Part shown: positions 1 to 64,000 of the stretch, piece after piece | Position numbering within the stretch: position 1 is the first letter of the stretch | How the letters are laid out: each line of letters starts with the position of its first letter | Assembly (NCBI GenBank): GCA_035763745.1 | Contig: DASUAO010000014.1 | Span: forward strand, 1,252-65,251 | Direction of reading: 5' to 3' | Length of the DNA: 64,000 nt | From: Acidimicrobiia bacterium | GTDB lineage: Bacteria > Actinomycetota > Acidimicrobiia > IMCC26256 > PALSA-555 | Position numbers and translations under genes: made by a program | The notes under the pieces: model-generated | Told to the model about the DNA's origin: nothing | What the model saw: only the letters and a program-made list of their open reading frames with translations | The model's database searches: none

Positions 1-552
1 GTCGGCCTCACGCATGCGCCGTCCGAGCTGGTCACCGATCGCGGTGAACGCCTTCACGCCGAGGCGGTCGACCTCGCGGTCGCCGACCTGGTCCTCCATC
101 CAGGCCCGGATCACGGGCCCGTACCGTCGATAGGTCGTGAGGAACCGCTCGAGGAACGAGCGAAGCTCCGCCCGACCGGCGTCGTCAGGCGTGATCGGCC
201 CGATGGTGTCGGCGAGGTCGGTGAGCTCGTGCGCGCAGTCCACCGCCAGCGCGCGGAGGAGGTCCTCCTTGTTGGTGAAGTACAGGTAGAAGGTCCCGTG
301 CGACGTCCGCGCCGCACGCACGATGTCGTCGACCCGTGCCGCGTGGTACCCGCGCCTCGCGAACACGCGGAGCCCCGCGTCGAGGAGCCGCTGCATGGTG
401 CGTCGACCCTGGGCTCGGAGCTCCCGCCCCTGGGCGGGCGTTCCGGCGCTCGCCGCGCGCCGGTCCCGATCAGCCCCGTCACGGTCGGAGGGCGGACGCT
501 CTCGGGGCGCGACGCCGGAGCGCCTGCGATCCGACTTGTACGATTCCGCCAC
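1..552 (-). CDS. TetR/AcrR family transcriptional regulator (C-terminus runs off the left edge)
   Basis: Absent from the ORF track because the window edge truncates it. Hand translation of the minus strand gives ...GRRTMQRLLDAGLRVFARRGYHAARVDDIVRAARTSHGTFYLYFTNKEDLLRALAVDCAHEL..., a typical TetR N-terminal HTH. GTG at 550-552 is the most upstream start; ATG at 394-396 would clip helix 1. Divergent from the ligase at 601. Confidence 0.8.
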   Translation of the reverse strand, partial: MAESYKSDRRRSGVAPRERPPSDRDGADRDRRAASAGTPAQGRELRAQGRRTMQRLLDAGLRVFARRGYHAARVDDIVRAARTSHGTFYLYFTNKEDLLRALAVDCAHELTDLADTIGPITPDDAGRAELRSFLERFLTTYRRYGPVIRAWMEDQVGDREVDRLGVKAFTAIGDQLGRRMREAD

Positions 553-600
553 GACCCCCCGCTGACACTCGTGCTCGACACGGGCCCGGAGAGGCACCCC

Positions 601-2115
601 ATGCTCGGTGCAACCCTACGCGAGGCCGCCCGGCGGTTCCGCGACCAGCCTGCGTACGTGGCGCCGGACGGGTGGCCGCTCTCGTACGCGTTCCTCGATC
701 GGGCGAGCGACGAGGTGGCGACCGGGCTCACCCGGCGCGGGGTCGGGCTCGGCGACGTCGTCGCCCTGGTCCTCCCGCCGGGACCCGAGTACCTGGTCGC
801 GTACCTGGCCGCGGCGAAGCTCGGTGCCGTGACCACGGGGGTCAACGACCGCCTCACCGACGTCGAGCGGGCCACGGTGCTCGAGCTCGCGGGTCCCCGG
901 GTCGTCATCGGCTCCGAGGGAGCGACCTCGACCCCGCATGAGACCGTCGAGGTGCGCCGCGCCGACACCCCCGACGACGTCCTGCGCGACCTCCGAATCG
1001 ACGGCGCTCCCGTCCCGCTCGAACCGGACCCCGAACGCCCGGTCGCCATCGTCTTCACCTCGGGGACGACGGGCACCCCGAAGGGCGCGCTCTACTGCAA
1101 CCGGCAGCTGTCGTTCATCACCAGCGTCGACGTCGGCACGACGTGGGGCGCCGGCGGCCGCGGTTTCACCGGGACCTCCTTCGCGCACCTCGGCTTCATG
1201 ACCAAGCTCCCGGGCAACCTCCAACGCGGAGGCACGAGCTTCATCATGGAGCGTTGGCGCGCCCACGACGCCCTCGCGCTCCTCGAGCGCGAGGGGATGC
1301 AGACGGTCGCCGGGGTGCCCACGCAGCTGGCCCTCATGCTGCGCGATCCCGACTTCGACGCGTTCGACCTCTCCAGCGTCGGGTTCATCGTCGTCGGCGG
1401 CGGACCGGTCACTCCCGGGCTCGCGCAGGAGGCACGGGCGCGCTTCGACGCCAAGCTCGCCACGCGCTACTCGTGCACCGAGGCCGGCATCGGGCTCGGC
1501 ACCGGCTTCGACGACCCCGAAGAGGACGCAGTCATCAGCGTCGGGCGCCCACACGCCGCGGTCGAGCTCGGCGTGCTCGACGACGCCGACGAGCCCGTGA
1601 CCCCGGGCGACATCGGTGCCGTGTGCCTGCGCTCCCCCGCGGTGATGTCCGGGTACTGGCGCGCCCCCGACGCGACGCGCGCCGCGTTCACCGCCGACGG
1701 CTTCGTCCGGACCGGCGACGTCGGATGGGTCGACGACCAGGGTCGGCTCCGGCTCGTGGGCCGGAGCAAGGAGATGTACGTCCGCGGCGGCTACAACGTG
1801 TACCCGGTCGAGGTCGAGGCAGTGCTCTCGACCCATCCCGACGTCGCACATGTCGCGGTCGTCCCGGCACCCGATCCCGTCATGGGCGAGGTGGGCGTCG
1901 CGTTCGTGGTCGCCCGCGACCCGTCGGCGGCCCCGACCGTCGACGGGCTCCGGGACTTCGGACGCGATCGGCTCGCGGCGTACAAGCTGCCCGAAGGCCT
2001 ACGGACCGTCGAGGCGCTCCCGCTCACCGCCGGGGAGAAGGTGGACCGCCGGGTGCTCCGCGAGATGCTCGACGCCGAGACCCCGGGCGACCGGCCTGAC
2101 GAGCACGTCAGGTAG
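601..2115 (+). CDS. AMP-dependent acyl-CoA synthetase/ligase
   Basis: Internal ATG of track ORF 229..2115 (MLGATLREAARRFRDQPAYV...). AMP-binding motifs FTSGTTGTPKG and GDVGWVDDQGRLRLVGRSKEMYVRGGYNVYP; C-terminal YKLPEGLRTVEALPLTAGEKVDRR. Confidence 0.9.
   Translation: MLGATLREAARRFRDQPAYVAPDGWPLSYAFLDRASDEVATGLTRRGVGLGDVVALVLPPGPEYLVAYLAAAKLGAVTTGVNDRLTDVERATVLELAGPRVVIGSEGATSTPHETVEVRRADTPDDVLRDLRIDGAPVPLEPDPERPVAIVFTSGTTGTPKGALYCNRQLSFITSVDVGTTWGAGGRGFTGTSFAHLGFMTKLPGNLQRGGTSFIMERWRAHDALALLEREGMQTVAGVPTQLALMLRDPDFDAFDLSSVGFIVVGGGPVTPGLAQEARARFDAKLATRYSCTEAGIGLGTGFDDPEEDAVISVGRPHAAVELGVLDDADEPVTPGDIGAVCLRSPAVMSGYWRAPDATRAAFTADGFVRTGDVGWVDDQGRLRLVGRSKEMYVRGGYNVYPVEVEAVLSTHPDVAHVAVVPAPDPVMGEVGVAFVVARDPSAAPTVDGLRDFGRDRLAAYKLPEGLRTVEALPLTAGEKVDRRVLREMLDAETPGDRPDEHVR
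2096..2111. promoter_or_regulatory. 16-bp palindrome CTGACGagcaCGTCAG (candidate operator)
   Basis: Perfect inverted repeat overlapping the last codons of the ligase 601..2115, 16 nt upstream of the ACAD start at 2127. Confidence 0.55.
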
Positions 2116-2126
2116 GTTGCCCGTCG

Positions 2127-3284
2127 ATGGAGCTCGAGTTCACGGCCGACCAGGACGACCTGCGCGACGGGGTGCGCGCGATGCTCGCGCGCGAGTGCCC
2201 GCCCGAGCTCGTGCGGAAGGTCGTCGAGGACGCCTTCCGCGGCGGCACCGAGGGACGCACGGGCACCGCAGGTCTCTGGCAGCAGATGGTCGATCTCGGC
2301 TGGCCGGCCCTGACCGTGCCCGAGGCCCACGGTGGCCTCGGGCTGGGCGCGGTCGAGCTCTCCGTGGTCCTCGAGGAGATGGGGCGGGTCGTGGCTCCGG
2401 GGCCGTTCGTCCCCACCACCACCCAGCTCGTCCCGGCGATCGCCGAAGCCGGTGACGATGCGCAGCAGGACCGGTTCCTCGGCGCGGTGGCGGCGGGGTC
2501 GTGCACCGGGGCTCTGGCGGTCGCCGAGCCCGGGAGCGGCCTCGACCCGGCGTCGGTCCGCACGACCGCGAGCCCGGGCGGTGATGGCGCCTGGGTGCTC
2601 TCCGGCGAGAAGGCCGCCGTGCTCGGCGCACCGGAGGTCGACGAGATCGTGGTGGTGGCGCGCACGCCCGGATCGGACGGCGACGACGGCGTGGGCGCGT
2701 TCGTGGTCCCGTCGGCCGACCTCACGATCGAGCCGATGGCGGCGCTCGACCCCACCCGCGGGCTCGCCACGCTCCGGCTCGACGGCGTGACCGTCGCCGC
2801 CGATCGGTGCCTCGGTGCCCCCGGCCCGGAGACCGCGACCGCACTGCGACGCGCGATCGACGTCGCGGTGATGGGACTCGCGCTCGAGGCGCTCGGCACC
2901 TGCCAGACCATCTTCGACGTGACGCTCGAGTACGCGAAGCAGCGCGAGCAGTTCGGGGTCCCGATCGGCTCGTTCCAGGCCATCAAGCACAAGCTCGCCA
3001 ACATGAGCGTCGCGCTCGAGCGGGCCCGCGCCACCGGCTACTTCGCCGCGCTCACCATCGCCGAGGACGACCCCGAGCGGTGGCTCGCGACGTCGACGGC
3101 CAAGGCCGCCGCGAACGACTGCCAACGCCTCCTGGCGTCAGAGGGCATCCAGATCCACGGCGGCATCGGCTACACGTGGGAGCACGACATGCACCTGTAT
3201 GTGCGCCGGGTGAAGACCGACGCCGCGCTGTTCGGCACGACCGCCGAGCACCACGCGCGGATCGCCGACCTCCTGGAGGTCTGA
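2127..3284 (+). CDS. acyl-CoA dehydrogenase family protein (beta-type, no obvious catalytic Glu motif)
   Basis: 385-aa track ORF. ACAD signatures QREQFGVPIGSFQAIKHKLANM and IQIHGGIGYTWEHDMHLY. The C-terminus lacks the (I/Y)EGT/GGT-SEIQ motif seen in the catalytic ACADs of this window. Confidence 0.85.
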   Translation: MELEFTADQDDLRDGVRAMLARECPPELVRKVVEDAFRGGTEGRTGTAGLWQQMVDLGWPALTVPEAHGGLGLGAVELSVVLEEMGRVVAPGPFVPTTTQLVPAIAEAGDDAQQDRFLGAVAAGSCTGALAVAEPGSGLDPASVRTTASPGGDGAWVLSGEKAAVLGAPEVDEIVVVARTPGSDGDDGVGAFVVPSADLTIEPMAALDPTRGLATLRLDGVTVAADRCLGAPGPETATALRRAIDVAVMGLALEALGTCQTIFDVTLEYAKQREQFGVPIGSFQAIKHKLANMSVALERARATGYFAALTIAEDDPERWLATSTAKAAANDCQRLLASEGIQIHGGIGYTWEHDMHLYVRRVKTDAALFGTTAEHHARIADLLEV

Positions 3285-3286
3285 AC

Positions 3287-3317
3287 GGTCGGGTGCCGGC
3301 GAGTCCGGCGCCCGACC
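3287..3317. terminator. 13-bp stem hairpin between convergent genes
   Basis: GGTCGGGTGCCGG-cgagt-CCGGCGCCCGACC (one G.U pair). Starts 3 nt after the ACAD stop and ends 13 nt before the convergent membrane-protein stop. Confidence 0.5.
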
Positions 3318-3329
3318 CGACCGAGGGCC

Positions 3330-4079
3330 CTAGAAGATCAGCTCCCAGAGCGCGTACCAGACGACCGTGAGGGCGAGACCGGTGCCGATGGCCCGCGTGT
3401 GGTTCTCGTAGACCCAGTTCGTGAGGTTCGAGCCCTTCCCACCGATGATCCCGAGCGCGCTCAGCTCGAAGGCGAGGAAGATCACGCCCGTGATCGCCCA
3501 GTAGATCCCTCGGTCGCTTCCTGTGTCGAAGTCCTGCAGGAAGAAGTGCCCCGTCCCGATCATGAACATCAGCATCGGGAACGAGAAGATCGTGTTCTGG
3601 CGCGAGGCGAGGAGCGCGGCACGCCCTGCGTCGGCCGCGGCCGGGTCGGCCTCACCACCGGCGAGGACGTTGCGGGCGTTGGCGATGGCGATCTTCTGCT
3701 TCGGCCAGATCACGAGCCACACGTTGAGGAACATCGTGATGCCCAGCAGCATGCCGGTCGCGATGGCGATCCCGGCCGCACCCTTGAAGTAGTCGTCCTG
3801 GAGGAAGATGCCGTCGCCGCTCTCGCCCAGGGGGATCAGGCCGAGGAGCAGACCGAAGCCGAACGTCGCCGCGGCCGCCCAACGGAACCACCACAGCGCC
3901 CGGGACGCGAGCTTGTCGATCGTCTGATTGCGCGTCCCCGGCTCGAGCTCGGCGAACGCGGGGACCTGCACGAAGTTGAAGTAGTACAGCAGGCCGATCC
4001 AGGTGATCCCGACCAGGACGTGCGCCCAGCGGGCGGCGAAGTTCAGACCGAAGTTGTCGAAGATCTCGATGCCGAGCAT
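3330..4079 (-). CDS. integral membrane protein, urate-oxidase N-terminal (PuuD-like membrane domain) family
   Basis: Start taken at MLGIEIFDNF (M29 of track ORF 3330..4163). Multi-TM protein with RWAHVLVGITWIGLLYYFNFVQVP and ALWWFRWAAAATFGFGLLL blocks, which I associate with that family. Family call is from memory. Confidence 0.6.
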   Translation of the reverse strand: MLGIEIFDNFGLNFAARWAHVLVGITWIGLLYYFNFVQVPAFAELEPGTRNQTIDKLASRALWWFRWAAAATFGFGLLLGLIPLGESGDGIFLQDDYFKGAAGIAIATGMLLGITMFLNVWLVIWPKQKIAIANARNVLAGGEADPAAADAGRAALLASRQNTIFSFPMLMFMIGTGHFFLQDFDTGSDRGIYWAITGVIFLAFELSALGIIGGKGSNLTNWVYENHTRAIGTGLALTVVWYALWELIF

Positions 4080-4169
4080 TCCGTGGACTCTCCCCCGTGG
4101 TGGCTGATCTGGCGGCAACGTAGCACCGACCGGCGTCCGGCCGCAGGATCTCCCAGGGCCCACGCCCCA

Positions 4170-4661
4170 CTACAGGTCGGGCGCGCTCGGGTCCGCGGTC
4201 GTCCCCTCGCGCAGCGGATCCCGCCGGGGGACGACCATCGAGGAGAAGTCGGCAACCGCGATCACGTTGTCGTCGGGGTCGAGCACCCGCACCTCGACGA
4301 CGATGAGCATCCGCCCGGCCCGCACGAGCCGGGCATCCGCGCGCACGACGTCCCCCTTGGGACGACCGAGGTAGCGCACGTGCAGGTCGGCGGTCACGAG
4401 GCTCTGCGTGGTCGCGTCGAAGCCCGAGGCGCGGGCCGCGCACGAGCCCGCGGCCACGTCGACCAGCGTCGCGATCGCGCCCCCGTGGAGGTTCCCCGAC
4501 CCGTTGAACGCCTCCTGGCGGACCGGCATCTCGACGACCACGTGTCCGGGCGTGTCGTCGACGAAGCGCAGCCCCAGCAGCTTGTGGAGCGGCATCTCGA
4601 AGAACGTCGTGCGGAGGTACTCCTCCATCGCACTCCGATCAGGCGCACCGGCGTCGGTCAT
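4170..4661 (-). CDS. PaaI-family hotdog thioesterase
   Basis: M89 of track ORF 4170..4925: MTDAGAPDRSAMEEYLRTTFFEMPLHKLLGLRFV...NGSGNLHGGAIATLVDVAAG...VVRADARLVRAGRMLIVVEVRV. The start overlaps the upstream gene stop by 4 nt. Confidence 0.85.
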   Translation of the reverse strand: MTDAGAPDRSAMEEYLRTTFFEMPLHKLLGLRFVDDTPGHVVVEMPVRQEAFNGSGNLHGGAIATLVDVAAGSCAARASGFDATTQSLVTADLHVRYLGRPKGDVVRADARLVRAGRMLIVVEVRVLDPDDNVIAVADFSSMVVPRRDPLREGTTADPSAPDL

Positions 4662-5224
4662 GATCGACCCCCGGCGCGGGGCATCGGAGCGTCGGACTCC
4701 GCACCGCGGGCGACGAGTCGCAGCGCGCCGTCGTCGACGACCAGCTCCGTCACCGAGGCGTGTGCGGGAGCGAAGCACATCACGCGGTCGTCGCCCGTCG
4801 CGGCGCCGACCGCCGTGTTGATCGCGACGAAGTGGGAGAACACGATGCTCTCCTGCTCGAGCGTCGTCAGGGCGTCGAGCAAGGCGACACGCCAGGCCGC
4901 GAGCCGGTCGTCGACCTGGGACCACGTGCCCGCAAGGACGCCCCGCAGCCAGCCGACCCGGTCGGCCGGGTCCACGTGCGGCGCGGTGATCTCACCGACG
5001 GCCGGGACGACGTGCGGCTCGGCACCCCAGTGGCTGGCGAGCGGTGCCGCGGTCTCCCGAGCGCGCCGCAGGGGCGAGGTCAGCACCGGACGCGGCGCGT
5101 CCCCGCCGAGCAGGTCGACGAGACCCGCCGCCTGCTCGTGCCCCAGCGGATCGAGCCCCGCGTCGGGAGCCGAATCCCAATTCTCGGTGGGTCGCGCGTG
5201 ACGCACGAGGAGGAGGCGGGTCAT
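4658..5224 (-). CDS. histidine phosphatase (phosphoglycerate mutase) family protein
   Basis: C-terminal 188 aa of track ORF 4658..5899: MTRLLLVRHARPTENW... (RHG-type motif) ...TSPLRRARETAAPLA...SIVFSHFVAINTAVG. Confidence 0.8.
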   Translation of the reverse strand: MTRLLLVRHARPTENWDSAPDAGLDPLGHEQAAGLVDLLGGDAPRPVLTSPLRRARETAAPLASHWGAEPHVVPAVGEITAPHVDPADRVGWLRGVLAGTWSQVDDRLAAWRVALLDALTTLEQESIVFSHFVAINTAVGAATGDDRVMCFAPAHASVTELVVDDGALRLVARGAESDAPMPRAGGRS

Positions 5225-5289
5225 CGGCCAGGCACCGTACCCCCTTGCCCGCGCTCCCCCGGCCGAGATCGACCCCCCGGAGGTACCCC

Positions 5290-6045
5290 ATGCGACGTCC
5301 CCTCGTCCTCGCGACCACGCTCGCCGCCGAGCTCGCGGCCGGCACCCTCGCCCTCGCACCACCCGTCGCAGCCCAGACCCTGCCCGACGCCCCTGTCGAT
5401 GCCCACGCCGTCGCGTCCGACCCCGTCGATCCCGGTCCGGGCGATCCGGGTCCGGTCGCCGAGACGCCGTCGGACGACCCCGCCGAGCCGGGCCCAGCGC
5501 CGGTGCGCACCGGCCGCGCCGACCCCTCGCCGGACGGTGATCCTGCCGACCAGCCCGCTCCCGCGGTCCCGACCACGATTCGCACCGGGCGACTCGACGA
5601 GGCGTTCGCCGTACCCGATCGTCCGACGCGGACCGGCACGAGCGGCGCCGCCCCCCGGGGCGCGCCAGACGACCCGACGTCGGCCTCCGCACCCCGCACC
5701 GCCGGCTCCCCGAAGACCGGCTCCCCGAACACCGGCTCTCCGAACACCGGCTCTCCGAAGACGAGCCCCCCCACTCCCGACGCGGCAACCTCGCCCGACG
5801 CCGGTCCGACCGGTGTGCCGACCGCCGACGCGCCCCGCCACGTCGTCGTCGCCGGCGACCACCTCTGGGCGATCGCCGCCCAGCAGGTCGCGGCTGCATC
5901 CGGTCGTGCGCCGAGCGAGCTCGCGGCCGCCGACGTCGTCACCTACTGGGTGCAGCTGTGCATGCAGAACCGCCCGCACCTGCGTTCAGGGAACCCGAGC
6001 CTCATCTACCCCGGCGAGGTGATCGATCTCCCCGTGACCGGGTAG
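5290..6045 (+). CDS. secreted proline-rich protein with C-terminal LysM domain
   Basis: M83 of track ORF 5044..6045, with GGAGG 8 nt upstream. Signal-like MRRPLVLATTLAAELAAGTLALAPPVAAQ, then a P/D/T-rich linker containing the TGSP(K/N) repeat. LysM-like end: HVVVAGDHLWAIAAQQV...GNPSLIYPGEVIDLP. Confidence 0.75.
   Translation: MRRPLVLATTLAAELAAGTLALAPPVAAQTLPDAPVDAHAVASDPVDPGPGDPGPVAETPSDDPAEPGPAPVRTGRADPSPDGDPADQPAPAVPTTIRTGRLDEAFAVPDRPTRTGTSGAAPRGAPDDPTSASAPRTAGSPKTGSPNTGSPNTGSPKTSPPTPDAATSPDAGPTGVPTADAPRHVVVAGDHLWAIAAQQVAAASGRAPSELAAADVVTYWVQLCMQNRPHLRSGNPSLIYPGEVIDLPVTG
5701..5760 (+). repeat. 4 x 15-bp in-frame tandem repeat (A/T-G-S-P-K/N)
   Basis: gccggctccccgaag / accggctccccgaac / accggctctccgaac / accggctctccgaag, inside the LysM protein linker. 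Confidence 0.9.
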
Positions 6046-6116
6046 GCGTCAGCCGTCCGAGAATCGAGTCGCGAAGACGCTCGAGCTGCCCGCTGCGTCA
6101 GGAGCGGGCGAGGCGG

Positions 6117-6597
6117 TCAACCGGTGAACTTGGGCGCCGCGGCGACCGCGACGGTGAGGCTCGCCGGCGCGTACGCGAAGTTGATCGCCTGCCCCGACAC
6201 GTCGGCGTTGGTAACGCTCGGGTTGCCACAGCTGGCGTTGACGGGATAGCTCCCCGCAGGAGTGCCGAGCGGGACGACGACCTGGGCGCTCCACGTGCCC
6301 TCGGGACCCGCGGTGGCGGAGAACGCGACCGGAGGCGTGAACCCGACGGTGCCGGTCACCACCGTTCCCTCGTCGCACTCGGTGCCACTGATCGTCGTGG
6401 GCTCACCCGGCCGGGGTGCACTCACGGTGGACCCGCAGGGAGCCGGTGGGGAACCCTCCTCCACCGTTGACCACGGCGTTGATCTGCAGTCGAGGATGGA
6501 AGTCCCCCGGGAAACCTCCCGCCGGGAGCACACCGATCGCGACCAAGGACCCTGCCGCCAGGACCACGCCTGCCAGAACACGACGCAACCGCCTCAT
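6117..6597 (-). pseudogene. secreted protein split over two frames (frameshift or sequencing indel)
   Basis: Track ORF 6403..6597 encodes a signal peptide (MRRLRRVLAGVVLAAGSLVAIGVLPAGG...) and stops after 64 aa. Overlapping ORF 6117..6581, shifted by one base, carries a high-GC3 body with no signal of its own (...STVSAPRPGEPTTISGTECDEGTVVTGTVGFTPPVAF...NASCGNPSVTNADVSGQAINFAYAP...). The frames meet around 6405-6445 in C/G runs. Confidence 0.55.
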
Positions 6598-6641
6598 GGC
6601 CGAGCACGCGATCGCCCCAGCCGGCGATGCTCCGGGTCGGC

Positions 6642-8834
6642 TCAGGGGTCGCGGGGCAGACCGAGGACGCGCTCGCCGATGATGTTGCGCTGGATCTCAC
6701 TCGTGCCGCCGGCGATGGTCAGGTTGCGGTTGAAGAGGAACCCGCGGCCCCACCGCTCGCCCTCGCCCTCCGCGATCGCCCCGTCGACCCCCATGAGGCC
6801 GAGCCCGACCTCCTGGACGTGCTGGTCGTGCTCGACGCCGAGCAGCTTGCGCACCGACGCCTCGGAACCGCTCGGATCGGCCCCGGCGAGCGCAGCCAGG
6901 GTCAACCGGTACCCGAGACACGAGAGCGCGTGCGCCCGGGCGACGAGCCCACCGACCTCGTCGAGCACGAGCGGGTCGTCCCCCAGTCCACGCGCGTCGA
7001 TCGCCTTGAGGATCTGCTCGAGCCCGTGGCCGAAGCTCATGCCCCCACCCATGAACACGCGCTCGTTCGCCAGCGTCGTACGCGCAGCACGCCAACCATC
7101 GTGCTCGACACCGATGAGGCAGTCGTCGGGGATGAAGGCATCGTCGAAGAACACCTCGTTGAACATCGCGTCGCCCGTGAGCTCACGAAGCGGTCGGATC
7201 GTCAGTCCCTCCGTGTGCTTCATGTCGATGAAGAAGCACGAGATCCCGTCGTGCTTCTCGGCGTCGGGGTTCGTGCGGGCGAGCAGGATCCCCCAGTCGG
7301 CCATCTGCGCCATCGACGTCCAGACCTTCTGGCCGTTGACCATCCACCCACCCTCGACGCGCGTCGCCCGCGTCGAGAGGCTCGCGAGGTCCGAGCCCGC
7401 GCCGGGCTCGCTGAAGAGCTGACACCAGCTGATCTCCCCGCGCAGCGTCGGCGGGATCCACCGCTCCTGCTGCTCCCGGGTCCCGTACATGATCACCGGG
7501 GGCAGCGCCCATCCGCCGACCATGATCCCCGGACGCGCGACCTTCGCGGCGCGGAACTCTTCCTCGATGACCACCTGCTCGAGCGCCTTCGCGCCCCGCC
7601 CGAACGGCTCGGGCCACGTGGGGACGATGTAGCCGGCGTCCGCGACCCGACGATGCTGCTGGTCCGAAGACAGGTCCTTCACCTCGTCGAGGAACGCCCG
7701 GACCTCGGCACGGACGGCGTCGGCCTCGGCGCCGAGGTCGACGCTCAACGCGCGTCGCACCCCGGCGAGACCGAGCCGGCACGCGGTCTGACGCCATCCC
7801 GACGACGGTCCGAGGAGGCTCTGCAGGGTCATCGCGCGCCGCAGGTAGGCGTGCGCGTCGTGCTCCCAGGTGAACCCGATGCCGCCGAGCACCTGGATGC
7901 AGTCCTTGGCGTTCACGAACGCCGCGTCGATGGCGAGCGCGATCGCCGTCGCGCACGCGAGCGCCCGCTCCCGCGGATCGTCGTCGACCGCACGGGCCGC
8001 GTCCCACGCCGCGGCACGCGCGAGCTCGACTCTTGCGATCATGTCGGCGCACTTGTGCTTGACCCCCTGGAACTGCCCGATCGGCCGACCGAACTGCACG
8101 CGGTCCTTCGCGTAGGTGGCCGCGGTGTCGACGCACCATTGCGCAACGCCCACGAGCTCGGCCGCGCCGAACGTGCAGCTCAGATCGACGACACGTTCGG
8201 CGTCCACGCCATCGAGGATCCGAACCGCAGGCACCCACACGTCGTCCGCGACGAGCTCGGCGACTCGCCGCGTCGGATCGAGGCTCGGGAGCTCGGTGAG
8301 GGTGAGCTCGTCTGCTCGGAGCGCCACCCAGCGGACGCCGTCGCCGAGGCTCGCGGGAGCGATCACCACGTCGGCGAGGGCGCCGCCGAGCACCGGTCGG
8401 GCGATGCCCGCGACCACGATCCCGTCGTCGGTCTTCGTGGCCGACAGCCCACATCCGGCACCACCCGCGACGACGCCGACGAGCTCGCCCGACGCGAGAC
8501 CGGGCAGCAGCTCCTTGCGCGTGCCCTCGTTCGACGAGCTCGCGACCACCGCAGCGGCGAGCATCGTCGGGAGCATCGGTCCGGGCGCGAGCGCGCGCCC
8601 GAGCTCCTCGAGCACGACCACCAGCTCGGGGATCGCGAACCCCGACCCGCCGACGTCCTCGGCGACGTGGAGCCCGAGCCACCCCTGCTCGGCGAGTCCG
8701 CCCCAGTACGGTGGGAGCGTGTCGTGCTCGGCGTCGAGCGAGGCCCGCAGCACGCCGGCGACACCCTGGCGTTCGAGCCAGCCCCCGACGGCCTCGTGCA
8801 GCGCGAGATGTTCCTCTGTGGTCCCGATCGGCAT
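6642..8834 (-). CDS. tandem (two-module) acyl-CoA dehydrogenase, beta-like N-half fused to alpha-like C-half
   Basis: 730-aa track ORF. N-half has KDRVQFGRPIGQFQGVKHKCADM and IQVLGGIGFTWEHDAHAYLRRA, with no catalytic-Glu motif. C-half has WCQLFSEPGAGSDLASL, VNGQKVWTSMAQMADW and the terminal IAGGTSEIQRNIIGERVLGLPRDP. Confidence 0.9.
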   Translation of the reverse strand: MPIGTTEEHLALHEAVGGWLERQGVAGVLRASLDAEHDTLPPYWGGLAEQGWLGLHVAEDVGGSGFAIPELVVVLEELGRALAPGPMLPTMLAAAVVASSSNEGTRKELLPGLASGELVGVVAGGAGCGLSATKTDDGIVVAGIARPVLGGALADVVIAPASLGDGVRWVALRADELTLTELPSLDPTRRVAELVADDVWVPAVRILDGVDAERVVDLSCTFGAAELVGVAQWCVDTAATYAKDRVQFGRPIGQFQGVKHKCADMIARVELARAAAWDAARAVDDDPRERALACATAIALAIDAAFVNAKDCIQVLGGIGFTWEHDAHAYLRRAMTLQSLLGPSSGWRQTACRLGLAGVRRALSVDLGAEADAVRAEVRAFLDEVKDLSSDQQHRRVADAGYIVPTWPEPFGRGAKALEQVVIEEEFRAAKVARPGIMVGGWALPPVIMYGTREQQERWIPPTLRGEISWCQLFSEPGAGSDLASLSTRATRVEGGWMVNGQKVWTSMAQMADWGILLARTNPDAEKHDGISCFFIDMKHTEGLTIRPLRELTGDAMFNEVFFDDAFIPDDCLIGVEHDGWRAARTTLANERVFMGGGMSFGHGLEQILKAIDARGLGDDPLVLDEVGGLVARAHALSCLGYRLTLAALAGADPSGSEASVRKLLGVEHDQHVQEVGLGLMGVDGAIAEGEGERWGRGFLFNRNLTIAGGTSEIQRNIIGERVLGLPRDP

Positions 8835-8884
8835 GGTTGGATCCTACGGGTCGAGCGAGACCCGCCTCCCGACGGAGCAGGGGC

Positions 8885-9094
8885 TCAGACGAGTCGCTCG
8901 TCGCCCCGCCACACGGAGATCGCCCCCGTGGGGCAGCCTTTCGCGCCGAGCACGATCTTGTCCTCGGGATCGCCGTCGGCGTCGATCACGTGTGCGAGGC
9001 CCACGTCGTCGAGCTCGAAGGTCGCCGGAGCCCAGTAGACGCACTGGCCCTGGCCCATGCACACGTCGTGGTCGATCTCGATGCGAAGCGCCAT
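8885..9094 (-). CDS. ferredoxin (single-cluster, 3Fe-4S type)
   Basis: 69 aa, MALRIEIDHDVCMGQGQCVYWAP...GAKGCPTGAISV. Shows the C-x2-G-x2-C ... C-P cluster pattern typical of small actinobacterial ferredoxins. Confidence 0.8.
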   Translation of the reverse strand: MALRIEIDHDVCMGQGQCVYWAPATFELDDVGLAHVIDADGDPEDKIVLGAKGCPTGAISVWRGDERLV

Positions 9095-9104
9095 CGCGTC
9101 GAGC

Positions 9105-10484
9105 CTACGCGGGGCTCGCGCCGGCGACCGCGAGGAACCGCTGGTAGCGCGCTTCCGTCGGCCCCGTCCACGCCGCGTCGGCTTCGACGGTGCGTCCGAT
9201 GCGAGCCCAGCGCCGTCCCTCGGTCATCGCCATCGGTTCCTCGAGTCCCGCGGCGATCCGCGCCAACCACGCCGAGCCCAGGGCGCCGCCCTCGGGCACC
9301 GCCACGCACTCGATCGGGACCTGCGTCGCATCGGCGACCGCGTGCAGCCATTCGTCGACCCGGTTGCCCCCACCACTCACGACCAGGCGGCGCGGTGCGA
9401 AGTCGGTGTGCGCCCCGACGGTGTCGATCACGCGCCGGACCACGAAGCCCGACGCCTCGAACGCGGCGCGCCGGACCGCGGCCGCGTCGTGCGTCAAGTC
9501 CAGGTCGACGAGCGACGCCCGCCGGTCCGGGTCGTGGAACGGCGTGCGCTCCCCCCTCGGATACGGCGCCCAGACCGGAACCCGGCCCGGCTCCGGCGGG
9601 GCCGTGGCGTCACCGAGCAGCCCCGCCGCCCAGTTGCAGAACAGGCCGCCCGCATTCGACGGTCCGCCCACCATGAGCTTCCCGGCCGCGGTGTGCGGGA
9701 TCGTCCAGAACCCGGGGACGCTGACCTCCGAGCCGTCGTCGGGTGCGTCGACGACCGCCCACACGATGAGGGTGGTGCCCAGGATGACGAACACATCGCC
9801 CGCGTGGTCGGCGCCGGCGACCAGCTGCTCCGCGAGCGCGTCCACGCACCCTGACGCCAGGGGCGGGCCGTCGCCGTCGATGCGCCCTGCCTCCCATCCG
9901 GTCGGCACGAGGCGAGGGAACTGCTCGACGCGGGCTCCCGCTTCGGCGGCGACCGCCGGGTCCCAGGCCGTCCAGTCGAACAGCGGATGGGTGGACGCGG
10001 CGGTGGCCGTGTCGAGCACGCCTTCGCCGCAGAGCGCGTGGTTCGCGACCGCCTGCGCCGGCCAGTAGCCGGCCGCGTCGGGTGCCTCCGCCGCGCACCA
10101 GCGCAAGAACCCGAGGAGCTCCCCGCTCTCGGCGGGACTGCCGTCGGCGCGCTCACGCCCGCCGCCCGCGCGGCCGCGCTCGTCCCCGTAGAGCAAGCCG
10201 GGGGTCACGGGGATCCCGTCGGCGTCGACGGCAACGAGCGACGGCACCATGGCGGCGACGCTCACGCCGAGCACGTCCAGGTCCGTGGAGACCACGGCGT
10301 AGGCCTCGCGCGGCCCGCGCCGCCATGCGATCTCGGCGTCGTGCTGGAACCGCCCCGGGCTCGGAACCCCGACGTCGTGGGGGACGCGCGCGGTGGCGAC
10401 GACGTTGCCGTCGTGGTCGGCGGCGACCGCCTTGACCGAGGAGGTGCCGATGTCGAGCCCGACCGTCACCTCGGTGCGGCTCAC
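9105..10484 (-). CDS. FGGY-family carbohydrate kinase (xylulokinase-like)
   Basis: In-frame GTG inside track ORF 9105..10892, overlapping the upstream stop as GTGA. VSRTEVTVGLDIGTSSVKAVAAD... N-terminal actin-fold motif, later GTTLIVWAV and LVVSGGGNRVDEWLHAVADATQVPI. Confidence 0.8.
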   Translation of the reverse strand: MSRTEVTVGLDIGTSSVKAVAADHDGNVVATARVPHDVGVPSPGRFQHDAEIAWRRGPREAYAVVSTDLDVLGVSVAAMVPSLVAVDADGIPVTPGLLYGDERGRAGGGRERADGSPAESGELLGFLRWCAAEAPDAAGYWPAQAVANHALCGEGVLDTATAASTHPLFDWTAWDPAVAAEAGARVEQFPRLVPTGWEAGRIDGDGPPLASGCVDALAEQLVAGADHAGDVFVILGTTLIVWAVVDAPDDGSEVSVPGFWTIPHTAAGKLMVGGPSNAGGLFCNWAAGLLGDATAPPEPGRVPVWAPYPRGERTPFHDPDRRASLVDLDLTHDAAAVRRAAFEASGFVVRRVIDTVGAHTDFAPRRLVVSGGGNRVDEWLHAVADATQVPIECVAVPEGGALGSAWLARIAAGLEEPMAMTEGRRWARIGRTVEADAAWTGPTEARYQRFLAVAGASPA

Positions 10485-11305
10485 CGGTCGCCCTCGGTCT
10501 TCGCGAGGAGCGCGAGCACCTCGTCGTGGAGGTGGGCGTTGGTCGTGACGCAGCCTCCGGGGCCCACCGGCGGCCCACCCGCGCGCGACGAGCACCGGCC
10601 GCCTGCCTCTTCGATGATCGGCCGCAACGCGGCGACGTCCCAGTACGCGAGCTCGGGTTCGATCATGATCTCGGCGGCACCCTCGGCGACGAGCATGTGA
10701 CCCCAGAAGTCGCCGTAGGCCCTGGACCGCCACGCACTCCGAGTGAGCTCGAGGACGCGCGCATCGAGGCCCTCCGGCTCCCAGTCCCGCACGTTGTCGA
10801 AGCACACCTGCGCATCCCCGACGGCGTGGATCTCGGAGACGTGGATCGGGTCGCCATCGGCGAACGCCCCACCCCCGCGGGCGCCCCACCACCGGCGTCC
10901 GAGGGCCGGGGCCGACACGACACCGACCACCGGCTCACCGGCGACCTCGAGCGCGAGGAGCGTTGCCCACACGGGGACGCCGCGCACGTAGCTCTTGGTC
11001 CCGTCGATCGGGTCGACGATCCATCGGCGCTCGGCCGTCCCCGAAGTCCCGAGCTCCTCGCCGAGGATCGCATCGTCCGGCCGCTCCGCCGCCAGGCGGT
11101 CCCGGATCATCTCCTCGACCGTCCGGTCGGCCTCGCTCACCGGGGTCAGGTCCGGCTTCGTCTCGACCCGGAGGTCGTGCGCGCGGAAGCGGTCCGTGGT
11201 GATCGCGTCCGCGGCGTCGCAGAGCGTGTGCGCGAGCGCGAGATCAGAGGTCAGGTCGTCGCCGATGCCGGGAATGTAGTGCGTCAGCGTTCGACGGCCG
11301 TGCAG
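10481..11305 (-). CDS. inositol monophosphatase / histidinol-phosphatase (HisN-like) family protein; start codon uncertain
   Basis: Track ORF 10481..11140 starts at a GTG inside the conserved ETKPDLTPVSEADRTVEEMIRDRL block. The frame stays open to 11377 and encodes the conserved N-terminal helix DDLTSDLALAHTLCDAADAITTDRFRAHDLRVETKPD. There is no ATG/GTG/TTG in that stretch; candidates are CTG 11305 (GGAGG 10 nt upstream), CTG 11287, ATT 11275 and ATC 11266. Core motifs WIVDPIDGTKSYVRG and WDVAALRPIIEEAGG. Confidence 0.7.
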   Translation of the reverse strand: MHGRRTLTHYIPGIGDDLTSDLALAHTLCDAADAITTDRFRAHDLRVETKPDLTPVSEADRTVEEMIRDRLAAERPDDAILGEELGTSGTAERRWIVDPIDGTKSYVRGVPVWATLLALEVAGEPVVGVVSAPALGRRWWGARGGGAFADGDPIHVSEIHAVGDAQVCFDNVRDWEPEGLDARVLELTRSAWRSRAYGDFWGHMLVAEGAAEIMIEPELAYWDVAALRPIIEEAGGRCSSRAGGPPVGPGGCVTTNAHLHDEVLALLAKTEGDR

Positions 11306-11357
11306 AACGTGAACGCCTCCGCGGACGGACCGTCGCGGCGGGTGACCGAAGATCCGG

Positions 11358-12539
11358 TCAACGCTTCGGCACCTCGATCACGGTCGCCGAGCCCATGCCG
11401 CCACCGGCACACATCGTGGCGACCCCGATCCCACCGCCGCGCCGACGCAGCTCGTGCGCGAGCGTCGTGATCATGCGAGCACCGGTTGCCGCGACCGGGT
11501 GCCCGAGTGAGCAACCGCTGCCGCTCACGTTCACGATCTCGTGGTCGAACCCGAGGATCCGACTCGAAGCGACGGCCATCGAGGCGAACGCCTCGTTGAT
11601 CTCGACCAGGTCGACGTCGTCGACGGCCAGACCGGCGCGCGCGAGCGCCTTCGGGACCGCGACCGTCGGCCCCAGCCCGGTGTCGGCCGGAGGCACACCC
11701 GCGGAGGCCCAGGACCGGACGATCGCGAGCGGCTCGTGGCCGTGCTGCTCTGCGTACTCGGCGTCGCAGAGCACCATCGCACACGCGCCGTCGTTGAGGC
11801 CCGAGGAGTTCCCGGCCGTGATCGAGAACCCGGGGATCTCAGGGTGCAGCGGCGGGAGCGCGGCGAGCTTCTCGAGGCTCGAGTCGCGGCGGGGATGCTC
11901 GTCGGTGTCGAAGATCCGCGTCTCACCCTTCCCGACCGGCACCTCCACGGCGAAGATCTCCTCGGCCAGACGCCCGTCGTCGATCGCGGCGATCGCGCGC
12001 CGGTGCGACTCGTACGCCCAGTAGTCCATGTCCTCGCGGCTCACGTCGGCCTTCCGCGCGGTGTTCCAGCCGACAGTGATCGACATGTCCATGGTCGGGG
12101 CGTCGGGCGTCTCGGGGTGGCTCGGCGACAGCCACTGCTGCACGCCGCTGTAGGCACCGGGGAGCTTCTTGAGCACCTGCGGCGACTGGCTGATCGACTC
12201 CGTCCCGCCCGCGATGACGACGCGGTCCATGCCCGCACGGATGCTGCCGGCCGCGGTCTGCACCGCCGCCATGCCCGACGCGCAGTGACGGTTGTGCGCG
12301 ACCCCCGGCACCTCGATGAGGCCGAGCTCGATCGCGACGTACCGGGCGATGTCGCCACCACCCTGGAGCACCTCGCCGAGCACCAGGTCGTCGACGTCCT
12401 CGGTCGCGACGCCCGATCGCTTCAGGGCGGACTCGACGGCCAGACGGCCCAGGTCGAAGGCGCTGAACCCGACGAGGGAGCCGCGCCGGGCGGTCCCGAT
12501 CGGCGTGCGCGCCGCGGCGACGATGACGGCTTCACCCAT
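11358..12539 (-). CDS. acetyl-CoA C-acyltransferase (thiolase)
   Basis: M24 of track ORF 11358..12608: MGEAVIVAAARTPIGTARRGSL...NRHCASGMAAV (active-site Cys)...NEAFASMAV...GSGCSLGHPVAATGARM...CAGGGMGSATVIE. Confidence 0.92.
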   Translation of the reverse strand: MGEAVIVAAARTPIGTARRGSLVGFSAFDLGRLAVESALKRSGVATEDVDDLVLGEVLQGGGDIARYVAIELGLIEVPGVAHNRHCASGMAAVQTAAGSIRAGMDRVVIAGGTESISQSPQVLKKLPGAYSGVQQWLSPSHPETPDAPTMDMSITVGWNTARKADVSREDMDYWAYESHRRAIAAIDDGRLAEEIFAVEVPVGKGETRIFDTDEHPRRDSSLEKLAALPPLHPEIPGFSITAGNSSGLNDGACAMVLCDAEYAEQHGHEPLAIVRSWASAGVPPADTGLGPTVAVPKALARAGLAVDDVDLVEINEAFASMAVASSRILGFDHEIVNVSGSGCSLGHPVAATGARMITTLAHELRRRGGGIGVATMCAGGGMGSATVIEVPKR

Positions 12540-12617
12540 GACGTGGGCTCCTCGCTCGGAGTGGGTTCGATCCGCAGAGCGGCGTTCGACGGCGCTCCAC
12601 GACGGCACGGAGCCTAT

Positions 12618-12633
12618 CTGACACTGCTGTCAG
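12618..12633. promoter_or_regulatory. 16-bp palindrome CTGACActgcTGTCAG (candidate operator)
   Basis: Perfect inverted repeat in the divergent thiolase/ligase intergenic region, 32 nt upstream of the ligase GTG at 12665. Member of the recurrent CTGACR-N4-YGTCAG family. Confidence 0.6.
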
Positions 12634-12664
12634 GTCGATCGGTGCTCGCGCTAGGTTCGCACCC

Positions 12665-14182
12665 GTGCCGGAGTGGGGGGACCTCCAGGAGGACCAGCTG
12701 CGCTTCATGGCGCGGACCATCCCCGACGAGCTCGCGTACCGGAACCTCGACGCGGGAACCTCGCTCACCTTCGCCGAGTGGGACGCCGAGTCCAACCGCC
12801 TCGCCCGCGGGCTCATCGGGCTCGGCGTCGAGCAGGGCGATCGCGTGTCGATCTTCCTGCCCGCCGAGGAGGTGCTCCGCTGGATCGTCGCGTACGCCGC
12901 GGTGCACAAGGCGGGCGCGGTCGCGGTCCCGACGAACACGCGGCTGTCGAACCCCGAGCTGGTGTCGATCCTCGGGCACGCCGAGATCGTGGTGTCGCTC
13001 ACCTGCGAGGACCTGCTACCGACCGCGATCGCGATCCAGCCCGAGATCCCGAGCTTCCGCACGATCGTGAGCAGCGGCACGTGGGACGAGGTCCTCGACG
13101 ACGACGCATCCGACATCCAGGTGCCGGTCGCGCTCACGGATCTGGCCGATGTCATGTACACGTCGGGCACGACCGGGCTCCCGAAGGGCATCGCCGTCCG
13201 CCACGACAACGCCGCGATGATCCCCAACCACGAGCCCCTCTGGACGGGCGGTGGCTGGCTCCACGGCGCGCCGTTGTTCACGTTCGCCGGGATCGCGTTC
13301 ATCTACAACCCCATGAAGATGGGCCTCACCGCGCTCTACCACCCGAAGTTCGACGCCGGCCGGTGGCTCCGCTACGTCGAGACGGAACGCCCGACCCACA
13401 CCCTGCTCGTCCCCGCGTTCGCCGAGCTGATCGTCGCCCACCCCGACTTCGCGACCGCCGACCTGTCGAGCCTCGTGCAGGTGTCGATCGGGAGCGCACC
13501 CATCGCGCCGAAGACCCACCAGATCCTCATCGAGCGACTCCCCCACGCGAACGTCGGAAACTCGTTCGGGATGAGCGAGGCCGGCCCGGCGTACATCGTG
13601 ATGCCACCCGAGGAGATCCCGAAGCGCATCGGCTCCGTGGGCAAGCCCATCGGTCCCATGGAGATCCGCGTCGTCGACGACCACGACGACGACCTGCCCG
13701 CTCGCGAGGTCGGCGAGCTGCTCATGCGCATGCAGGGCAAGCAGCGCGAGTACTACAAGGACGACGCCGCCACCGCGAGCACCTGGACGCCGGACGGCTG
13801 GCTGCGCACCGGCGACCTCGCGTACCTCGACGAGGACGGCTACCTCTACATCTGCGGTCGCAAGAAGGACATGATCATCCGCGGCGGGAACAACATCTAC
13901 GCCACCGACGTCGAGGCGGTGCTGCTCGAGCATCCCGACGTCCAGGAAGCGGCTGTCGTCGGCGTCCCGCACACCGTCCTGGGCGAGGACGTCGGCGCGT
14001 GGGTCGTGTGCAAGCCCGGCACGAGCCTCGACGCCGCGACGCTCGACGCCTTCTGTGCCGAACGGCTCGCCGACTACAAGCGCCCCCGGGTCGTGCACTT
14101 CACCGACGAGCTGCCCCGCAACGCGGTCGGCAAGGTGCTCAAGCACCGCCTGCGCGACGACGCGACTACATTCCGGACCTGA
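12665..14182 (+). CDS. AMP-dependent acyl-CoA synthetase/ligase
   Basis: 505-aa track ORF (GTG start). YTSGTTGLPKG, GDLAYLDEDGYLYICGRKKDMIIRGGNNIY, YKRPRVVHFTDELPRNAVGKVLK. Confidence 0.9.
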   Translation: MPEWGDLQEDQLRFMARTIPDELAYRNLDAGTSLTFAEWDAESNRLARGLIGLGVEQGDRVSIFLPAEEVLRWIVAYAAVHKAGAVAVPTNTRLSNPELVSILGHAEIVVSLTCEDLLPTAIAIQPEIPSFRTIVSSGTWDEVLDDDASDIQVPVALTDLADVMYTSGTTGLPKGIAVRHDNAAMIPNHEPLWTGGGWLHGAPLFTFAGIAFIYNPMKMGLTALYHPKFDAGRWLRYVETERPTHTLLVPAFAELIVAHPDFATADLSSLVQVSIGSAPIAPKTHQILIERLPHANVGNSFGMSEAGPAYIVMPPEEIPKRIGSVGKPIGPMEIRVVDDHDDDLPAREVGELLMRMQGKQREYYKDDAATASTWTPDGWLRTGDLAYLDEDGYLYICGRKKDMIIRGGNNIYATDVEAVLLEHPDVQEAAVVGVPHTVLGEDVGAWVVCKPGTSLDAATLDAFCAERLADYKRPRVVHFTDELPRNAVGKVLKHRLRDDATTFRT

Positions 14183-14194
14183 CGTCACCGTCAG
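14179..14194. promoter_or_regulatory. 16-bp palindrome CTGACGtcacCGTCAG (candidate operator)
   Basis: Perfect inverted repeat overlapping the TGA of the ligase 12665..14182, 32 nt upstream of the GTG at 14226. Confidence 0.55.
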
Positions 14195-14225
14195 CAACCC
14201 CGCGACGACGAAGGAGCACGCGCCC

Positions 14226-14681
14226 GTGGCACTCACCGAGCTCAAGGGTCAGAGCACCGGCACCCAGAGGGTCGTGATCGAGCGCGGCCCGGTGAAGGTG
14301 TTCGCCGAGGCACTCCTGGACGACGACCCCGCGTATCGGGGCGACACGGCACCGGTCCCCCCCACCTTCCCGTTCGTCATGTCCTACTGGGGGTCGATGG
14401 GCGAGGGCGGCGCGGCCGGGCTGCCGATCGACAAGCTCCGCGGCCCGGGTCGGGCGATCCTCCACGGGGAGCAGGCCTTCGAGTACTACCGCTGGCCGAA
14501 GGTCGGTGACGTGCTCGAGGGCACGGGCACGATCAGCGACGTCTACGAGAAGGAGAAGTCGAGCGGCGGCAAGCTCGAGTTCTACGTCACCGAGACGGAC
14601 TGGAAGGACGCCACGACCGGGGAGCCGGTGTGCAAGGCGATCTTCACCCTCGCGATCAACGTCCGCCCGCCGAAGGAGTAG
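14226..14681 (+). CDS. MaoC/FAS1-like hotdog dehydratase N-terminal-type protein
   Basis: In-frame GTG of track ORF 14055..14681, with GAAGGAG 11 nt upstream. VALTELKGQSTGTQRVVIERGPVKVFAEALLDDDPAYRG...PPTFPFVMSYWG...ILHGEQAFEYYRWPKVGDVLEG. Confidence 0.7.
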   Translation: MALTELKGQSTGTQRVVIERGPVKVFAEALLDDDPAYRGDTAPVPPTFPFVMSYWGSMGEGGAAGLPIDKLRGPGRAILHGEQAFEYYRWPKVGDVLEGTGTISDVYEKEKSSGGKLEFYVTETDWKDATTGEPVCKAIFTLAINVRPPKE

Positions 14682-14688
14682 CGCCCCG

Positions 14689-15153
14689 ATGGGGGCCGCC
14701 TACAACCACCTCGGCCAGTGCGTCACCGACCTCGACCGCTCGCGGCGCTTCTACGTCGAGGTCCTCGACTTCGCGGTCGAACGGGAGATCCAACCACCCG
14801 ACGACCTCTCCGCGAAGCTGCTCCGCCTCTCCGCACCGCTCGGGATGACGGCCTGCTACCTGCGACGCGACGGTCTCGTGCTCGAGCTGCTGCACTTCTC
14901 CGGCGAGGGCGGGGCCCCGCGGCCCTTCGTCGAGCGCACCATGAACGATCCGGGCCTCACGCACCTCTCCTTCAGCGTCGACGACGTCGCGGCGACGTGT
15001 GCGCTCGTCGTCGCGCACGGGGGCAGCGTGCTCGACGACACCGACATCGGTGCCGGGATCTTCGTGCGCGACCCCGACGGGCAGCTCATCGAGCTGCTGC
15101 CGATGAGCTATCGGCAGCACCTCGACGCGGCGGCCGGGGCCGCGGGATCCTGA
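14689..15153 (+). CDS. VOC (glyoxalase/bleomycin-resistance/dioxygenase) family protein
   Basis: In-frame ATG of track ORF 14506..15153, with GAAGGAG upstream. MGAAYNHLGQCVTDLDRSRRFYVEVLDF...GLTHLSFSVDDV...IFVRDPDGQLIELL. Confidence 0.8.
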   Translation: MGAAYNHLGQCVTDLDRSRRFYVEVLDFAVEREIQPPDDLSAKLLRLSAPLGMTACYLRRDGLVLELLHFSGEGGAPRPFVERTMNDPGLTHLSFSVDDVAATCALVVAHGGSVLDDTDIGAGIFVRDPDGQLIELLPMSYRQHLDAAAGAAGS

Positions 15154-15161
15154 CCGATCCC

Positions 15162-16709
15162 GTGGACGCGCTCCACACCCTCACGCTCGGAGACGTGCTG
15201 CGCGAGCACCGGCGGAGCCGCCCCGCTCGCCTCGCCACGGTCGACGGCGAGGTCCGCCATACGTTCCCCGAGCTCGACGCCCGGGTGAACCGCGTCGCCC
15301 ACGCGCTCCTCGGTGCCGGGGTGCACGCCGGTGACCGCGTGCTCTGGCTCGGACAGAACTCCGCACGCGTCCTCGAGCTGCTCCTCGCCGCTGCGAAGGT
15401 CGGCGCGATGTTCTGTCCGGCCAACTGGCGTCAGACGGCCGACGAGCTGGCCTTCGTCGTGCACGACCTCGACCCGTCGGTCGTGGTCTGGCAGGAGACG
15501 GAGATCGGCGACGCGGTACGCGGCGCACGCGCCGTGGGCTCCGCCGACGCGCACTGGATCCGCCACGACGACGACGCGGCCGGTGACGACTCCTACGAGG
15601 CCTTCCTCGCGACCGGATCCGCCGAGGATCCGGCCATCGAGGTCGACCCGGCCGACGCGCTGCTCCTGATCTACACGGCCGCGTTCGGCGGGCGCCCGAA
15701 CGCGGCGATGCTCTCGCACACGGCGTGCTTCAGCCAGGGGCTCGTCTACGGGCACGTCACCGGCACGAGTGGCGACGACGTGTACCTCAACAGCGGACCG
15801 CTCTTCCATCTCGGGACCTGGATGCACACCCTCGCAACGTTCGTCGCCGGCGGCACCAACGTGTTCGTCCCGCGTGTCGACGGCGAGCTGCTGTGCCGGA
15901 CGATCGAACGGGAGCGCTGCACCGGCGCGTTCCTCGTCGGGCCGATCTTCGAGCAGATCCTCGACGCCGACCCCGATGGGCGTCACGACCTCTCGAGCCT
16001 GCGCACTCCCGGCGGCAGCCCCGAATGGAACGCTCGGACCAGCCGCGACACGAGTCCGTGGGCATCGGCACCCGGCGGGTACGGCCAGACCGAGACGGTC
16101 GGGATGATGACCTACAGCTGCTTCGCGCTCGGCGCGACCGGACCCCACGGGCGGACGTCTCCCCTCCTGCAGGTACGCGTCGTCGACGAGGACGGCAACG
16201 ACGCGCCGGTTGGCGAGCCGGGGGAGATCGTCGCCCGAGGTCCGACGGTGATGAACGGCTACTGGAACCGACCGGAGGAGAACGCCGAGCGGGCGCGCGA
16301 CGGGTGGCACCACTCCCGCGATCTCGGCCGTCGTGAAGCCGACGGCTCGATCACCTTCGTCGGCCCGAAGACCCGGATGATCAAGTCGGCGGCGGAGAAC
16401 CTGTATCCGGTCGAGATCGAGCAGTGCATCGCCACCCACGCCGCCGTCGCCGACTGCGCGGTGATCGGTGTTCCCGACGAGCGGTGGGTGCAGAGCGTGA
16501 AGGCGATCGTCGTGCTGGAGCCGGGCGCCGAGGCGTCGGCCGACGAGATCATCGCCCACTGCCGCGAGCGGATCGCCTCGTACAAGAAGCCGCGCACCGT
16601 CGAGTTCGTCGACGCGCTCCCCCGCAACGGGTTCGCGGTCGACTACGACGCTCTCGACGACCGCTTCGGCGGCGGCAACTACCCCGGTGGCCGGACCCGC
16701 AGCGCATGA
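15162..16709 (+). CDS. AMP-dependent acyl-CoA synthetase/ligase
   Basis: In-frame GTG of track ORF 14718..16709, 9 nt after the VOC stop. Divergent AMP-binding motif LLIYTAAFGGRPNAAML, then GYGQTE, WHHSRDLGRREADGSITFVGPKTRMIKSAAENLYP and YKKPRTVEFVDALPRN. Start is approximate. Confidence 0.8.
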   Translation: MDALHTLTLGDVLREHRRSRPARLATVDGEVRHTFPELDARVNRVAHALLGAGVHAGDRVLWLGQNSARVLELLLAAAKVGAMFCPANWRQTADELAFVVHDLDPSVVVWQETEIGDAVRGARAVGSADAHWIRHDDDAAGDDSYEAFLATGSAEDPAIEVDPADALLLIYTAAFGGRPNAAMLSHTACFSQGLVYGHVTGTSGDDVYLNSGPLFHLGTWMHTLATFVAGGTNVFVPRVDGELLCRTIERERCTGAFLVGPIFEQILDADPDGRHDLSSLRTPGGSPEWNARTSRDTSPWASAPGGYGQTETVGMMTYSCFALGATGPHGRTSPLLQVRVVDEDGNDAPVGEPGEIVARGPTVMNGYWNRPEENAERARDGWHHSRDLGRREADGSITFVGPKTRMIKSAAENLYPVEIEQCIATHAAVADCAVIGVPDERWVQSVKAIVVLEPGAEASADEIIAHCRERIASYKKPRTVEFVDALPRNGFAVDYDALDDRFGGGNYPGGRTRSA

Positions 16710-17500
16710 CCCACTTCGCGCACGGTTCCTACCGACGACGGCTCCGGTTCGTCATCACCGAGGCCGACGAAGCCGGCAGTGTCGTCGAAGGCGGGCTCGA
16801 GGACGACTTCCACTACTTCACCGTGCGCCTGGCCCACGACGGCGCCGTCGTGACCGACGTCAGCGCGCATGCGTACCGGTGGCCGTGGACGACGTGTCCC
16901 GCCGCTGCGGAGCCACTCCGGGCCCTCGAGGGTATGGAGCTCTCGCCGCGCTGCCTTGCCGTCGGCGGGGTTGCGAACCCGAAGATGAACTGCACCCACA
17001 TGTTCGACCTCGCCGGACTGTGCGTGGCCCACGCCGCACGCGGCGGTCCGGTCGGGACGATGCGCCAGTACGACGTGGAGATCCCGCACCTCGCGCAGGG
17101 CCACGAGCCCGAGCAGGTGCGTCTCTGGCGTGACGGCGCCCTCGTCCACGAGTGGACCCTCGACGGCCGTTCCTGCATCGCGCCCGAGCCGTTCTCCGAC
17201 GCGCCGTGGAAGGGCGGCTTCTTCCGCTGGGCCGAGCAGCATCTCGACGTCGAGACGGCCGAGTCCGCGATCGTGCTCCGCCGTGCGTGCGACATCGGCA
17301 TGGGGCGCGGCATGGACCTCGACGCCGTCGACCGGGCCGACGAGATGGAGCAGATCATGGCCGGCGTCTGCTTCACGATGCAGCCCGCGCAGATCCGCGT
17401 GGGGTTGCGGCACAAGGAGACGATCCGCGACTTCCACGACGACCTCGACGCCATGCTCGCCCACGGCCCTGCGCCCGGGATCCTCGGGTCGCCGGGGTAG
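16706..17500 (+). CDS. DUF2889-like protein
   Basis: In-frame ATG of track ORF 16424..17500, overlapping the ligase stop as ATGA. MTHFAHGSYRRRLRFVITEAD...GLEDDFHYFTVRLAHDGAVVTDV...CTHMFDLAGL. The DDFHxF block is what I remember for DUF2889. Family call is low-certainty. Confidence 0.6.
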   Translation: MTHFAHGSYRRRLRFVITEADEAGSVVEGGLEDDFHYFTVRLAHDGAVVTDVSAHAYRWPWTTCPAAAEPLRALEGMELSPRCLAVGGVANPKMNCTHMFDLAGLCVAHAARGGPVGTMRQYDVEIPHLAQGHEPEQVRLWRDGALVHEWTLDGRSCIAPEPFSDAPWKGGFFRWAEQHLDVETAESAIVLRRACDIGMGRGMDLDAVDRADEMEQIMAGVCFTMQPAQIRVGLRHKETIRDFHDDLDAMLAHGPAPGILGSPG

Positions 17501-17520
17501 CGAGGGACGCGTCGTGTGAG

Positions 17521-17588
17521 CAAGGCCCCACGGGGCGGCGAAGAGCGACTGGGGTTCGCGGAGCGATGAGCCGTCCCGGGGGGCCTTG
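17521..17588. terminator. long imperfect hairpin in convergent intergenic region
   Basis: CAAGGCCCC(a)CGGGGCGG ... CCGTCCCG(g)GGGGCCTTG: 9 bp plus 8 bp of stem around a 32-nt loop, between the stops at 17500 (+) and 17607 (-). Confidence 0.4.
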
Positions 17589-17606
17589 CCAGGCGAGGCG
17601 CGCTAC

Positions 17607-18452
17607 TTAGGGCTGGAGCGCCACCATGTCAGCGAAGTGGCGCATGCCGTCGACGGCCTCGCGGGAGCGGCGCCAGGGGGCGAACACGAGGCGGGTGACG
17701 CCGATGTCGCTCCAGCGGGCGACGTCGTCGGCCGACTCGACCGGTCCGCCCAAGCAGTACTGGAAATCATCCGGGTCGCGTCCTTCGGCGCTCAACAGGT
17801 CGCGAAGCTTCGTGATCTGGGCCGCGCCGGAGTCGAAGTCGTGGTTCATGCCGATCCAGCCGTCCCCGGCGCGCGCAGCGCGTCGGAGCGCTGCGCCGCT
17901 CTCCCCGCCGACGAGGACCGGCGGGTACGGGGACTGGACGCACTTGGGTTCGAACACCGCCCCCTCGAACGAGAAGAACTCACCGTCGAAGGACACGTCG
18001 GCCTCGGTCCACAGGCGCTTGCACACCTCCAGCGCCTCGTCGACCCGTCGGCCGCGGGTCGCGAAGTTGAGCTCGGCGGCGACCCACTCCTCTTCGAGCC
18101 AGCTCGCGCCGATCCCGAACTCGACCCGTCCACCGGAGACGATGTCGAGGGTCTGCACGGCGCGGGCCGCCACGAACGGGTGGCGCAGGCCGAGGTTGTA
18201 GACGTGGGTGCCGAGGCGGACCCGTTCGGTGACGCCGGCCAGGTACGAGAGGTACGAGAACGCGTCGAAGATCGGCGTCTCGGGCGGAACGGGAGGGTGC
18301 GTCTCGCCGGGGTGCGGGCTCCGGCTCATCTTCGTGGTGAAGATGAGGTGCTCCGGGAGCCAGACCGACTCGAACCCGAGTCGCTCGGCCTCGAGGGTCA
18401 CGTCGACGAAGAAGGCGGGGTTCAGCCGCCCGAGCGCGATGCCGAACTTCAT
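17607..18452 (-). CDS. LLM-class (luciferase-like, probably F420-dependent) oxidoreductase
   Basis: M40 of track ORF 17607..18569: MKFGIALGRLNPAFFVDVTLEAERLGFESVWLPEHLIF...GRVEFGIGASWLEEEW...PPVLVGGESGAALRRAARAGDGWIG. Confidence 0.85.
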   Translation of the reverse strand: MKFGIALGRLNPAFFVDVTLEAERLGFESVWLPEHLIFTTKMSRSPHPGETHPPVPPETPIFDAFSYLSYLAGVTERVRLGTHVYNLGLRHPFVAARAVQTLDIVSGGRVEFGIGASWLEEEWVAAELNFATRGRRVDEALEVCKRLWTEADVSFDGEFFSFEGAVFEPKCVQSPYPPVLVGGESGAALRRAARAGDGWIGMNHDFDSGAAQITKLRDLLSAEGRDPDDFQYCLGGPVESADDVARWSDIGVTRLVFAPWRRSREAVDGMRHFADMVALQP

Positions 18453-18486
18453 GCCTCTTCCCTCATCGGCGCCTCGTCGATTCCGT

Positions 18487-19281
18487 TCACGGCAGGCCCG
18501 GATGCAGGGTGTACGTGCCGTCCTCGCCGCGCGTCCAACCGCCCGACGCCCAGTTGCCGCCGTCGACATGGATCGTCGTTCCCGTCACGAAGCGGCTCAT
18601 GTCGCCAGCGAGGTACATGGCCGCGCCGGCGACGTCGTCGACGTGGCCCGCGACCGGGAGCGGCGTGTGCACGCCCATCTCTTCGCCGATGCCGGGTGTC
18701 GGGATCACGTCGGGAGCGATGCAGTTCACGCGGACCAGCCGCGGTCCGAGCTCGAGCGCGAGGCTCTTGGTCAGGCTCGCGACGGCAGCCTTCATCGCCG
18801 AGTACACCGCGAAGCCGGGGCCGGCCCGGTGGGCCTCGATCGACGTGACGTTGACGATCGACCCGCCCCGGTCGGGGAAGTGCGGTGCCGCACTCCGCAC
18901 GAAGTTCGTGACGCTGGTGAAGTTCTCGCGGATGAGGGAGTCCTGACCCTTGGCGTTGACGTCGAGGAACGCCGAGTGGAACCCGCCGCCCGCGTTGTTC
19001 ACGAGCACGTCGATCGCACCGAGCTCGGCGACGGTCCTCGCCACGAACCCGTCGACCGCCTCGTCGTCGCGCACGTCGAGCTCGGCGGCCACGACCCGCC
19101 GTCCCATCGCCTCGATGGCTTCCGCCGTGGCGTCGAGGTTGGGGACGTCACGGTCGCAGATCGCCACGTGGGCACCGAAGCGGGCCGCGGCGACGGCGAT
19201 CGCCTCCCCGATCCCGACGGCCGCGCCGGTGACGACGACGACTCGGTCGGTGAGGAGCGCGCTCGACGGATCCAGGGCCAC
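18487..19281 (-). CDS. SDR family oxidoreductase
   Basis: In-frame GTG (V24) of track ORF 18487..19350; the ATG at 19350 would overlap the divergent gene start. VVVVTGAAVGIGEAIA, NNAGG, and YSAMKAAV (Y-x3-K). Confidence 0.85.
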   Translation of the reverse strand: MALDPSSALLTDRVVVVTGAAVGIGEAIAVAAARFGAHVAICDRDVPNLDATAEAIEAMGRRVVAAELDVRDDEAVDGFVARTVAELGAIDVLVNNAGGGFHSAFLDVNAKGQDSLIRENFTSVTNFVRSAAPHFPDRGGSIVNVTSIEAHRAGPGFAVYSAMKAAVASLTKSLALELGPRLVRVNCIAPDVIPTPGIGEEMGVHTPLPVAGHVDDVAGAAMYLAGDMSRFVTGTTIHVDGGNWASGGWTRGEDGTYTLHPGLP

Positions 19282-19312
19282 GGCGGCGCAGGCTAGTCCC
19301 GGGGTCCGTTCC

Positions 19313-19328
19313 CTGACAGGAGCGTCAG
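19313..19328. promoter_or_regulatory. 16-bp palindrome CTGACAggagCGTCAG (candidate operator)
   Basis: Perfect inverted repeat centred in the 67-bp divergent region between the two SDR genes (starts 19281 and 19349). Confidence 0.6.
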
Positions 19329-19348
19329 CAACGTGCGAAGGTGTCGCC

Positions 19349-20143
19349 ATGACCTACTCACTGCAGGGCAAGAAGGTGCTGGTCACCGGCTCGTCGGCCG
19401 GGATCGGCGCCGCGCTCGCCGAGGGCTTCGCGGCACGCGGCGCGACCGTGGGGATCTGCGGCCGTCGCACCGACCGGCTCGCCGAGGTGCTCGCGCGTGT
19501 CCAGGTGCACGCGCCGGAGTCGCGCTCGTGGACGATCGATCTCGCCGACCTCGACGGGATCGCGGCGTTCGCGGCCGACGTCGACGCCCAGCTCGGTGGC
19601 GTCGACGTGCTCGTGAACAACGCTGGGATCCCGAAGCGTCGTCACGTCACCCGCATCACCCCAGAGGAGGCCGAGGCGGTGATGCGCATCAACTACTTCT
19701 CCCCCGTCCGGCTCACGCTCGCGCTGCTCCCCGGGCTCATCGAGCGGGGCGGTCGGATCGTGAACCTGTCGTCGGTGGCGGCGCGCCTCGGCCCGCCGAT
19801 CGAGGCGTCCTACGCCGCGAGCAAGGCGGCGATCACCGCGTTCTCGGAGTGCATGGCGGTCGACCTGCGCGACACCGAGGTGAAGGTGCACATCGTGAAC
19901 CCGGGCGTCATCGACACCGAGCTGTTCACGCTGCCCGACAACGAGCCCGGGTTCCACAGCTCGGTCGACGCGCTCCCCGTCGACGCGATCGTGGAGCCCG
20001 TGGTCGCGATGCTCGACTCCGGAGCGATCGAGGGCTACGTCCCGGAGTGGTTCGCCGACGTGGTCGCCGGCAAGTTCAAGGACCCTGATGCCTTCATCGC
20101 GGGCTCGAAGGCCTACGCCACCCAGGTCGAAGCCGACCGCTAG
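19349..20143 (+). CDS. SDR family oxidoreductase
   Basis: M134 of track ORF 18950..20143: MTYSLQGKKVLVTGSSAGIGAALA...VLVNNAGI...YAASKAAITAF. Confidence 0.88.
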   Translation: MTYSLQGKKVLVTGSSAGIGAALAEGFAARGATVGICGRRTDRLAEVLARVQVHAPESRSWTIDLADLDGIAAFAADVDAQLGGVDVLVNNAGIPKRRHVTRITPEEAEAVMRINYFSPVRLTLALLPGLIERGGRIVNLSSVAARLGPPIEASYAASKAAITAFSECMAVDLRDTEVKVHIVNPGVIDTELFTLPDNEPGFHSSVDALPVDAIVEPVVAMLDSGAIEGYVPEWFADVVAGKFKDPDAFIAGSKAYATQVEADR

Positions 20144-20181
20144 GGCGTTCACGACGACCGCCGCCCCTCACCGCCCTCCCT

Positions 20182-20191
20182 TTTGGCGTCG
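20182..20191 (+). repeat. 10-bp direct repeat TTTGGCGTCG (left copy)
   Basis: Identical 10-mer recurs at 21183..21192. The two copies bracket the lower-GC AbiEi/DUF559 gene. Confidence 0.6.
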
Positions 20192-20203
20192 GAGAGACCC
20201 GGT

Positions 20204-21154
20204 TCAGCCCTCCTGTGCGACGCCAGAACGGTGGGCAATCGCGCGAACTGCAGCGGCGAGCCGCGCGCCACCCGCACGGACGTCGACAGCAGTCGCCGCG
20301 AGCGGCGTCCACCGCGCGGCTGCGATCTCATTCCTGCGCTGCGAGTCTCGGACGATGGCGTCCGCACCGAGATGCCACTCGTAGCTCTCGTACTCGATTG
20401 CGATCCGCCACTGCGGGTACGCAAGATCGACGCGCGCGACGAATCGACCACCGTGCCGGATCACGAACTGCCGTTGAGGCTCCGGTAGCCCGTGAGAGCG
20501 GAGGACCTGGACGACGCGCGTCTCCATCGGAGACTCGTTGGCGCGGGCATGAGGTTCACGAGCTGCGAGGATCGTTCGCAAGATGCCCGCACCGTTGCGT
20601 CCCCGGCGCCCGAGCCGGCGCAGCGCCTCCTCGAGTTCGTGGACCGTCACCATCTCCCGATGGAGCGCGCTCTCGACCGCGAGCTCGACAGTGAGGCGAC
20701 CCCGCACTGCCCCGAGATCGAGAAGCGTTCGAGCGACCGTCGAAACCGGGACGTTGTCGACCATCGTGATGTCGCGATGGTCGTGAGCCTTCGTCTCGTG
20801 CACGACCAGGCCATCGTGTCGCGCGCGGCGCCACCGCGGGCAGGTCAGCTCGGCGACGTCGCGTTGCCCGCCGGGGAGCTTCCAGAGTGCGGCGGCCGAT
20901 CGATGCGACGCGTATGCCCGAAAGCCGCCGGCCCAGCACGCACCGAGAAGCTCACCCCGCCAGAGCACTGGCGCGCCGGTGAGCCGGTAGGCGCACTCGT
21001 GCACCCGAGTCCAGGCACCCGACGACCGCCGCGCCTGGACCTCGTGCTTCGAGAATCCTGCTGCCCGCGCGTGTTCGAGGGAGAAGATTCCGTGGTGCGA
21101 GGCAGCGAATCGCGCGAGCTCCACGTCCTTGTCCGCCATGCGGACCGTCGACAT
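20204..21154 (-). CDS. AbiEi-antitoxin-like N-terminal domain / DUF559 endonuclease-like C-terminal domain protein
   Basis: 316-aa track ORF. N-terminus LARFAASHHGIFSLEHARAAGFSKHEVQARRSSGAWTRVHECAYRL. C-terminus PMETRVVQVLRSHGLPEPQRQFVIRHGGRFVARVDLAYPQWRIAIEYESYEWH (Vsr/DUF559-like). Sampled lines are about 62-68% GC against clearly higher flanks. Confidence 0.75.
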   Translation of the reverse strand: MSTVRMADKDVELARFAASHHGIFSLEHARAAGFSKHEVQARRSSGAWTRVHECAYRLTGAPVLWRGELLGACWAGGFRAYASHRSAAALWKLPGGQRDVAELTCPRWRRARHDGLVVHETKAHDHRDITMVDNVPVSTVARTLLDLGAVRGRLTVELAVESALHREMVTVHELEEALRRLGRRGRNGAGILRTILAAREPHARANESPMETRVVQVLRSHGLPEPQRQFVIRHGGRFVARVDLAYPQWRIAIEYESYEWHLGADAIVRDSQRRNEIAAARWTPLAATAVDVRAGGARLAAAVRAIAHRSGVAQEG

Positions 21155-21182
21155 GCATGGATCGAGGCGGTGACGCAGCCGA

Positions 21183-21192
21183 TTTGGCGTCG
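21183..21192 (+). repeat. 10-bp direct repeat TTTGGCGTCG (right copy)
   Basis: Partner of 20182..20191. Also forms a hairpin with CGACGCCGAAA at 21220..21230. Confidence 0.6.
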
Positions 21193-21240
21193 AACCACCC
21201 CGCGTGAGCCGACCTCAGCGACGCCGAAACGGGGGGTGGC

Positions 21241-21999
21241 TCAGTCGAAGAGGTCGGGCTGCTCCCGAGTGATCTTGTCCCAGAGGGGCGAGAAGCTGAA
21301 GTGCCCCGAGAGATGCGAACCGACCTGGGTCGCCGTGAGCGCGGCGTTCGCCGGGTCGATCGACACCGGGTCGCCCGCGGCCTCGGCGAGCAGCTGCGCC
21401 TGGCAGGTGCGCTCCATCGTGATGAACCACCACGCGGCCTCGTCGACGGAGTGCCCCACGGTGAGCAGCCCGTGGTTGGCCAGGATGACGGCCTTCGCGT
21501 CGCCGAGCGCGTGGCCGATGCGCTTGCCCTCCTCCAGGTCCAGCACCACGCCGGTGAAGTCGTCGAACAACGCGTGGTCGTCGTAGAACGCGCACGAGTC
21601 CTGCGTGAGCGGGTCGAGCTTGCGTCGGAGCGACGACCACGCCTTGCCGTGGACCGAGTGCGCGTGCGCCGCCGCGATCACGTCGGGTCGGGCCGCGTGC
21701 ACCTGCGAGTGGATCGCGAACGCCGCCCGGTTCAGCAGCGCGTCGCCCTCGACGACCTCGCCCTCGTGGTTCACCCGGATCAGGTCCGACACGCGGATAT
21801 GCGAGAACGGCATCCCGAGCGGGTTGACCCAGAAGTGGTCGAGGTGCTCGGGGTCGCGCGCGGTGATGTGCCCCGCCACGCCCTCGTCGAACCCGAACTT
21901 GCCGAACAGCCTGAACGCGGCCGCGAGGCGCTGCTTGCGGTGCAGCCGCTCCTCCTCGATCGTGTCGAACGTGGGCTGATAGCTCGTCATCGCATCCAT
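21241..21999 (-). CDS. class II aldolase/adducin family protein
   Basis: Track ORF 21241..22032, with the start taken at MDAMTSYQ (M12). GHITARDPEHLDHFWVNP, AAHAHSVHGKAWS and ILANHGLLTVGHSVDEAAWWF are typical of the family. Confidence 0.85.
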   Translation of the reverse strand: MDAMTSYQPTFDTIEEERLHRKQRLAAAFRLFGKFGFDEGVAGHITARDPEHLDHFWVNPLGMPFSHIRVSDLIRVNHEGEVVEGDALLNRAAFAIHSQVHAARPDVIAAAHAHSVHGKAWSSLRRKLDPLTQDSCAFYDDHALFDDFTGVVLDLEEGKRIGHALGDAKAVILANHGLLTVGHSVDEAAWWFITMERTCQAQLLAEAAGDPVSIDPANAALTATQVGSHLSGHFSFSPLWDKITREQPDLFD

Positions 22000-22069
22000 C
22001 CCGCGATCGTATTGCACCGTCACGATGAGCATCCGCGGCTCGGGATGGGCCGACCATTACCGTGCATCG

Positions 22070-22801
22070 ATGGACATCGACGTCGGACAGGTCCGTCCGA
22101 AGCGACGTCTCGAACCCACCTCGACGGGCACAGTGCTCGCCCTCACCGGCGCGATCGTCGGCCTGTCTGTGCTCGGGTTTGCTGCGATCAGGACCCAGGG
22201 CAATATCCCGGTCGGCCTCCTGACCCGCGACCCCGCGGCAACCACCGGGGCCGCCTGGTACCTCGGGCTCACCTCGCAGATCGGGATGATCGGCTGGGCA
22301 TGGGCGGCGGCTGTGTTCGGGTTCGCAGCGCTGCTCCTCACCACGGCCGCTCGCAGTTCCGCGACCGGCACGACGACCGGCACCGGCCGGCCACGGTGGG
22401 CGCTGTTCCTCGCGCTCGGTGCGGCGTGGAGCACGGTCATGCTGGTCGACGACACGTTCCTGCTCCACGACGACCTACTCAAACGCGCCCTCGGATCCGA
22501 GACGCCGATCGTTCTCGCGTATGCCGCGCTCCTCGGCGCATGGCTGGCGCTCGTCGTCCGCACGCTCCCGCGCGTGACCTACGTACCGCTCGTCGTTGCA
22601 TTGAGCGGGTTCGCCGTCTCCGCGCTGGTCGACTTCGCCTGGACGGCGAACGATCCGACCCGCCTGGCGATCGAGGACGGTGCGAAGTTCCTCGGCATCT
22701 GGTCGTGGGCGCTCTTCGCCGTGGTGCTCGGCGCAACAGTTCTCACGGAAGACGGCGCGCGCGCGCCGATCGTGACGAGCCCGTCGCTCACGAACGCCTG
22801 A
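22070..22801 (+). CDS. hypothetical integral membrane protein
   Basis: Track ORF 22025..22801, with the start taken at MDIDVG. About 6 hydrophobic segments (VLALTGAIVGLSVLGFAAI, IGMIGWAWAAAVFGFAALLL, WALFLALGAAWSTVMLV...). I recognise no family. Confidence 0.6.
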   Translation: MDIDVGQVRPKRRLEPTSTGTVLALTGAIVGLSVLGFAAIRTQGNIPVGLLTRDPAATTGAAWYLGLTSQIGMIGWAWAAAVFGFAALLLTTAARSSATGTTTGTGRPRWALFLALGAAWSTVMLVDDTFLLHDDLLKRALGSETPIVLAYAALLGAWLALVVRTLPRVTYVPLVVALSGFAVSALVDFAWTANDPTRLAIEDGAKFLGIWSWALFAVVLGATVLTEDGARAPIVTSPSLTNA

Positions 22802-22810
22802 TCGTCGCGA

Positions 22811-24286
22811 TCAGGCGGCGTCGGCCGGGAGGCCGACGGTCTTGATCTCGAGGTACTCCTCGAAGCCCTCGATGCCGTGCTCTCGACCGATGCCGCTGTC
22901 CTTGTAGCCCCCGAAGGGCGCGTCGGGCCCGAACCACCCGCCCCCGTTCACCGACACGGTCCCGGTTCGGATGCGCTTGGCGACGCCGAGCGCCCGGTCG
23001 AGCGACGCCGACACCACCCCACCGGACAGGCCGAAGCGCGAGTTGTTGGCGATGCGCACCGCGTCGTCGTCGTCGGTGTACTTGAGCACCGCGAGCACCG
23101 GCCCGAAGATCTCCTCCTGGGCGATCGTCGCGTCGGGGTCGACGTCGACGAAGAGCGTTGGCTCCACCCACCAGCCCTTCTCGAACTGCGGTGGCCGGCC
23201 GCCCCCGACGACCAGGCGGGCACCCTCGGCCTTGCCCTTCTCGATGTAGCCGAGCACCTTGTCGCGCTGGGACTCGTTGATGAGCGGGCCCATCATGTTC
23301 GACACGTCGGTCGGGTCACCGTAGGGGAAGGCCTTGAACGCGGCCTCGAGCAGCTCGACGCCCTCGTCGTAGCGCGACTCGGGCAGCAGCATGCGGGTCG
23401 TGATCGCGCATCCCTGGCCGGCGTGCATGCAGGTCATCGCGCCGCTCGGCACGACGGACGCGAAGTCGGCGTCGTCGAGGATGACGTTCGCCGACTTGCC
23501 GCCGAGCTCGAGGAACACACGCTTGAGCGTGTCGGCACCGTTCGCCATGATGCGCCGGCCGGTCGCGGAGGACCCGGTGAAGCTGATCATGTCGACCCGC
23601 GGGTCCCCGGTGAGCATCTCGCCGACCTCGGCCTTGTTCCCCGACGTGACGACGTTGAGCACGCCGGGCGGGAGGTCGGTCTCCTCAGCGGCGATCTTGC
23701 CGATCCACGTCGCGCTCCACGGGGTGTCGGGCGCGGGCTTCAGCACCATCGTGTTGCCGGCGGCCAGTCCCGCCGCGACCTTCGTGAGGTTCAGCATGAA
23801 GGGGAAGTTCCACGGCGTGATGGCACCGCAGACGCCGACCGCCTCCTTGTAGACGCGGCGCTTGCTCCGCATCCCCATGAAGTCGTGGATCGGGAGGTCG
23901 TACTCCCAGGTGTAGGAGTCGATCAGGTCGATCTCGTGCTGCATGTCGGCGACGGACGAGTCCTGCTGGACTGCATACGTGAGGGCGATCGGCGTCCCGA
24001 CCTCGGCGACGAGCTGGGGTCGCAGCTCCTCGGAGCGCGCGACGAGCGCGTCCTTGAGCTGCTGGAGGCAGTGCTTGCGCAGAGCCCGGTCCGTGGACCA
24101 CTCGGTCTCGTCGAACGCACGCCGGGCCGCGGCGATCGCCCGCTCCATGTCGTCGACGCCGCCGTCGGCGACTTCTCCGATGACCTCCTCGGTCGCGGGG
24201 TTCACGTTGGCGAACATGGCGCCCGAAGCGGCATCCACCAGCTCGCCGTCGATCAGCATCCGGTGCTCGGCTGTGATGTCAGTCAT
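22811..24286 (-). CDS. NAD(P)-dependent aldehyde dehydrogenase
   Basis: 491-aa track ORF. ITPWNFPF, FTGSSATGRRI, ELGGKSANVI, MHAGQGCAITTRML and EEIFGPVLAV. Confidence 0.92.
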   Translation of the reverse strand: MTDITAEHRMLIDGELVDAASGAMFANVNPATEEVIGEVADGGVDDMERAIAAARRAFDETEWSTDRALRKHCLQQLKDALVARSEELRPQLVAEVGTPIALTYAVQQDSSVADMQHEIDLIDSYTWEYDLPIHDFMGMRSKRRVYKEAVGVCGAITPWNFPFMLNLTKVAAGLAAGNTMVLKPAPDTPWSATWIGKIAAEETDLPPGVLNVVTSGNKAEVGEMLTGDPRVDMISFTGSSATGRRIMANGADTLKRVFLELGGKSANVILDDADFASVVPSGAMTCMHAGQGCAITTRMLLPESRYDEGVELLEAAFKAFPYGDPTDVSNMMGPLINESQRDKVLGYIEKGKAEGARLVVGGGRPPQFEKGWWVEPTLFVDVDPDATIAQEEIFGPVLAVLKYTDDDDAVRIANNSRFGLSGGVVSASLDRALGVAKRIRTGTVSVNGGGWFGPDAPFGGYKDSGIGREHGIEGFEEYLEIKTVGLPADAA

Positions 24287-24345
24287 GGGAAGGTTCTCCT
24301 CAGCGGTGATCCGGAACGCGACGAGCGTACCGCTACCCTCGCCGT

Positions 24346-25899
24346 GTGCGGATCGCCGCGCTCGACCTCGGCACGAACTCCTTTCATCTCCTCGTCGCCG
24401 ACGTGCACCCCGACGGGCACTTCGAGACGATCGCGACCGAGAAGGCCATGCTCCGCCTCGGCGACGTGGTCGCCCGCCACGGCCGGATCACCGACAGGGC
24501 GGCCGATGCCGCGGTGGCCGCGGTGCGCCGGTTCGTCCTCATGGCCGAGGCGGCCGGGGCCACCGAGATCCAGGCGTGCGCCACGAGCGCGATCCGATCT
24601 GCCACCAACGGCGATGCTGTCGTCGACCGGATCGACGCCGAAGCGGGCGTCGCGGTCGAGGTCATCAGCGGCCACCGGGAGGCAGAGCTGATCTTCGGGG
24701 CGATCCGCGCCGGCGTGCTGCTCGAGCCGGCGCCGGCACTGTGCTTCGACGTCGGCGGCGGGAGCGTCGAGATCATGGTGGGAGACGCGGGCGGGCTCCA
24801 GTGGGCCACGAGCGAGCACCTCGGCGTCGGGCGCCTGACCGCCGACTTCGTCGCCAGCGACCCGATCTCCAAGCACGACCGCAACCGGCTGCGGGCGCAC
24901 CTCGTCGAGGTGCTGGAGCCGATCGCGGAGACCGTCGCCCGCTTCACACCGAAGCGCTTCGTCGGGAGCAGCGGCACGCTCGGCGACCTCGCGCACATGG
25001 TCGCCGCCCGTCGCAAGGAGGAGGTCCCGGTCTCGCTGAACCAGCTGAGCTTCACGCGCGACGAGTTCGAGCCGCTGCACAAGCTGATCCTCGGATCGAC
25101 CGCGGCCGAACGACTCCGGTTCGCGGGTCTCGAGGCCCGACGGGTCGACCTGATCGCCGCCGGCTCGCTGTTCCTCTCGACCGCGATGGAGCTGTTCGGG
25201 ATCGAGGAGATGGTGGTGAGCGAGTGGGCGCTCCGCGAGGGCATCGTCCTCGATGCGATCAAGCGCCGCGACCCGACGGAGTGGTCCGACGACCCCCGCG
25301 CCATCCGACGCGCGTCCGTCGAGGGACTGGCTCGGCGGTGCAACGTCCCCGAGACGCATTCGCGACGCGTCGCCGACCTCGCGGTCGAGCTGTTCGACGC
25401 AACCCAGGAGCTGCACGGGATGTCGAGCGACGACCGCGAGCTGCTCGAGTACGGCGCGCTGCTCCACGACATCGGCGAGCACGTCGCGTCCCACGGCCAC
25501 CACAAGCACGGGGCCTACCTGATCCGCTACGGGCAGCTGCGCGGCTTCACCCCGGAAGATGTCCAGCTCCTCGCCGGCCTGGCTCGGTGGCATCGGCGCG
25601 GGGAGCCCAAGGCCACCGAGGAGCTCCCGCTCGTCGACGTCGGCCGGCTGCGCCCGCTCACTGCGCTGCTCCGGCTGGCCGACGGACTCGACCGCGGTCG
25701 CAGCGGGGCCGTCGAGCACGTCGACGTGCGGATCGGCCCGTCACTCGTCGTGCTCCGGGTGCGGGCCGCCAGCGACTGCGAACTCGAGCTCTGGGGTGCA
25801 CGACGCAAGCGTGGATTGTTCGAGAAGGTGTTCGAACGCGACCTCGAGCTCACGGTCGCGCCGCTCGCGAAGGACGCCGACGCCTACGGGGTGACCTGA
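24346..25899 (+). CDS. Ppx/GppA family phosphatase with C-terminal HD-like domain
   Basis: 517-aa track ORF (GTG start). MRIAALDLGTNSFHLLVADV, FDVGGGSVEIMVG, later GALLHDIGEHVASHGHHKHGAYLI. Confidence 0.88.
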   Translation: MRIAALDLGTNSFHLLVADVHPDGHFETIATEKAMLRLGDVVARHGRITDRAADAAVAAVRRFVLMAEAAGATEIQACATSAIRSATNGDAVVDRIDAEAGVAVEVISGHREAELIFGAIRAGVLLEPAPALCFDVGGGSVEIMVGDAGGLQWATSEHLGVGRLTADFVASDPISKHDRNRLRAHLVEVLEPIAETVARFTPKRFVGSSGTLGDLAHMVAARRKEEVPVSLNQLSFTRDEFEPLHKLILGSTAAERLRFAGLEARRVDLIAAGSLFLSTAMELFGIEEMVVSEWALREGIVLDAIKRRDPTEWSDDPRAIRRASVEGLARRCNVPETHSRRVADLAVELFDATQELHGMSSDDRELLEYGALLHDIGEHVASHGHHKHGAYLIRYGQLRGFTPEDVQLLAGLARWHRRGEPKATEELPLVDVGRLRPLTALLRLADGLDRGRSGAVEHVDVRIGPSLVVLRVRAASDCELELWGARRKRGLFEKVFERDLELTVAPLAKDADAYGVT

Positions 25900-26525
25900 C
25901 CGGTCACGGTCTGGTGGAGGATCCGTGCGGTCGTCTCCACGAGGTCGTCGCGGTCGACCCCGAGTGGCTCGAGTTCGGCATGGAACGCGGCCATGCGCTC
26001 CATCATCGAGGCGAGCGCGGCAGCCGCCGCCATCGGCGCCATGCCGGCACCGACGCGTCCCTCGCGCTGTGCGGCCGCGACCTTGTCGGCGAGCCCTTCG
26101 CGCAGCGGGCGCAACGACTCGTTGCGGACGGCTCGGAATCGGTGGTCCCCTTCTTGCGCCGCGAGGTTGCGCGTCCGCAGCACTGCGCGGTGCGAGTCCC
26201 AGTACTCGATGAACGCGTCGACGAGTCGGCGGGCGACGGCGAGGCCGTCGGGCCCGCTCCAGTCGCGCGCGAGCAGGTCCCCGAGTGGCGCCAGGTCCTC
26301 GCCCACGTCTTCGGCCAGGGCCAGGACGGCCTCGTCCACGTCGCGGAAGTACTGATAGAAGGTCGCAGGCGAGGTCCCGACGTCGCGGGCGATGTCGACG
26401 ACGCGCAGTTCGCGCACCCCGGCGTCGTCGAGCAGCCGCGTGGTCGCCTCGAGGAGACGGCTGCGCGTGAGTGCGCCCCGCTTCCCCAGCGCGCGACCGT
26501 CGAGGGCGACGCCGTCAGTCGACAC
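25884..26525 (-). CDS. TetR/AcrR family transcriptional regulator
   Basis: In-frame GTG (V26) of track ORF 25884..26600, 11 nt after the upstream gene stop. TRSRLLEATTRLLDDAGVRELRVVDIARDVGTSPATFYQYFRDVDEAVLAL. Confidence 0.85.
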   Translation of the reverse strand: MSTDGVALDGRALGKRGALTRSRLLEATTRLLDDAGVRELRVVDIARDVGTSPATFYQYFRDVDEAVLALAEDVGEDLAPLGDLLARDWSGPDGLAVARRLVDAFIEYWDSHRAVLRTRNLAAQEGDHRFRAVRNESLRPLREGLADKVAAAQREGRVGAGMAPMAAAAALASMMERMAAFHAELEPLGVDRDDLVETTARILHQTVTGQVTP

Positions 26526-26536
26526 GGGCGCCCACG

Positions 26537-27259
26537 TTAGAGCGAGTCCCCGGCGGACATCAGCGTGCCCGGGTACGGCGTCATGAGCTCTTCGCGCCAC
26601 TCGGTGAGGAACTCACGGGCCCGCGCCCGCCAGGTCGCGATGCGGGCATCGGTCCCTTCGGTCGCGGCCTCCATGTAGCGGCAGTGGTCTTCGGTGCTGG
26701 TGGCCCAGATCGTCATGACCTCGGTGTCGGTGAGGAGCACCTCGTAGCTCCCGACCAGCGTGTGGCCGTACTCGGCTGCGATCGGTGCCCACTCGCTTCG
26801 GACGGCGGCCAGGTACTCCAGCGCGGCCCCGGCGCGGCACCGTGACAGCTCGTGCACGAAGACGCTGGCGTGGATCTCCGCGGCGGTGAGGTCGGCCATC
26901 GACGGACACCCCGGAGCACCGGCCATCACGCGGTCGATCCCGCCGGTACGCACCTTCAGCGCGTCGCGCCACCAGTCCTCGAGCTCGGGCGTGCGGGTCC
27001 GCCGCAGGTTCGTGCGCTCCATCAGCGCGCGCCAGCCGTTCCAACCGTCCACGCACTCCCACAGGTTGATCACCTGGGGCCAGCGCCCGGTGGATCCCAT
27101 CGTGTACCAGGTACCGACCAAGCCGAGCGTGCCCCCCGACGCATCGCCCGCGCCGCGGGCGGCGGTCAGCTCCATGTACGGCATCGCACCTTCGCCGACG
27201 ATGTCGATGATCTCGTGGAGGTACACGTTGCGCGTCGTACCGACCGGAGAACGAGGCAT
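26537..27259 (-). CDS. NIPSNAP-like tandem alpha+beta-barrel protein
   Basis: M139 of track ORF 26537..27673. Two repeats of a G-x-L-V-G-x-(W/Y) pattern: LGLVGTWYTMGSTGRWPQVINLWEC and HTLVGSYEVLLTDTEVMTIWAT. Family call is from memory. Confidence 0.5.
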   Translation of the reverse strand: MPRSPVGTTRNVYLHEIIDIVGEGAMPYMELTAARGAGDASGGTLGLVGTWYTMGSTGRWPQVINLWECVDGWNGWRALMERTNLRRTRTPELEDWWRDALKVRTGGIDRVMAGAPGCPSMADLTAAEIHASVFVHELSRCRAGAALEYLAAVRSEWAPIAAEYGHTLVGSYEVLLTDTEVMTIWATSTEDHCRYMEAATEGTDARIATWRARAREFLTEWREELMTPYPGTLMSAGDSL

Positions 27260-27306
27260 GGCGGCGGATCGTAGGTCCCGGATCGGGGCCGTGCCACGAT
27301 GACCTC

Positions 27307-28236
27307 GTGACCGAGTCGAGCCCACCGAGTGACGGGCGGATCGTCGTCCTCGCCGGTCCGGGCGTGCTCGACTCGACCGACGGTCATCGCATCCGTGGGC
27401 TGCGCACCTTCGCCGCGGCCGGCGACCTCGGGGTCGCCAACACCTGGGGCGCCAAGGGCGTCTTCGACTGGGACAGCCCGCACCACCTCGGGACGTGCGG
27501 GCTCCAGGCCCGCGACTTCGAGCTCCTCGGGTGGGCCGACGCCGACGTGATCGTCGCCACGGGAGTCGACGACGCGGAGTCGCCGCGCGAGCGATTCGCC
27601 CTGGCGCCGGTGCTCGACGTCGCGCCCGATGAGCTCGGCGCTCGTGCCGGCACCCTGCGATCGACCGGCCCACCGCTGGTCAACGACCTCTACCCACGAC
27701 TCGCCGCGATCGCCCAGCCGGGGTTCCTCGACGACCGCGTGCCCCTGCACCCCGCGCGCGCCGTCGCGGATCTCGGCGCCGCGCTGCCCGCCGGGGGCCT
27801 CCTGACCGCCGATCCGGGCGTCGCGGGCCTGTGGGTCGCACGCACGTTCCCGACCCCCGCGGTCGCACCGGGCGGGTCACGACGGGTCGTCGTACCGGCA
27901 GGGATCGACGCCGGCACCGCCGCGCGGGCCGCGGCGGACGCGTCTCGTGCCGGACGTCCCACCATCATCGTCACGACCGATCCGGTCGATCCCCCGACGG
28001 GCGCCGTCTTCGACGGCCTCTCCGCCGCGGGAGTCCCGGTCGTCCTCGTGGTGTGGGGCGAGCACGGGAGGCTCGACCGCGTGGGCCGGCACCGGGAACG
28101 ACTGGACGCCGCCCTGGCCGCGGCCGAAGCATCGGTCGTCGAGGTCCCCGTCGACTTCTCGTGCACCGGACTCCTCGTCGACGCGGCGGGCCCTGTCGTC
28201 GCCTGGCCCGGCCTCGCGGACGAGCGGCTCCGGTGA
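27307..28236 (+). CDS. thiamine-diphosphate-enzyme-like protein lacking the N-terminal Pyr domain
   Basis: 309-aa track ORF (GTG start). Resembles the central and C-terminal thirds of acetolactate-synthase-type enzymes (GAKGVFDWDSPHHLGTCG, ADVIVATG, LHPARAVADLGAALP, LTADPGVAGLWVAR). I cannot find a GDG-x24-NN Mg/ThDP motif. Confidence 0.4.
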   Translation: MTESSPPSDGRIVVLAGPGVLDSTDGHRIRGLRTFAAAGDLGVANTWGAKGVFDWDSPHHLGTCGLQARDFELLGWADADVIVATGVDDAESPRERFALAPVLDVAPDELGARAGTLRSTGPPLVNDLYPRLAAIAQPGFLDDRVPLHPARAVADLGAALPAGGLLTADPGVAGLWVARTFPTPAVAPGGSRRVVVPAGIDAGTAARAAADASRAGRPTIIVTTDPVDPPTGAVFDGLSAAGVPVVLVVWGEHGRLDRVGRHRERLDAALAAAEASVVEVPVDFSCTGLLVDAAGPVVAWPGLADERLR

Positions 28237-28312
28237 GCGCGCCGGGCAGGACCCGTACGATCGCCCTCGTAGCAGGAGCGGTGCACGCAGGACCGGGACA
28301 GGAGGGGCCGCG

Positions 28313-29140
28313 GTGAGCGAGCACGGGAACACCGATCAGCACGCGACCACGCGGACCGCGTACGTCACCGGCGCGTCGTCGGGGATCGGCGCTGTGACCG
28401 CGATCGCACTCGGCCGACTCGGATGGCGGGTCGCGGTGGGCGCGCGTCGCGTCGACCGGCTCGAGGAGACGGCGGCCGCCGTGCGCGACGCGGGCGGGAA
28501 CGCCGTCGCGATCGCGCTCGACGTCACCGACGAGGACTCGATCGAGCAGTTCTTCGAGTCGGCCGAAGCCGAGCTCGGCCCGGTCGACGTGCTGGTGAAC
28601 AACGCCGGGATGGCGACCCCCGGATGGTTCCACGACGCCGATGCCGGCGACGTCCACCGCGAGGTCGCGACCAACCTCCTCGGCCCGATGCTCACGAGCC
28701 GGCTCGCGATCGCGTCGCTCCGGGAGCGCGGCGCGCGTGGCGATCTCGTGTTCGTGACGTCGGACGCGACGCGCAACCCGCGCCCACGCATGTCCGTCTA
28801 CACCGCGACGAAGGCAGGGCTCGAAGCCTTCACCCATTCGCTCGCGATGGAGTGCGAGGGAACCGGCATCCGGTCGACGGTGGTGCGTGTCGGCCCGACG
28901 CTGAGCGAGTTCGGGTTCGACTGGGACATGGAGCACATCGAGGAGCTGCTCACGTACTGGAACCGGTACGGGCTGCAGCGTCATGGCGGCGTCCTCGACC
29001 CCGAGGCGATCGCGCGCGCCGTCGTCACCGTCGTGACGGCGCCACCAGGCGTGATGATCGACACGATCGAGGTCCAACCCGAGGCGCCCGTCGACGAACC
29101 CGGACCGGCGCAGCCGATCGAGCGTCCTGCCCGACCCTGA
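28313..29140 (+). CDS. SDR family oxidoreductase
   Basis: In-frame GTG of track ORF 27947..29140, with GGAGGGG 6 nt upstream. AYVTGASSGIGAVTA, LVNNAGM and YTATKAGLEAF. Confidence 0.85.
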   Translation: MSEHGNTDQHATTRTAYVTGASSGIGAVTAIALGRLGWRVAVGARRVDRLEETAAAVRDAGGNAVAIALDVTDEDSIEQFFESAEAELGPVDVLVNNAGMATPGWFHDADAGDVHREVATNLLGPMLTSRLAIASLRERGARGDLVFVTSDATRNPRPRMSVYTATKAGLEAFTHSLAMECEGTGIRSTVVRVGPTLSEFGFDWDMEHIEELLTYWNRYGLQRHGGVLDPEAIARAVVTVVTAPPGVMIDTIEVQPEAPVDEPGPAQPIERPARP

Positions 29141-29177
29141 TTCGGGACGCCCCAGAGGGCGCCGGTACCGTGAGCGG

Positions 29178-29576
29178 ATGATCACCCTGCAGCTCCGAGC
29201 GTCGGCCGCCGCCTGTCTCGTGGTGTTCGCCGTGGCGGTGTCCGCGTGCGGGGGCGTCGAGGAGGGGAAGATCGCCGGACGCGCCGGCGGGGAGCCCACT
29301 CCCGATGCCCGAGTGATCGAGGTCGAGGCACGCAACTTCGCGTTCGACCCCGACACGCTCCGCGCCGAGGTCGGCGAGGAGCTGGCGATCTCCCTGTACT
29401 CCGTCGACAGCCCGCACGACTTCGCCATCGACGGCCTCGGTCGCGTGGTCGCCGTCGCGGGCGACGAGACGAGGGCCGAGCGCATGCGCATCGACGAGGC
29501 CGGGAAGTACGACTTCTACTGCACCATCCCGGGTCACCGCGCCGCCGGCATGGAAGGCACGATCACCGTCCGCTGA
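29178..29576 (+). CDS. cupredoxin-domain lipoprotein (blue-copper type)
   Basis: 132-aa track ORF. Lipobox VAVSAC. C-terminal FYCTIPGHRAAGMEGTITV supplies the Cys/His/Met copper ligands, and SPHDF supplies an upstream His. Confidence 0.75.
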   Translation: MITLQLRASAAACLVVFAVAVSACGGVEEGKIAGRAGGEPTPDARVIEVEARNFAFDPDTLRAEVGEELAISLYSVDSPHDFAIDGLGRVVAVAGDETRAERMRIDEAGKYDFYCTIPGHRAAGMEGTITVR

Positions 29577-29654
29577 CGCCGGCGCTCCCGCGCCGGGCCA
29601 TCGAGCCACGGCATCGCACTTGACGTCCGGCTCCGTACCGCTGATCCTCTCGCG

Positions 29655-30800
29655 ATGACGGAGAACCCGACGCTCGGCCCCGAGTACGTGGTCGACGCCG
29701 ATGGCCACGTGTGCGAACCAGCCGACCTCTGGGAGCGGGGTCTTCCGCCCCGCCTCCGGGACCAGGGCATCCGGCTCCGCTGGAACGAGCGCACCGGCTT
29801 CGACGAGTGCTTCCTCGAGGACCGCATCGTCACCGACCGCGGGCTCGTCGGGCTGGGCAACGCGGGCGAGACGTTCGAGGACTTCGGTCGGGGTCGTCAC
29901 TACGAGGACCTCAACCCGGCCGGGTTCGACGCGACCGAGCGCGTGAAGGTCCTCGACTCCGAAGGCATCGACCTGTCGGTGATGTATCCGGGGATGGGCC
30001 TGAAGCTCGGCGGGATCGTCGACCCCGAGCTCGCGGTGCACTCGTGCGCGGTGTTCAACGACTGGATGGCCGAGTGGTGCTCGGCGGCGCCGGACCGGCT
30101 GAAGGGCGTGGGCGCGCTCCCCATGCAGGACCCCGAGGAGGCCGCACGCGAGGTGCACCGGATCCGAGCACGGGGGCTGGTCGCCGGGTTCTGCCGCCCG
30201 AACGCGTACGGCGACAAGCCCTTCCATCACCCGGCGTACGAGCCCGTCTGGGACGCGCTCGAGGAGACCGGGCTCGCGCTCGGGCTCCACATCGCCGGCC
30301 TCCCCGACATGCCCGGTGCCTCGAAGCTGATGATGCACCTCATGGCTCCGGGGACACACCACGCGCTCATCCCCGTGATCGACCAGATGATGACCCTGTC
30401 GAACCTCGTCTACGGCGGGGTGCTCGAACGCCATCCGGGTCTGAAGGTCGCGGTGCTCGAGAGCGGCGGCGGCTGGATCGGCCACTGGATGGACCGCCTC
30501 AACGAGTTCGAGGAGAGCTACTCGTGGGCCGCGGCCCCGATGACCATGAACGCCGAGCAGTACTTCAAGCGCCAGTGCTGGATCAGCTTCGACCCCGGTG
30601 AGCGCACCGCCGCGGCGCTCGGCCCCATCGCCGGCGCCGACCGGTTCATCTGGGCGTCGGACTTCCCCCACAACGACGCGCAGTACCCCGGCGTGGTCGA
30701 CGAGCTGCGCGAGCACGCGACCGGGCTCTCCGACGCGGACCGGCGCGGGCTGTTCGGCTTGAACGCGCTGGCGATGTACGGCCTGGACGCACCCGAGTGA
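29655..30800 (+). CDS. amidohydrolase-2 (ACMSD-like) family metal hydrolase
   Basis: 381-aa track ORF. VVDADGHVCEP, later WASDFPHNDAQYP. Confidence 0.8.
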   Translation: MTENPTLGPEYVVDADGHVCEPADLWERGLPPRLRDQGIRLRWNERTGFDECFLEDRIVTDRGLVGLGNAGETFEDFGRGRHYEDLNPAGFDATERVKVLDSEGIDLSVMYPGMGLKLGGIVDPELAVHSCAVFNDWMAEWCSAAPDRLKGVGALPMQDPEEAAREVHRIRARGLVAGFCRPNAYGDKPFHHPAYEPVWDALEETGLALGLHIAGLPDMPGASKLMMHLMAPGTHHALIPVIDQMMTLSNLVYGGVLERHPGLKVAVLESGGGWIGHWMDRLNEFEESYSWAAAPMTMNAEQYFKRQCWISFDPGERTAAALGPIAGADRFIWASDFPHNDAQYPGVVDELREHATGLSDADRRGLFGLNALAMYGLDAPE

Positions 30801-32482
30801 GCGACCTCGAGCTCGTCGTCCGTGGCGGGACGGTGGTGGACGGGACCGGCGCGCCCGCCCGCCGGGCCGACGTCGGCGTGCACGACGGCCGCGTCGTCGT
30901 CGTGGGCGAGGTCGATGAAGCTGCCGACCGCGTGATCGACGCCGAGGGGATGCTCGTCACGCCCGGGTTCGTGGACATCCACACGCACTACGACGCCCAG
31001 CTCGCGTGGGACCCGACCGCGTCGCCGGCGTCGTGGCACGGTGTCACGACCCTGCTCACCGGCAACTGCGGGTTCACCCTCGCGCCGTCGAAGCCCGACG
31101 ACCTCCCCTGGCTCCTCCAGATGCTCTCGCGGGTCGAGGGCATGTCGGCCGACGCGCTCGCCCAGGGCGTTCGGTTCACGGGCGGGACGATCGGGGACTT
31201 CCTCGTCGGCCTCGACGGCAACGTCGGCGTCAACGTCGGTGTGAACGTCGGCCACTGTGCCGTGCGCCGGTTCGTGATGGGCGACGATGCGTCCGAGCGG
31301 GTGGCCACCGACGCGGAGATCGCGGAGATGGCCCAGCTCGTCCGGGACGCGATGACGGACGGCGCCGTAGGGTTCACATCGTCGCAGCTCGATCTGCACG
31401 TCGCGCACGACGGTCGGGGTGTGCCGTCGAACCATGCCGCGCCGGAGGAGCTGATCGCGCTCGCGTCGGTGCTCGCGGAGTTCGGGCGCGGATCGATCGA
31501 GTTCATCCCGCGCACCTTCCTCGAGGGCTACTCCGACGAGGACCGCGCGCTGATCCGCGCCATGGCGACGGCGTCGGGGCGTCCCGTCCACCTCAACACG
31601 CTGACGATGATGCCTCACGCGCCGGACGGCTGGACTCGCAGTCTCGAGTTCGTGGAGACGGCCGCAGCCGAGGGGCTCGAGCTGCACCCGATGTTCGCGA
31701 GCAACCGCCAGGGTGCGCACTTCACCCTGGGCGCGACCTTCCTCTTCGATGAGATGCCGAGCTTCCGGGACACGCTCACCCTCCCGTCCCCCGCGCGCGA
31801 AGCCCGCCTGCGGGATCCCGCGGTCCGCGAGCAGATGCGTGCCGAGATCGCGGACCCGACCGGTCGGTCGTTCGTGTTCGTGTGGCAGGTGCTCCGGATC
31901 GAGACGGTGAAGCACGAGCGCAACCGCCAGTGGCTCGACAAGAGCGTCAGCGAGCTCGCCGAGGCGACCGGTGCCGACCCGCTCGACGCGTTCCTCGATC
32001 TGTCGCTCGACGAGGATCTCGAGACGCAGTTCGTGCTCGCGGCGCCCCCCGACCGCCGGCGCCTGGAGGCGACCGCGCGGATGATCGCCTCGACGTCCGT
32101 GATGGCCGGCAGCTCCGACGGCGGCGCGCATCTGCTGTCGTTCTGCGGTGCCGACTACCCCACGCGCCTGCTCACCGAGTGGGTTCCGGACACGCTCTCG
32201 CTGGAGGCAGCCGTCGCGCGCCTCACGTCGATCCCCGCGGCCGCGTATGGCGTGGAGGGACGCGGCGTGCTCGCAGAAGGCGCCGCGGCCGACATCCTGG
32301 TGATCGACCGGGAGGCGCTGTCGACCCCGGACGCGCCGCGGTACGTGCGCGACTTTCCCGCGGGCTCGGGACGCTTCGTCGTCGACGCCGAGGGATACCG
32401 GGCCGTGGTCGTGAACGGCGAGACGCTCCACGACGACGGGACGTGGACCGGCGCCACCCCGGGCCAGGTCCTGCGCGGCTGA
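30797..32482 (+). CDS. N-acyl-D-amino-acid deacylase (D-aminoacylase) family amidohydrolase
   Basis: 561-aa track ORF; the GTG overlaps the previous stop (GTGA). LVVRGGTVVDGTG...GMLVTPGFVDIHTHYD...TLLTGNCGF...AGSSDGGAHL. Confidence 0.85.
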   Translation: MSDLELVVRGGTVVDGTGAPARRADVGVHDGRVVVVGEVDEAADRVIDAEGMLVTPGFVDIHTHYDAQLAWDPTASPASWHGVTTLLTGNCGFTLAPSKPDDLPWLLQMLSRVEGMSADALAQGVRFTGGTIGDFLVGLDGNVGVNVGVNVGHCAVRRFVMGDDASERVATDAEIAEMAQLVRDAMTDGAVGFTSSQLDLHVAHDGRGVPSNHAAPEELIALASVLAEFGRGSIEFIPRTFLEGYSDEDRALIRAMATASGRPVHLNTLTMMPHAPDGWTRSLEFVETAAAEGLELHPMFASNRQGAHFTLGATFLFDEMPSFRDTLTLPSPAREARLRDPAVREQMRAEIADPTGRSFVFVWQVLRIETVKHERNRQWLDKSVSELAEATGADPLDAFLDLSLDEDLETQFVLAAPPDRRRLEATARMIASTSVMAGSSDGGAHLLSFCGADYPTRLLTEWVPDTLSLEAAVARLTSIPAAAYGVEGRGVLAEGAAADILVIDREALSTPDAPRYVRDFPAGSGRFVVDAEGYRAVVVNGETLHDDGTWTGATPGQVLRG

Positions 32483-32522
32483 CGCGTCGGACGGCGTCGC
32501 CGCGGCGTCAGTCCGACGCGTC
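32481..32522. terminator. perfect 12-bp stem hairpin shared by convergent genes
   Basis: GACGCGTCGGAC-18 nt-GTCCGACGCGTC. The stem arms include the TGA at 32480-82 (+) and abut the TCA at 32508-10 (-). Confidence 0.5.
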
Positions 32523-32933
32523 CTCCGGCACGGTGATCCCGAAGAACGCGGACGCCGCCGCGACCGCGGTGCCGAGAAACGTGGCGGCGAGGCTCCGGAG
32601 CAGCGGCGTGGACGAGCCGAGCCGCACGAGGCACACGAGCATCGCGATCGCCCCGAACGCCGCGTACACGACCGAGTACGTCGCGGCGAACCGCTTGGGC
32701 GGCCCCGGGTTCGTGGCCGCGCTCCCGAGCGCAAGGGCGAACACGCCGCCCACGACGCCCGTGAGCGAGACGGCGAACAGGTCGTAGGAGTCCCCGCTCC
32801 CACCGGCGCCCACGCCGAGCGTCGCGGCGACCTCGCGACCGGCCACGACGACGAACCCCCCGAGCAGGCCGATCAGCGACACCTTCAGTGCCAGGGTGGG
32901 ACCGGGCGCGCCTCGTCGGGTGGTCGTGGTCAT
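32508..32933 (-). CDS. hypothetical membrane protein
   Basis: 141-aa track ORF with 4 hydrophobic Gly/Ala-rich segments and high GC3. I recognise no family. Confidence 0.55.
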   Translation of the reverse strand: MTTTTRRGAPGPTLALKVSLIGLLGGFVVVAGREVAATLGVGAGGSGDSYDLFAVSLTGVVGGVFALALGSAATNPGPPKRFAATYSVVYAAFGAIAMLVCLVRLGSSTPLLRSLAATFLGTAVAAASAFFGITVPEDASD

Positions 32934-33047
32934 GGTGCTCCTCCTGCGGGACCGGTGCTCACGGGCCCGGGCGGACTCGTGTGGCCGTGGGTCGGGCGAT
33001 CGGATGGCGACGCAGCCCGGCGGCGAGCGTGACGGCCCGGCGGTACC

Positions 33048-33063
33048 CTGGCGGAAGTGTCAG
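33048..33063. promoter_or_regulatory. near-palindrome CTGGCGgaagTGTCAG (one mismatch to CTGACR-N4-YGTCAG)
   Basis: 23 nt upstream of the amidohydrolase ATG at 33086. Confidence 0.35.
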
Positions 33064-33085
33064 GAACCCGCGCGGAGGTGCACCG

Positions 33086-34366
33086 ATGGACCTGAACGAC
33101 ATGATCATCGTGAGCGTCGACGACCACGTCGTAGAGCCTCCCGACCTGTTCGACGGCCGGCTGGCGAAGAAGTACGCCGACGTCGCGCCCTACATCGTCC
33201 ACAAGGACGACGGCACGGACGTCTGGAACTTCCTCGGTCGCGAGTTCCCCAACGTCGGCCTGAACGCCGTGGCCGGGCGCCCGAAGGAGGAGTACGGGAT
33301 CGACCCGACCTCGTTCGACGAGATCCGCGCTGGCTGCTTCGACGTCGAGAAGCGCGTCCTCGACATGAGCGCCAACGGGGTGCTCGGCTCCCTCAACTTC
33401 CCGTCCCTCCCCGGGTTCGCGGGACGCGTGTTCGGCGAGCTCGACGACAAGGCGGCCGGACGGGCCCTCACCGAGGCCTACAACGACTGGCACATCGACG
33501 AGTGGTGCGGGTACGCACCCGAGCGGTTCATCCCACTCGCCATCCCGATGATCTGGGACCCCGAGGCCACCGCGGCGGAGATCCGTCGCGTCTCGGCGAA
33601 GGGGTGCCATGCGATCACGTTTCCCGAGAACCCGGTCCCACTCGGTCTCCCGAGCCTCCACTCCGACCACTGGGACCCGGTCTGGCAGGCCGTCTCCGAC
33701 ACCAACACCGTCGTCTGCATGCACATCGGGTCGTCGTCCCAGCTGGTGATCACCGCGCCCGACGCGCCGATGGACGTGATGATCGTCCTCCAGCCGATGG
33801 CCCTCGTGCAGTGCGCGGCCGACCTCGTGCACTCGCCGATCTGGCGCAAGTTCCCCGATGTGAAGATCGCGCTGTCGGAGGGCGGGATCGGCTGGGTCCC
33901 CTACTTCCTCGAGCGGCTCGAGCACTCCTACCAGACGCACAAGGCGTGGACGGGAGCCGACTTCGGCAGCCAGAGCGCCGCTGAGTTCTTCATGGAGCAC
34001 GTGATCCTGTGCTTCATCACGGACCAGGTGGGGCTCGAGCTGGTGCGCGACCACATCGGCGTCGAGCGAGTGACCGTGGAGACCGACTACCCGCACTCCG
34101 ACGCCAACTGGCCGTACGCGCCGGAGACGCTCGCCGCGCAGTTCGCCAAGACCGATCTCACCGACCCCGAGATCGACGCGATCACGCACCTCAACGCGAT
34201 GCGGGAGTTCTCCTACGACCCGTTCTCGGTCCGGCCGCGCGAGCAGTGCACCGTCGGTGCGCTGCGAGCCGAGGCCGTCGGGGTCGACACCGACCCGGTG
34301 GCGAAGGGGCGACGGTTCGAGCACCGGAAGGGCGTGACCGCCACCGACCTGGCCGTCAACGCGTGA
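33086..34366 (+). CDS. amidohydrolase-2 family metal hydrolase
   Basis: M67 of track ORF 32888..34366: MDLNDMIIVSVDDHVVEPPDLF...VLGSLNFPS...VETDYPHSDANWP. Confidence 0.8.
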   Translation: MDLNDMIIVSVDDHVVEPPDLFDGRLAKKYADVAPYIVHKDDGTDVWNFLGREFPNVGLNAVAGRPKEEYGIDPTSFDEIRAGCFDVEKRVLDMSANGVLGSLNFPSLPGFAGRVFGELDDKAAGRALTEAYNDWHIDEWCGYAPERFIPLAIPMIWDPEATAAEIRRVSAKGCHAITFPENPVPLGLPSLHSDHWDPVWQAVSDTNTVVCMHIGSSSQLVITAPDAPMDVMIVLQPMALVQCAADLVHSPIWRKFPDVKIALSEGGIGWVPYFLERLEHSYQTHKAWTGADFGSQSAAEFFMEHVILCFITDQVGLELVRDHIGVERVTVETDYPHSDANWPYAPETLAAQFAKTDLTDPEIDAITHLNAMREFSYDPFSVRPREQCTVGALRAEAVGVDTDPVAKGRRFEHRKGVTATDLAVNA

Positions 34367-34623
34367 CCGAGCCGGCCGACGCCGGCGCTCCCGCCCCGCT
34401 CCCGCCCCGGGAGCCGCGGTCGTTCGTGACCCACGCGGCCGTCGACGCGGTCATCGCGTTCCTGGCGACGGCGATCGTCCTCTACTTCCTCGGCGCGCCG
34501 CTGTGGGTGATGATCCTCGTCGCGTGGGTGCTCGGGATCGCCGCAGCCCCGTTCACGGTCGGATGGGAGGCCCGTCAGCTCGCCGAACGTGAAGCCGACG
34601 CGACGTCGGACCCGGATGCCTGA
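34363..34623 (+). CDS. small two-TM membrane protein
   Basis: In-frame GTG of track ORF 34009..34623, overlapping the upstream stop (GTGA). High GC3. AVIAFLATAIVLYFLGAPLWVMILVAWVLGIAAAPF. Confidence 0.5.
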   Translation: MTEPADAGAPAPLPPREPRSFVTHAAVDAVIAFLATAIVLYFLGAPLWVMILVAWVLGIAAAPFTVGWEARQLAEREADATSDPDA

Positions 34624-34626
34624 CCG

Positions 34627-35865
34627 TCAGCCGACGGGCCCGGGGATCCCGGTCGCCTCGTAGCCCCGGGCGTTCGCAAGGACGTTCGACGCGTACTCGT
34701 TGGAGTGGTTGTACGCGAGGTAGGCCCGGCGGAGCGCGGCGTCGCTCGTCATCTGTCCGGCTGCGGTGCACAGGTAGCGTCCCGCGCCGTACGCGGCGTC
34801 GTACACGTTGTTCGGATCGGAGACACCATCACCGTTCCCGTCGACCTGGTAGCGGCGCCAGGTACCGGGGATGAACTGCATCGGCCCGACGGCACGATCC
34901 CAGACCGAGTCGTCGTCCCATCGTCCGCCGTCGGAGTCGGCGATCGCCGCGACACCGGGCGAGCCGTCGAGCGCGATCCCGACGATGCGCGGCGCGGTGT
35001 TGCCGTTGGCCACGAGCTGCGCGCCGCCGTAGCGGCCGTGGTTCGACTCGATGCGCCCGATCCCCGCCAGCATCCACCAGCGGATCCCGCACGACGGTCG
35101 CTCGAGAGCGAGCGCACCCTCGGCCCGGAGGTACGCGTCGAGCGCGGCGAGCGGGATGCCGAGACCGGCCACGGCTCCACCCGCGACGCTCGCAGCCGCC
35201 TGGACCCGGAGCCGCGCCACGGCCCGCTCGGCGGAAGGACGCTCGTACTGCTCGACGACCTCGAGCCGGGCCTGCACGGTGACACGCACGCCGGCGAGCC
35301 GCGCGGTCTCCGACGTGGCGCGCGAGCGAGCCAGCTCGGCCCGATCCATCGCGTCGCGGAGCGCTCCCGACAGGTCGGAACCGAGCTGACGGACCCGCTG
35401 GGCGTCCATGACGTTGTCCGCCTGGAGCAACGCCTCGGCCTGCCATGCCGTCCCGCCCTTGGAGTAGACGAGCGCACCGAGCCGTCGGAGGTCCGCCTCG
35501 GCCCGGACGAGCTCGGCGGCCGCCTCGCGCTGGACCTCGTCGAGCTGGGCGAGGCGCGCATCGATCGAGACCACCCTCGCCTGCAGGGCCGCGACTTCAG
35601 CCACGAGCGCGCCGAGCGCCGCCTCGGCGTCGGCGAGCGCCTTCACGTCCCGGGCCGCGGTCCCGTACTCGAGGGCCACCCCGACGAGCCGGGGATCGAG
35701 CCCGGGCAGGAGACCGGCACCCTCAGCCGGCGCGACCGAGGGGGTGTCCGCGTGCGCGCCGGCCGCGATGCTGAAGCTGAGGAGCACGACCGCGACGAGG
35801 AGCGTCCCGCCGCGCGCGGCGAGCCGAGCCGCCCGCGGCCGCCGCCCCTGCGGTGTCCGGACCAT
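34627..35865 (-). CDS. secreted lytic murein transglycosylase with N-terminal coiled-coil
   Basis: 412-aa track ORF. Signal/TM LLVAVVLLSFSIAAGAHA, then an Ala/Leu/Arg-rich coiled-coil. C-terminal GIGRIESNHGRYGG...AVGPMQFIPGTWRRY...DGNGDGVSDPNNVYDAAYGAGRYLC is the MltB/SLT_2-type signature. Confidence 0.85.
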   Translation of the reverse strand: MVRTPQGRRPRAARLAARGGTLLVAVVLLSFSIAAGAHADTPSVAPAEGAGLLPGLDPRLVGVALEYGTAARDVKALADAEAALGALVAEVAALQARVVSIDARLAQLDEVQREAAAELVRAEADLRRLGALVYSKGGTAWQAEALLQADNVMDAQRVRQLGSDLSGALRDAMDRAELARSRATSETARLAGVRVTVQARLEVVEQYERPSAERAVARLRVQAAASVAGGAVAGLGIPLAALDAYLRAEGALALERPSCGIRWWMLAGIGRIESNHGRYGGAQLVANGNTAPRIVGIALDGSPGVAAIADSDGGRWDDDSVWDRAVGPMQFIPGTWRRYQVDGNGDGVSDPNNVYDAAYGAGRYLCTAAGQMTSDAALRRAYLAYNHSNEYASNVLANARGYEATGIPGPVG

Positions 35866-36127
35866 GTGCTCCCATCGGCACCGATGGCCCTGCGCTTGAC
35901 CCGTCCTCGGCGAGTGCCCCGGGTTCTAGGCTCCGAAGCGTATGGCGGTGACAGTGGTGCCCGTCCATGGGGCTGGCACGGGGCGTGGTGCCGGGAACGC
36001 GTCCGCCCACTCCTCGGCGAGGCCGGGGCCGAGGCGATCGGCGTCGACTTGTCCGCCACGGCGAGAGCACCGAACCCCGACCTCGCCCGCCAGGACTGAT
36101 CCGCATCCCCGAGCGAGGAGGCACGTC

Positions 36128-36544
36128 ATGAGCGAACCGTCCGAGTCCGAGACCTCGACCCGAGCGCGCTACGAAGCCCAGGCCCAGGCCGCCCTCGAGC
36201 GACTCCGGGGCCAGGTCGACGAGCTGCGGGTGCAGGCCGACCTCGCCCAGGCCGAGGCGCGCGACCGGCTGCACCAGGGGCTGGAGGCCTTGCGAGCCCG
36301 ACAAGCCGAGGCCAAGACCAAGCTCGACGAGGCGCAAGCGGCCGGCACCGATGCCTGGAAGGCACGGGCCGCCCAGGCCGAGGCCATCGTCGACGACCTC
36401 GGCGAGACCTTCTCGAAGCTGGCGACCGACGTCCAGGTCGCGGTCGACGCTGCCGCCACCGCCGCGAGCAAGGCTCGCGCCACGTTCCTGGAGGAGTGGA
36501 ACAAGCTCCGATCGGAGCGTTCGAGTCTGCTCGAAGACGAGTGA
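36128..36544 (+). CDS. hypothetical helical (coiled-coil, apolipoprotein-like) protein
   Basis: M63 of track ORF 35942..36544, with GAGGAGG 7 nt upstream. A/E/Q/R-rich heptad-like sequence. Confidence 0.6.
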   Translation: MSEPSESETSTRARYEAQAQAALERLRGQVDELRVQADLAQAEARDRLHQGLEALRARQAEAKTKLDEAQAAGTDAWKARAAQAEAIVDDLGETFSKLATDVQVAVDAAATAASKARATFLEEWNKLRSERSSLLEDE

Positions 36545-36554
36545 ACCGGGCGCG

Positions 36555-37304
36555 GTGACCTCGGCGCACGAGCGGCGCAACCGCGCGTTCTGGGATGCCG
36601 ACGCCGACGACTACCAGTCCCTCCACGACCCCCAGCTCTCGGAGCCCCGGGTCTGGGGCGTGTGGGCCGTCCCCGAGGACGAGATCGACGTGCTCGGCCC
36701 GACCGCGGGCTGCGACGTGCTCGAGCTCGGATGCGGCGCAGCGCAATGGTCCATCGCCCTCGCTGGCGGCGGTGCCCGCTGCGTCGGGCTCGATCTCTCG
36801 ATCGCCCAGCTCCACCACGCGGGGCGCGGTCGAACCGAGGCCGACGTCGCGGTCCCGCTCCTGTGCGCGAGCGGCGAAGCGGTCCCGCTGCGCGACGCAT
36901 CGTTCGACGTCGTGTTCTGCGACCACGGGGCGTTCTCGTTCTGCGACCCCGATCGCGCCGTTGGCGAAGCCGCGCGCGTGCTCCGACCGGGCGGGCGGCT
37001 CGTCTTCAACCATTCGACCTTGTTGCACACCCTGTGTTGGGACGTCGACGCCGATCGCGTCCGCAGGAAGCTCCGACGCCCGTACTTCGGCGCCATGCGC
37101 TACGACTGGGACGACGGCACCGTCGACTTCCACCTCACCTACGGCGAGTGGATCCGATGCTTCGTACGACACGGGCTCGTCGTCGAGGACCTCGTCGAGC
37201 TCCGACCGCCGCCGGGCGCAAGCACCACCTACGACGGCTACGCCCCGGTGGAGTGGGCGCGGCAGTGGCCCGCGGAGGAGATCTGGCGACTGAGGAAGGG
37301 CTGA
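36555..37304 (+). CDS. class I SAM-dependent methyltransferase
   Basis: In-frame GTG of track ORF 36351..37304. VLELGCGAAQWSIALA (motif I), GLDLS, FDVVFCDHGAFSF and LRPGGRLVF. Confidence 0.85.
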   Translation: MTSAHERRNRAFWDADADDYQSLHDPQLSEPRVWGVWAVPEDEIDVLGPTAGCDVLELGCGAAQWSIALAGGGARCVGLDLSIAQLHHAGRGRTEADVAVPLLCASGEAVPLRDASFDVVFCDHGAFSFCDPDRAVGEAARVLRPGGRLVFNHSTLLHTLCWDVDADRVRRKLRRPYFGAMRYDWDDGTVDFHLTYGEWIRCFVRHGLVVEDLVELRPPPGASTTYDGYAPVEWARQWPAEEIWRLRKG

Positions 37305-37323
37305 GTCGACCCGATACGGTGCG

Positions 37324-38931
37324 TCAGCGTCGGTCGAAGGTCACGCCGGCGCGTTCGCGGTCCCACGTCGTCGCGGTCACGCCGTCGTCGCGCAGCTCGT
37401 ACTTGAGGACCCGACCGACCGGGTTGCGCGGCAGGTCGGACCGGAACTCGACGAAGCGGGGTACTGCGAAGTACGGAACGTGGTCGATCGCCCATCGACA
37501 GAGCGCTTCCTCCGACAGCGTGGACCCTTCCACCAGGACTGCCGTCACCTTCACCTCGTCCTCGCCCAGCTCGCTCGGCACCGAGTGCACCACGACGTCG
37601 GCGATGTCCTCGTGACCGTGGAAGATGCGTTCCATCTCGAAGCTGGAGATGTTCTCACCGCGCCGGCGGAGGTAGTCCTTCTTGCGGTCGACGAAGTACA
37701 GGAAGCCGTCGTCGTCGAGACGCCCCAGGTCGCCGGTGTGGAACCAGAGGTTGCCCAGGACCGAGAGCGTGTCCTCGGGGCGGCCCCAGTAGCCGGTGAA
37801 CATGACGTTCGGGCGCGTCGGCCGGCACACGATCTCCCCGATCTCGCCGGCGGCGACGGGGATGTCGCGCTCGTCGACGAGGCGGACCTCGAACTCGTGG
37901 TCGTTGGGCTTGCCTGCTGCGCCCGGTGGGTTCACCTCGCCCGCCGGGAGCATCGAGATCAGCGAGGCCTCGGTGAGGCCGTAGCCCCCACTGAAGGTCG
38001 CGCAACCGAAGCGGTCCCGCCAGAGCGCATCGGTCGCCGGCGGCATCGGTGCCGCCGCGCACACCCGGAGCCGGTGCCCGGCCTGGTCCGGGTGATCCTC
38101 GGCCTCGGCGATCAGGATCGCCAGCGAGCCGAGGAGCGACACCATGGTCGCCCCGGTTCGCTTGACCTCGGGCCAGAAGCGCGAGACCGAGAACCGACGC
38201 ACGATCGCCGCGCTCCCACCGTTGATCAGCGTCCCGACGACACAGATCGAGATCGCGTTGAAGTGGAACAGCGGCAGCGGCGTCAGGACGACGTCGTCGG
38301 GACGGCGCTCCCAGGCGCGGGAGATCTGCTCGGCGAGGGCCACGATGTAGTGCTGCGGGAGCATGCAGCCCTTCGAGGGCCCGGTGGTGCCCGCGGTGTA
38401 GATGAAGCACGCCAGGTCGTCGGGGCGGACGTCGATGCCCTCGACCGCCCGCTCGGACGCCGACGCGAGCACACCGTCCCACGCGTGCGTCGCGACCGCC
38501 GCGATCTCGGTATCGGGCTCGCCGGTCACGATGCACGACGTGAGGTCGGGCATGTCGGAGCCGGCGATCGCGGCGACGCGCGAGGCGAAGTCGCCCTGGA
38601 CGACGATCACCTTCGACCCCGAGTCGGCGAGCTGGTGGCGGAGGAACTCGCCCTTGTACGCGGTGTTGATCGGGACCTGGATGGCCCCCAGCTTCAGCGC
38701 GGCGAAGAACGTGATCACCTGGGCCGGCGAGTTCTCGAGCAGCGTCGCCACGCGATCCCCGCGCCCGACGCCCAGGTCGGTGAGGACATGGGCGAGGCGA
38801 TTGCTCGCCGCGTCGACCTCCCGGGCCGAGAACGCGTCGCCCTCGAAGTCGAGGTACGTGCCGTCGGGATCGGTCCCCAGGCGGTGCGCGAGCGCATCGA
38901 GCACGGTCGCGTCGTTGCCGAGGGCTCCCAT
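37324..38931 (-). CDS. AMP-dependent acyl-CoA synthetase/ligase
   Basis: 535-aa track ORF. YTAGTTGPSKG, GYGLTE, GDLGRLDDDGFLYFVDRKKDYLRRRGENIS and VPRFVEFRSDLPRNPVGRVLK. Confidence 0.9.
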   Translation of the reverse strand: MGALGNDATVLDALAHRLGTDPDGTYLDFEGDAFSAREVDAASNRLAHVLTDLGVGRGDRVATLLENSPAQVITFFAALKLGAIQVPINTAYKGEFLRHQLADSGSKVIVVQGDFASRVAAIAGSDMPDLTSCIVTGEPDTEIAAVATHAWDGVLASASERAVEGIDVRPDDLACFIYTAGTTGPSKGCMLPQHYIVALAEQISRAWERRPDDVVLTPLPLFHFNAISICVVGTLINGGSAAIVRRFSVSRFWPEVKRTGATMVSLLGSLAILIAEAEDHPDQAGHRLRVCAAAPMPPATDALWRDRFGCATFSGGYGLTEASLISMLPAGEVNPPGAAGKPNDHEFEVRLVDERDIPVAAGEIGEIVCRPTRPNVMFTGYWGRPEDTLSVLGNLWFHTGDLGRLDDDGFLYFVDRKKDYLRRRGENISSFEMERIFHGHEDIADVVVHSVPSELGEDEVKVTAVLVEGSTLSEEALCRWAIDHVPYFAVPRFVEFRSDLPRNPVGRVLKYELRDDGVTATTWDRERAGVTFDRR

Positions 38932-38937
38932 CGCGAT

Positions 38938-38953
38938 CTGACACTAGCGTCAG
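38938..38953. promoter_or_regulatory. 16-bp palindrome CTGACActagCGTCAG (candidate operator)
   Basis: Perfect inverted repeat 7 nt upstream of the ligase ATG (38931, minus strand), in the divergent region shared with the OsmC gene (39024). Confidence 0.6.
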
Positions 38954-39023
38954 GTCCCGCGCGGGCCGATGGGCACCGGGACCGATCCGGCGCCGACGGG
39001 CGCGTCGAGACACGGAGGTCGCG

Positions 39024-39554
39024 ATGGGAGCCGGGGCCGTGCACCGCTACGAGACGTGGTGCGCCTGGGAGGGCTCGACCGGCGCCGGCTACGAGTCCTA
39101 CGACCGCGCCCACACGGCGGCGGCCCCCCCGGCACTCGGTGCGCTCTCGATGAGCGCGGACCCCGCGTTCCGGGGCGACCCGGCGGGGGTGAACCCCGAG
39201 CAGCTGCTCGTCCTCGCGGCGTCGTCGTGCCAGCTCCTCAGCTTCCTGGCGGTCGCGGCGCGAGCCCGGATCGACGTGGTCGCGTACTCCGATCGCGCCG
39301 AGGCCGTGATGCCCGAGGACGACCTGCCGGTCCGCATCACGTCGATCACCCTCCGCCCGGAGATCCGCGTGCGTGGGCCCGTCGCCGAGGACCGCCTGCG
39401 TCATCTCTGCGAGGTCGCGCACCGTGAGTGCTTCATCTCGAACAGCCTCACGACCGAGGTGCGGGTGGAACCGTCGTTCACCTACGACCCGATGGCCGGA
39501 TCGAGTGAGGCCGGATCGAGTGAGGCCGGATCGAGTGAGGCCGGGTCCGGCTAG
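39024..39554 (+). CDS. OsmC/Ohr family protein with C-terminal GSSEA repeat tail
   Basis: 176-aa track ORF. HRYETWCAWEGSTGAGYESY...GVNPEQLLVLAASSCQLLSFL...CEVAHRECFISNSL, then (AGSSE)x3. Confidence 0.85.
   Translation: MGAGAVHRYETWCAWEGSTGAGYESYDRAHTAAAPPALGALSMSADPAFRGDPAGVNPEQLLVLAASSCQLLSFLAVAARARIDVVAYSDRAEAVMPEDDLPVRITSITLRPEIRVRGPVAEDRLRHLCEVAHRECFISNSLTTEVRVEPSFTYDPMAGSSEAGSSEAGSSEAGSG
39495..39539 (+). repeat. 3 x 15-bp perfect in-frame tandem repeat (gccggatcgagtgag)
   Basis: Three identical units plus a degenerate fourth (gccgggtccggc), encoding AGSSE-AGSSE-AGSSE-AGSG at the OsmC C-terminus. Confidence 0.9.
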
Positions 39555-41077
39555 GGCAGGATCCCCCGGTGCGCCGCGGGCTCCGCGGGACCGCGGCGTC
39601 GCGACTCGCTCAACGCGAGCCCGTCGAGGAGTGCGTTGCGCAGCTCCGAGGGCTCGATGATCTCGTCGTAGCTGAGCGTGTCGGCCGACGAGTACGCGCC
39701 GCCGAGCTCGGCGTGCTCCAGCACCGCGCGGGCGTCCGGCTCGAGGCGGGCCGCGTCGGCGCCACTCTCTGCGGGCATGGCACCGAGCCGGGCGCCCGGG
39801 AACGCGTACGTGACCGTCTGCGTGTCGAACGGGTTCATCGCCATGAGCGACGACCCGAACCCGTAGGCCTTGCGCAGCGTGACGTGCAGCTTCGGTGACC
39901 GGACCCGGTGCTGTGCGGCGAACATGCGGGCCGCGTGCCGGAGGATCCCCTGGCGCTCCGAGGCGGTGCCCGCGAGCACGCCCGGGTTGTCGGCGAGGAA
40001 CACGACCGGGAGATGGAAGGCGTCGGCGACTCCCAGGAAGTGCGCGGCCTTGTCGGCGGACTCGGCGTCGATCGACCCCGCCTTCACCGCGGGCTGGTTC
40101 GCGACCACCGCGACCGCGGTGCCGCCGAGGTGCGCGAGCGCCGTGACGACCGGCCGCCCGTGCGCGGGCTCGATCTCGAGCACCGAGCCGACGTCGAAGA
40201 CCGGCTCGATGACGGCGCGGACGTCGTACCCGCGGCGAGGATCAGCGGGAACGACGTCGACCAGCTCCGGCACCGCCCGGCGACCGGTTGCCGCGTCGTC
40301 GCTCCCGGACGACGGCGGACGCTCCCATGCACTGGACGGGAAGTACGAGAGGTAGCGCCGGACGAGATCGAGTGCCGTGGCGTCGTCGGCGACGGCGTTG
40401 TGCACCACCCCACTGAGGATGGCGTGGATCGCGGGACCGCCGAGCTCCTCCTTCGTCACCTCTTCCCCCATCGAGGCCTTCACCAGGGGCGGACCGGCCG
40501 AGAAGACCGCGCCCTGTTCGGTCATCACCACGAAGTCCATGAGCGGTGCCGTGAGCGCGCCGTGACCGGCGGACGCACCCATCACGACGCACACCATCGG
40601 CACGGTCCCCGACAGCGACGCGAGCGTCTGGAGGTCGTTGGGAGCGCGGCCACGCCGCTCGAACGCGTTCTGGGCTCGCTCGCCGGCCCCTTCGAGGAGC
40701 ATCACCAGTGGCACCCGCTCCTGACCCGCGAGCTCGGCGAGCCGCTGGCGCTTCGCCGTCGTCCCGTGGCCGATGGACCCACCCATGACCGTGAAGTCCT
40801 CCGACCCGACGAGCACGGGACGCCCGTCGATCCGGCCGTGCCCGGCCACGAGCGCATCGGCCGGCGCCGCAGGGCTCACGCCGCGTTGCACGGAGCCGGT
40901 CAACGTGCCCAGCTCCACGAAGGAACCCCCGTCGAGGAGGTGCTCGACCCGGGCGCGGGCGTCGAGCCGACCACCGGCGCGCTGACGCTCGAGGCGCTCG
41001 GGTCCGCCCATCGCACGCGCGTCGTCGCGGCGCGCCGCGAGGTCGTCGAGGATCGGGGCCCAGTCGTCGCGGCTCAT
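39551..41077 (-). CDS. acyl-CoA carboxylase beta subunit (carboxyltransferase)
   Basis: M36 of track ORF 39551..41182; the start overlaps the upstream stop (ATGA). RLDARARVEHLLDGGSFVELG, EDFTVMGGSIG, VVMGASAGHGA, ANQPAVKAGSID and VFLADNPG. Confidence 0.9.
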   Translation of the reverse strand: MSRDDWAPILDDLAARRDDARAMGGPERLERQRAGGRLDARARVEHLLDGGSFVELGTLTGSVQRGVSPAAPADALVAGHGRIDGRPVLVGSEDFTVMGGSIGHGTTAKRQRLAELAGQERVPLVMLLEGAGERAQNAFERRGRAPNDLQTLASLSGTVPMVCVVMGASAGHGALTAPLMDFVVMTEQGAVFSAGPPLVKASMGEEVTKEELGGPAIHAILSGVVHNAVADDATALDLVRRYLSYFPSSAWERPPSSGSDDAATGRRAVPELVDVVPADPRRGYDVRAVIEPVFDVGSVLEIEPAHGRPVVTALAHLGGTAVAVVANQPAVKAGSIDAESADKAAHFLGVADAFHLPVVFLADNPGVLAGTASERQGILRHAARMFAAQHRVRSPKLHVTLRKAYGFGSSLMAMNPFDTQTVTYAFPGARLGAMPAESGADAARLEPDARAVLEHAELGGAYSSADTLSYDEIIEPSELRNALLDGLALSESRRRGPAEPAAHRGILP

Positions 41078-42000
41078 CGTCCGAGGCCCGCGGCGAGCGC
41101 GTCGGCGTGCGCGGCCGCGGTCCCGAACGTCGTGTTCAGCATCCAGGCACGCTTGAGGTACAGGTGGACGTCCACCTCCCACGTGAACCCCATGCCACCG
41201 TGCACCTGCATGGAGTCCTTGGCGTTCTCGAGCGCGGCCTCGGTCGCGAGGATGCGGGCACCCGAGATCGCGCGATCCACATCGCCGACCGCCGGATCAT
41301 CGAGGGTGACCGCCGCCGCGTCGACTGCCGCGCGCGCGAGCTCGGCCCGCACGACCATGTCGGCGAGGATGTGCTTCACGGCCTGGAAGGAGCCGATCGG
41401 GCGGTCGAACTGCCGACGGTCGAGCGCGTACGCGGTGGCCGACTCGACGCACGCAGCCGCCATCCCCACCTGGTACGCAGACGTGAGCACCGCCCCGCCG
41501 CGTCGCCACGTCCGGGCGTCGTCGGCGTCCCCGACCGCTTCGCCCGGCGGGAGCGCGTCCACGAGGTGCACCGGGGTGAGCGGGTCGAGCGGCCACTCGA
41601 CCGCTCGGACCCCCTCACAGGCGCTCGGCTCCACCCGACGCGGCCCGTCGGCGGTGGCGACCACGATCGAGTCGGCGGCGTCGAGGTGCTCGATCGCGAT
41701 GGGGCCCGAACCGGCGGTCTCCTCGACGCCGGTGACGACCCCGTCGACGACCCCGTGCGCGAGGTGGGACCACACGAGGGGCCCGGGGACCAGGGCCCGA
41801 CCGAGCTCGGAGAACGCGATCCCGGCGTCGGCCCAGCCGAACCCGTCGGCGCGCAGCGAGAACACACCGGTCGCGTCGAGCTCCGAGAACATCGATCCGT
41901 CGAACCCGGCGCGGACCCGCTCCATCCCGAACCGACCGGTGCACAGCGAGCGGATGCCGTCCCGCAGCGCCTCCTGGTCCTCGGTGAGGTCGAAATTCAC
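41074..42000 (-). CDS. acyl-CoA dehydrogenase family protein, beta-type (non-catalytic-looking) subunit
   Basis: In-frame GTG (V7) of track ORF 41074..42018, overlapping the upstream stop (GTGA). DRRQFDRPIGSFQAVKHILADM and MQVHGGMGFTWEVDVHLYLKRA; no GGT/EGT-SEIQ motif. Confidence 0.85.
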   Translation of the reverse strand: MNFDLTEDQEALRDGIRSLCTGRFGMERVRAGFDGSMFSELDATGVFSLRADGFGWADAGIAFSELGRALVPGPLVWSHLAHGVVDGVVTGVEETAGSGPIAIEHLDAADSIVVATADGPRRVEPSACEGVRAVEWPLDPLTPVHLVDALPPGEAVGDADDARTWRRGGAVLTSAYQVGMAAACVESATAYALDRRQFDRPIGSFQAVKHILADMVVRAELARAAVDAAAVTLDDPAVGDVDRAISGARILATEAALENAKDSMQVHGGMGFTWEVDVHLYLKRAWMLNTTFGTAAAHADALAAGLGR

Positions 42001-43151
42001 GCCGGCTCCTTCGGCCACTGGCGTTCCTTCGGCAGCCCGAGGAGCCGCTCCCCGATGATGTTGCGCTGGATCTGCGAGGTGCCGGCGGCGATCGGCAGCG
42101 ACAGCGTGCGGAGGCGCTCCTCGACGGGGTACTCACCGACGTCGAACGCACGGCGCTCGAGCACCCGCATGCTCAGCTCGCCCAGGTGGTCGCGCGCCGT
42201 CGAGTAGCCGAGCTTCAACAACATCGCTCCCGGTCCCGGTGCGCCCCGATGGGCCGCCTGCGACACGTTGCGCTTCGTGAGCGCCCAGAGGGCGTCGAGC
42301 TCCGCGATCACGTGGGCGAGCTCGCGCCGCTCGGCGACGTCGGTGACCACGGGCGCGAGCTCCTCCGCCATGCGCAGGGCGTCGACCATCTCGCTCACGA
42401 ACGCGGTCCCGCGCTCGAACGACAGCGTGACGTTGGTGACCCGCCAGCCGTCGTTCTCCTCACCGACGCGGTTCGCCACCGGCACCCGCACGTCGTCGAG
42501 GAACACCTCGCAGAACTCTGACGACCCGAGGAGCGTCTCGATCGGCCGGATCTCGATGCCCGGGGTGTCCATGGGCAGGATCAACCAGGTGATGCCCTTG
42601 TGCTTCGGCGCGTCGGGGTCGGTGCGCACCAGCAGCTCGCCGTACTCACCGATCTGCCCGAAGGAGCACCAGATCTTGCGGCCGTTGACCACATAGTCGT
42701 CGCCGTCGCGCACGGCGCGGGTCGTGAGGCCGGCGAGGTCGGAGCCCGCGTCGGGTTCCGAGAAGCACTGGCACCACACCTCGTCACCGCGGAGGATCTT
42801 CGGGATGTGGGACGACTTCTGCTCCTCCGTCCCCTCGGCGATGAGGGTGGGACCCGCGTGCAGCGTCCCGACGAAGTTCACCCCGACGTACGGCGCTCGG
42901 GCCCGGGTCGTCTCGTCGAGGAAGATGAGCTGCTCGCTCGGCGACGCGTCGCGCCCGCCGTAGGCCTTCGGCCAGCTCATCCCGGCGTAGCCGGCGTCGA
43001 AGAGCCGTCGCTGCCAGTCGGTGTCGTAGCGGACCCGCGCCGGCCAGTCGTCGCGTGCCGGGTGCTCCGGGAGATCGGGGAGCGTGCGCGCGAGCCAGTC
43101 GCGCAGCTCGGCGCGGAACGCCTCGTCTTCCTCGGAGTACCGGAGGTCCAT
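41997..43151 (-). CDS. acyl-CoA dehydrogenase, alpha-type subunit
   Basis: M142 of track ORF 41997..43574: MDLRYSEEDEAFRAELRDWL...WCQCFSEPDAGSDLAGL...VNGRKIWCSFGQIGEY...IAAGTSQIQRNIIGERLLGLPKE. Confidence 0.9.
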   Translation of the reverse strand: MDLRYSEEDEAFRAELRDWLARTLPDLPEHPARDDWPARVRYDTDWQRRLFDAGYAGMSWPKAYGGRDASPSEQLIFLDETTRARAPYVGVNFVGTLHAGPTLIAEGTEEQKSSHIPKILRGDEVWCQCFSEPDAGSDLAGLTTRAVRDGDDYVVNGRKIWCSFGQIGEYGELLVRTDPDAPKHKGITWLILPMDTPGIEIRPIETLLGSSEFCEVFLDDVRVPVANRVGEENDGWRVTNVTLSFERGTAFVSEMVDALRMAEELAPVVTDVAERRELAHVIAELDALWALTKRNVSQAAHRGAPGPGAMLLKLGYSTARDHLGELSMRVLERRAFDVGEYPVEERLRTLSLPIAAGTSQIQRNIIGERLLGLPKERQWPKEPA

Positions 43152-43192
43152 GCGGCCAGCGAGCCTACCGGTGGTCCCACACGGACCGAGCC

Positions 43193-44710
43193 TCAGCAGA
43201 TCTTCTTCGACCGAGGTGCGACCTCGTCGAGGAGGTAGCGCAGCACCGTCCGGTCGACGCACCGGTTCCCCGCGAGGAACGCCGTGTGTCGCGAACCTCT
43301 GGCCACCACGAGGCGGGCAGGCGGACCGATCTCCCGGGCCAGGCCCTTCGCCCATGCCAGCGGCGTTGCCGGGTCGTTGCGGGTGCCCAGCACGAGCACA
43401 GGCATGGTCGTCTCGGACGCGACCGACGGCAACGCGCCGGGTTGCACCGGCCACAACGCGCACGCGAGCGAGTTGTTCACGATCGCCCGTCCGAGCCGTG
43501 GCGCCGCGCGCGCAGCCTCCTCCTCGATGGCACGCAGGCCGTCGAGCCCGCCGAACCCCGGGCCGTCGGCGCACCCGACCGCCCAGAACGACTCCTGGAG
43601 ATCGTCGTAGCGCCCGTCCCCCGAACGTCCCGTGTACACGTCGGCGTAGCGGACGAGGTCGCTGCCGTCACCCCGGTCGGCGCGTCGGAGGGCATCGGCG
43701 AGAGCCGGCCACGAGCTCTTCCCGTCGTAGAGCAGGAGCGTGACACCGGTGTCGAACAGCGTGGTGTTGAGGTCGCGTCGCCCGGGTGCGCCGCTCGCCC
43801 GGATCGGCGCATCGGCGATCCGCGCGCGCAGCGCGTCGTACGCGCCCGCCGGGTCGCCGTCGTGGTGGAACGCGCAGCCGGCATCTTCTGCGCAGTCGGC
43901 GAGGAACAGGTCGAGCGAGTGCTCGAACCCCTCCGACTGCTCGACCTGCACCGCCGTGGCGTCGAGGCCCGGATCGACCGCGCCGTCGAGCACGAGTGCC
44001 CGCACCCGCTCCGGGAACTGCGCCGCGTACAGCGCACCGAGATAGGTCCCGTAGGAGAACCCCAGGTAGGTGAGCCGGTCGTCACCGAGCGCCTCGCGTA
44101 CGCGATCCATGTCCCGAGCGGTCCGCTCGGTCGCGAGGTACGGGAGGAGCGTTCCGTCGCTCGCGACGCACGCGTCCACGACCGCCTGGACGCCCGCCAC
44201 GAACTCGGCGCGTGTGGCGGCGTCGGTCGACGTCCAGTCCAGCTCGTAGAGGGGGTCGAGGTCGTCGAGGCAGTCCACGCCCTCGCTCTCACCCACCCCA
44301 CGCGGGTCGAATCCGACGATGTCGAACCGATCGAGGATCTCGTCGGGCAGGGTCGGCGCGAAGTCCGCCGCGAAGTCCGTCGCAGGGGCTCCCGGACCGC
44401 CGGGGTTCACGACCAGCGAGCCGATCCGACGATCGGGGTCCCGCGCCGGGACCCGCGCGAGCCCGAGGTCGATCGTGGGGCCGTCGGCGACCGAGTCGTC
44501 GAGCGGGACCGTGAGCGTGGCGCACTCGGCGTACCCCCGCTGGCAGGGCGTCCACTCCAACGGCGACGGGGCGAACGCGTGGTGCGCGGAGGTCGGAGCC
44601 GAAGCGGCGAGCGTCGGTGCACCCAGGCTGCCGCCTGCTGCGGCGACCGTGAGGACGATGGCGAAGATGGACCGGCGCACTCGGCGAGCGTAGGTGGCCC
44701 GATCGCTCAC
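43193..44710 (-). CDS. secreted alpha/beta hydrolase, tripeptidyl-aminopeptidase (TAP) family
   Basis: 505-aa track ORF. Signal IFAIVLTVAAAGGSLGAPTLAASA. NPGGPGAP, IVGFDPRGVGES, YLGFSYGTYLG (nucleophile elbow) and a C-terminal TAP-like block LVLGTRNDPATP...GSRHTAF. Confidence 0.85.
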   Translation of the reverse strand: MSDRATYARRVRRSIFAIVLTVAAAGGSLGAPTLAASAPTSAHHAFAPSPLEWTPCQRGYAECATLTVPLDDSVADGPTIDLGLARVPARDPDRRIGSLVVNPGGPGAPATDFAADFAPTLPDEILDRFDIVGFDPRGVGESEGVDCLDDLDPLYELDWTSTDAATRAEFVAGVQAVVDACVASDGTLLPYLATERTARDMDRVREALGDDRLTYLGFSYGTYLGALYAAQFPERVRALVLDGAVDPGLDATAVQVEQSEGFEHSLDLFLADCAEDAGCAFHHDGDPAGAYDALRARIADAPIRASGAPGRRDLNTTLFDTGVTLLLYDGKSSWPALADALRRADRGDGSDLVRYADVYTGRSGDGRYDDLQESFWAVGCADGPGFGGLDGLRAIEEEAARAAPRLGRAIVNNSLACALWPVQPGALPSVASETTMPVLVLGTRNDPATPLAWAKGLAREIGPPARLVVARGSRHTAFLAGNRCVDRTVLRYLLDEVAPRSKKIC

Positions 44711-44716
44711 CCTCGG

Positions 44717-46159
44717 TCAGGCCGGCGACTCCGACGAGAAGTAGACGTTCTTGACCTCGGTGTAGTGCGAGAGTGCATGCATCCCGAGCTCGCGACCGAG
44801 TCCCGACCGCTTGTAGCCGCCGAACGGCGTCTCGGTGCGCACACTCTTGTGGGAGTTCACCGAGAGGTTCCCGGTACGGATCCCCTTCGCCACCCGGATG
44901 GCCCGCCCGACGTCGCCGGTCCAGATGGAGCCCGACAGCCCGTAGTCGTTGTCGTTGGCGATCTCGACGGCCTGGGCCTCGTCGTCGAACGGGATGACGC
45001 AGGCGACCGGCCCGAAGATCTCTTCGCGTGCGACCCGCATCGAGTTCGAGACACCGGCGAGCACGGCCGGGGCGAGATACCACCCGTCGCCCTCCCCCGG
45101 CTCGCCACCCGTCGTGCGGCGCGCTCCCTCGCCTTCTCCGATCGCCAGGTACTCGAGTGACGTCCCTCGTTGCGCGTCGGAGATCATCGGCCCCATCTCG
45201 GTGGACGGGTCGAGCGGATCGCCGACCACGACCCTTGCCGTCGCGGCCGAGAAGCCCTCCACGAAGTCGCCGTACACAGAGCGCTCCACCAGGATGCGAC
45301 TACGTGCGCAGCAGTCCTGGCCGGCATTGCCGAACACGGCCATCGGGGTCTCCTCGATGCACCGATCGAGGTCGGCATCGGCGAAGACGACGCTCGCCGA
45401 CTTGCCGCCGAGCTCGAGTGAGCACCGCGCGATGTTGTCGGCCGACGCTCTCAAGATCGACGCACCCGTCGCGGTCTCCCCGGTGAAGCCGATCTTCGAG
45501 ACCCTCCGGTCGGCGACGAGCGCGGTGCCGAGCACCCGACCCGGACCGACGAGCACCGACACGGCGCCCGCAGGCACCCCCGCATCGATCAAGATCGACC
45601 CCAGCAGCAGCGCCGTGAGCGGCGTGAGCGACGCCGGCTTGAGGATGATCGGGTTCCCGCACGCGAGCGCGGGCGCGACCTTCCACGTGGCGATCAGCAA
45701 CGGGAAGTTCCACGGCACGATGAGCGCGCACACTCCGATCGGCTCGCGCAGGACCACGTCGAGCCCGGCCTGCTGGACCGGCACCACCTCGCCGAAGTGC
45801 TTGTTGGCCGCGCCGGCGTAGTACTCGAAGACATCCGCCGCCGTCGCGACCTCCCATCGCGCATCACCGATCGGATGCCCGGCGCCCCGGACTTCGGCCT
45901 CGACCAGCTCGTCGGCTCGCTCGCGCAGGAGCCGGGCGACCCCGAGGAGCACCCGGCCGCGATCGGTGGCGTTCGTGCGGGGCCATTCTCCCGTCTCGAA
46001 CTCTCGAGTTGCGGCGCGCAGGGCATCGTCGAGGTCGTCCTCGTCGGCCTGGGCGACGGAGGCCAGGATGCCACCCGTCGCGGGCTCGATGAGATCGAGC
46101 GGGCGTCCGCGCCCTGCGCGTGCCTCGCCTCCCACGAGAAGGTGCCACGCACGGTCCAT
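44717..46159 (-). CDS. NAD(P)-dependent aldehyde dehydrogenase
   Basis: C-terminal 480 aa of track ORF 44717..47137 (MDRAWHLLVGGE...). VPWNFPLL, FTGETATG, ELGGKSASVVF, GQDCCARSRIL and EEIFGPVACV. Confidence 0.9.
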   Translation of the reverse strand: MDRAWHLLVGGEARAGRGRPLDLIEPATGGILASVAQADEDDLDDALRAATREFETGEWPRTNATDRGRVLLGVARLLRERADELVEAEVRGAGHPIGDARWEVATAADVFEYYAGAANKHFGEVVPVQQAGLDVVLREPIGVCALIVPWNFPLLIATWKVAPALACGNPIILKPASLTPLTALLLGSILIDAGVPAGAVSVLVGPGRVLGTALVADRRVSKIGFTGETATGASILRASADNIARCSLELGGKSASVVFADADLDRCIEETPMAVFGNAGQDCCARSRILVERSVYGDFVEGFSAATARVVVGDPLDPSTEMGPMISDAQRGTSLEYLAIGEGEGARRTTGGEPGEGDGWYLAPAVLAGVSNSMRVAREEIFGPVACVIPFDDEAQAVEIANDNDYGLSGSIWTGDVGRAIRVAKGIRTGNLSVNSHKSVRTETPFGGYKRSGLGRELGMHALSHYTEVKNVYFSSESPA

Positions 46160-46177
46160 CCGCGGCAGCATACGAGG

Positions 46178-46957
46178 GTGGCGAGATTGGCAGGCAAGGT
46201 CGCGATGATCACCGGGGCGGGCAACGGCATGGGTCGTGCCGCGTCGCTCCTCTTCGCGCGGGAAGGGGCCCGGATCGTCGTCGTCGATGCCGCCGAGGAA
46301 TCGGGGATCGAGACGGTCGAGGCGGTGCGCACCGAGGGTGGGGACGCTGCGTTCGTCCGGGCCGACGTGTCGGACGAAGCACAGGTCGAGGCGATGGTCG
46401 CGTTCGCGACCGAGACCTACGGCGCGCTCCACGTGCTCTACAACAACGCGGGGATCTTCCCGGCCGACGACGGTGGGGTCACCGAGACCGCCGTCGCGAC
46501 CTGGGATCGCGTGATGGACGTGAACCTCAAGGGCGTCTGGCTCGGCTGCAAGCACGCCGTGCCGGCGCTCATCGAGTCCGGTGGCGGATCGATCGTCAAC
46601 GTCGCGTCGTTCGTCGCGCTCATGGGGGCGGCGACCCCGCAGATCGCGTACACGGCCAGCAAGGGCGGCGTCCTCGCGATGACCCGCGAGGTCGCGGTGG
46701 AGCAGGCCCGACGTGGGATCCGCGCGAACGCGCTGTGCCCGGGCCCCATCGACACGCCCATGCTCCAGGAGCTCATGAGCGACCCGGAGTGGGCTCGTCG
46801 CCGGCTGGCCCACATCCCCATGGGGCGGCCCGGGCGCGCCGAAGAACTCGCCAAGGCCGCGCTGTTCCTGGCGTCCGACGAGTCCTCGTACATGACGGGC
46901 GCCTCGCTCGTGGTCGACGGGGGCATCACTGCCGCGTACGTAACCCCGGAGGACTGA
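46178..46957 (+). CDS. SDR family oxidoreductase
   Basis: In-frame GTG of track ORF 45797..46957 (TTG at 46187 is an alternative). AMITGAGNGMGRA, YNNAGI, YTASKGGVLAMTR and PGPIDTPM. Confidence 0.85.
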   Translation: MARLAGKVAMITGAGNGMGRAASLLFAREGARIVVVDAAEESGIETVEAVRTEGGDAAFVRADVSDEAQVEAMVAFATETYGALHVLYNNAGIFPADDGGVTETAVATWDRVMDVNLKGVWLGCKHAVPALIESGGGSIVNVASFVALMGAATPQIAYTASKGGVLAMTREVAVEQARRGIRANALCPGPIDTPMLQELMSDPEWARRRLAHIPMGRPGRAEELAKAALFLASDESSYMTGASLVVDGGITAAYVTPED

Positions 46958-46961
46958 GCCG

Positions 46962-48344
46962 ATGCCCGAGACTGCCGCCCCGCTCGGCGTGGAGCAGCTA
47001 CTTGCCCTGATCGCCGACGACGACATCGACACCGTGCTGGTCTGCTTCCCCGACCTCCAGGGTCGGCTCGTCGGCAAACGCGTCACCGGGCACTTCTTCC
47101 GGGACCACGTGCTCGCCGACGGCATCGAGGCATGCAACTACCTGCTCGCGGTGGACGTCGACATGACGCCGCTCCCCGGCTACGAGTACGCGAACTGGGA
47201 GCAGGGCTACGGCGACTTCCTCGCCCGCCCCGACCTCCCGACGCTGCGCGTCGTCCCCTGGCTCGAGAAGACCGCGCTCGTGCTGTGCGACCTCGTCGAC
47301 GAGCACTCGGGCGAGTCGGTCGCAGTGTCTCCCCGTCAGGTCCTGCGTCACCAGATCACGCGTGCCGCCGACGCGGGCTACCTCGTCAACTGCGGTTCCG
47401 AGCTCGAGTTCTACCTGTTCCGCGAGTCCTACGAGGAGGCGCACGCGCTCGGGTACTCGGGGCTCACGTACCACTCGGCGCACATCGAGGACTACCACAT
47501 CCTCCAGACGAGTCGCGACGAGTACCTGATCCGCGCGATCCGCAACGGGATCGACGGCGCGGGGATCGCGGTCGAGTTCTCGAAGGGTGAGGCCGGACGC
47601 GGTCAGCACGAGATCAACCTGCGCTACGCGGACGCCCTGACCATGGCCGACCACCACACGATCTACAAGAACGCCGCCAAGGAGATCGCCGGCTTGCACG
47701 GCCGCGCGCTGACCTTCATGGCCAAGGTCGACATGGCCGAGAGCGGGTCGTCGTGCCACATCCACTCGTCGGTGTGGTCGGCCGACGGGAGCCGCGGCCT
47801 CATGCACGACGACGATGCGCCTGACCACCTGTCGTCGGTGTTCCGCGGATGGATGGGCGGCCAGCTCGCCCATGCGCGCGAGCTCGCGTGGTGCTACGCG
47901 CCGACGGTCAATTCGTACAAGCGGTACCAGCCCGAGTCGTGGGCCCCGACGGCGATCGCGTGGGGCCGCGACAACCGCACCTGCGGATTCCGGGTCGTAG
48001 GAGATTCGCCGAGCACCGCCCGGGTCGAGAACCGGATCCCCGGTGCCGACTGCAACATCTACCTCGCGTTCGCGGCGACCATCGCGGCCGGGCTCGCCGG
48101 GATCGAGTCGGGCATCGACCCGGGCCCCGCGTTCGAGGGGAACGCGTACGCGGCGCCCGACATGGAGCGGATCCCCTGGAACATCGTCGACGCGATCGGT
48201 GCGCTCGAGCAGAGCGACTTGGCCGTCACGGCCTTCGGGCCCGACGTGCATGCCCACCTGGTCAACACCGCTCGTCAGGAGTGGGCGGCGTTCGGACAGG
48301 TCGTCACCGACTGGGAGCGGCGGCGCTGCTTCGAGCAATTCTGA
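46962..48344 (+). CDS. glutamine synthetase family protein (gamma-glutamyl-amine synthetase type, GlnA3/GlnA4/PuuA-like)
   Basis: 460-aa track ORF. GSELEFYLF, KGEAGRGQHEINL, SGSSCHIHSSVW, NSYKRY and ENRIPGADCNIYLA. Confidence 0.85.
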   Translation: MPETAAPLGVEQLLALIADDDIDTVLVCFPDLQGRLVGKRVTGHFFRDHVLADGIEACNYLLAVDVDMTPLPGYEYANWEQGYGDFLARPDLPTLRVVPWLEKTALVLCDLVDEHSGESVAVSPRQVLRHQITRAADAGYLVNCGSELEFYLFRESYEEAHALGYSGLTYHSAHIEDYHILQTSRDEYLIRAIRNGIDGAGIAVEFSKGEAGRGQHEINLRYADALTMADHHTIYKNAAKEIAGLHGRALTFMAKVDMAESGSSCHIHSSVWSADGSRGLMHDDDAPDHLSSVFRGWMGGQLAHARELAWCYAPTVNSYKRYQPESWAPTAIAWGRDNRTCGFRVVGDSPSTARVENRIPGADCNIYLAFAATIAAGLAGIESGIDPGPAFEGNAYAAPDMERIPWNIVDAIGALEQSDLAVTAFGPDVHAHLVNTARQEWAAFGQVVTDWERRRCFEQF

Positions 48345-48345
48345 G

Positions 48346-49104
48346 ATGGCGCGCCCGGTCATCGCCGTCCCGTCCTACCCGCGGCTGCGTGAGGGCAAGA
48401 TCCCCGGCTGGGGGACGCCCGCGTACGCCGTCCCTGCGCTGTACGTGGACGCGATCCGGCGGGCGGGCGGGATCGAGGCGATCGTCATCAGCGAGTCGCT
48501 CGACGAGCTCGCCGAGGAGATCGTCGAGCGCGCCGACGGAGTGCTGCTGCTCGGGGGCGGCGACCTCGACCCGTCGTCGTACGGGCGCGAGCGGGAGGCG
48601 AAGATCGTCGGCGCGAACACCGAGCGGGATGCGGCGGAGCTGACGGTCATCCGTCACGCGCTCGACCGCGGCGTGCCGATCCTGGCCGTGTGCCGCGGTC
48701 ACCAGCTGCTGAACGTCCTGCTCGGCGCCACGCTCGACCAGCACATCAGCGACACGCCGGGCGTCGAGGGCCACGGGGTCCCGTTCGTCGAGGACGGCGC
48801 GCAGCTGAACGACGTCGCCATGGACCCGGGGTCCCGGGTCGCGCGCGCGATGGGTGCCGAGCGGGCGCAGTGCTCGTGCCACCACCACCAAGCGGTGCAC
48901 GCGCCCGGCGAGGGGTTGGTGGTCACCGCCCGCTCGACCGACGGGCTCATCGAGGCGACCGAGCTCGCCGACCCCGGCGGGCCGTGGGTCGTCGGTGTGC
49001 AGTGGCACCCCGAGGACACCGCCGCCACCGATCCCGCCCAGCAAGCCCTCTTCGACGCGTTCGTGACCGAGTCCCTGCGTTCTGGCGTCGAACAGGGGTC
49101 ATGA
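48346..49104 (+). CDS. gamma-glutamyl-GABA hydrolase-like class I amidotransferase (peptidase C26, PuuD-like)
   Basis: In-frame ATG of track ORF 48043..49104, 2 nt after the GS-like stop. LLLGGGDLDPSSYG, ILAVCRGHQLLNV (nucleophile Cys) and GVQWHPE. Confidence 0.85.
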   Translation: MARPVIAVPSYPRLREGKIPGWGTPAYAVPALYVDAIRRAGGIEAIVISESLDELAEEIVERADGVLLLGGGDLDPSSYGREREAKIVGANTERDAAELTVIRHALDRGVPILAVCRGHQLLNVLLGATLDQHISDTPGVEGHGVPFVEDGAQLNDVAMDPGSRVARAMGAERAQCSCHHHQAVHAPGEGLVVTARSTDGLIEATELADPGGPWVVGVQWHPEDTAATDPAQQALFDAFVTESLRSGVEQGS

Positions 49105-49129
49105 GCACACCCCCAGCGACGCCGAAACG

Positions 49130-50683
49130 CTACGAGTAGCGCTCGCGGAGCTCGTGCTTGAGGACCTTGCCGGCAGGGTTGCGCGGCAGCGCGTCGACGA
49201 CCTCGAGCCGCTCGGGGACCTTCTGCTTGGCGAGTCCTTCACCCGTGAGGAAGTCGAACAGCTCCGGGAGCGTCGGCGCCTCGGCGTCCTCGGCGACGAC
49301 GACCACTGCGCACGCGCGCTCCCCCGTCTTCTCGTCCGGCAGGCCGATCACGGCGGCGTCGGCGATCTGCGGGTGCGTGAACAGGAGATCCTCCAGCTCC
49401 TTCGCGGAGATGTTCTCGCCGTGACGAATGATGATGTCCTTCACCCGACCAGTGATGCGGACATGCGAGTCGGCGGGGTCCATGACCCCCAGGTCGCCGG
49501 TGCGGAACCAGCCGTCCCCGTCGAACGCGTCGGCGTCGAGCGACGAGTCGAGATAGCCCTTGCAGATCTGGGGACCCTTGGCCCGGATCTCGCCTTCCTC
49601 GCCGGGACCGGCGACGCTGCCGTCGAGCTTCACGAAGCGCAGCTCGACACCGGGCGTCGGCGCGCCTTCGGTCTCGGCGAGCTGCACGTCGGAGTCACGC
49701 ACCGAGTTCATCGTGAGGATCGGCGCTTCGGTGAGCCCGTAGCCCGAGACCACGCCCACGCCGCCGAGCTCCTCGCGGACCTCGTAGTGCAGCTGCGGTG
49801 GCTTCGGCGCGCCGCCCCCGGGATAGGCGCGCACGTCGGGGAACAACGGCGTGTCGGGCTGCGCCCGCTGCGCGGCGAGGTACGCCATGTGGAACGGCGT
49901 GCCCGCGCCTGCGAGCGTGAGGTCCTCGCGCTGGAGCACCGGGATCGTCGTCTGCGGGACGAACGCCTCGACGAACACACATCGGCATCCGGTGATGAGC
50001 ATCGTGTAGAGCCACCCGATCCCGCCGATATGGGTGAACGGGAACACCATCGCGGCCGTGTCCTCGTCGGTGATCTCGAGTGCCTCGATCATCCCGGTCG
50101 CCGACGCCTTGACGGTGAGGTCGGTGTGCCGCGCGCCCTTCGGGTCCGCCGTCGTGCCGGACGTGTAGAAGATCCAGCGGACGGGCGCGTTCTGCGGCGT
50201 CACCGCGGTCGGCGGCGCGGGCAGGGTCGCCGGGTCCCCCTCGGGAAGCGCCCGGTCGACGATCAGCACTTCGAGGTCGGGACGGTCGCCCGCGATCGCC
50301 CGGGCCTCGTCGCCGAACGCGCGGCCCTTCCAGTCCTCCGGCACGACGAGCAGTCGAGCCCCGGTCTGGGCCGTGATGAACCCCACCTCACGCGTGCCGA
50401 GGATCGGCAGCATCGGGTTCTGGACCGCGCCGAGCCGCGCCAGCGCGGCGACCAGCACCGCGGACTCGAGCCAGGTCGGGAGCATCCACGACACCGGGAC
50501 ATCAGGACCGACGCCCATCGCATGCAGTCCCGCGGCGGCGCGCTCGGCCGCGTCGCGGAACTCCGCGGCGGTCAGCGTGCGACCGTCCTCGTCGATCGCG
50601 AGCATCAGGTCGGGTGAGTGCTCTGCACGCGCGAGGACGAGCTCCCACAGCCCCTGGTGCGCGGTGAACGGGTCCTGGGCCAT
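49130..50683 (-). CDS. AMP-dependent acyl-CoA synthetase/ligase
   Basis: M24 of track ORF 49130..50752 (MAQDPFTAHQGLWELV...). YTSGTTADPKG, GYGLTE, GDLGVMDPADSHVRITGRVKDIIIRHGENIS and LPRNPAGKVLK. Confidence 0.9.
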   Translation of the reverse strand: MAQDPFTAHQGLWELVLARAEHSPDLMLAIDEDGRTLTAAEFRDAAERAAAGLHAMGVGPDVPVSWMLPTWLESAVLVAALARLGAVQNPMLPILGTREVGFITAQTGARLLVVPEDWKGRAFGDEARAIAGDRPDLEVLIVDRALPEGDPATLPAPPTAVTPQNAPVRWIFYTSGTTADPKGARHTDLTVKASATGMIEALEITDEDTAAMVFPFTHIGGIGWLYTMLITGCRCVFVEAFVPQTTIPVLQREDLTLAGAGTPFHMAYLAAQRAQPDTPLFPDVRAYPGGGAPKPPQLHYEVREELGGVGVVSGYGLTEAPILTMNSVRDSDVQLAETEGAPTPGVELRFVKLDGSVAGPGEEGEIRAKGPQICKGYLDSSLDADAFDGDGWFRTGDLGVMDPADSHVRITGRVKDIIIRHGENISAKELEDLLFTHPQIADAAVIGLPDEKTGERACAVVVVAEDAEAPTLPELFDFLTGEGLAKQKVPERLEVVDALPRNPAGKVLKHELRERYS

Positions 50684-50732
50684 CGGAGTGCTCCTGTTCT
50701 CGGGTCGACGTCTCGGTGGTGACAGCGGTCGC

Positions 50733-51512
50733 TCAGCCGCAGGTGATGCCACCGTCCATGCTCACGATGCTCCCGATCATGTACCGGCCGTCCTCGGAGG
50801 CGACGAACGCGATGAGCCCGGCGACCTCCTCGGGCTCGGAGTACCCGATCGGCGAGGTGATGCCGGCGAACTCCTCGGGCTTGGCGCCCTCGGGGAACCC
50901 CCAGGTCGAGATCATCGACGTCTTCATCCCACCGGGAGCGACGGCGTTCACGCGCACGCCCTTCGCCCGGTACTCGACCCCCAATGCCCGGGTGAGGTTG
51001 ACGACTCCACCCTTCGACGCGCAGTAGGCGGCCGAGTAGGGCTGGCCCATGAGTCCAGCGTTCGATGCGACGTTCACGATCACGCCGCCCTCGTCACCCC
51101 GACGGATCTTCCCGGCCCCGGCAGCCCGTTCGAGCAGGTGCGGCAGCACCGCGCGGCACATGAAGAACGTGCCACTGAGGTTCACGCCGATGATGCGGTT
51201 CCAGCTCTCCGGTGACTCTTCCTCGCTCTTGACGAACTTCCCGATGCCGGCGCAGTTCACGAGCACCGACGGCGCGCCGAGCCGCTCGACGACCGACGCC
51301 ACGGCCGCCTCGACGGACCCGAAGTCGCTCACGTCGACGGCGTGCGCGCTCGCGGCGTCGCCGATGCCGGTGGCGGTCTCGGCGGCGGCGGCCTCGTCGA
51401 GGTCGAGCACGGCCACTCGGGCGCCCTCCTCGGCGAGGCGGCGCGCCGTCGCCCGGCCGAGGCCGGAGCCCGCGCCCGTCACGATCGCGACCTGGTCGGT
51501 GAAGCGCGGCAT
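50733..51512 (-). CDS. SDR family oxidoreductase (3-oxoacyl reductase-like)
   Basis: 259-aa track ORF. AIVTGAGSGLGRA, LVNCAGI, YCASKGGVVNLTR and SIVSMDGG. Confidence 0.88.
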   Translation of the reverse strand: MPRFTDQVAIVTGAGSGLGRATARRLAEEGARVAVLDLDEAAAAETATGIGDAASAHAVDVSDFGSVEAAVASVVERLGAPSVLVNCAGIGKFVKSEEESPESWNRIIGVNLSGTFFMCRAVLPHLLERAAGAGKIRRGDEGGVIVNVASNAGLMGQPYSAAYCASKGGVVNLTRALGVEYRAKGVRVNAVAPGGMKTSMISTWGFPEGAKPEEFAGITSPIGYSEPEEVAGLIAFVASEDGRYMIGSIVSMDGGITCG

Positions 51513-51573
51513 TCGTACCCCTCGTGGTGGCTGTGGTCGGCAGCGGTGGGACGCCGACGCTCGACCGGCGAAT

Positions 51574-51588
51574 CTAACTGGCCGTCAG
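51574..51588. promoter_or_regulatory. degenerate copy of the palindrome (CTaACtggcCGTCAG, spacer one nt short)
   Basis: In the divergent SDR/ligase region, about 50 nt upstream of the ligase GTG at 51639. The right half CGTCAG is perfect. The left half has one mismatch and the spacing is N5 between CTAAC and GTCAG instead of N6. Confidence 0.3.
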
Positions 51589-51638
51589 ATCGGGCACCAC
51601 AGCGGGCATCACGCCTCGCACCGGTAGCCTCGGCGGCC

Positions 51639-53165
51639 GTGTCCGGCACAACATCCACCACACGGCTGATCGGCGATCTCCTGCGCGACGCGGCCGCCGC
51701 GCACCCCGACCGGGACGCCTACGTCCGGGCCGACAAGCGGTCGAGCTACGCCTGGCTCGACCGGGCTGTCGACGGGTTCGCCGCGACGCTCCTCGACCGG
51801 GGCGTCGCGCGCGGCGACGTGGTCGTGCTCATGCTCCCGTCGTCGACCAAGTTCGCGGTCTGCTACCTGGGGGCGCTGCGCGTGGGCGCGATCACCTCGG
51901 CGATCAACCTCCGCCTCGGCCCGCGTGAGCAGGCGAGCATCATCGCCCGCACCGAGCCCAAGGTGACGGTCCTCGGCGACGGCGCGACGCTCCCCGAGGC
52001 CGTCGACCCCGGGCAGGTCCTCCCGGTCACCGACCTCAAGGAGGCGTTCGAGGCCGAACCGCCGGCGCGGCTCCCCCACCTCGACCCCACCGACCCGACG
52101 TGCATCGTGTGGACCAGCGGCACCACCGGCGAGCCCAAGGGTGCGGTCTACGACCACGAGCGCCAGGCGGCGATCTCGCGCAACGTCGGCGAGCTCACCA
52201 GCCCCGGCGACCGCCGCCTCGTCGTGCTCCCCTTCCCGCACGTCGGGTACATGACCCGCATGTGGGACGAGCTCGCGCACGCCACCACGATCGTCCTCGG
52301 CCGAGAGCCGTGGTCGGCCGAGGAGACGCTCCGGCTCATCCGCGACGAGGGCATCACCATGGCCACCGGCGTCCCCACGCAGTGGCAGCGGGTCCTCGAC
52401 CACCCCGACGTCGCCGTCACCGACTTCTCGGGCCTGCGCGTCGCGGGGATCGGCGCGTCGACGATCCCTCCCGAGCTGGTGCGTCGGATGCGAGCCACCC
52501 TCGGCTGTCCGGTGATCACGCGCTACACGAGCACGGAGGCCGGGGTCACGACCAGCACCCTCGCCACCGACCCGCCGGACGTGATCGCGCACACGGTCGG
52601 GCGACCGACCGCCGAGGTCGAGCTCCGGATCGTCGATGCCGCGACCACCACCGACCAGCCCAACGGCGAGGTCGGCGAGGTCCTCTCCCGGTCGCCGGCG
52701 ATGATGCGCGGCTACTGGCGCGATCCGGACCTCACCGCGACCGTCATCGACCCCGACGGGTGGCTGCACACCGGCGACCTCGGCTTCATCGACCCCGACG
52801 GCAACCTGCGCCTCGTCGGCCGTCTCAAGGAGATGTACATCCGCGGCGGGTACAACATCTACCCCGCCGAGGTGGAGAAGGTGCTGAGCGAGCACCCCGC
52901 GATCGCGGCGGCGGCGGTCGTCGGTGCGCCCGACGCCGACCTCGGCGAGATCGGCGTGGCGTTCGTGGTTCCGGAGCCCGACGCCGACCGAGGCGACGTC
53001 GAGCTCGCGATCCTGCGAGCCTGGTGCAAGGAGCGACTCACCGACTACAAGGTTCCCGACCGGGTGCTGCTCGTCGACGACCTCCCCACCACCGCGATGC
53101 TGAAGATCGACAAGCGGGCGCTGCTCGACCGAGCGGCGGCCGCCCCGAGCAAGGAGCGAGCGTGA
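51639..53165 (+). CDS. AMP-dependent acyl-CoA synthetase/ligase
   Basis: In-frame GTG of track ORF 51342..53165. WTSGTTGEPKG, YTSTEAG, GDLGFIDPDGNLRLVGRLKEMYIRGGYNIYP and YKVPDRVLLVDDLP. Confidence 0.9.
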   Translation: MSGTTSTTRLIGDLLRDAAAAHPDRDAYVRADKRSSYAWLDRAVDGFAATLLDRGVARGDVVVLMLPSSTKFAVCYLGALRVGAITSAINLRLGPREQASIIARTEPKVTVLGDGATLPEAVDPGQVLPVTDLKEAFEAEPPARLPHLDPTDPTCIVWTSGTTGEPKGAVYDHERQAAISRNVGELTSPGDRRLVVLPFPHVGYMTRMWDELAHATTIVLGREPWSAEETLRLIRDEGITMATGVPTQWQRVLDHPDVAVTDFSGLRVAGIGASTIPPELVRRMRATLGCPVITRYTSTEAGVTTSTLATDPPDVIAHTVGRPTAEVELRIVDAATTTDQPNGEVGEVLSRSPAMMRGYWRDPDLTATVIDPDGWLHTGDLGFIDPDGNLRLVGRLKEMYIRGGYNIYPAEVEKVLSEHPAIAAAAVVGAPDADLGEIGVAFVVPEPDADRGDVELAILRAWCKERLTDYKVPDRVLLVDDLPTTAMLKIDKRALLDRAAAAPSKERA

Positions 53166-53971
53166 AGGCTTCCGAGCTGCGATACCAGACTCCCGACGTG
53201 CCGCGCGACGACCGCCAGATCCGGGTCGGCTCGCTGCTCTTCACCATGGTGGAGCCGCACAAGGGCCACGAGGTCGCCTACAACCGCTGGTACGAGCGCG
53301 ACCACTTCTACGCCGGGTGCATGGTCGGCAAGTGGCAGTTCGCCGGAGCCCGGTACGTCGCGACGCGCGACTGCAAGGCCAAGCGCTACCCCGCCGACTC
53401 CCCCATCGCACCCGACCCGTCGACGGGCTCCTACCTCGCGATCTACTGGGTGCTCGACGGGCATCACGACGAGTGGAACGAGTGGGGCGTCGAGCAGGTG
53501 AACTGGCTGCACGCCAACGACCGGATGTTCGAGACGCGCGACCACATCCACACGGCGCTCTACGAGTACGCAGGTGAGGCGAACGCGCCCGGTTCCTCGA
53601 TGCCCGTGGAGCTCGCGCTCGACCGCGCCTACGGGGGCATCGTCACGCTCGTCGCCGAGACGGCCGACGGCGTGACGGCCGACCAGGTCACCGCCTGGCT
53701 CGACGAGATGCCGTGCCCGGCCGACGTGGCGCTCGTCGGCACCCCGCTGCCGCTGCGCTCGGACCGTCCGGCCGACGTCCCCGACACCCAGGCGCCGAAC
53801 CGGGTGCTCGTGATCGCGTTCGTCGACGGCAACCCGCTCGAGACCTGGGACGCCGACTTCGCCGGCCTCGGCGACTCCTTCCGCGACGCCGGGCTCGGCG
53901 AGATCGTGTTCGCCTCGCCGTTCCTCGCCACCGTCCCGGGCACCGACACCTACACCGACCAGCTCTGGTAG
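53162..53971 (+). CDS. hypothetical protein, apparent tandem alpha+beta-barrel (EthD/DUF4286-like) fold
   Basis: In-frame GTG of track ORF 52100..53971, overlapping the ligase stop (GTGA). LLFTMVEPHKGHEVAYNRWYERDHFYAG shares the x-(F/Y)-N-x-W-Y-(D/E)-x-x-H block with the 117-aa protein at 56604. High GC3. Function unknown. Confidence 0.6.
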   Translation: MKASELRYQTPDVPRDDRQIRVGSLLFTMVEPHKGHEVAYNRWYERDHFYAGCMVGKWQFAGARYVATRDCKAKRYPADSPIAPDPSTGSYLAIYWVLDGHHDEWNEWGVEQVNWLHANDRMFETRDHIHTALYEYAGEANAPGSSMPVELALDRAYGGIVTLVAETADGVTADQVTAWLDEMPCPADVALVGTPLPLRSDRPADVPDTQAPNRVLVIAFVDGNPLETWDADFAGLGDSFRDAGLGEIVFASPFLATVPGTDTYTDQLW

Positions 53972-53991
53972 CCGGGCGTTAGCCTCCGATC

Positions 53992-54831
53992 ATGCGGGTC
54001 GCGCGGTTCGAGCATGGAGGCTCGATCGCGGCCGGCGTCGTCGAGGGCGACGAGGTCGTCGACCTCGGACCGGTCGAACCCATCAGCCTCCTCGTCGACG
54101 GCATCGAAGCGCTCACCGCCCTCGTCGGCGACACCACGGCTCGCCATCCGCTGGCCGACGTCCGGCTCCTCGCACCCGTGGCCAACCCGTCGAAATTCCT
54201 GGCGATCGGCATCAACTACTCGGACCACATCCGAGAGACGGGTCGCGACGCTCCCACCTTCCCGATCTTCTTCAACAAGCAGGTGTCGTGCGTCACCGGC
54301 CCCTACGACCCGATCGTGATCCCACGGGTCTCCTCCGACGTCGACTACGAGGGCGAGCTCGGGATCGTCATCGGCCGCGAGTGTCGGAGCGTGCCCGCCG
54401 AACGTGCACTCGAGCACGTCGCCGGGTTCGTCGTGATCAACGACGTGACCGTGCGCGACTGGCAGTACAAGGCGCCGACCTGGACGCTCGGGAAGTCGTT
54501 CGACACGCACGGTCCCACCGGCCCGTGGATCGTCACCACCGACGAGGTCGGCGATCCCCAGGACCTTCGTCTGCGCACCCTGCTCAACGGTGAGGTCATG
54601 CAGGACGAGTCGACCGCCGAGATGGTGTTCGACTGCGCGACCCAGATCGAGATCCTCTCGACCGCCTGCACCCTGGTGCCCGGCGACCTGATCTCGACCG
54701 GCACCCCGGCCGGCGTCGGGTTCGTCCGAGAGCCGCCCGTGTTCCTCCGGCCCGGCGACGTGGTACGGATCGAGATCGAGCGGGTCGGTGCGATCGAGAA
54801 CCCGGTCGTCGACGCCCCGACGATCGCATGA
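53992..54831 (+). CDS. fumarylacetoacetate hydrolase (FAH) family protein
   Basis: 279-aa track ORF. KFLAIGINYSDH, DYEGELGIVIGR, GKSFDTHGPTGPW and LISTGTPAGVG. Confidence 0.9.
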   Translation: MRVARFEHGGSIAAGVVEGDEVVDLGPVEPISLLVDGIEALTALVGDTTARHPLADVRLLAPVANPSKFLAIGINYSDHIRETGRDAPTFPIFFNKQVSCVTGPYDPIVIPRVSSDVDYEGELGIVIGRECRSVPAERALEHVAGFVVINDVTVRDWQYKAPTWTLGKSFDTHGPTGPWIVTTDEVGDPQDLRLRTLLNGEVMQDESTAEMVFDCATQIEILSTACTLVPGDLISTGTPAGVGFVREPPVFLRPGDVVRIEIERVGAIENPVVDAPTIA

Positions 54832-55190
54832 GCACCGAGAGGCGGCCCCGGCTGCGCGACCTCGGGACCGACCCGGACGTGCGCTTCACCTACGCCAACG
54901 AGCGCACGTTCCTCGCCTGGAGCCGCACGTCGTTGGCGCTCGTGGTCACCGGCATCGCCGCGACCCAGCTCCTCCCGAAGTTCGACATCGAGTTCGGGAG
55001 GCGCCTCATCGGCGTTCCACTCATCGTCCTCGGCGCCGTGCTCGAGGCGGCGAGCTATCGCGCCTGGTACCGGAACGAGCGCGCCATGCGGGTCGGCGAG
55101 CCGCTCCCCTCGTCGCAGATGACGGTGATCCTCGCGATCGGCATCGGCATCATCTCGGTGATCGCGACCGCCGTCGCGATCGCCGGCTGA
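54828..55190 (+). CDS. DUF202 (YidH-like) membrane protein
   Basis: 120-aa track ORF; the ATG overlaps the FAH stop (ATGA). YANERTFLAWSRTSLALVVTGIA is the DUF202 signature as I remember it. Three TM segments. Confidence 0.75.
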   Translation: MSTERRPRLRDLGTDPDVRFTYANERTFLAWSRTSLALVVTGIAATQLLPKFDIEFGRRLIGVPLIVLGAVLEAASYRAWYRNERAMRVGEPLPSSQMTVILAIGIGIISVIATAVAIAG

Positions 55191-55202
55191 GGCGCGGATT
55201 CG

Positions 55203-55547
55203 ATGCCGTTCGATCCGGTCCTCGGAGACGAGGTCCACGAGGAAGGCCCTGGCCTCTACGCGGAACGCACCCGTCTCGCCTGGACCCGCAGCGCGATCGC
55301 GCTCCTGGCCGCGTTCGCGATCCTCGTCCGCCGGGTCTGGACCCGCGGCTACTACCCCCTCGATCCCGTCGCGTTCGCGTTCCTCGGTCTGGCCGCGATC
55401 GGCTGGGGCATCGGGATCTTCGGCTGGCGCCTCGCCCACCGACGGGAGGACGACGTGTCCCCGCGCTCGCCGAGCGAGCTGCTGGCGGTGTCGAGCGGCA
55501 CCCTCGCGGTCGTCGTCGCCGGCCTCGTCGTGACCTTCGCCGGATAG
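55203..55547 (+). CDS. DUF202-domain membrane protein
   Basis: 114-aa track ORF. YAERTRLAWTRSAIALLAAFAIL, followed by two more TM segments. Confidence 0.7.
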   Translation: MPFDPVLGDEVHEEGPGLYAERTRLAWTRSAIALLAAFAILVRRVWTRGYYPLDPVAFAFLGLAAIGWGIGIFGWRLAHRREDDVSPRSPSELLAVSSGTLAVVVAGLVVTFAG

Positions 55548-55556
55548 GTTCGTCCC

Positions 55557-56564
55557 GTGCTCGTCGACCACTTCCTCCGCGCCGACCTCGCCGACATCGC
55601 GGCGACCGCGCGGGACCTCGAGGCGCTCGGCTTCCACGGCCTCTACACCGCCGAGGGCCCGCACGAGCCGTTCCTGCCGCTCGCGCTCGCGGCCGAGCAC
55701 ACGACTCGCCCGCAGCTCTTCACGAACATCGCGGTAGCGTTCGCCCGCAGCCCGATGGACCTGGCCCAGATGGCCGACGGCCTCCAGCGGTCGTCGGAGG
55801 GGCGGTTCGTGCTCGGGCTCGGCTCGCAGATCCGCCCCCACATCGAGCACCGCTTCTCGATGACGTGGAGCCGCCCGGTCGCCCGGATGCGCGAGATGAT
55901 CCAGGCCGTCAAGGCGATCCAGACGGCCTGGAACGACCAGGCGCCGCTGGCGTTCCGCGGCGAGATCTACCGTCACACGCTGATGACGCCGTTCTTCGAC
56001 CCGGGTCCGAACCCGCACGGCCCGCCGCCCGTCTGGGTCGCCGCGCTCGGTCCCAAGATGACCACCTGCGCCGCCGAGTTCGGCGACGGGCTGCTCGTCC
56101 ACCCGTTCCACACCGGCCGCTTCATGACCGAGCACGCCGCAGTGTCGGTGGCGGAGGGACTCGGGCGCGCCGGACGCGACCGCGCCGACTTCACGGTCTC
56201 GGCCACCACGATCGTGTGCACCGGGAGCACCGACGAGGAGTTGGAGGTCGCGCGAGCCGGGAGCAGGATGCTGCTCGGCTTCTACGGCTCGACGCCTGCG
56301 TACCGGGTCACGCTCGACGCGCACGGCTGGGGCGACCTCCAGACCGAGCTGAACCGCATGACGAAGGAAGGTCGCTGGGACGAGCTGTCGAGCGTCATCC
56401 CCGAGGAGGTGGTCGACGCGATCGTCGTGACCGGAGCGCCCGGTGAGATCGCCGGCCTGCTCGACGCTCGCTACGAGGGCACGGTCGACCGGGTCGGCCT
56501 GTCGATGCCGTACCAGACGAGCCGCGACACCATCGCTGCGCTCGTGGCAGGGTTCAGGGCCTGA
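55557..56564 (+). CDS. LLM-class F420-dependent oxidoreductase
   Basis: 335-aa track ORF (GTG start). LGFHGLYTAEGPHEPFLPLALAA, GRFVLGLGSQIRPHIEHRF and VWVAALGPKMTTCAAEFGDGLLVHPF. Confidence 0.85.
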   Translation: MLVDHFLRADLADIAATARDLEALGFHGLYTAEGPHEPFLPLALAAEHTTRPQLFTNIAVAFARSPMDLAQMADGLQRSSEGRFVLGLGSQIRPHIEHRFSMTWSRPVARMREMIQAVKAIQTAWNDQAPLAFRGEIYRHTLMTPFFDPGPNPHGPPPVWVAALGPKMTTCAAEFGDGLLVHPFHTGRFMTEHAAVSVAEGLGRAGRDRADFTVSATTIVCTGSTDEELEVARAGSRMLLGFYGSTPAYRVTLDAHGWGDLQTELNRMTKEGRWDELSSVIPEEVVDAIVVTGAPGEIAGLLDARYEGTVDRVGLSMPYQTSRDTIAALVAGFRA

Positions 56565-56603
56565 CCACGGACGACCCGATCCGCAGACGAACAGGAGCAT
56601 GAC

Positions 56604-56957
56604 ATGCCCAAGGGGATCTTCCTCGCTCTCGCGAACCCGACGAGCGACGACGTCGACGACGAGTTCAACCAGTGGTACGACGACGTGCACATGCGTGAGG
56701 TGCTCGCGCTCCCCGGCGTGCAGTCGGCTCGTCGGTTCAAGCTGGCCGACACGCAGGTCATGCCCGGCGACGATGCGGCCGGGCGGCGCTACCTCGCGCT
56801 CTACGAGGTCGAGGTCGACGACTGGGCCGACTTCGCGGCCGCGAACCAGAACGGGTTCGCCGAGGGGAAGATCACGGTGAACGCCGATCTCCTCCAGCTC
56901 GACCCGATGGTCATGACGATGATCTTCGAGGAGATCACGCCGGAGACGAAGGCCTAG
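56604..56957 (+). CDS. small alpha+beta-barrel (EthD/DUF4286-like) protein
   Basis: 117-aa track ORF, with AGGAG 7 nt upstream. DDEFNQWYDDVHMREVLALPGVQSARRFKL...RYLALYEVE. Confidence 0.65.
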   Translation: MPKGIFLALANPTSDDVDDEFNQWYDDVHMREVLALPGVQSARRFKLADTQVMPGDDAAGRRYLALYEVEVDDWADFAAANQNGFAEGKITVNADLLQLDPMVMTMIFEEITPETKA

Positions 56958-56975
56958 CGCCCGAGGCGGCCGGGC

Positions 56976-57902
56976 TCAGAGCCCGGCGACCTCGGGAAGG
57001 ATCTCGTCGCCGAAGATCGCGAGGTTCGCGAGCACCTCGTCCCGGCGGTCGCCCGCGACGCTCACCGTCGCGTACGTGACGCCGACGTCGGCGAGCGCCC
57101 GGATGCTCTCGACGACCGATGCCGGTTCGACCGGCGCGTTGGTGAACATGTCGAGGCCGAGCGGCATGAACACGATCTCCAGGCGCTCGGTCCGACCGAC
57201 CTCGGCCGCGTACCCGTGCGCCCGCGTGATCCGCGCGGCCAGGTCGTCGAGCGACGCGAGCGACGGGGTGTGCAGGCGCTTCTCGGCCTTCGCGGGGCTC
57301 GGCATCGGGGCCCACCCGTCGGCGAGGTCCACGGCCCGTCGCACGGCCCGCATCGAGTTCCCGCCGATCCAGATCGGCGGGCCACCGGGCTGGGCCGGGC
57401 GGGGCAGGCTGGTGTTCCCCGCCGCGGTGAAGTGGAGGCCGTCGATCGCGACGCTCTCCCCCGTCCAGGTGGCCCTCATCACCCGGATCGCCTCGTCGGT
57501 GAGGTCGTTGCGCTCGTCGAAGTCGACGCCGAGCGCGTCGAACTCCCCTTCCAGGTACCCCGCGCCGATCCCGAGCACGACCCGACCTGCCGAGAGCGCG
57601 TCGAGGGTGGCGACGGTCTTCGCGAGCAGGAACGGGTTCCGGTAGGCGGGGATGCACAGGTTCGTCAGGAGACGGACGGAGTCGGTCGCCGCCGCCGCGA
57701 ACGCCAGGGCGACGAACGGGTCGAGTGTGTGGTGTCCGCCGGTCGCGAGCCAGCGATCGTCGGGGATCGGGTGCTCGGTGACGAACACCGCGTCGAACCC
57801 GGCCCGCTCGGCAGCATGGGAGATCTCGGCGATCGCGCTCGCACCCGCGAGCTCGTCGAACCGGTCGAGTCGGTGCGTCGGGAGACCGACCGAGACCCTC
57901 AT
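56976..57902 (-). CDS. LLM-class (probably F420-dependent) oxidoreductase
   Basis: C-terminal 308 aa of the 972-aa track ORF 56976..59894 (MRVSVGLPTHRLDRF...). AGFDAVFVTEHP, GRVVLGIGAGYLEGEF and PPIWIGGNSMRAVRRAVDLADGWAP. The start overlaps the MFS stop (ATGA). Confidence 0.85.
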   Translation of the reverse strand: MRVSVGLPTHRLDRFDELAGASAIAEISHAAERAGFDAVFVTEHPIPDDRWLATGGHHTLDPFVALAFAAAATDSVRLLTNLCIPAYRNPFLLAKTVATLDALSAGRVVLGIGAGYLEGEFDALGVDFDERNDLTDEAIRVMRATWTGESVAIDGLHFTAAGNTSLPRPAQPGGPPIWIGGNSMRAVRRAVDLADGWAPMPSPAKAEKRLHTPSLASLDDLAARITRAHGYAAEVGRTERLEIVFMPLGLDMFTNAPVEPASVVESIRALADVGVTYATVSVAGDRRDEVLANLAIFGDEILPEVAGL

Positions 57903-59437
57903 TCGAGCACCGCACCCTCGAGCGCCACGGCGAGGTCGTCGCCCGGCGACTCCAGCGCGGCGTGTGATCGCAGCGGGAGCTCCCGCAGCGTGATCGTCAG
58001 CACCAGCCCGACGATCGCGACGGGGACGCACACCAGGAACACTGTGTGCAGCGACCGAGCAAAGGCATCGGCAACACCCTCGCGCACTGCGGGCGCGAGG
58101 TCGACCAGCGTCTCGGGGCGTCCTCGGATCTTCGACGGGTCGAGGCTCGTGCCCTCTGGCACGAGCCGCGGCAGCCAGAACGCGAGTCGGCTGTTGAGGA
58201 CGCTGCCGAGCAGCGCGAGTCCGACCGCGGAGCCGAACTGCCGGAAGAACATCGACATCGAGGTCGCGACCCCGAGGTCGCGGGGTTCGACGGCGTTCTG
58301 GATCGCGAGGATCAGCGGCTGCATCGCGAGGCCCATCCCGAACCCGGTCACGGCCGCACCCACCAGGACCTGCAGCGGCTCGCTGTCGACGTCGAGCCGG
58401 AGCAGCAGCCCCAGGCCGGCGAGCACCATGACGAGCCCCATGATCGGGTAGCGCCGGTAGCGCTGCGATCGGTCGATCAGGCGCCCGACGAGCACCGTGG
58501 CCGTGACCGTCGAGCCCATGAACGGGATCAGGTAGAGGCCCGAGTCGGTCGGGCTGATGCCATCGACGAACTGGAGGAACGCGGAGAGGAAGTAGAGCCC
58601 GGCGAAGAACACGAGACCCAGCGCGAGGTTGAGCGCGAGGCACACGCGTGCAACCGAGATCCGGAAGAGGCGCGCGGGCAGGATCGGCTCGGGGGCACGG
58701 CGCTCCCACCACACCAACGTGGCGAGGAACGTCAGCGTGCCGCCGCCGAGCCCGAGGATCAGCGGAGACCCCCACGGCTCGCGCGAGCCGCCCCACGACG
58801 TCAGGAAGACGACGCACGACACGACTCCGACGATCAACGACGCGCCCACGTAGTCGACGCGGTGCTCGGTCCGTTTCGGCGGCAGGTCGAGGGTCCGGTG
58901 CACGATCACCATCGCGACGAGGCCGATGGGGACGTTCACGAGGAACGCCCACCGCCACGAGAGATGCTGGGAGAAGAGCCCGCCGAACAGCGGTCCGGCG
59001 ATGCTGGAGATCGCGAACACGAAGCCCGAGTACCCGATCCACCGCCCGAGGTCGCGCGCGGGGACCAGGTCGGCGACCATCGCCATCGGCAGCGCGATGA
59101 GCCCACCGGCGCCGAGCCCCTGCACGGCGCGGAAGAAGATCAGCTGGGTCATCGAGGCTGCGAGTCCGCACAGGACCGACGCCGCGAGGAAGATCACGAT
59201 GGCGACGAGGAAGATGCGCTTGCGACCGTAGAGGTCGCCGAGCTTGCCGTAGAGCGGTCCGCTCGCCATGCCGGTGAGCAGGTACGCGGTGGCGACCCAC
59301 GACAGGTCGCGCAGCCCGCCGAGGTCGCTGACGATCGTCGGGAGCGCCGTGGCCACGAGCGTGGTGTCGAGCGCCGCGATCGCGTTGCCGAGCATGAGCC
59401 CGAAGAAGATCAGGAGCACTCGCCGCTGGTCGGGCAC
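57899..59437 (-). CDS. MFS transporter, DHA2 (EmrB/QacA, 14-TMS) type
   Basis: In-frame GTG of track ORF 57899..59671, with GAGGA 6 nt upstream. LDTTLVATALPTIVSDLGG, GKLGDLYGRKRIFL, RAVQGLGAGG and about 14 hydrophobic segments. Confidence 0.85.
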   Translation of the reverse strand: MPDQRRVLLIFFGLMLGNAIAALDTTLVATALPTIVSDLGGLRDLSWVATAYLLTGMASGPLYGKLGDLYGRKRIFLVAIVIFLAASVLCGLAASMTQLIFFRAVQGLGAGGLIALPMAMVADLVPARDLGRWIGYSGFVFAISSIAGPLFGGLFSQHLSWRWAFLVNVPIGLVAMVIVHRTLDLPPKRTEHRVDYVGASLIVGVVSCVVFLTSWGGSREPWGSPLILGLGGGTLTFLATLVWWERRAPEPILPARLFRISVARVCLALNLALGLVFFAGLYFLSAFLQFVDGISPTDSGLYLIPFMGSTVTATVLVGRLIDRSQRYRRYPIMGLVMVLAGLGLLLRLDVDSEPLQVLVGAAVTGFGMGLAMQPLILAIQNAVEPRDLGVATSMSMFFRQFGSAVGLALLGSVLNSRLAFWLPRLVPEGTSLDPSKIRGRPETLVDLAPAVREGVADAFARSLHTVFLVCVPVAIVGLVLTITLRELPLRSHAALESPGDDLAVALEGAVLE

Positions 59438-59490
59438 CGGATTCCTCTGATCGGAAGACCATCGCTCTCGACGGCCGGGAGCGCCGATGG

Positions 59491-59504
59491 TAGAACGCGT
59501 TGCA
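59491..59504. promoter_or_regulatory. KstR-type TetR operator TAGAACgcGTTGCA (TnnAACnnGTTnnA)
   Basis: In the 112-bp divergent region between the MFS start (59437) and the NTF2-like start (59550). Confidence 0.5.
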
Positions 59505-59549
59505 CTCCGGGCGGATCGGCCGTCCGGGCACGAGGGTCGAGGGGGATCC

Positions 59550-60002
59550 GTGGGCCAGTTCACCCGTGAGGAGATCGAGGCGGCGTTCACCCGCTTCCAG
59601 GAGCGCGCGGCCGCGGCGGGCACGAGCGGCGACTGGACCGAGTGGGCGGACTGCTTCACCGAGGACGCCAAGTACTACGAGCACCACTACGGCCGGATGG
59701 AGGGGCGCCAGGAGATCCTCGAGTGGATCACCAAGACCATGGCAGAGCCCATCAACGCCGACATGAGCTCGTTCCCGATCGACTGGTACATGGTCGACGA
59801 GGAGCGGGGCTGGATCATGTGCCAGGTCGCGAACGTCATGGACGACCCGGGCGACGGCAGCGACCACCGCGAGGTGAACTGGACCCTCTTGCACTACGCC
59901 GGCGACGGCCGCTTCTCCTACGAGGAGGACATGTACAACCCCGTGGAGTTCGGCCAGATGATCAAGGGCTGGCTGAAGGCGAAGAAGGCCGCCGCCTCGT
60001 AG
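59550..60002 (+). CDS. NTF2-like (SnoaL-like) family protein
   Basis: In-frame GTG of track ORF 59487..60002, with GAGGGGGA upstream. FTREEIEAAFTRFQERAAAAGTSGDWTEWADCFTEDAKYYEHHYG... Confidence 0.7.
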   Translation: MGQFTREEIEAAFTRFQERAAAAGTSGDWTEWADCFTEDAKYYEHHYGRMEGRQEILEWITKTMAEPINADMSSFPIDWYMVDEERGWIMCQVANVMDDPGDGSDHREVNWTLLHYAGDGRFSYEEDMYNPVEFGQMIKGWLKAKKAAAS

Positions 60003-60045
60003 GCGACGCCGCCCCGGGGCGGCTCCAGCCGATCCCGCCCAGAAC

Positions 60046-60059
60046 TAGAACCTGTTATA
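60046..60059. promoter_or_regulatory. KstR-type TetR operator TAGAACctGTTATA overlapping a TATATT -10-like hexamer
   Basis: Lies in the only AT-rich patch of the window (agaactagaacctgttatattttc, 60041-60064), 56 nt upstream of the LLM GTG at 60115. TATATT is at 60056-60061. Confidence 0.55.
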
Positions 60060-60114
60060 TTTTCGGGTCAGTCATCTCACCCCACCCACCTGTGGCGATC
60101 GAGGACGGTGTTCC

Positions 60115-61299
60115 GTGGAGTTCGGCATCTTCAACAGCCTGTACACACCCCACCAGGCGTACGAGCACGTCGACGACGAGTGGTCGGTCGAGCACCAACG
60201 CCTCATGGACGAGGTCGCCTGGACCGTCGCGTCCGACAAGGCCGGCTTCAAGTACTCGTGGGCGACCGAGCACCACTTCCTCACCGAGTACTCGCACCTC
60301 TCGGCCAACGAGGTGTTCATGCCCTACATCGCCGCGAAGACCGAGCGCATCCACATCGGGAGCGGGATCATCAACGTCACGCCGCCGGTCAACCACCCGG
60401 CGCGCATCGCCGAGCGTGTCGCGATGATCGACAACCTCTCGGGCGGACGCTTCGAGTTCGGTGTGGGGCGCGGGTCGTCCAGCACCGAGCAACGCGGGTT
60501 CGGGATCGAGGACCCCGAGCTCACGAAGCGGATGCTCGACGAGGTGATGCCCGAGTTCAAGAAGATGTGGAGCTCGAACGAGTACAGCTTCGAGGGCGAG
60601 TTCTTCTCGATGCCGCCGCGCAACGTCCTCCCCAAGCCCTACAGCGATCCGCACCCGCCGATGTGGGTCGCGGCCGGGAACCCCAGCACGTTCGAGAAGG
60701 CCGCCCGGATGGGGATCGGGGTGCTGTGCTTCACGACCGGCTCACCCGAGGCGCTGAAGCCCCTCATCGAGATCTACAAGACGACGATCGAGGACGCGGA
60801 GCCCGTCGGCGACTACGTGAACAACAACGTGATGGTGACGAGCCAGATGCTGTGCCTCGAAGACGGTCAGCGCGCCCGCGACATCGCGACGAACATGACC
60901 TCCGGCTACCAGAACTCTCTCGTGTTCCGCTACCTGGACACGTTCCCGAAGCCCGAGGGCATCCCCGCGTGGCCGACCCTGATCCCCGAGCCCACGCCCG
61001 AAGGCCTCGAAGAGGCGATCAAGGCGCATCTGGTGATGGTGGGGACGCCCGACGAGGTGTCGGCGTCGGTGCGGGAGTACGAGCTGGCCGGAGCCGACCA
61101 GGTCACGTTCGGCATGCTCTCGACCACGATGCCCATCGAGGTCGCGTGTGAGGCCGTCGACACGTTCGGGAAGCACGTCATCCCCCAGTTCGACAAGGAC
61201 GAGGTCCACTCCACCACCCGCCAGCGCGAGGCCTACGTGGCCGAGCGGGGCCCGATCGCGAAGCGCTCCCTCGGCCGGGTGACGGACACCGTCCTCTGA
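60115..61299 (+). CDS. LLM-class flavin-dependent oxidoreductase (luciferase-like monooxygenase)
   Basis: 394-aa track ORF (GTG start, GAGGA 9 nt upstream). MEFGIFNSLYTP...AGFKYSWATEHHFLTEYSHLSANEVF...GRFEFGVGRGSS...PPMWVAAGNPSTFEKAARMGIG. Confidence 0.88.
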   Translation: MEFGIFNSLYTPHQAYEHVDDEWSVEHQRLMDEVAWTVASDKAGFKYSWATEHHFLTEYSHLSANEVFMPYIAAKTERIHIGSGIINVTPPVNHPARIAERVAMIDNLSGGRFEFGVGRGSSSTEQRGFGIEDPELTKRMLDEVMPEFKKMWSSNEYSFEGEFFSMPPRNVLPKPYSDPHPPMWVAAGNPSTFEKAARMGIGVLCFTTGSPEALKPLIEIYKTTIEDAEPVGDYVNNNVMVTSQMLCLEDGQRARDIATNMTSGYQNSLVFRYLDTFPKPEGIPAWPTLIPEPTPEGLEEAIKAHLVMVGTPDEVSASVREYELAGADQVTFGMLSTTMPIEVACEAVDTFGKHVIPQFDKDEVHSTTRQREAYVAERGPIAKRSLGRVTDTVL

Positions 61300-61311
61300 C
61301 CCCTGCTCTTG

Positions 61312-61351
61312 ATGCGTCTCTCACCCGCCTATGGCGGGGTGAGAGACGCAT
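61312..61351. terminator. 18-bp stem hairpin (ATGCGTCTCTCACCCGCC-tat-GGCGGGGTGAGAGACGCAT)
   Basis: Begins 13 nt after the LLM stop. One bulged G. Its arms belong to the repeated 21-nt unit CTTGATGCGTC(T/C)CTCACCCGC. Confidence 0.55.
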
Positions 61352-61368
61352 GACCGTGTTCTCGGTCC

Positions 61369-61406
61369 TGCGTCCCTGAGCTCACCATGTGCGGGTGAGG
61401 GACGCA
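61369..61406. terminator. second, imperfect hairpin built from the same repeat unit
   Basis: TGCGTCCCT(gagc)TCACC-atgtgc-GGGTGAGGGACGCA, immediately after the NUDIX stop (61407-09, minus strand). Confidence 0.45.
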
Positions 61407-62132
61407 TCAAGGAGTGCGGTCGAGGCGCCAGCCGGTGTTGTCGAGCCAGAGGCGGTGGCGGGGGCCTTCGGCGTCGGGGTCGCCCGACTCGTAGCCGGCG
61501 TCGCCCGCCCACATCGCCGCGATCCCCTGCCCGCCCTTCGCGATGCGGGTCTCGTAGTAGGTCGGCTCGCGCGCGTCGGCGTCGGCCATCAGCGCGTCGA
61601 CGCTCGAGAACTCGGCCAGGTAGTGCAGAGTCATCCACGTCGGGGGTGCGAGCTCGATCTCCAGCGCGTCGCGTCGCGCGAGCGCGTCGTCGGGGCGCAT
61701 CCACCCGCTCTCATGGATCTCTCCGTGGTCGATCGCCACCGCACCCTCGGGCGCCGGCGCCGCGAAGAACCAGGTGGCGAACCGCTTGGGCGTGATCGCC
61801 GGCGGGACCCAGTGCGCGAACCAGGCGAGCGACTCGCGGTCGACGACGAGGCCCGCCTCCTCGGCGGCTTCCCGCACCGCCGCTCTCGCCGCCGCGTCGA
61901 CGACGTCGACGGCATCGGCCCGGTCGGCCTCGTCGATCCGGCCGCCGGGGAACACCCACATCCCCCCGAACGCGAGCTTCGAGTTCTTCCGGAGCATCAG
62001 CGTCTCGACCGCGCCGTCGTGATCGCGCACGAGCACGACGGTCGCCGCGGGGATCGCGTCGCCTTCCTCGCGACGCCCCTCGCGGAGCCACCGTTCGAAG
62101 CGATTCTCGTCGGTCACGTCACCCCGGCTCAC
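61407..62132 (-). CDS. NUDIX hydrolase
   Basis: 241-aa track ORF (GTG start; GTG at 62117 is an alternative). Nudix box GGMWVFPGGRIDEADRADAVDVVDAAARAAVREAAEEAGL. Confidence 0.85.
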   Translation of the reverse strand: MSRGDVTDENRFERWLREGRREEGDAIPAATVVLVRDHDGAVETLMLRKNSKLAFGGMWVFPGGRIDEADRADAVDVVDAAARAAVREAAEEAGLVVDRESLAWFAHWVPPAITPKRFATWFFAAPAPEGAVAIDHGEIHESGWMRPDDALARRDALEIELAPPTWMTLHYLAEFSSVDALMADADAREPTYYETRIAKGGQGIAAMWAGDAGYESGDPDAEGPRHRLWLDNTGWRLDRTP

Positions 62133-62176
62133 CTAGCGTGCGTCGAGTCAACCACACCCTCCCGAGGAGCCGACAG

Positions 62177-63568
62177 TTGCCCCACGACCCCAGCCCGACC
62201 GGCGAGCTCCTCACCGAGACGGCCCGCCTCGCCACCGAGTTCCTCGCCGGGGTCCCCGACCGGTCGCTCGCCCTCGACGTCAACCGCGAGCAGCTCACCG
62301 AGATCTTCGGCGCGTCGATTCCCGACGAAGGCGAAGTAGCGATCGAGGTCCTCGCGCGCCTCGCCCGCGTCGACCCGGGGATCATGGCGACCGTCGGCCC
62401 CCGCTACTTCGGGTTCGTCATCGGCGGTTCGCTCCCTGCAGCGCTCGCAGCCGACTGGCTGGCGACGGCCTGGGACCAGAACGCAGGGCTGTTCGCCATC
62501 AGCCCCGCCGGGTCCGTCGTGGAAGAGGTCGCCGGCCGCTGGATCATCGACCTCCTCGGGCTCCCGGCTCAGGCGTCGGTCGGCTTCGTCAGCGGCGGCC
62601 AGACCGGCAACACCGTGGCGCTCGCCGCAGCGCGCCATCACGTCCTCGCGGCCGCCGGCTGGGACGTCGAGGCCGACGGGCTCAACGGCGCCCCACCGGT
62701 CACCGTGGTCAGTGGCCGCGAACGCCACGCGACGATCGACTCCTCGCTGCGGCTCCTCGGGCTGGGCCGCTCGTCACTCGCACTCGTCGACACCGACGAC
62801 CAGGGCCGAGCCGACCCCGACGCCGTCGATGCGGCGCTCGGTGCCGCACCGGGTCCGGCGATCATCTGCACACAGGCCGGTGACGTGAACAGCGGATGCT
62901 TCGACGACTTCTCCCGGATCTGCGATACGGCGGCGTCTCACGGCGCGTGGGTCCACGTCGACGGCGCGATCGGGCTCTGGGCCGCCGCGAGCGACGCCCA
63001 CCGCGACCTCATGCGCGGCGCCGAGCGCGCCGACTCCTGGTCGGTCGACGCCCACAAGCTCCTGAACGTCCCGTACGGCTCGGGCCTCGTCTTCTGTCGC
63101 CACCCCGACTCGCACCAGGGTGCGATGAGCATCCAGACGAGCTACCTGCCCGCGTCCGACTTCGAGGGACCCCGCGATCCGGCGAACTGGACGACCGAGC
63201 TGTCACACCGTGCGCGCGGCTTCGCAGTGTGGGCGGCACTCCGGTCGCTCGGGCGACGCGGCGTCGCCGACCTCGTCGACCGCTGCTGTGCGCACGCGCA
63301 GCGCTTCGCCGAGCGGCTCGGTGACGCCGAGGGAGTCGACATCCTCAACGATGTCGTCTTCGACCAGGTGCTGGTCCGCTTCGGCGGATCCGACGAGCAC
63401 ACGCGCGCCGTCATCACGCGACTCCAGCACGAAGGCACCTGCTGGTTCGGCGGGACGACCTGGCGCGGCGTCGGCGCGATGCGCATCTCGGTCGCGAACT
63501 GGTCGACCACGGCAGAAGACGTCGATCGCGCGGTCGACGCGATCCTGCGCGCCCACTCGACTCCCTAG
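62177..63568 (+). CDS. PLP-dependent (group II) decarboxylase family protein
   Basis: Track ORF 62138..63568. I prefer TTG 62177 (GAGGAG 7 nt upstream) because GTG 62138 leaves only 5 nt to the divergent NUDIX start. SGGQTGNTVAL, HVDGAIG, and SWSVDAHKLLNVPYGSG (PLP lysine). Confidence 0.8.
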   Translation: MPHDPSPTGELLTETARLATEFLAGVPDRSLALDVNREQLTEIFGASIPDEGEVAIEVLARLARVDPGIMATVGPRYFGFVIGGSLPAALAADWLATAWDQNAGLFAISPAGSVVEEVAGRWIIDLLGLPAQASVGFVSGGQTGNTVALAAARHHVLAAAGWDVEADGLNGAPPVTVVSGRERHATIDSSLRLLGLGRSSLALVDTDDQGRADPDAVDAALGAAPGPAIICTQAGDVNSGCFDDFSRICDTAASHGAWVHVDGAIGLWAAASDAHRDLMRGAERADSWSVDAHKLLNVPYGSGLVFCRHPDSHQGAMSIQTSYLPASDFEGPRDPANWTTELSHRARGFAVWAALRSLGRRGVADLVDRCCAHAQRFAERLGDAEGVDILNDVVFDQVLVRFGGSDEHTRAVITRLQHEGTCWFGGTTWRGVGAMRISVANWSTTAEDVDRAVDAILRAHSTP

Positions 63569-63576
63569 CGAGCGCC

Positions 63577-64000
63577 TCAGCCACCCGTGCCGAGCGTCTC
63601 GACGAAGAAGTCGCGCGCCGCGCCGCTCGCCTGCTCGAACCCCGCGCCCTCGTACACGACGAAGTGGTCCCCCACCACCAGCTCGAGCCGCTTCGGCTCG
63701 GCTGCACGCTCGAACGCAGCGAGGGCGAGTGCGGCGTCGGCAACCCGGTCCTCGGTCGCCACGATCATGAGCATCGGCGCGGCCCCGTGGGCTGCTGCCA
63801 GCGTCGGCTCGAACGGCGCCGGCGCACCGTCGAGGACGAGGGTGACCTCGTTCTCCCAGCTGGGGGCATCACCGGCGGCGCGCTGGAACCACGCCCAGGA
63901 CTCGGGTTGCGGGAGTCGTAGACCAGCACCGCGAGCCCGGCAGCCGCGAACACGGCGGCGAAGCGGTCGAGCGCCATCTCCTTGACGGCGGAGAACCCGT
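63577..64000 (-). pseudogene. alpha/beta hydrolase remnant (frameshift plus missing catalytic core; N-terminus beyond the right edge)
   Basis: Hand translation: one frame gives ...GFSAVKEMALDRFAAVFAAAGLAVLVYDSRN (an early hydrolase strand). From about 63905 a different frame continues PQPESWAWFQRAAGDAPSWENEVTLVLDGAPAPFEPTLAAAHGAAPMLMIVATEDRVADAALALAAFERAAEPKRLELVVGDHFVVYEGAGFEQASGAARDFFVETLGTGG*. Only about 45 codons separate the two blocks and there is no G-x-S-x-G elbow. Confidence 0.55.

What the first reader, a model, noticed from the sequence alone, without database searches (positions are those of the whole stretch)
2096..51588. Recurrent 16-bp palindrome CTGACR-N4-YGTCAG at gene boundaries of the acyl-CoA ligase operons
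I found five perfect copies by eye: 2096 CTGACGagcaCGTCAG, 12618 CTGACActgcTGTCAG, 14179 CTGACGtcacCGTCAG, 19313 CTGACAggagCGTCAG and 38938 CTGACActagCGTCAG. There is also a one-mismatch copy (33048 CTGGCGgaagTGTCAG) and a degenerate copy with a shortened spacer (51574). Ten fixed and two 2-fold positions give roughly 0.01-0.02 expected chance hits in 64 kb, so five is far above chance. None lies deep inside a gene; each sits 7-32 nt upstream of a start codon. Two overlap the stop codon of an acyl-CoA ligase and precede the next cistron (2096 before ACAD 2127; 14179 before hotdog 14226). Three sit in divergent promoter regions (thiolase/ligase, SDR/SDR, ligase/OsmC). Four of the six ligase loci are touched. 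The half-sites are conserved and the 4-nt spacer is not, which fits the operator of a dimeric HTH regulator. TetR genes at 1..552 and 25884..26525 are candidates, but neither has a full site in its own promoter. A 6-bp-stem RNA hairpin acting intercistronically is the alternative. I do not recognise the motif from any characterised regulon.
Basis: seen in the sequence. Interest (0 to 1): 0.78.

Follow-up and report, generated by a model that had tools for sequence, protein, structure and literature searches.

The report
Conserved repressor operator of Acidimicrobiia lipid-catabolism genes
The repeated 16-bp palindrome is real and is almost certainly the DNA binding site of a TetR-type repressor that switches off a set of acyl-CoA (lipid-like) breakdown operons in uncultured Acidimicrobiia: a new motif and regulon, but an ordinary kind of bacterial gene switch.

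Summary
CTGACR-N4-YGTCAG occurs 5 times in the window against 0.03 expected, plus a one-mismatch copy at 33048. The window comes from an uncultured Acidimicrobiia bacterium. In 80 related loci (1.26 Mb) the motif occurs 86 times where about 0.6 is expected. Of the 0-1-mismatch copies, 166 of 186 are intergenic, although about 80% of the DNA is coding. Copies sit at orthologous positions: thiolase/ligase, SDR/SDR, hotdog, ACADs, amidohydrolase, P450.

The true core is the 14-bp TGACR-N4-YGTCA. The two half-sites vary independently, so there is no covariation. Most sites lie between divergent, mostly leaderless promoters. They sit 1-2, 6-12 or 17-18 nt upstream of a TANNNT -10 box, or at about +5 to +20. 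All of these positions fall inside the RNA polymerase footprint, and the spacing varies among orthologs. This is repressor-operator behaviour, not an RNA hairpin.

The best candidate regulator is the TetR at window 1..552. In 7 of 7 orthologs of a sister clade, the site sits in the TetR/ligase divergent region and again in front of the next operon. The recognition helix (TSHGTFYLYF) is invariant across both clades. The second TetR (25884..26525) carries the site in only 2 of about 11 orthologs.

This is a functional analogue of KstR/FadR but not a member of either family. It is a new member of a known kind.

The parts
2096..2111 (.). Operator copy 1 (CTGACGAGCACGTCAG). It lies inside the 3' end of ligase 571-2115 and directly abuts a -10-like box for the leaderless ACAD gene.
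   Evidence: Sites also precede ACAD orthologs in L062 5315, L065 1580, L129 4458 and L160 10288.
2113..2118 (+). -10-like box TAGGTT, which contains the ligase TAG stop. It lies 8 nt before the ACAD ATG at 2127.
   Evidence: Sequence. The general site-to-TANNNT spacing peak at 1-2 nt is shown. Inferred, with no TSS data.
12618..12633 (.). Operator copy 2 (CTGACACTGCTGTCAG), in the divergent thiolase/ligase region.
   Evidence: An orthologous site is present between the thiolase and ligase genes in L001-L013, L056, L073, L084 and L139.
12611..12616 (-). -10-like box TAGGCT for thiolase 11358-12539(-), 1 nt from the operator.
   Evidence: The same 'GTCAG-(1-3 nt)-TANNNT' arrangement occurs upstream of thiolase orthologs.
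12652..12657 (+). -10-like box TAGGTT for leaderless ligase 12665-14182. It lies 18 nt after the operator and 7 nt before the GTG.
   Evidence: The operator-to--10 spacing varies from 10 to 21 nt among ligase orthologs.
14179..14194 (.). Operator copy 3 (CTGACGTCACCGTCAG). It contains the ligase TGA stop and lies 31 nt before the hotdog gene at 14226.
   Evidence: Of 66 hotdog orthologs, 26 carry the core. It typically lies 10-13 nt downstream of a TAGCCT/TAGGTT box and just 5' of the SD.
14167..14172 (+). -10-like box TACATT, 6 nt upstream of operator copy 3. It places the operator at about +1 to +16 of the hotdog transcript.
   Evidence: Inferred.
19313..19328 (.). Operator copy 4 (CTGACAGGAGCGTCAG), between divergent SDR genes 18487-19281(-) and 19349-20088(+).
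   Evidence: An orthologous site lies between the SDR pair in L002, L005, L007, L011, L043, L044, L062, L160 and L201.
19290..19295 (-). -10-like box TAGCCT for leaderless SDR 18487-19281(-). It lies 17 nt from the operator and 8 nt before the GTG.
33048..33063 (.). Probable weakened operator (CTGGCGGAAGTGTCAG, one core mismatch), 22 nt before amidohydrolase_2 33086-34366.
   Evidence: Orthologs carry exact sites: L201 5520, L082, L152 and L175.
38938..38953 (.). Operator copy 5 (CTGACACTAGCGTCAG). It lies 6 nt before the ATG of ligase 37324-38931(-) and is divergent from OsmC 39039-39554.
   Evidence: A -10-like TAGTGT lies inside the site on the minus strand.
1..552 (-). TetR_A, a TetR-family gene whose C-terminus is cut off by the window edge. 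It is divergent from the ligase-ACAD operon and is the best candidate for the cognate repressor.
   Evidence: Pfam TetR_N. Orthologs L086, L204-206 and L208-210 have the operator in the TetR/ligase divergent region and before the downstream ABC-transporter operon. The HTH is invariant.
562..577 (.). Half-site relic CTGACActcgTGCTCG in the TetR_A/ligase intergenic region (3 mismatches).
   Evidence: It occupies the position where sister-clade genomes have a full operator. It is weak on its own.
25884..26525 (-). TetR_B (TetR_N + TetR_C_38), the second candidate regulator or an occasional regulon member.
   Evidence: An exact site lies at the promoter of orthologs L036 (20719) and L202 (9993) only, out of about 11 orthologs inspected. 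A distant paralog, L124, also has one.
51574..51589 (.). Not supported as an operator.
   Evidence: It is not recovered at up to 3 mismatches. No orthologous evidence was obtained.

Best explanation
The palindrome is a DNA operator. Its core is TGACR-N4-YGTCA, usually CTGACR-N4-YGTCAG, with weak a-C/G-t flanks. A homodimeric TetR-family repressor binds one half-site per monomer.

The operators sit inside the RNA-polymerase footprint of the promoters they control. Three placements are seen: abutting the -10 box, over the -35/spacer region, or just downstream of the start site. In divergent regions a single operator lies between two back-to-back, mostly leaderless promoters and shuts both.

The controlled genes form a catabolic regulon for an acyl-CoA-activated lipid-like substrate. 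They include acyl-CoA ligases, a thiolase, heteromeric-type ACADs, a MaoC/hotdog hydratase, SDRs and an amidohydrolase_2. In relatives the set also includes P450, an alpha/beta hydrolase, Ltp-type thiolase + DUF35, and an ABC transporter.

The most likely repressor is the TetR encoded at window 1..552 (TetR_A). By analogy with FadR/KstR-type TetRs, an acyl-CoA or related metabolite would release it from the DNA.

Shown computationally: the motif excess, its intergenic and orthologous conservation, half-site independence, its geometry relative to -10-like boxes, and its linkage to TetR_A orthologs. Inferred: actual binding, the sign of regulation, the effector and the transcription start sites.
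For: - Excess: 5 copies against 0.03 expected in the window. There are 86 exact copies in 1.26 Mb of related Acidimicrobiia loci, where about 0.6 is expected.
- Location: 81 of 85 exact and 85 of 101 one-mismatch copies are intergenic, although about 80% of the DNA is deep coding.
- Orthologous conservation upstream of thiolase (40 sites), hotdog (25), SDR300 (21), ligases, amidohydrolase_2, the SDR pair, P450 and the fused ACAD. This holds in low-GC relatives as well (L012, L021, L086, L160).
- Tolerated variation falls at the outermost C/G and at positions 6/11.
- Positions 6 and 11 are statistically independent: G..C 35, A..C 30, A..T 13, G..T 13.
- TANNNT boxes occur only 1-22 nt from the site, with peaks at 1-2, 6-12 and 17-18 nt and none at 23-36 nt.
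- 35% of site-adjacent genes have a TANNNT box 5-9 nt before the start codon, against 8% of other genes.
- Operator-to--10 spacing differs among orthologs of the same ligase, from 10 to 21 nt.
- Hotdog promoters have the site 10-13 nt downstream of the -10 box.
- Regulator: TetR_A orthologs L086, L204 (isolate IMCC26207), L205, L206, L208, L209 and L210 all have the site in the TetR/ligase(-ACAD) divergent region. L204-206 and L208-210 also have a second site in front of the adjacent ABC-transporter operon.
- The TetR_A HTH 'RVDDIV..A.TSHGTFYLYF' is invariant although overall identity is about 48%.
- There is no Rfam family in the window.
Against: - No binding, expression or TSS data exist for this lineage. 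All promoter elements are consensus-level inferences.
- In the window's own clade (W, L057, L061, L062, L066, L079) TetR_A has no full operator in its own promoter. The window has only a half-site at 562.
- TetR_B orthologs (L036, L202) and a paralog (L124) also occasionally carry the site, so the assignment to TetR_A is not exclusive.
- The loci examined are biased towards one gene cluster. Whole-genome regulon size and intergenic enrichment genome-wide were not measured.
- My gene calls in relatives are a crude GC3 method.
Confidence: 0.8

Rival explanations
1. It is an operator, but the cognate regulator is not TetR_A. It would be TetR_B (25884..26525) or a transcription factor encoded outside the window. 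TetR_A and TetR_B would then be merely members of the regulon.
For: TetR_B is syntenic with the cluster and highly conserved: 2566 relatives at E<=1e-20, and the top 120 are at least 69% identical. Exact sites overlap its promoter in L036 and L202 and in paralog L124. In the window's clade TetR_A lacks a site in its own promoter.
Against: Only 2 of about 11 TetR_B orthologs carry the site, against 7 of 7 for the TetR_A sister clade. In that clade the sites flank TetR_A on both sides, in the classical divergent arrangement. The TetR_A recognition helix is invariant across clades, matching the invariant motif. No other DNA-binding protein was found next to any site in about 2 Mb of loci.
Confidence: 0.3
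2. The same protein-binding site acts as an activator site (class II-like, centred near -40) rather than as a repressor operator.
For: For several leaderless genes (ligase 12665, SDR 19281, amidohydrolase relatives) the site centre lies about 39-41 nt upstream of the start codon. This is close to the class II position.
Against: The position is not fixed. The same site type abuts the -10 box, sits 6-12 nt from it, or lies downstream of it. Spacing differs among orthologs of one gene, from 10 to 21 nt. Activators need fixed phasing. TetR-family proteins linked to catabolic operons are overwhelmingly repressors (established knowledge; KstR in PMC1995591).
Confidence: 0.08
3. It is an RNA element. 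A 6-bp-stem hairpin in 5' UTRs or intercistronic regions would affect translation, stability or processing.
For: The sequence can form a short hairpin. At hotdog promoters and at 14179 the site is probably transcribed, lying between the TSS and the SD.
Against: There is no covariation at the only variable 'pair': A..C non-pairs make up 30 of 91 copies, as expected for independent half-sites. Most copies lie upstream of the -10 box, and in divergent regions they lie between two outward-facing promoters, so they are not transcribed. The motif shows no strand or orientation bias. There was no Rfam hit.
Confidence: 0.03
4. It is a promoter element in its own right, for example a -35-like box (CTGACA resembles TTGACA) of a bidirectional promoter or of an alternative sigma factor.
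For: CTGACA resembles TTGACA. In the 6-12 nt class the distal half-site would lie 16-22 nt from the -10 box.
Against: The distance to the -10 box takes at least four different values, including downstream of it. The dyad symmetry and the strict conservation of both halves are not properties of sigma-factor elements.
Confidence: 0.05
5. It is a dispersed repeat (REP/MITE-like palindrome) or a restriction-modification target with no regulatory role.
For: The core contains GAC-N6-GTC, the form of some type II recognition sites (my own knowledge).
Against: Flanks and spacer are not conserved. Copies sit at orthologous positions in genomes whose proteins are only 60-70% identical. They are tied to one functional class of genes and to promoter geometry.
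Confidence: 0.01

Closest known systems
KstR (Rv3574) regulon of Mycobacterium/Rhodococcus: a TetR repressor of cholesterol/lipid catabolism (Kendall et al. 2007, PMC1995591)
   Same: It has a 14-bp palindromic operator bound by a TetR dimer. An operator lies in the divergent TetR/acyl-CoA-enzyme intergenic region and partly overlaps the -10 box. Many further copies occur in intergenic regions of fadD/fadE/fadA/ltp/hsaD-type genes. The regulator and motif are highly conserved across a whole lineage.
   Different: The motif is different: TnnAACnnGTTnnA against TGACRnnnnYGTCA. TetR_A scores 23.8 bits against the NCBIfam KstR cut-off of 280, so it is not an ortholog. The lineage is Acidimicrobiia, not Mycobacteriales. 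The substrate is unknown, and no kshA/kstD/hsaABC genes were seen. A separate KstR-like motif occurs twice elsewhere in the window.
TetR-type FadR of Bacillus (YsiA; B. halodurans FadR structure, PMC5397183) and Thermus thermophilus
   Same: These give the best PDB and NCBIfam HTH similarity for TetR_A (5gp9/3whb E about 1e-9 to 1e-10; NF053878). They are acyl-CoA-responsive repressors of beta-oxidation genes with palindromic operators at several promoters.
   Different: The similarity is confined to the HTH, at 41-51 bits against a cut-off of 200. The operator sequences differ. The effector for the Acidimicrobiia protein is unknown.
Generic TetR/operator divergent-gene paradigm (TetR, QacR, AcrR; Ahn et al. 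2012, PMC3511530; Balhana et al. 2015, PMC4482099)
   Same: The regulator is divergently transcribed from its target operon, with a palindromic operator in the short intergenic region.
   Different: Here the operator is dispersed over many operons, as in a global regulon. In the window's own clade it has been lost from the regulator's own promoter.
LuxR-type lux box (CTG-N10-CAG within a 20-bp dyad)
   Same: With its weak flanks the motif reads aCCTGAC..GTCAGGt. It therefore shares the CTG-N10-CAG frame (the resemblance is from my own knowledge).
   Different: No LuxR/GerE-type gene was found in the window or next to any site. Part of the flank signal is simply the adjacent -10 box (GTCAG-g-TA...). 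I treat this as coincidence.

Membership tests
TetR-family repressor / palindromic operator system | A short (about 14-17 bp) inverted-repeat operator with conserved half-sites and a free spacer | tested here: met
   The core is TGACR-N4-YGTCA. The spacer is unconstrained and the half-sites are independent.
TetR-family repressor / palindromic operator system | The operator overlaps the core promoter of the regulated genes | tested here: met
   TANNNT boxes lie within 1-22 nt of the sites, or the site lies at about +5 to +20. This is a consensus-level inference with no TSS data.
TetR-family repressor / palindromic operator system | A TetR gene linked to the operator, typically divergent from a target operon | tested here: met
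   Met in 7 of 7 TetR_A sister-clade loci. In the window TetR_A is divergent from ligase-ACAD but has only a half-site in that region.
TetR-family repressor / palindromic operator system | Specific protein-DNA binding, and release of the protein by a small-molecule ligand | not testable with these tools
   Needs EMSA/DAP-seq and ligand assays.
KstR regulon | The regulator is a KstR ortholog | tested here: not met
   NCBIfam NF033703: 23.8 bits against a cut-off of 280 for the TetR_A ortholog P0125. There was no hit for TetR_B.
KstR regulon | Operator TnnAACnnGTTnnA | tested here: not met
   The sites have a different sequence. The KstR pattern occurs only at 59491 and 60046, which are unrelated to these sites. 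It is absent from intergenic DNA of the 80 related loci.
TetR-type FadR (Bacillus/Thermus) | The regulator meets the FadR family model | tested here: not met
   NF053878: 41-51 bits against a cut-off of 200. PDB similarity is limited to the HTH.
Structured cis-regulatory RNA (hairpin, attenuator or Rfam family) | Covariation that maintains pairing, transcribed location, fixed orientation | tested here: not met
   The only variable 'pair' is independent, with 33% A..C. Most sites lie upstream of the -10 box. There were no Rfam hits.
REP/MITE-like dispersed palindromic repeat | Conserved sequence extending beyond the dyad; positions not orthologous | tested here: not met
   The flanks carry at most 0.5 bit of information. 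The sites are orthologous across genomes.
LuxR-type lux box | A LuxR/GerE-type regulator associated with the sites | tested here: not met
   No such domain was found in any window protein or any site-adjacent protein examined.

The most novel reading that the evidence does not exclude
A previously undescribed TetR subfamily, with recognition helix TSHGTFYLYF, acts as a class-wide master repressor in Acidimicrobiia. It would use one 14-bp operator to gate dozens of mostly leaderless, back-to-back promoters for the breakdown of a sterol-, terpenoid- or branched-lipid-like substrate. In some genomes it would also control a second conserved TetR (TetR_B), giving a two-tier cascade. The operator would migrate freely within the polymerase footprint during evolution: from the regulator's own divergent promoter to an internal promoter whose -10 box is built on the upstream gene's stop codon.
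Probability: 0.35. Interest if true: 0.5.

Novelty: new member of a known kind. Interest (0 to 1): 0.42.

Why it matters
Acidimicrobiia are abundant in soils, freshwater, the ocean and activated sludge, but they are almost entirely uncultured and their gene regulation is essentially unstudied. This motif gives a ready-made handle. A position-weight matrix can delimit a whole catabolic regulon in thousands of MAGs, link orphan enzymes (DUF2889, amidohydrolase_2, SnoaL-like, Rieske/SCP2) to one pathway, and point to the substrate through the repressor's ligand. The TetR/operator pair could also serve as a biosensor part. One relative, IMCC26207, is a named isolate genome (GCA_001025035.1) and carries the same arrangement. 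If a culture is available, the prediction is directly testable. Conceptually the result is an expected type of system, a KstR/FadR analogue, so the value lies in annotation and tooling rather than in a new principle.

Tried and rejected
- RNA hairpin. Rejected on three grounds: no covariation, location upstream of -10 boxes, and no Rfam hit.
- Intrinsic terminator. There is no T-run after the stem, and the scan found nothing at the sites.
- Sigma-70 consensus promoter scan. It found nothing in 12400-14400. The tool's E. coli-type consensus is unsuitable for this 71% GC actinobacterial DNA, so I used TANNNT boxes instead.
- KstR and KstR2 motifs. These are different sequences. KstR-like hits occur only at 59491 and 60046, and there are no KstR2 hits.
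- TetR_B as an autoregulated cognate regulator. I looked at about 11 orthologs and only L036 and L202 carry the site.
- Other transcription factors next to sites. Pfam on unlabelled neighbours gave P450, alpha/beta hydrolase, SnoaL, PHP, Rieske/SCP2 and beta-lactamase, and no further DNA-binding proteins.
- Metagenome scan with the extended pattern CCTGACRNNNNCGTCAGGT. About three quarters of the 120 hits were unrelated or chance matches in other organisms. It was useful only for L086, L124, L160 and similar loci.
- Extending the window leftwards through the ACAD protein. That exact product is not on record.
- Literature searches for the motif written in several notations. Only unrelated two-component-system repeats came up. 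No paper on Acidimicrobiia TetR operators was found.
- The symmetric variant CGGACR-N4-YGTCCG. It occurs twice against 0.52 expected, which is not significant.

Full report
**1. The observation**

The pattern CTGACRNNNNYGTCAG has exactly five matches in the window, at 2096, 12618, 14179, 19313 and 38938. Shuffles expect 0.03, and none of 100 reached five. Allowing one mismatch adds only 33048. The 14-bp core TGACRNNNNYGTCA gives the same five against 0.36 expected.

The window is about 71% G+C. I called genes by third-position GC and annotated them with Pfam. The relevant genes are:
- a TetR gene at 1-552(-), here called TetR_A, whose C-terminus is cut off by the window edge;
- ligase 571-2115 and ACAD 2127-3284;
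- thiolase 11358-12539(-);
- ligase 12665-14182, hotdog 14226-14681, glyoxalase, ligase 15162-16709 and DUF2889;
- two divergent SDRs, 18487-19281(-) and 19349-20088(+);
- a second TetR at 25884-26525(-), here called TetR_B;
- amidohydrolase_2 33086-34366;
- ligase 37324-38931(-) and OsmC 39039-39554.

Every site is 6-31 nt upstream of a start codon. One detail of the finding needs correction. The ligase upstream of site 2096 ends at the TAG at 2113-2115, not at the TGA inside the motif. Site 14179 does contain the TGA stop of its ligase. The 'degenerate copy' at 51574 has only one intact half-site, and nothing I found supports it.

**2. Conservation elsewhere**

I searched one genome per species for relatives of ligase 12665-14182. 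This returned 80 loci (1.26 Mb), essentially all uncultured Acidimicrobiia or Actinomycetota MAGs, the closest 95% identical.

- The exact 16-mer occurs 86 times in these loci, where the window's chance rate predicts about 0.6.
- 81 of 85 exact and 85 of 101 one-mismatch copies are intergenic, although about 80% of the sequence is deep coding. Two-mismatch copies revert towards the coding background.
- The tolerated mismatches are almost all at the outermost C/G (60) or at positions 6/11 (18). The real core is therefore TGACR-N4-YGTCA.
- The flanks carry only a weak a-C...G-t signal, and the 4-nt spacer is free.
- Copies sit at orthologous positions: between thiolase and ligase, between the two SDRs, and in front of the hotdog gene, the fused ACAD, the ACAD, amidohydrolase_2 genes, a second ligase, DUF2889, P450, an alpha/beta hydrolase and SnoaL-like genes.
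- Low-GC relatives (53-57% GC) keep the motif too.
- The one-mismatch site at 33048 is probably real but weakened, because orthologs of its amidohydrolase carry exact copies.

**3. DNA site or RNA hairpin**

The only variable 'base pair' of the putative stem, positions 6 and 11, shows no covariation. The counts are G..C 35, A..C 30, A..T 13 and G..T 13, exactly as expected for independent half-sites. Rfam finds nothing in the window.

The geometry is more telling. Downstream genes are frequently leaderless. A TANNNT box ends 5-9 nt before the start codon in 35% of site-adjacent genes, against 8% of other genes (sequences). Measured from the end of the site, TANNNT boxes occur at 1-2 nt, 6-12 nt and 17-18 nt, and never at 23-36 nt.

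In the window the arrangement is as follows:
- TAGGTT (2113-2118) abuts site 2096 and precedes the ACAD ATG by 8 nt.
- TAGGCT (12611-12616, minus strand) abuts site 12618 on the thiolase side.
- TAGGTT (12652-12657) lies 18 nt away on the ligase side and 7 nt before its GTG.
- TAGCCT (19290-19295, minus strand) lies 17 nt from site 19313 and 8 nt before the SDR GTG.

In divergent regions the site therefore lies between two outward-facing promoters and is not transcribed.

At hotdog promoters the order is reversed: a -10 box, then 10-13 nt, then the site, then the SD. This is seen in 26 of 66 orthologs. In the window, TACATT at 14167-14172 lies 6 nt before site 14179.

All of these positions fall within the RNA polymerase footprint. 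The spacing is not fixed even among orthologs of one gene: for the ligase it ranges from 10 to 21 nt. That pattern fits steric repression. It does not fit an activator, a sigma-factor element or an RNA structure. These promoter assignments are consensus-level inferences, because there are no TSS data.

**4. Which regulator**

The window encodes only two recognisable DNA-binding proteins, TetR_A and TetR_B. Neither has a full site at its own promoter here. There is a half-site at 562 in the TetR_A/ligase region.

*TetR_B.* The family is large and conserved and is syntenic with the cluster. An exact site overlaps its promoter in only two orthologs, L036 and L202, out of about 11 inspected. A distant paralog, L124, also has one.

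*TetR_A.* A context-free scan of metagenomes for the extended motif recovered L086, where a TetR_A ortholog (48% identity) has the site 42 nt upstream, divergent from a ligase. I then fetched contigs for six further members of that clade, including the isolate IMCC26207.
- All six (L204, L205, L206, L208, L209, L210) carry the site in the TetR_A/ligase(-ACAD) divergent region.
- All six carry a second copy, often CTGACGCTAGTGTCAG, just downstream of TetR_A and in front of a Peripla_BP_6 ABC-transporter operon.
- A more distant homolog in a different context (L207) has none.
- The helix-turn-helix 'RVDDIV..A.TSHGTFYLYF' is invariant between this clade and the window's clade, although overall identity is about 48%. 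This matches an invariant operator.
- In the window's clade the same TetR_A/ligase/ACAD synteny is kept, but the operator sits in front of the ACAD (2096; also L062 and L065). The divergent region is collapsed or retains only a half-site.

I therefore assign the motif to TetR_A with moderate confidence, about 0.6 given that it is an operator. TetR_B or an unlinked factor remains the main alternative.

**5. Comparison with known systems**

The closest functional analogue is KstR. It has a 14-bp palindrome in the kstR/fadE34 divergent region that overlaps the -10 box, with many further intergenic copies at fadD/fadE/fadA/ltp genes (PMC1995591). This system is not a member of that family.
- The motif differs: TnnAACnnGTTnnA against TGACRnnnnYGTCA.
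- TetR_A scores 23.8 bits against the NCBIfam KstR cut-off of 280.
- It scores 41-51 bits against the FadR cut-off of 200.
- PDB similarity is confined to the HTH of TetR-type FadRs and Mce3R.

Literature searches for the motif, and for Acidimicrobiia TetR operators, found nothing relevant.

The enzyme set includes pimC/pimD- or IpdE2-like ACADs, FadD3/CasG-like ligases, Ltp-type thiolase + DUF35, a hotdog hydratase, P450 and an alpha/beta hydrolase. It suggests beta-oxidation of a bulky or branched acyl-CoA. I saw no ring-opening steroid genes, so I leave the substrate open.

**6. Verdict**

The element is the operator of a TetR-type repressor that controls a conserved acyl-CoA catabolic regulon in Acidimicrobiia. 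The motif and the regulator subfamily appear to be undescribed, but the mechanism is a standard one. I rate it as a new member of a known kind, of moderate interest, mainly as an annotation and experimental handle for an abundant uncultured lineage.

Noticed in passing
window 59491-59504 and 60046-60059: Two intergenic copies of the KstR-type palindrome TnnAACnnGTTnnA: TAGAACGCGTTGCA between MFS(-) and SnoaL(+), and TAGAACCTGTTATA between SnoaL and a luciferase-like gene. Expected 0.04. This looks like a second, separate TetR-type regulon in the same window. The pattern is absent from intergenic DNA of the 80 related loci.
   Followed up: partly
window 2113-2118: The TAG stop codon of ligase 571-2115 forms the first three bases of the -10-like box TAGGTT for the next gene, a leaderless ACAD. 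This would be an internal promoter built on a stop codon.
   Followed up: partly
L061 ~4200-4215, L079, L066, L062; window ~535-552: In the window's clade the TetR_A and ligase start codons nearly overlap (...GCCATGTCT...). The N-terminal TetR_A codons 'GAA xCx TAC AAG' are conserved at the DNA level, with GAA rather than GAG despite more than 90% GC3. On the other strand this region contains a TACGCT -10-like box 6 nt before the ligase ATG. A promoter appears to be embedded in the regulator's coding sequence.
   Followed up: no
L137 670-685 and 696-711: Two exact operator copies lie 26 bp apart (start to start) in one metagenomic intergenic region. The neighbouring genes were not identified.
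   Followed up: no
L210 5807-5822 and 5831-5846: Two adjacent sites in the TetR_A/ligase divergent region. The second has a TTGACA half-site: GTTGACACAGGCGTCAGC.
   Followed up: no
window 20349-20364 and 22084-22099: A symmetric variant, CGGACR-N4-YGTCCG, occurs twice (CGGACGATGGCGTCCG and CGGACAGGTCCGTCCG). The second lies between aldolase II(-) and an unknown gene. Expected 0.52, so not significant.
   Followed up: partly
L005, L007, L014, L018, L037, L043, L073 (record titles): Several syntenic loci (most 70-72% GC; L037 is 58%), with ligases 66-79% identical to the window's, are titled 'uncultured Bifidobacteriaceae', 'Bifidobacterium breve' or 'Burkholderiales' in their records. These are probably mislabelled MAG taxonomies.
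   Followed up: no
window 2127-3284: The exact ACAD product is not on record in the 153-billion-gene index. The source genome of this window is apparently not in that collection, and the closest locus, L001, is 95% identical.
   Followed up: no
window 26537-27226(-) / 25884-26525(-); L201-L203: TetR_B is usually the last gene of a small operon, following an unknown 229-aa protein and/or a CoA-transferase (CoA_transf_3). It converges on a Ppx/GppA phosphatase gene, overlapping its 3' end by 16-35 nt in the window, L202 and L203 and lying 8 nt from it in L201. This synteny is conserved.
   Followed up: partly

Follow-up and report, generated by a model that had tools for sequence, protein, structure and literature searches.

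Palindromic boxes and adjoining genes

The DNA analysed here, referred to as the window, is a 64-kb stretch from an uncultured member of the Acidimicrobiia. Two 14-bp palindromic boxes, TAGAACGCGTTGCA (box 1, positions 59491-59504) and TAGAACCTGTTATA (box 2, positions 60046-60059), neither of them assigned to a strand, were found within it, exactly at the positions and with the letters given in a preliminary description of the sequence. Both match the pattern TNNAACNNGTTNNA exactly, a scan of the window for this pattern having returned two matches versus 0.04 expected, and none of 100 shuffles reached two. The core TnnAACnnGTTnnA is matched exactly in both boxes and nowhere else in the 64 kb. 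Eight further AACNNGTT octamers are present, all within coding regions according to the gene map, in agreement with the earlier statement that no other AACnnGTT box is intergenic.

Box 1 is located in a 112-bp gap between divergent genes, and box 2 in another 112-bp gap, 56 bp upstream of a start codon; the gene map here agrees with the preliminary description. To the left of box 1 and on the reverse strand is a gene encoding a DHA2-family MFS transporter of 512 aa (57899-59437, GTG start at 59437; Pfam MFS_1, 7.8e-56; NCBIfam TIGR00711 EmrB/DHA2, 240.7 bits, above the cut-off), which opens the leftward operon behind this box. Its stop codon is overlapped (ATGA) by the start of a gene on the same strand for an F420-dependent LLM-class oxidoreductase of 308 aa, designated LLM3 (56976-57902; TIGR03619, 250.4 bits versus a cut-off of 166.9; precomputed Pfam assignment Bac_luciferase), which is therefore the second gene of that operon. 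Between the boxes, on the forward strand, lies a gene for a SnoaL/NTF2-like protein of 150 aa (59550-60002; Pfam SnoaL_4 and SnoaL_2), with a GTG start after GAGGGGGA; this start was set by the conserved N-terminus (M)GQFTREEIE, the in-frame sequence upstream of it not being conserved. Behind box 2, also on the forward strand, is a gene for an LLM-class flavin-dependent oxidoreductase of 394 aa (60115-61299; Pfam Bac_luciferase, 2.4e-49), for which no NCBIfam family was matched at or above its cut-off. The 394-aa protein has more than 5000 homologs, of which the top 120 are 72-100% identical to it, and its closest solved structure is 7BIP (3.6e-33).

Only these genes, MFS-LLM3, SnoaL and LLM (56976-61299), are behind boxes. 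The genes at 51.3-57.0 kb (ligase-FAH-DUF202-F420 LLM-EthD) are convergent with the boxed block, and no site above 12 bits was found near them in a scan with a KstR matrix. The proposal that a module spanning 53-61 kb belongs to a KstR-like regulon is thus supported for MFS-LLM3, SnoaL and LLM, which are boxed, and not for the ligase-to-EthD block, which is syntenic with the module.

Similarity to KstR operators and conservation in relatives

The boxes were scored with a matrix built from the 47 mycobacterial KstR operators in Table 3 of Kendall et al. 2007 (PMC1995591), the host here being a member of the Acidimicrobiia. Box 2 scored 23.3 bits, the top site of the window, and box 1 scored 20.5 bits, with the next-best site at 11.9; the 47 training operators score 12.9 to 28.7 bits on their own matrix (median 24.3). 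In 200 dinucleotide shuffles of the window there was no site of at least 20 bits. The fit to the 14-bp KstR consensus noted earlier is thus borne out by scores within the range of published operators. The commonest box of orthologous loci, TAGAACGTGTTGCA, has the same letters as the core of the Rv0551c/Rv0552 site, which is EMSA-positive. Both palindromes match validated KstR operators, and not by chance.

A set of 80 loci from other genomes carrying orthologs of the 394-aa LLM (66-98% protein identity), ranging from Acidimicrobiia to Frankia and Pseudofrankia, was examined for conservation of the boxes. In 65 of the 80 loci, the 300 bp ahead of the LLM ortholog contain a site scoring 13 bits or more, and sites of this strength number 133 over all loci, versus 1-10 in shuffles. 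The boxes are therefore conserved upstream of orthologous genes, whereas a lack of conservation in relatives had been named as grounds for rejecting the proposal. Among the genes of these LLM-anchored loci, the 394-aa LLM gene is the one most consistently preceded by a box across genomes. It is paired with the SnoaL gene in approximately 35 loci. The box 1 position is occupied in 16 loci, the window and 15 others, and 9 loci carrying box 1 also have an adjacent MFS ortholog. The positions conserved within the boxes are the symmetric AAC/GTT cores rather than promoter hexamers. No close LLM ortholog from KstR-bearing genera was found in the plasmid collection, where the best match was 44.6% identical (Embleya).

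Both boxes are intergenic and, in a comparison of register across loci, overlap conserved TANNNT or TTGCA hexamers. Box 2 coincides with the A/T maximum of the window, whether counted over 20 or 30 nt (15 of 20 nucleotides A/T, versus 12 of 20 for the runner-up), and its right half overlaps TATATT (60056-60061, forward strand), the -10-like hexamer of a proposed LLM promoter; both features had been pointed out in the preliminary description. A TANNNT hexamer in this register is kept in 13 loci including the window (TACAGT, TACATT, TATAGT, TACAAT or TATATT), so in these the box would cover the -10. Each of the 34 boxes ending in TTGCA has a TANNNT hexamer at a distance of 16-18 nt on its downstream side and would thus cover the -35. 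On the reverse strand, TACCAT (59487-59492), which shares two bases with the left end of box 1, may be the -10 of a leftward MFS-LLM3 promoter; 15 of the 16 loci with box 1 have a leftward TANNNT in register (TACCAT, TAGCAT, TACGAT or TACGCT). Most of the 16 aligned loci conserve an element CTCGACGG (59467-59474, forward strand) next to box 1, with TCGACG 17 nt ahead of the TAGAAC half-site of this box; the CTCGACGG region with TCGACG may act as the -35 for rightward transcription of SnoaL, with TAGAAC as the -10. A single copy of the exact 13-mer is present in the window, and the element was rejected as an independent repeated motif, with no clear enrichment in the window or the loci. A scan of 59300-60300 for sigma-70 promoters and terminators found none, the consensus used being of the E. 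coli type and not the actinobacterial TANNNT. The boxes keep a fixed register with promoter-like hexamers.

Other genes preceded by the box in relatives include those for FadA5, the steroid 3-ketoacyl-CoA thiolase (NF005889, 660-674 bits, above the equivalog cut-off), P450 genes, genes for a PRK07798 acyl-CoA synthetase and a PRK07792 SDR, a pair of acyl-CoA dehydrogenase (ACAD) genes, and likewise NMO-type genes. FadA5, P450, FadD, FadE, SDR and NMO-type genes are gene types of the mycobacterial KstR regulon. The box of relatives is linked both to genes for lipid and steroid side-chain breakdown and, as described below, to KstR-like TetR genes. In loci of about 21 kb from the lineage of the window (L005-L026), strong boxes (at least 16 bits) are found only at the MFS/LLM3/SnoaL/LLM module, and no steroid gene is linked to a box. 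No classical steroid ring-degradation gene was found in the 64-kb window.

Candidate regulators and alternative explanations

The window contains two TetR genes, both on the reverse strand (25884-26600 and 1-597) and neither adjoining the boxes, in keeping with the earlier remark that no TetR gene is adjacent. As regulators of the boxes both were rejected, their structure matches being to EthR-like or generic TetR proteins and not to KstR. No KstR-like gene was found in the 64-kb window, where tblastn with KstR of M. tuberculosis gave no match. With no regulator near the boxes, the regulator presumably acts in trans, as had been proposed. Iterative HMM searches of all ORFs of the 80 loci yielded 15 TetR-like ORFs and no TetR gene consistently next to the LLM gene.

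A KstR-like TetR gene is present two genes from the LLM ortholog, in a box-headed operon, in three of the loci (L053, L055 and L056), in the order box, ACAD, ACAD, KstR-like TetR, TIGR03619 LLM, LLM ortholog. Over 183 residues the L055 protein shares 35% identity with KstR of M. tuberculosis; KstR-like proteins of relatives are 30-40% identical to M. tuberculosis KstR, and the candidate regulator 35-40%. The best NCBIfam match of the L055 protein is KstR (NF033703) at 154.8 bits, the next family scoring 48; this is below the equivalog cut-off of 280 bits, which M. tuberculosis KstR itself exceeds (335.1 bits). The two proteins have the same Pfam architecture (TetR_N and TetR_C_20), the motif GGY..QMR.VA.RA.VA.GT.YRYF.SK.H.L is invariant between them, and the recognition helix is near-identical. 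Judged by these comparisons, the KstR-like proteins are distant homologs, not demonstrated orthologs, of KstR. Members of this family are often encountered among MAGs of the Acidimicrobiales. Of 76 KstR-like genes sampled from metagenomes, 21 are preceded by a box at a distance of up to 200 bp and 8 are followed by one directly after the stop codon, so that boxes adjoin 29 genes, only about a third, on contigs with 49 sites in 556 kb. One KstR-like subgroup (P0151/P0232 type, loci L085-L088, on Mb-scale contigs) has no box within 20 kb, which argues against universality.

The two palindromes are most probably, with a likelihood of about three in four, operators of a KstR-family TetR repressor encoded elsewhere in the genome. 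This agrees with the core of the preliminary description, KstR-type operators at promoters, which is favoured by scores in the operator range, by conservation, by the overlap with hexamers and by the box-linked genes of relatives. Both the identity of the regulator and its presence in this genome are presumptive. The regulator may instead be of another kind, for example a TetR_C_38 or EthR-like TetR protein, with the likeness to the KstR motif due to convergence. Such a reading could draw on the lack of a KstR-like gene in the 64-kb window, on a TetR_C_38 gene that ends 44 bp before a box in L055 and L053, on genes of this type transcribed divergently from the KstR-like gene of L085 and of L086, and on the KstR-like subgroup without boxes nearby. 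However, the TetR_C_38 gene of the window (25884-26600, reverse strand) has no box upstream, the best nearby site scoring 5.9 bits, and a box placed for autoregulation is present at none of the TetR_C_38-like genes of the loci. The helix-turn-helix encoded by the window gene is visibly unlike that of KstR, whereas the KstR-like family keeps its recognition helix almost unchanged, and KstR-like genes carry boxes in their own promoters far above chance. Regulation by a non-KstR protein is accordingly considered unlikely.

The palindrome might also be no operator at all but a conserved promoter part or a transcript structure, kept for its AT-rich, -10/-35-like content, as the constant overlap of boxes with -35-like TTGCA or -10-like TANNNT and the position of box 2 at the most AT-rich spot of the window could suggest. 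Such constraint would hardly account for the same 14-bp palindrome before many unrelated genes (LLM, SnoaL, FadA5, P450, FadD, ACAD, SDR and TetR), for a register that varies from over the -35 in 34 loci to over the -10 in 13, for the conservation of symmetric AAC/GTT cores rather than promoter hexamers, or for the base-for-base identity of the palindrome with experimentally bound KstR operators, and this explanation is very improbable. That both boxes arose by chance in GC-rich DNA has practically no probability left: the motif is short, with 8 specified bases, but two matches were found versus 0.04 expected, no site of at least 20 bits arose in 200 shuffles, and conservation in 65 of the 80 orthologous loci already refutes it.

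Proposed function and comparison with known systems

If the palindromes are operators of a KstR-family repressor, a mechanism can be proposed in which repression, ligand and transcription start sites are all predictions for this organism. A repressor dimer would bind each 14-bp box. At box 1 it would cover back-to-back divergent promoters, the leftward TACCAT for MFS-LLM3 and the TAGAAC half-site as a possible SnoaL -10; at box 2 it would cover TATATT of the LLM promoter and would also block read-through from SnoaL. RNA polymerase would be occluded by the bound repressor until an acyl-CoA-type catabolite, entering the C-terminal pocket of the regulator, caused its release, whereupon the transporter, the F420-dependent LLM, the SnoaL-like protein and the flavin LLM would be switched on together. 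The regulator homologs being distant and below the cut-off, and ring-degradation genes being absent from the window, the evidence for this organism extends to a KstR-family regulon but not to a steroid regulon.

A broader suggestion, speculative and less likely than not, is that a distant KstR-family repressor in uncultured Acidimicrobiia controls a compact MFS/TIGR03619 LLM/SnoaL/LLM module outside the classical cholesterol pathway, with the LLM carrying out an undescribed oxygenation step. Since the operator is most consistent at the 394-aa LLM gene, from Acidimicrobiia to Frankia, the enzyme could oxygenate in sterol, isoprenoid or lipid breakdown. If this is true, the abundant Acidimicrobiia of soil and freshwater would be unrecognised degraders of such lipids. 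The putative operators and the diverged KstR-like regulator would extend KstR-type control to a new bacterial class and to new target genes, and the box may provide a simple sequence handle with which to rebuild lipid and steroid catabolic regulons in MAGs of unculturable organisms. A very widespread, uncharacterised LLM monooxygenase and its SnoaL partner become candidates for catabolic enzymes, with a regulatory setting that can be put to the test. The lineage-dependent placement of the operator, over the -35 or over the -10, would constitute a natural promoter-design series that shows the re-use of one operator.

The KstR regulon is among the best-studied in actinobacteria, with roles in cholesterol use by Mycobacterium tuberculosis and in steroid bioconversion by industrial strains. 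The operator of KstR (Rv3574, MSMEG_6042 and KstR of Rhodococcus jostii RHA1), TnnAACnnGTTnnA, is the same 14-bp palindrome as in the boxes described here. The kstR promoter has an operator that overlaps promoter elements including the -10, and paired operators are found at Rv3570c/Rv3571 (Kendall et al. 2007, PMC1995591). As for KstR operators, the boxes here are at proposed divergent promoters, sometimes in pairs, and over promoter-like elements, and, as for KstR, the gene of the KstR-like regulator often has its own box. The host, in contrast, is an uncultured member of the Acidimicrobiia, outside the Mycobacteriales; cited work places KstR in Mycobacterium, Nocardia, Rhodococcus and Nocardioides, and no mention of KstR together with Acidimicrobi* was found in the literature searched. 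Synteny divergent from a fadE34-like gene has been used to define KstR orthologs (Kendall et al. 2007, PMC1995591), whereas the candidate regulator of relatives is not divergent from such a gene. The DHA2 MFS transporter, the TIGR03619 F420 LLM, the SnoaL-like protein and the 394-aa LLM were matched to no gene of the published KstR regulon, and LLM, SnoaL or MFS targets are not mentioned in the Nocardioides simplex KstR paper; unlike in the classical regulon, no ring-degradation genes were seen here.

Other repressors of comparable type fit the boxes less well. KstR2 (Rv3557c), a TetR-family protein that represses steroid catabolism and whose release is triggered by a CoA thioester, recognises the 14-bp palindrome AnCAAGnnCTTGnT, with the half-site CAAG versus GAAC in the boxes here. 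Its operator was rejected as a candidate, with no exact or intergenic match in the window and a single match with one mismatch inside the SnoaL gene, equalled in 14 of 100 shuffles. PsrA of Pseudomonas and Vibrio, with the motif GAAAC-N2-4-GTTTC, and FadR of Bacillus and Thermus follow a logic similar to that proposed here, a TetR dimer on a palindrome at beta-oxidation promoters being released by acyl-CoA, and some boxes of orthologous loci (TGAAACGTGTTTCA) also fit the GAAAC..GTTTC pattern. The KstR-like protein of L055 scores 28 bits against the PsrA model and 38 against the Bacillus FadR model, versus 154.8 against the KstR model.

The two boxes and the genes around them

Two 14-bp palindromes of KstR type, box 1 (TAGAACGCGTTGCA, 59491-59504) and box 2 (TAGAACCTGTTATA, 60046-60059), were read from the sequence and recovered by pattern matching. 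They are the only matches to TNNAACNNGTTNNA in the 64-kb window, where the pattern search expects 0.04, and two matches were reached in no shuffle of the window. Genes were called from third-position GC, Pfam and NCBIfam. A SnoaL/NTF2-like protein (59550-60002, +) and a 394-aa LLM (60115-61299, +) lie opposite a DHA2 MFS transporter (59437-57899, -) whose operon with LLM3, a TIGR03619 F420-dependent LLM (57902-56976, -), is convergent to the ligase-to-EthD genes listed next; therefore, box 1 falls between the divergent MFS and SnoaL genes, and 56 bp separate box 2 from the LLM start downstream of it. The module is flanked by an acyl-CoA ligase (51342-53165, +), an FAH-family hydrolase (53992-54831, +), two DUF202 proteins (54828-55547, +), a TIGR03617 F420-dependent LLM (55557-56564, +) and an EthD-like protein (56604-56957, +) on one side, and by a NUDIX hydrolase (61407-62132, -) and a PLP-dependent decarboxylase (62138-63568, +) on the other. 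As the preliminary description had stated, box 2 is the stretch of 20-30 nt with the highest A/T content in the window, and no further AACNNGTT is intergenic, the eight other octamers in the window all being within genes. The sequence GGTCAGTCATC (60066-60076), directly past box 2, includes a GTCAG motif that the same description flagged elsewhere; of the relatives L005, L006 and L007, L005 alone (98% identical) keeps it, so conservation gives no sign of a function for it.

The KstR motif is given as TnnAACnnGTTnnA by Kendall et al. 2007 (PMC1995591), whose table of 47 intergenic sites from M. smegmatis and M. tuberculosis includes many that EMSA or qPCR confirmed. On a symmetrised log-odds matrix built from the 14-bp cores of these 47 sites (median 24.3 bits, minimum 12.9 bits), box 2 scored 23.3 bits and box 1 20.5 bits, within the range of the training sites, which bears out their proposed fit to KstR operators. 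The third-ranked site of the window (11.9 bits) is intragenic, and 200 dinucleotide-shuffled versions of the window yielded no site that reached 20 bits.

Conservation and promoter geometry

The LLM protein has an identical copy annotated from an Acidimicrobiia MAG and more than 5000 homologs, of which the best 120 share 72-100% identity. One genome per species was scanned, giving 80 loci with LLM orthologs 66-98% identical, mostly in Acidimicrobiia/Acidimicrobiales MAGs (including Microthrixaceae) with a few in Frankia and Pseudofrankia. In 65 of the 80 loci a site scoring 13 bits or more was found no further than 300 bp upstream of the LLM ortholog, so that the boxes proved to be conserved in relatives. 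Typical LLM-proximal boxes are TAGAACGTGTTGCA, TGGAACCTGTTGCA, TAGAACCTGTTACA and TGAAACGTGTTCTA, the first being the exact core of the EMSA-positive Rv0551c/Rv0552 operator (site list of PMC1995591). About 35 loci keep the SnoaL and LLM genes in synteny, and 15 loci besides the window have a box upstream of the SnoaL gene. Altogether the 80 loci contain 133 sites that reach 13 bits, compared with 1-10 in shuffles. This pattern is a strong phylogenetic footprint, and chance is thereby excluded. About five tandem copies of CAGCCAGATCGAAAG separate box 1 from the SnoaL start in locus L008 (~9332-9420), and CTAGGACCTCGAAA is repeated immediately 5' of box 2 in L013 (~9850-9890). The 394-aa LLM is joined by a TIGR03619 (Rv2161c-type) F420-dependent LLM whichever of the two arrangements the genes have: in the window the latter belongs to the divergent MFS operon (56976-57902, -), and in L055 it immediately precedes the 394-aa LLM ortholog (8848-9966). 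This hints at a functional pair.

When the regions upstream of LLM orthologs were aligned with the box as anchor, putative promoters in the region 14-40 nt downstream of the LLM-proximal box (L005-L084) fell into two designs. In the first, the box would lie over the -35: its right half also serves as a -35-like TTGCAn, and all 34 boxes ending in TTGCA are followed by a 16-18-nt spacer and TANNNT (such as TAGCGT or TACGAT). In the second, comprising 13 loci including the window, the box ends in GTTA[CT]A and would lie over the -10, its right end being overlapped by a -10-like TANNNT hexamer (TACAGT, TATAGT, TACATT or TACAAT), and in the window by TATATT, as previously described for the right half of box 2. 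Only 21-25 nt separate box and start codon in several of these loci (L057-L063), suggesting leaderless mRNAs. At box 1, a leftward TANNNT (TACCAT in the window) covers the first two box bases in 15 of 16 loci. A scan around the boxes for the promoter consensus, which was of E. coli rather than actinobacterial type, found no match. Because the registers of box and hexamer are conserved at both boxes, the proposed geometry of repression by promoter occlusion is supported.

A conserved CTCGACGG precedes the TAGAAC half-site of box 1 by 17 nt. In the window, TCGCTCTCGACGG (59462-59474) adjoins box 1, and the CTCGACGG core is kept there in most of the 16 box-1 loci and has four copies in L047. The 16-mer CATCGCTCTCGACGGC recurs in two unrelated loci, L087 and L088, where it precedes an amidohydrolase gene (~5390). 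Beside box 1 the element might serve as the -35 for a SnoaL promoter reading rightward, or as a second site of regulation.

Candidate regulators

Neither TetR gene of the 64-kb window is KstR-like: one (25884-26600, -) is TetR_C_38/EthR-like, and the other (1-597, -), truncated at the window edge, diverges from an acyl-CoA ligase gene. Locus L055 has the order box, two acyl-CoA dehydrogenases (ACADs), TetR, TIGR03619 LLM and LLM ortholog, which L053 and L056 repeat. This TetR shares 35% identity with M. tuberculosis KstR across 183 residues, has the TetR_N + TetR_C_20 architecture of KstR, and retains the recognition helix GT[VL]YRYFxSK, with most helix-turn-helix residues invariant. Its best NCBIfam match is KstR (NF033703), full-length at 154.8 bits against an equivalog cut-off of 280 bits, with the next family at 48 bits. 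Such KstR-like proteins are abundant in Acidimicrobiales MAGs, and some are annotated by JGI as 'cholesterol catabolism regulator'. In 80 metagenome contigs encoding them, a box was present no more than 200 bp upstream of 21 of 76 genes and just past the stop of 8 of 76, and 49 sites in 556 kb are far above chance, which links the family to the box; the arrangement is a signature of putative autoregulation. The link is not universal, as the P0151/P0232 subgroup has no box within 20 kb. Members of the KstR-like subgroup that lacks boxes (L085-L088, L105, L108) share a conserved element of their own, GAAACCCCTG(C/A)NGAGTAGGGTGA, some 20-50 nt 5' of the regulator gene, which may act there as another operator or promoter.

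It is probable (roughly three chances in four) that the boxes are operators of a trans-acting KstR-family repressor controlling the MFS-LLM3 operon, SnoaL and LLM. The main rival is that they serve another TetR, for example of the TetR_C_38 type, genes of which adjoin the box in L053 and L055 and KstR-like genes in L053, L055, L085 and L086; however, the helix-turn-helix of this type is dissimilar to that of KstR, and its genes have no autoregulatory boxes.

Genes behind the box and comparison with known regulons

FadA5-type steroid 3-ketoacyl-CoA thiolases, which pass the equivalog cut-off of NF005889 with 660-674 bits, also lie directly downstream of boxes in the 80 loci, as do several cytochromes P450, the ACAD pair, a PRK07792 SDR, a PRK07798 acyl-CoA synthetase with an NMO-family gene after it, an ABC-transporter binding protein and an amidohydrolase. 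The mycobacterial KstR regulon is made up of such gene types (FadA5, P450, acyl-CoA synthetase, SDR, NMO and ACAD kinds). In the window and its close lineage (L005-L026), boxes of at least 16 bits are confined to the MFS/LLM3/SnoaL/LLM module, and the window has no ring-degradation gene, so a steroid is no more than a possible physiological signal. For the ligase, FAH and F420-LLM genes (51-57 kb), to which the regulon had earlier been extended, membership is unsupported; they converge on the box-controlled operon, and no site accompanies them.

Genes for lipid and acid catabolism are plentiful in the window: six AMP-binding acyl-CoA ligases (229-2115, 12665-14182, 14718-16709, 37324-38931(-), 49130-50752(-) and 51342-53165) occur together with several acyl-CoA dehydrogenases, a thiolase, a carboxyltransferase, aldehyde dehydrogenases and amidohydrolases, and a KstR-type box accompanies none of these genes, ligases included. 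A 730-aa protein (6642-8834, -) with two N-terminal and two C-terminal acyl-CoA dehydrogenase domain matches, in two tandem units, looks like a fused double ACAD.

Among the papers searched, none pairs KstR with Acidimicrobi*; KstR and its operator are already known from Nocardioides, and from Mycobacterium, Nocardia and Rhodococcus (PMC1995591). The boxes extend the operator logic of KstR to another class, with a diverged candidate regulator and with new target genes that are highly conserved yet uncharacterised.
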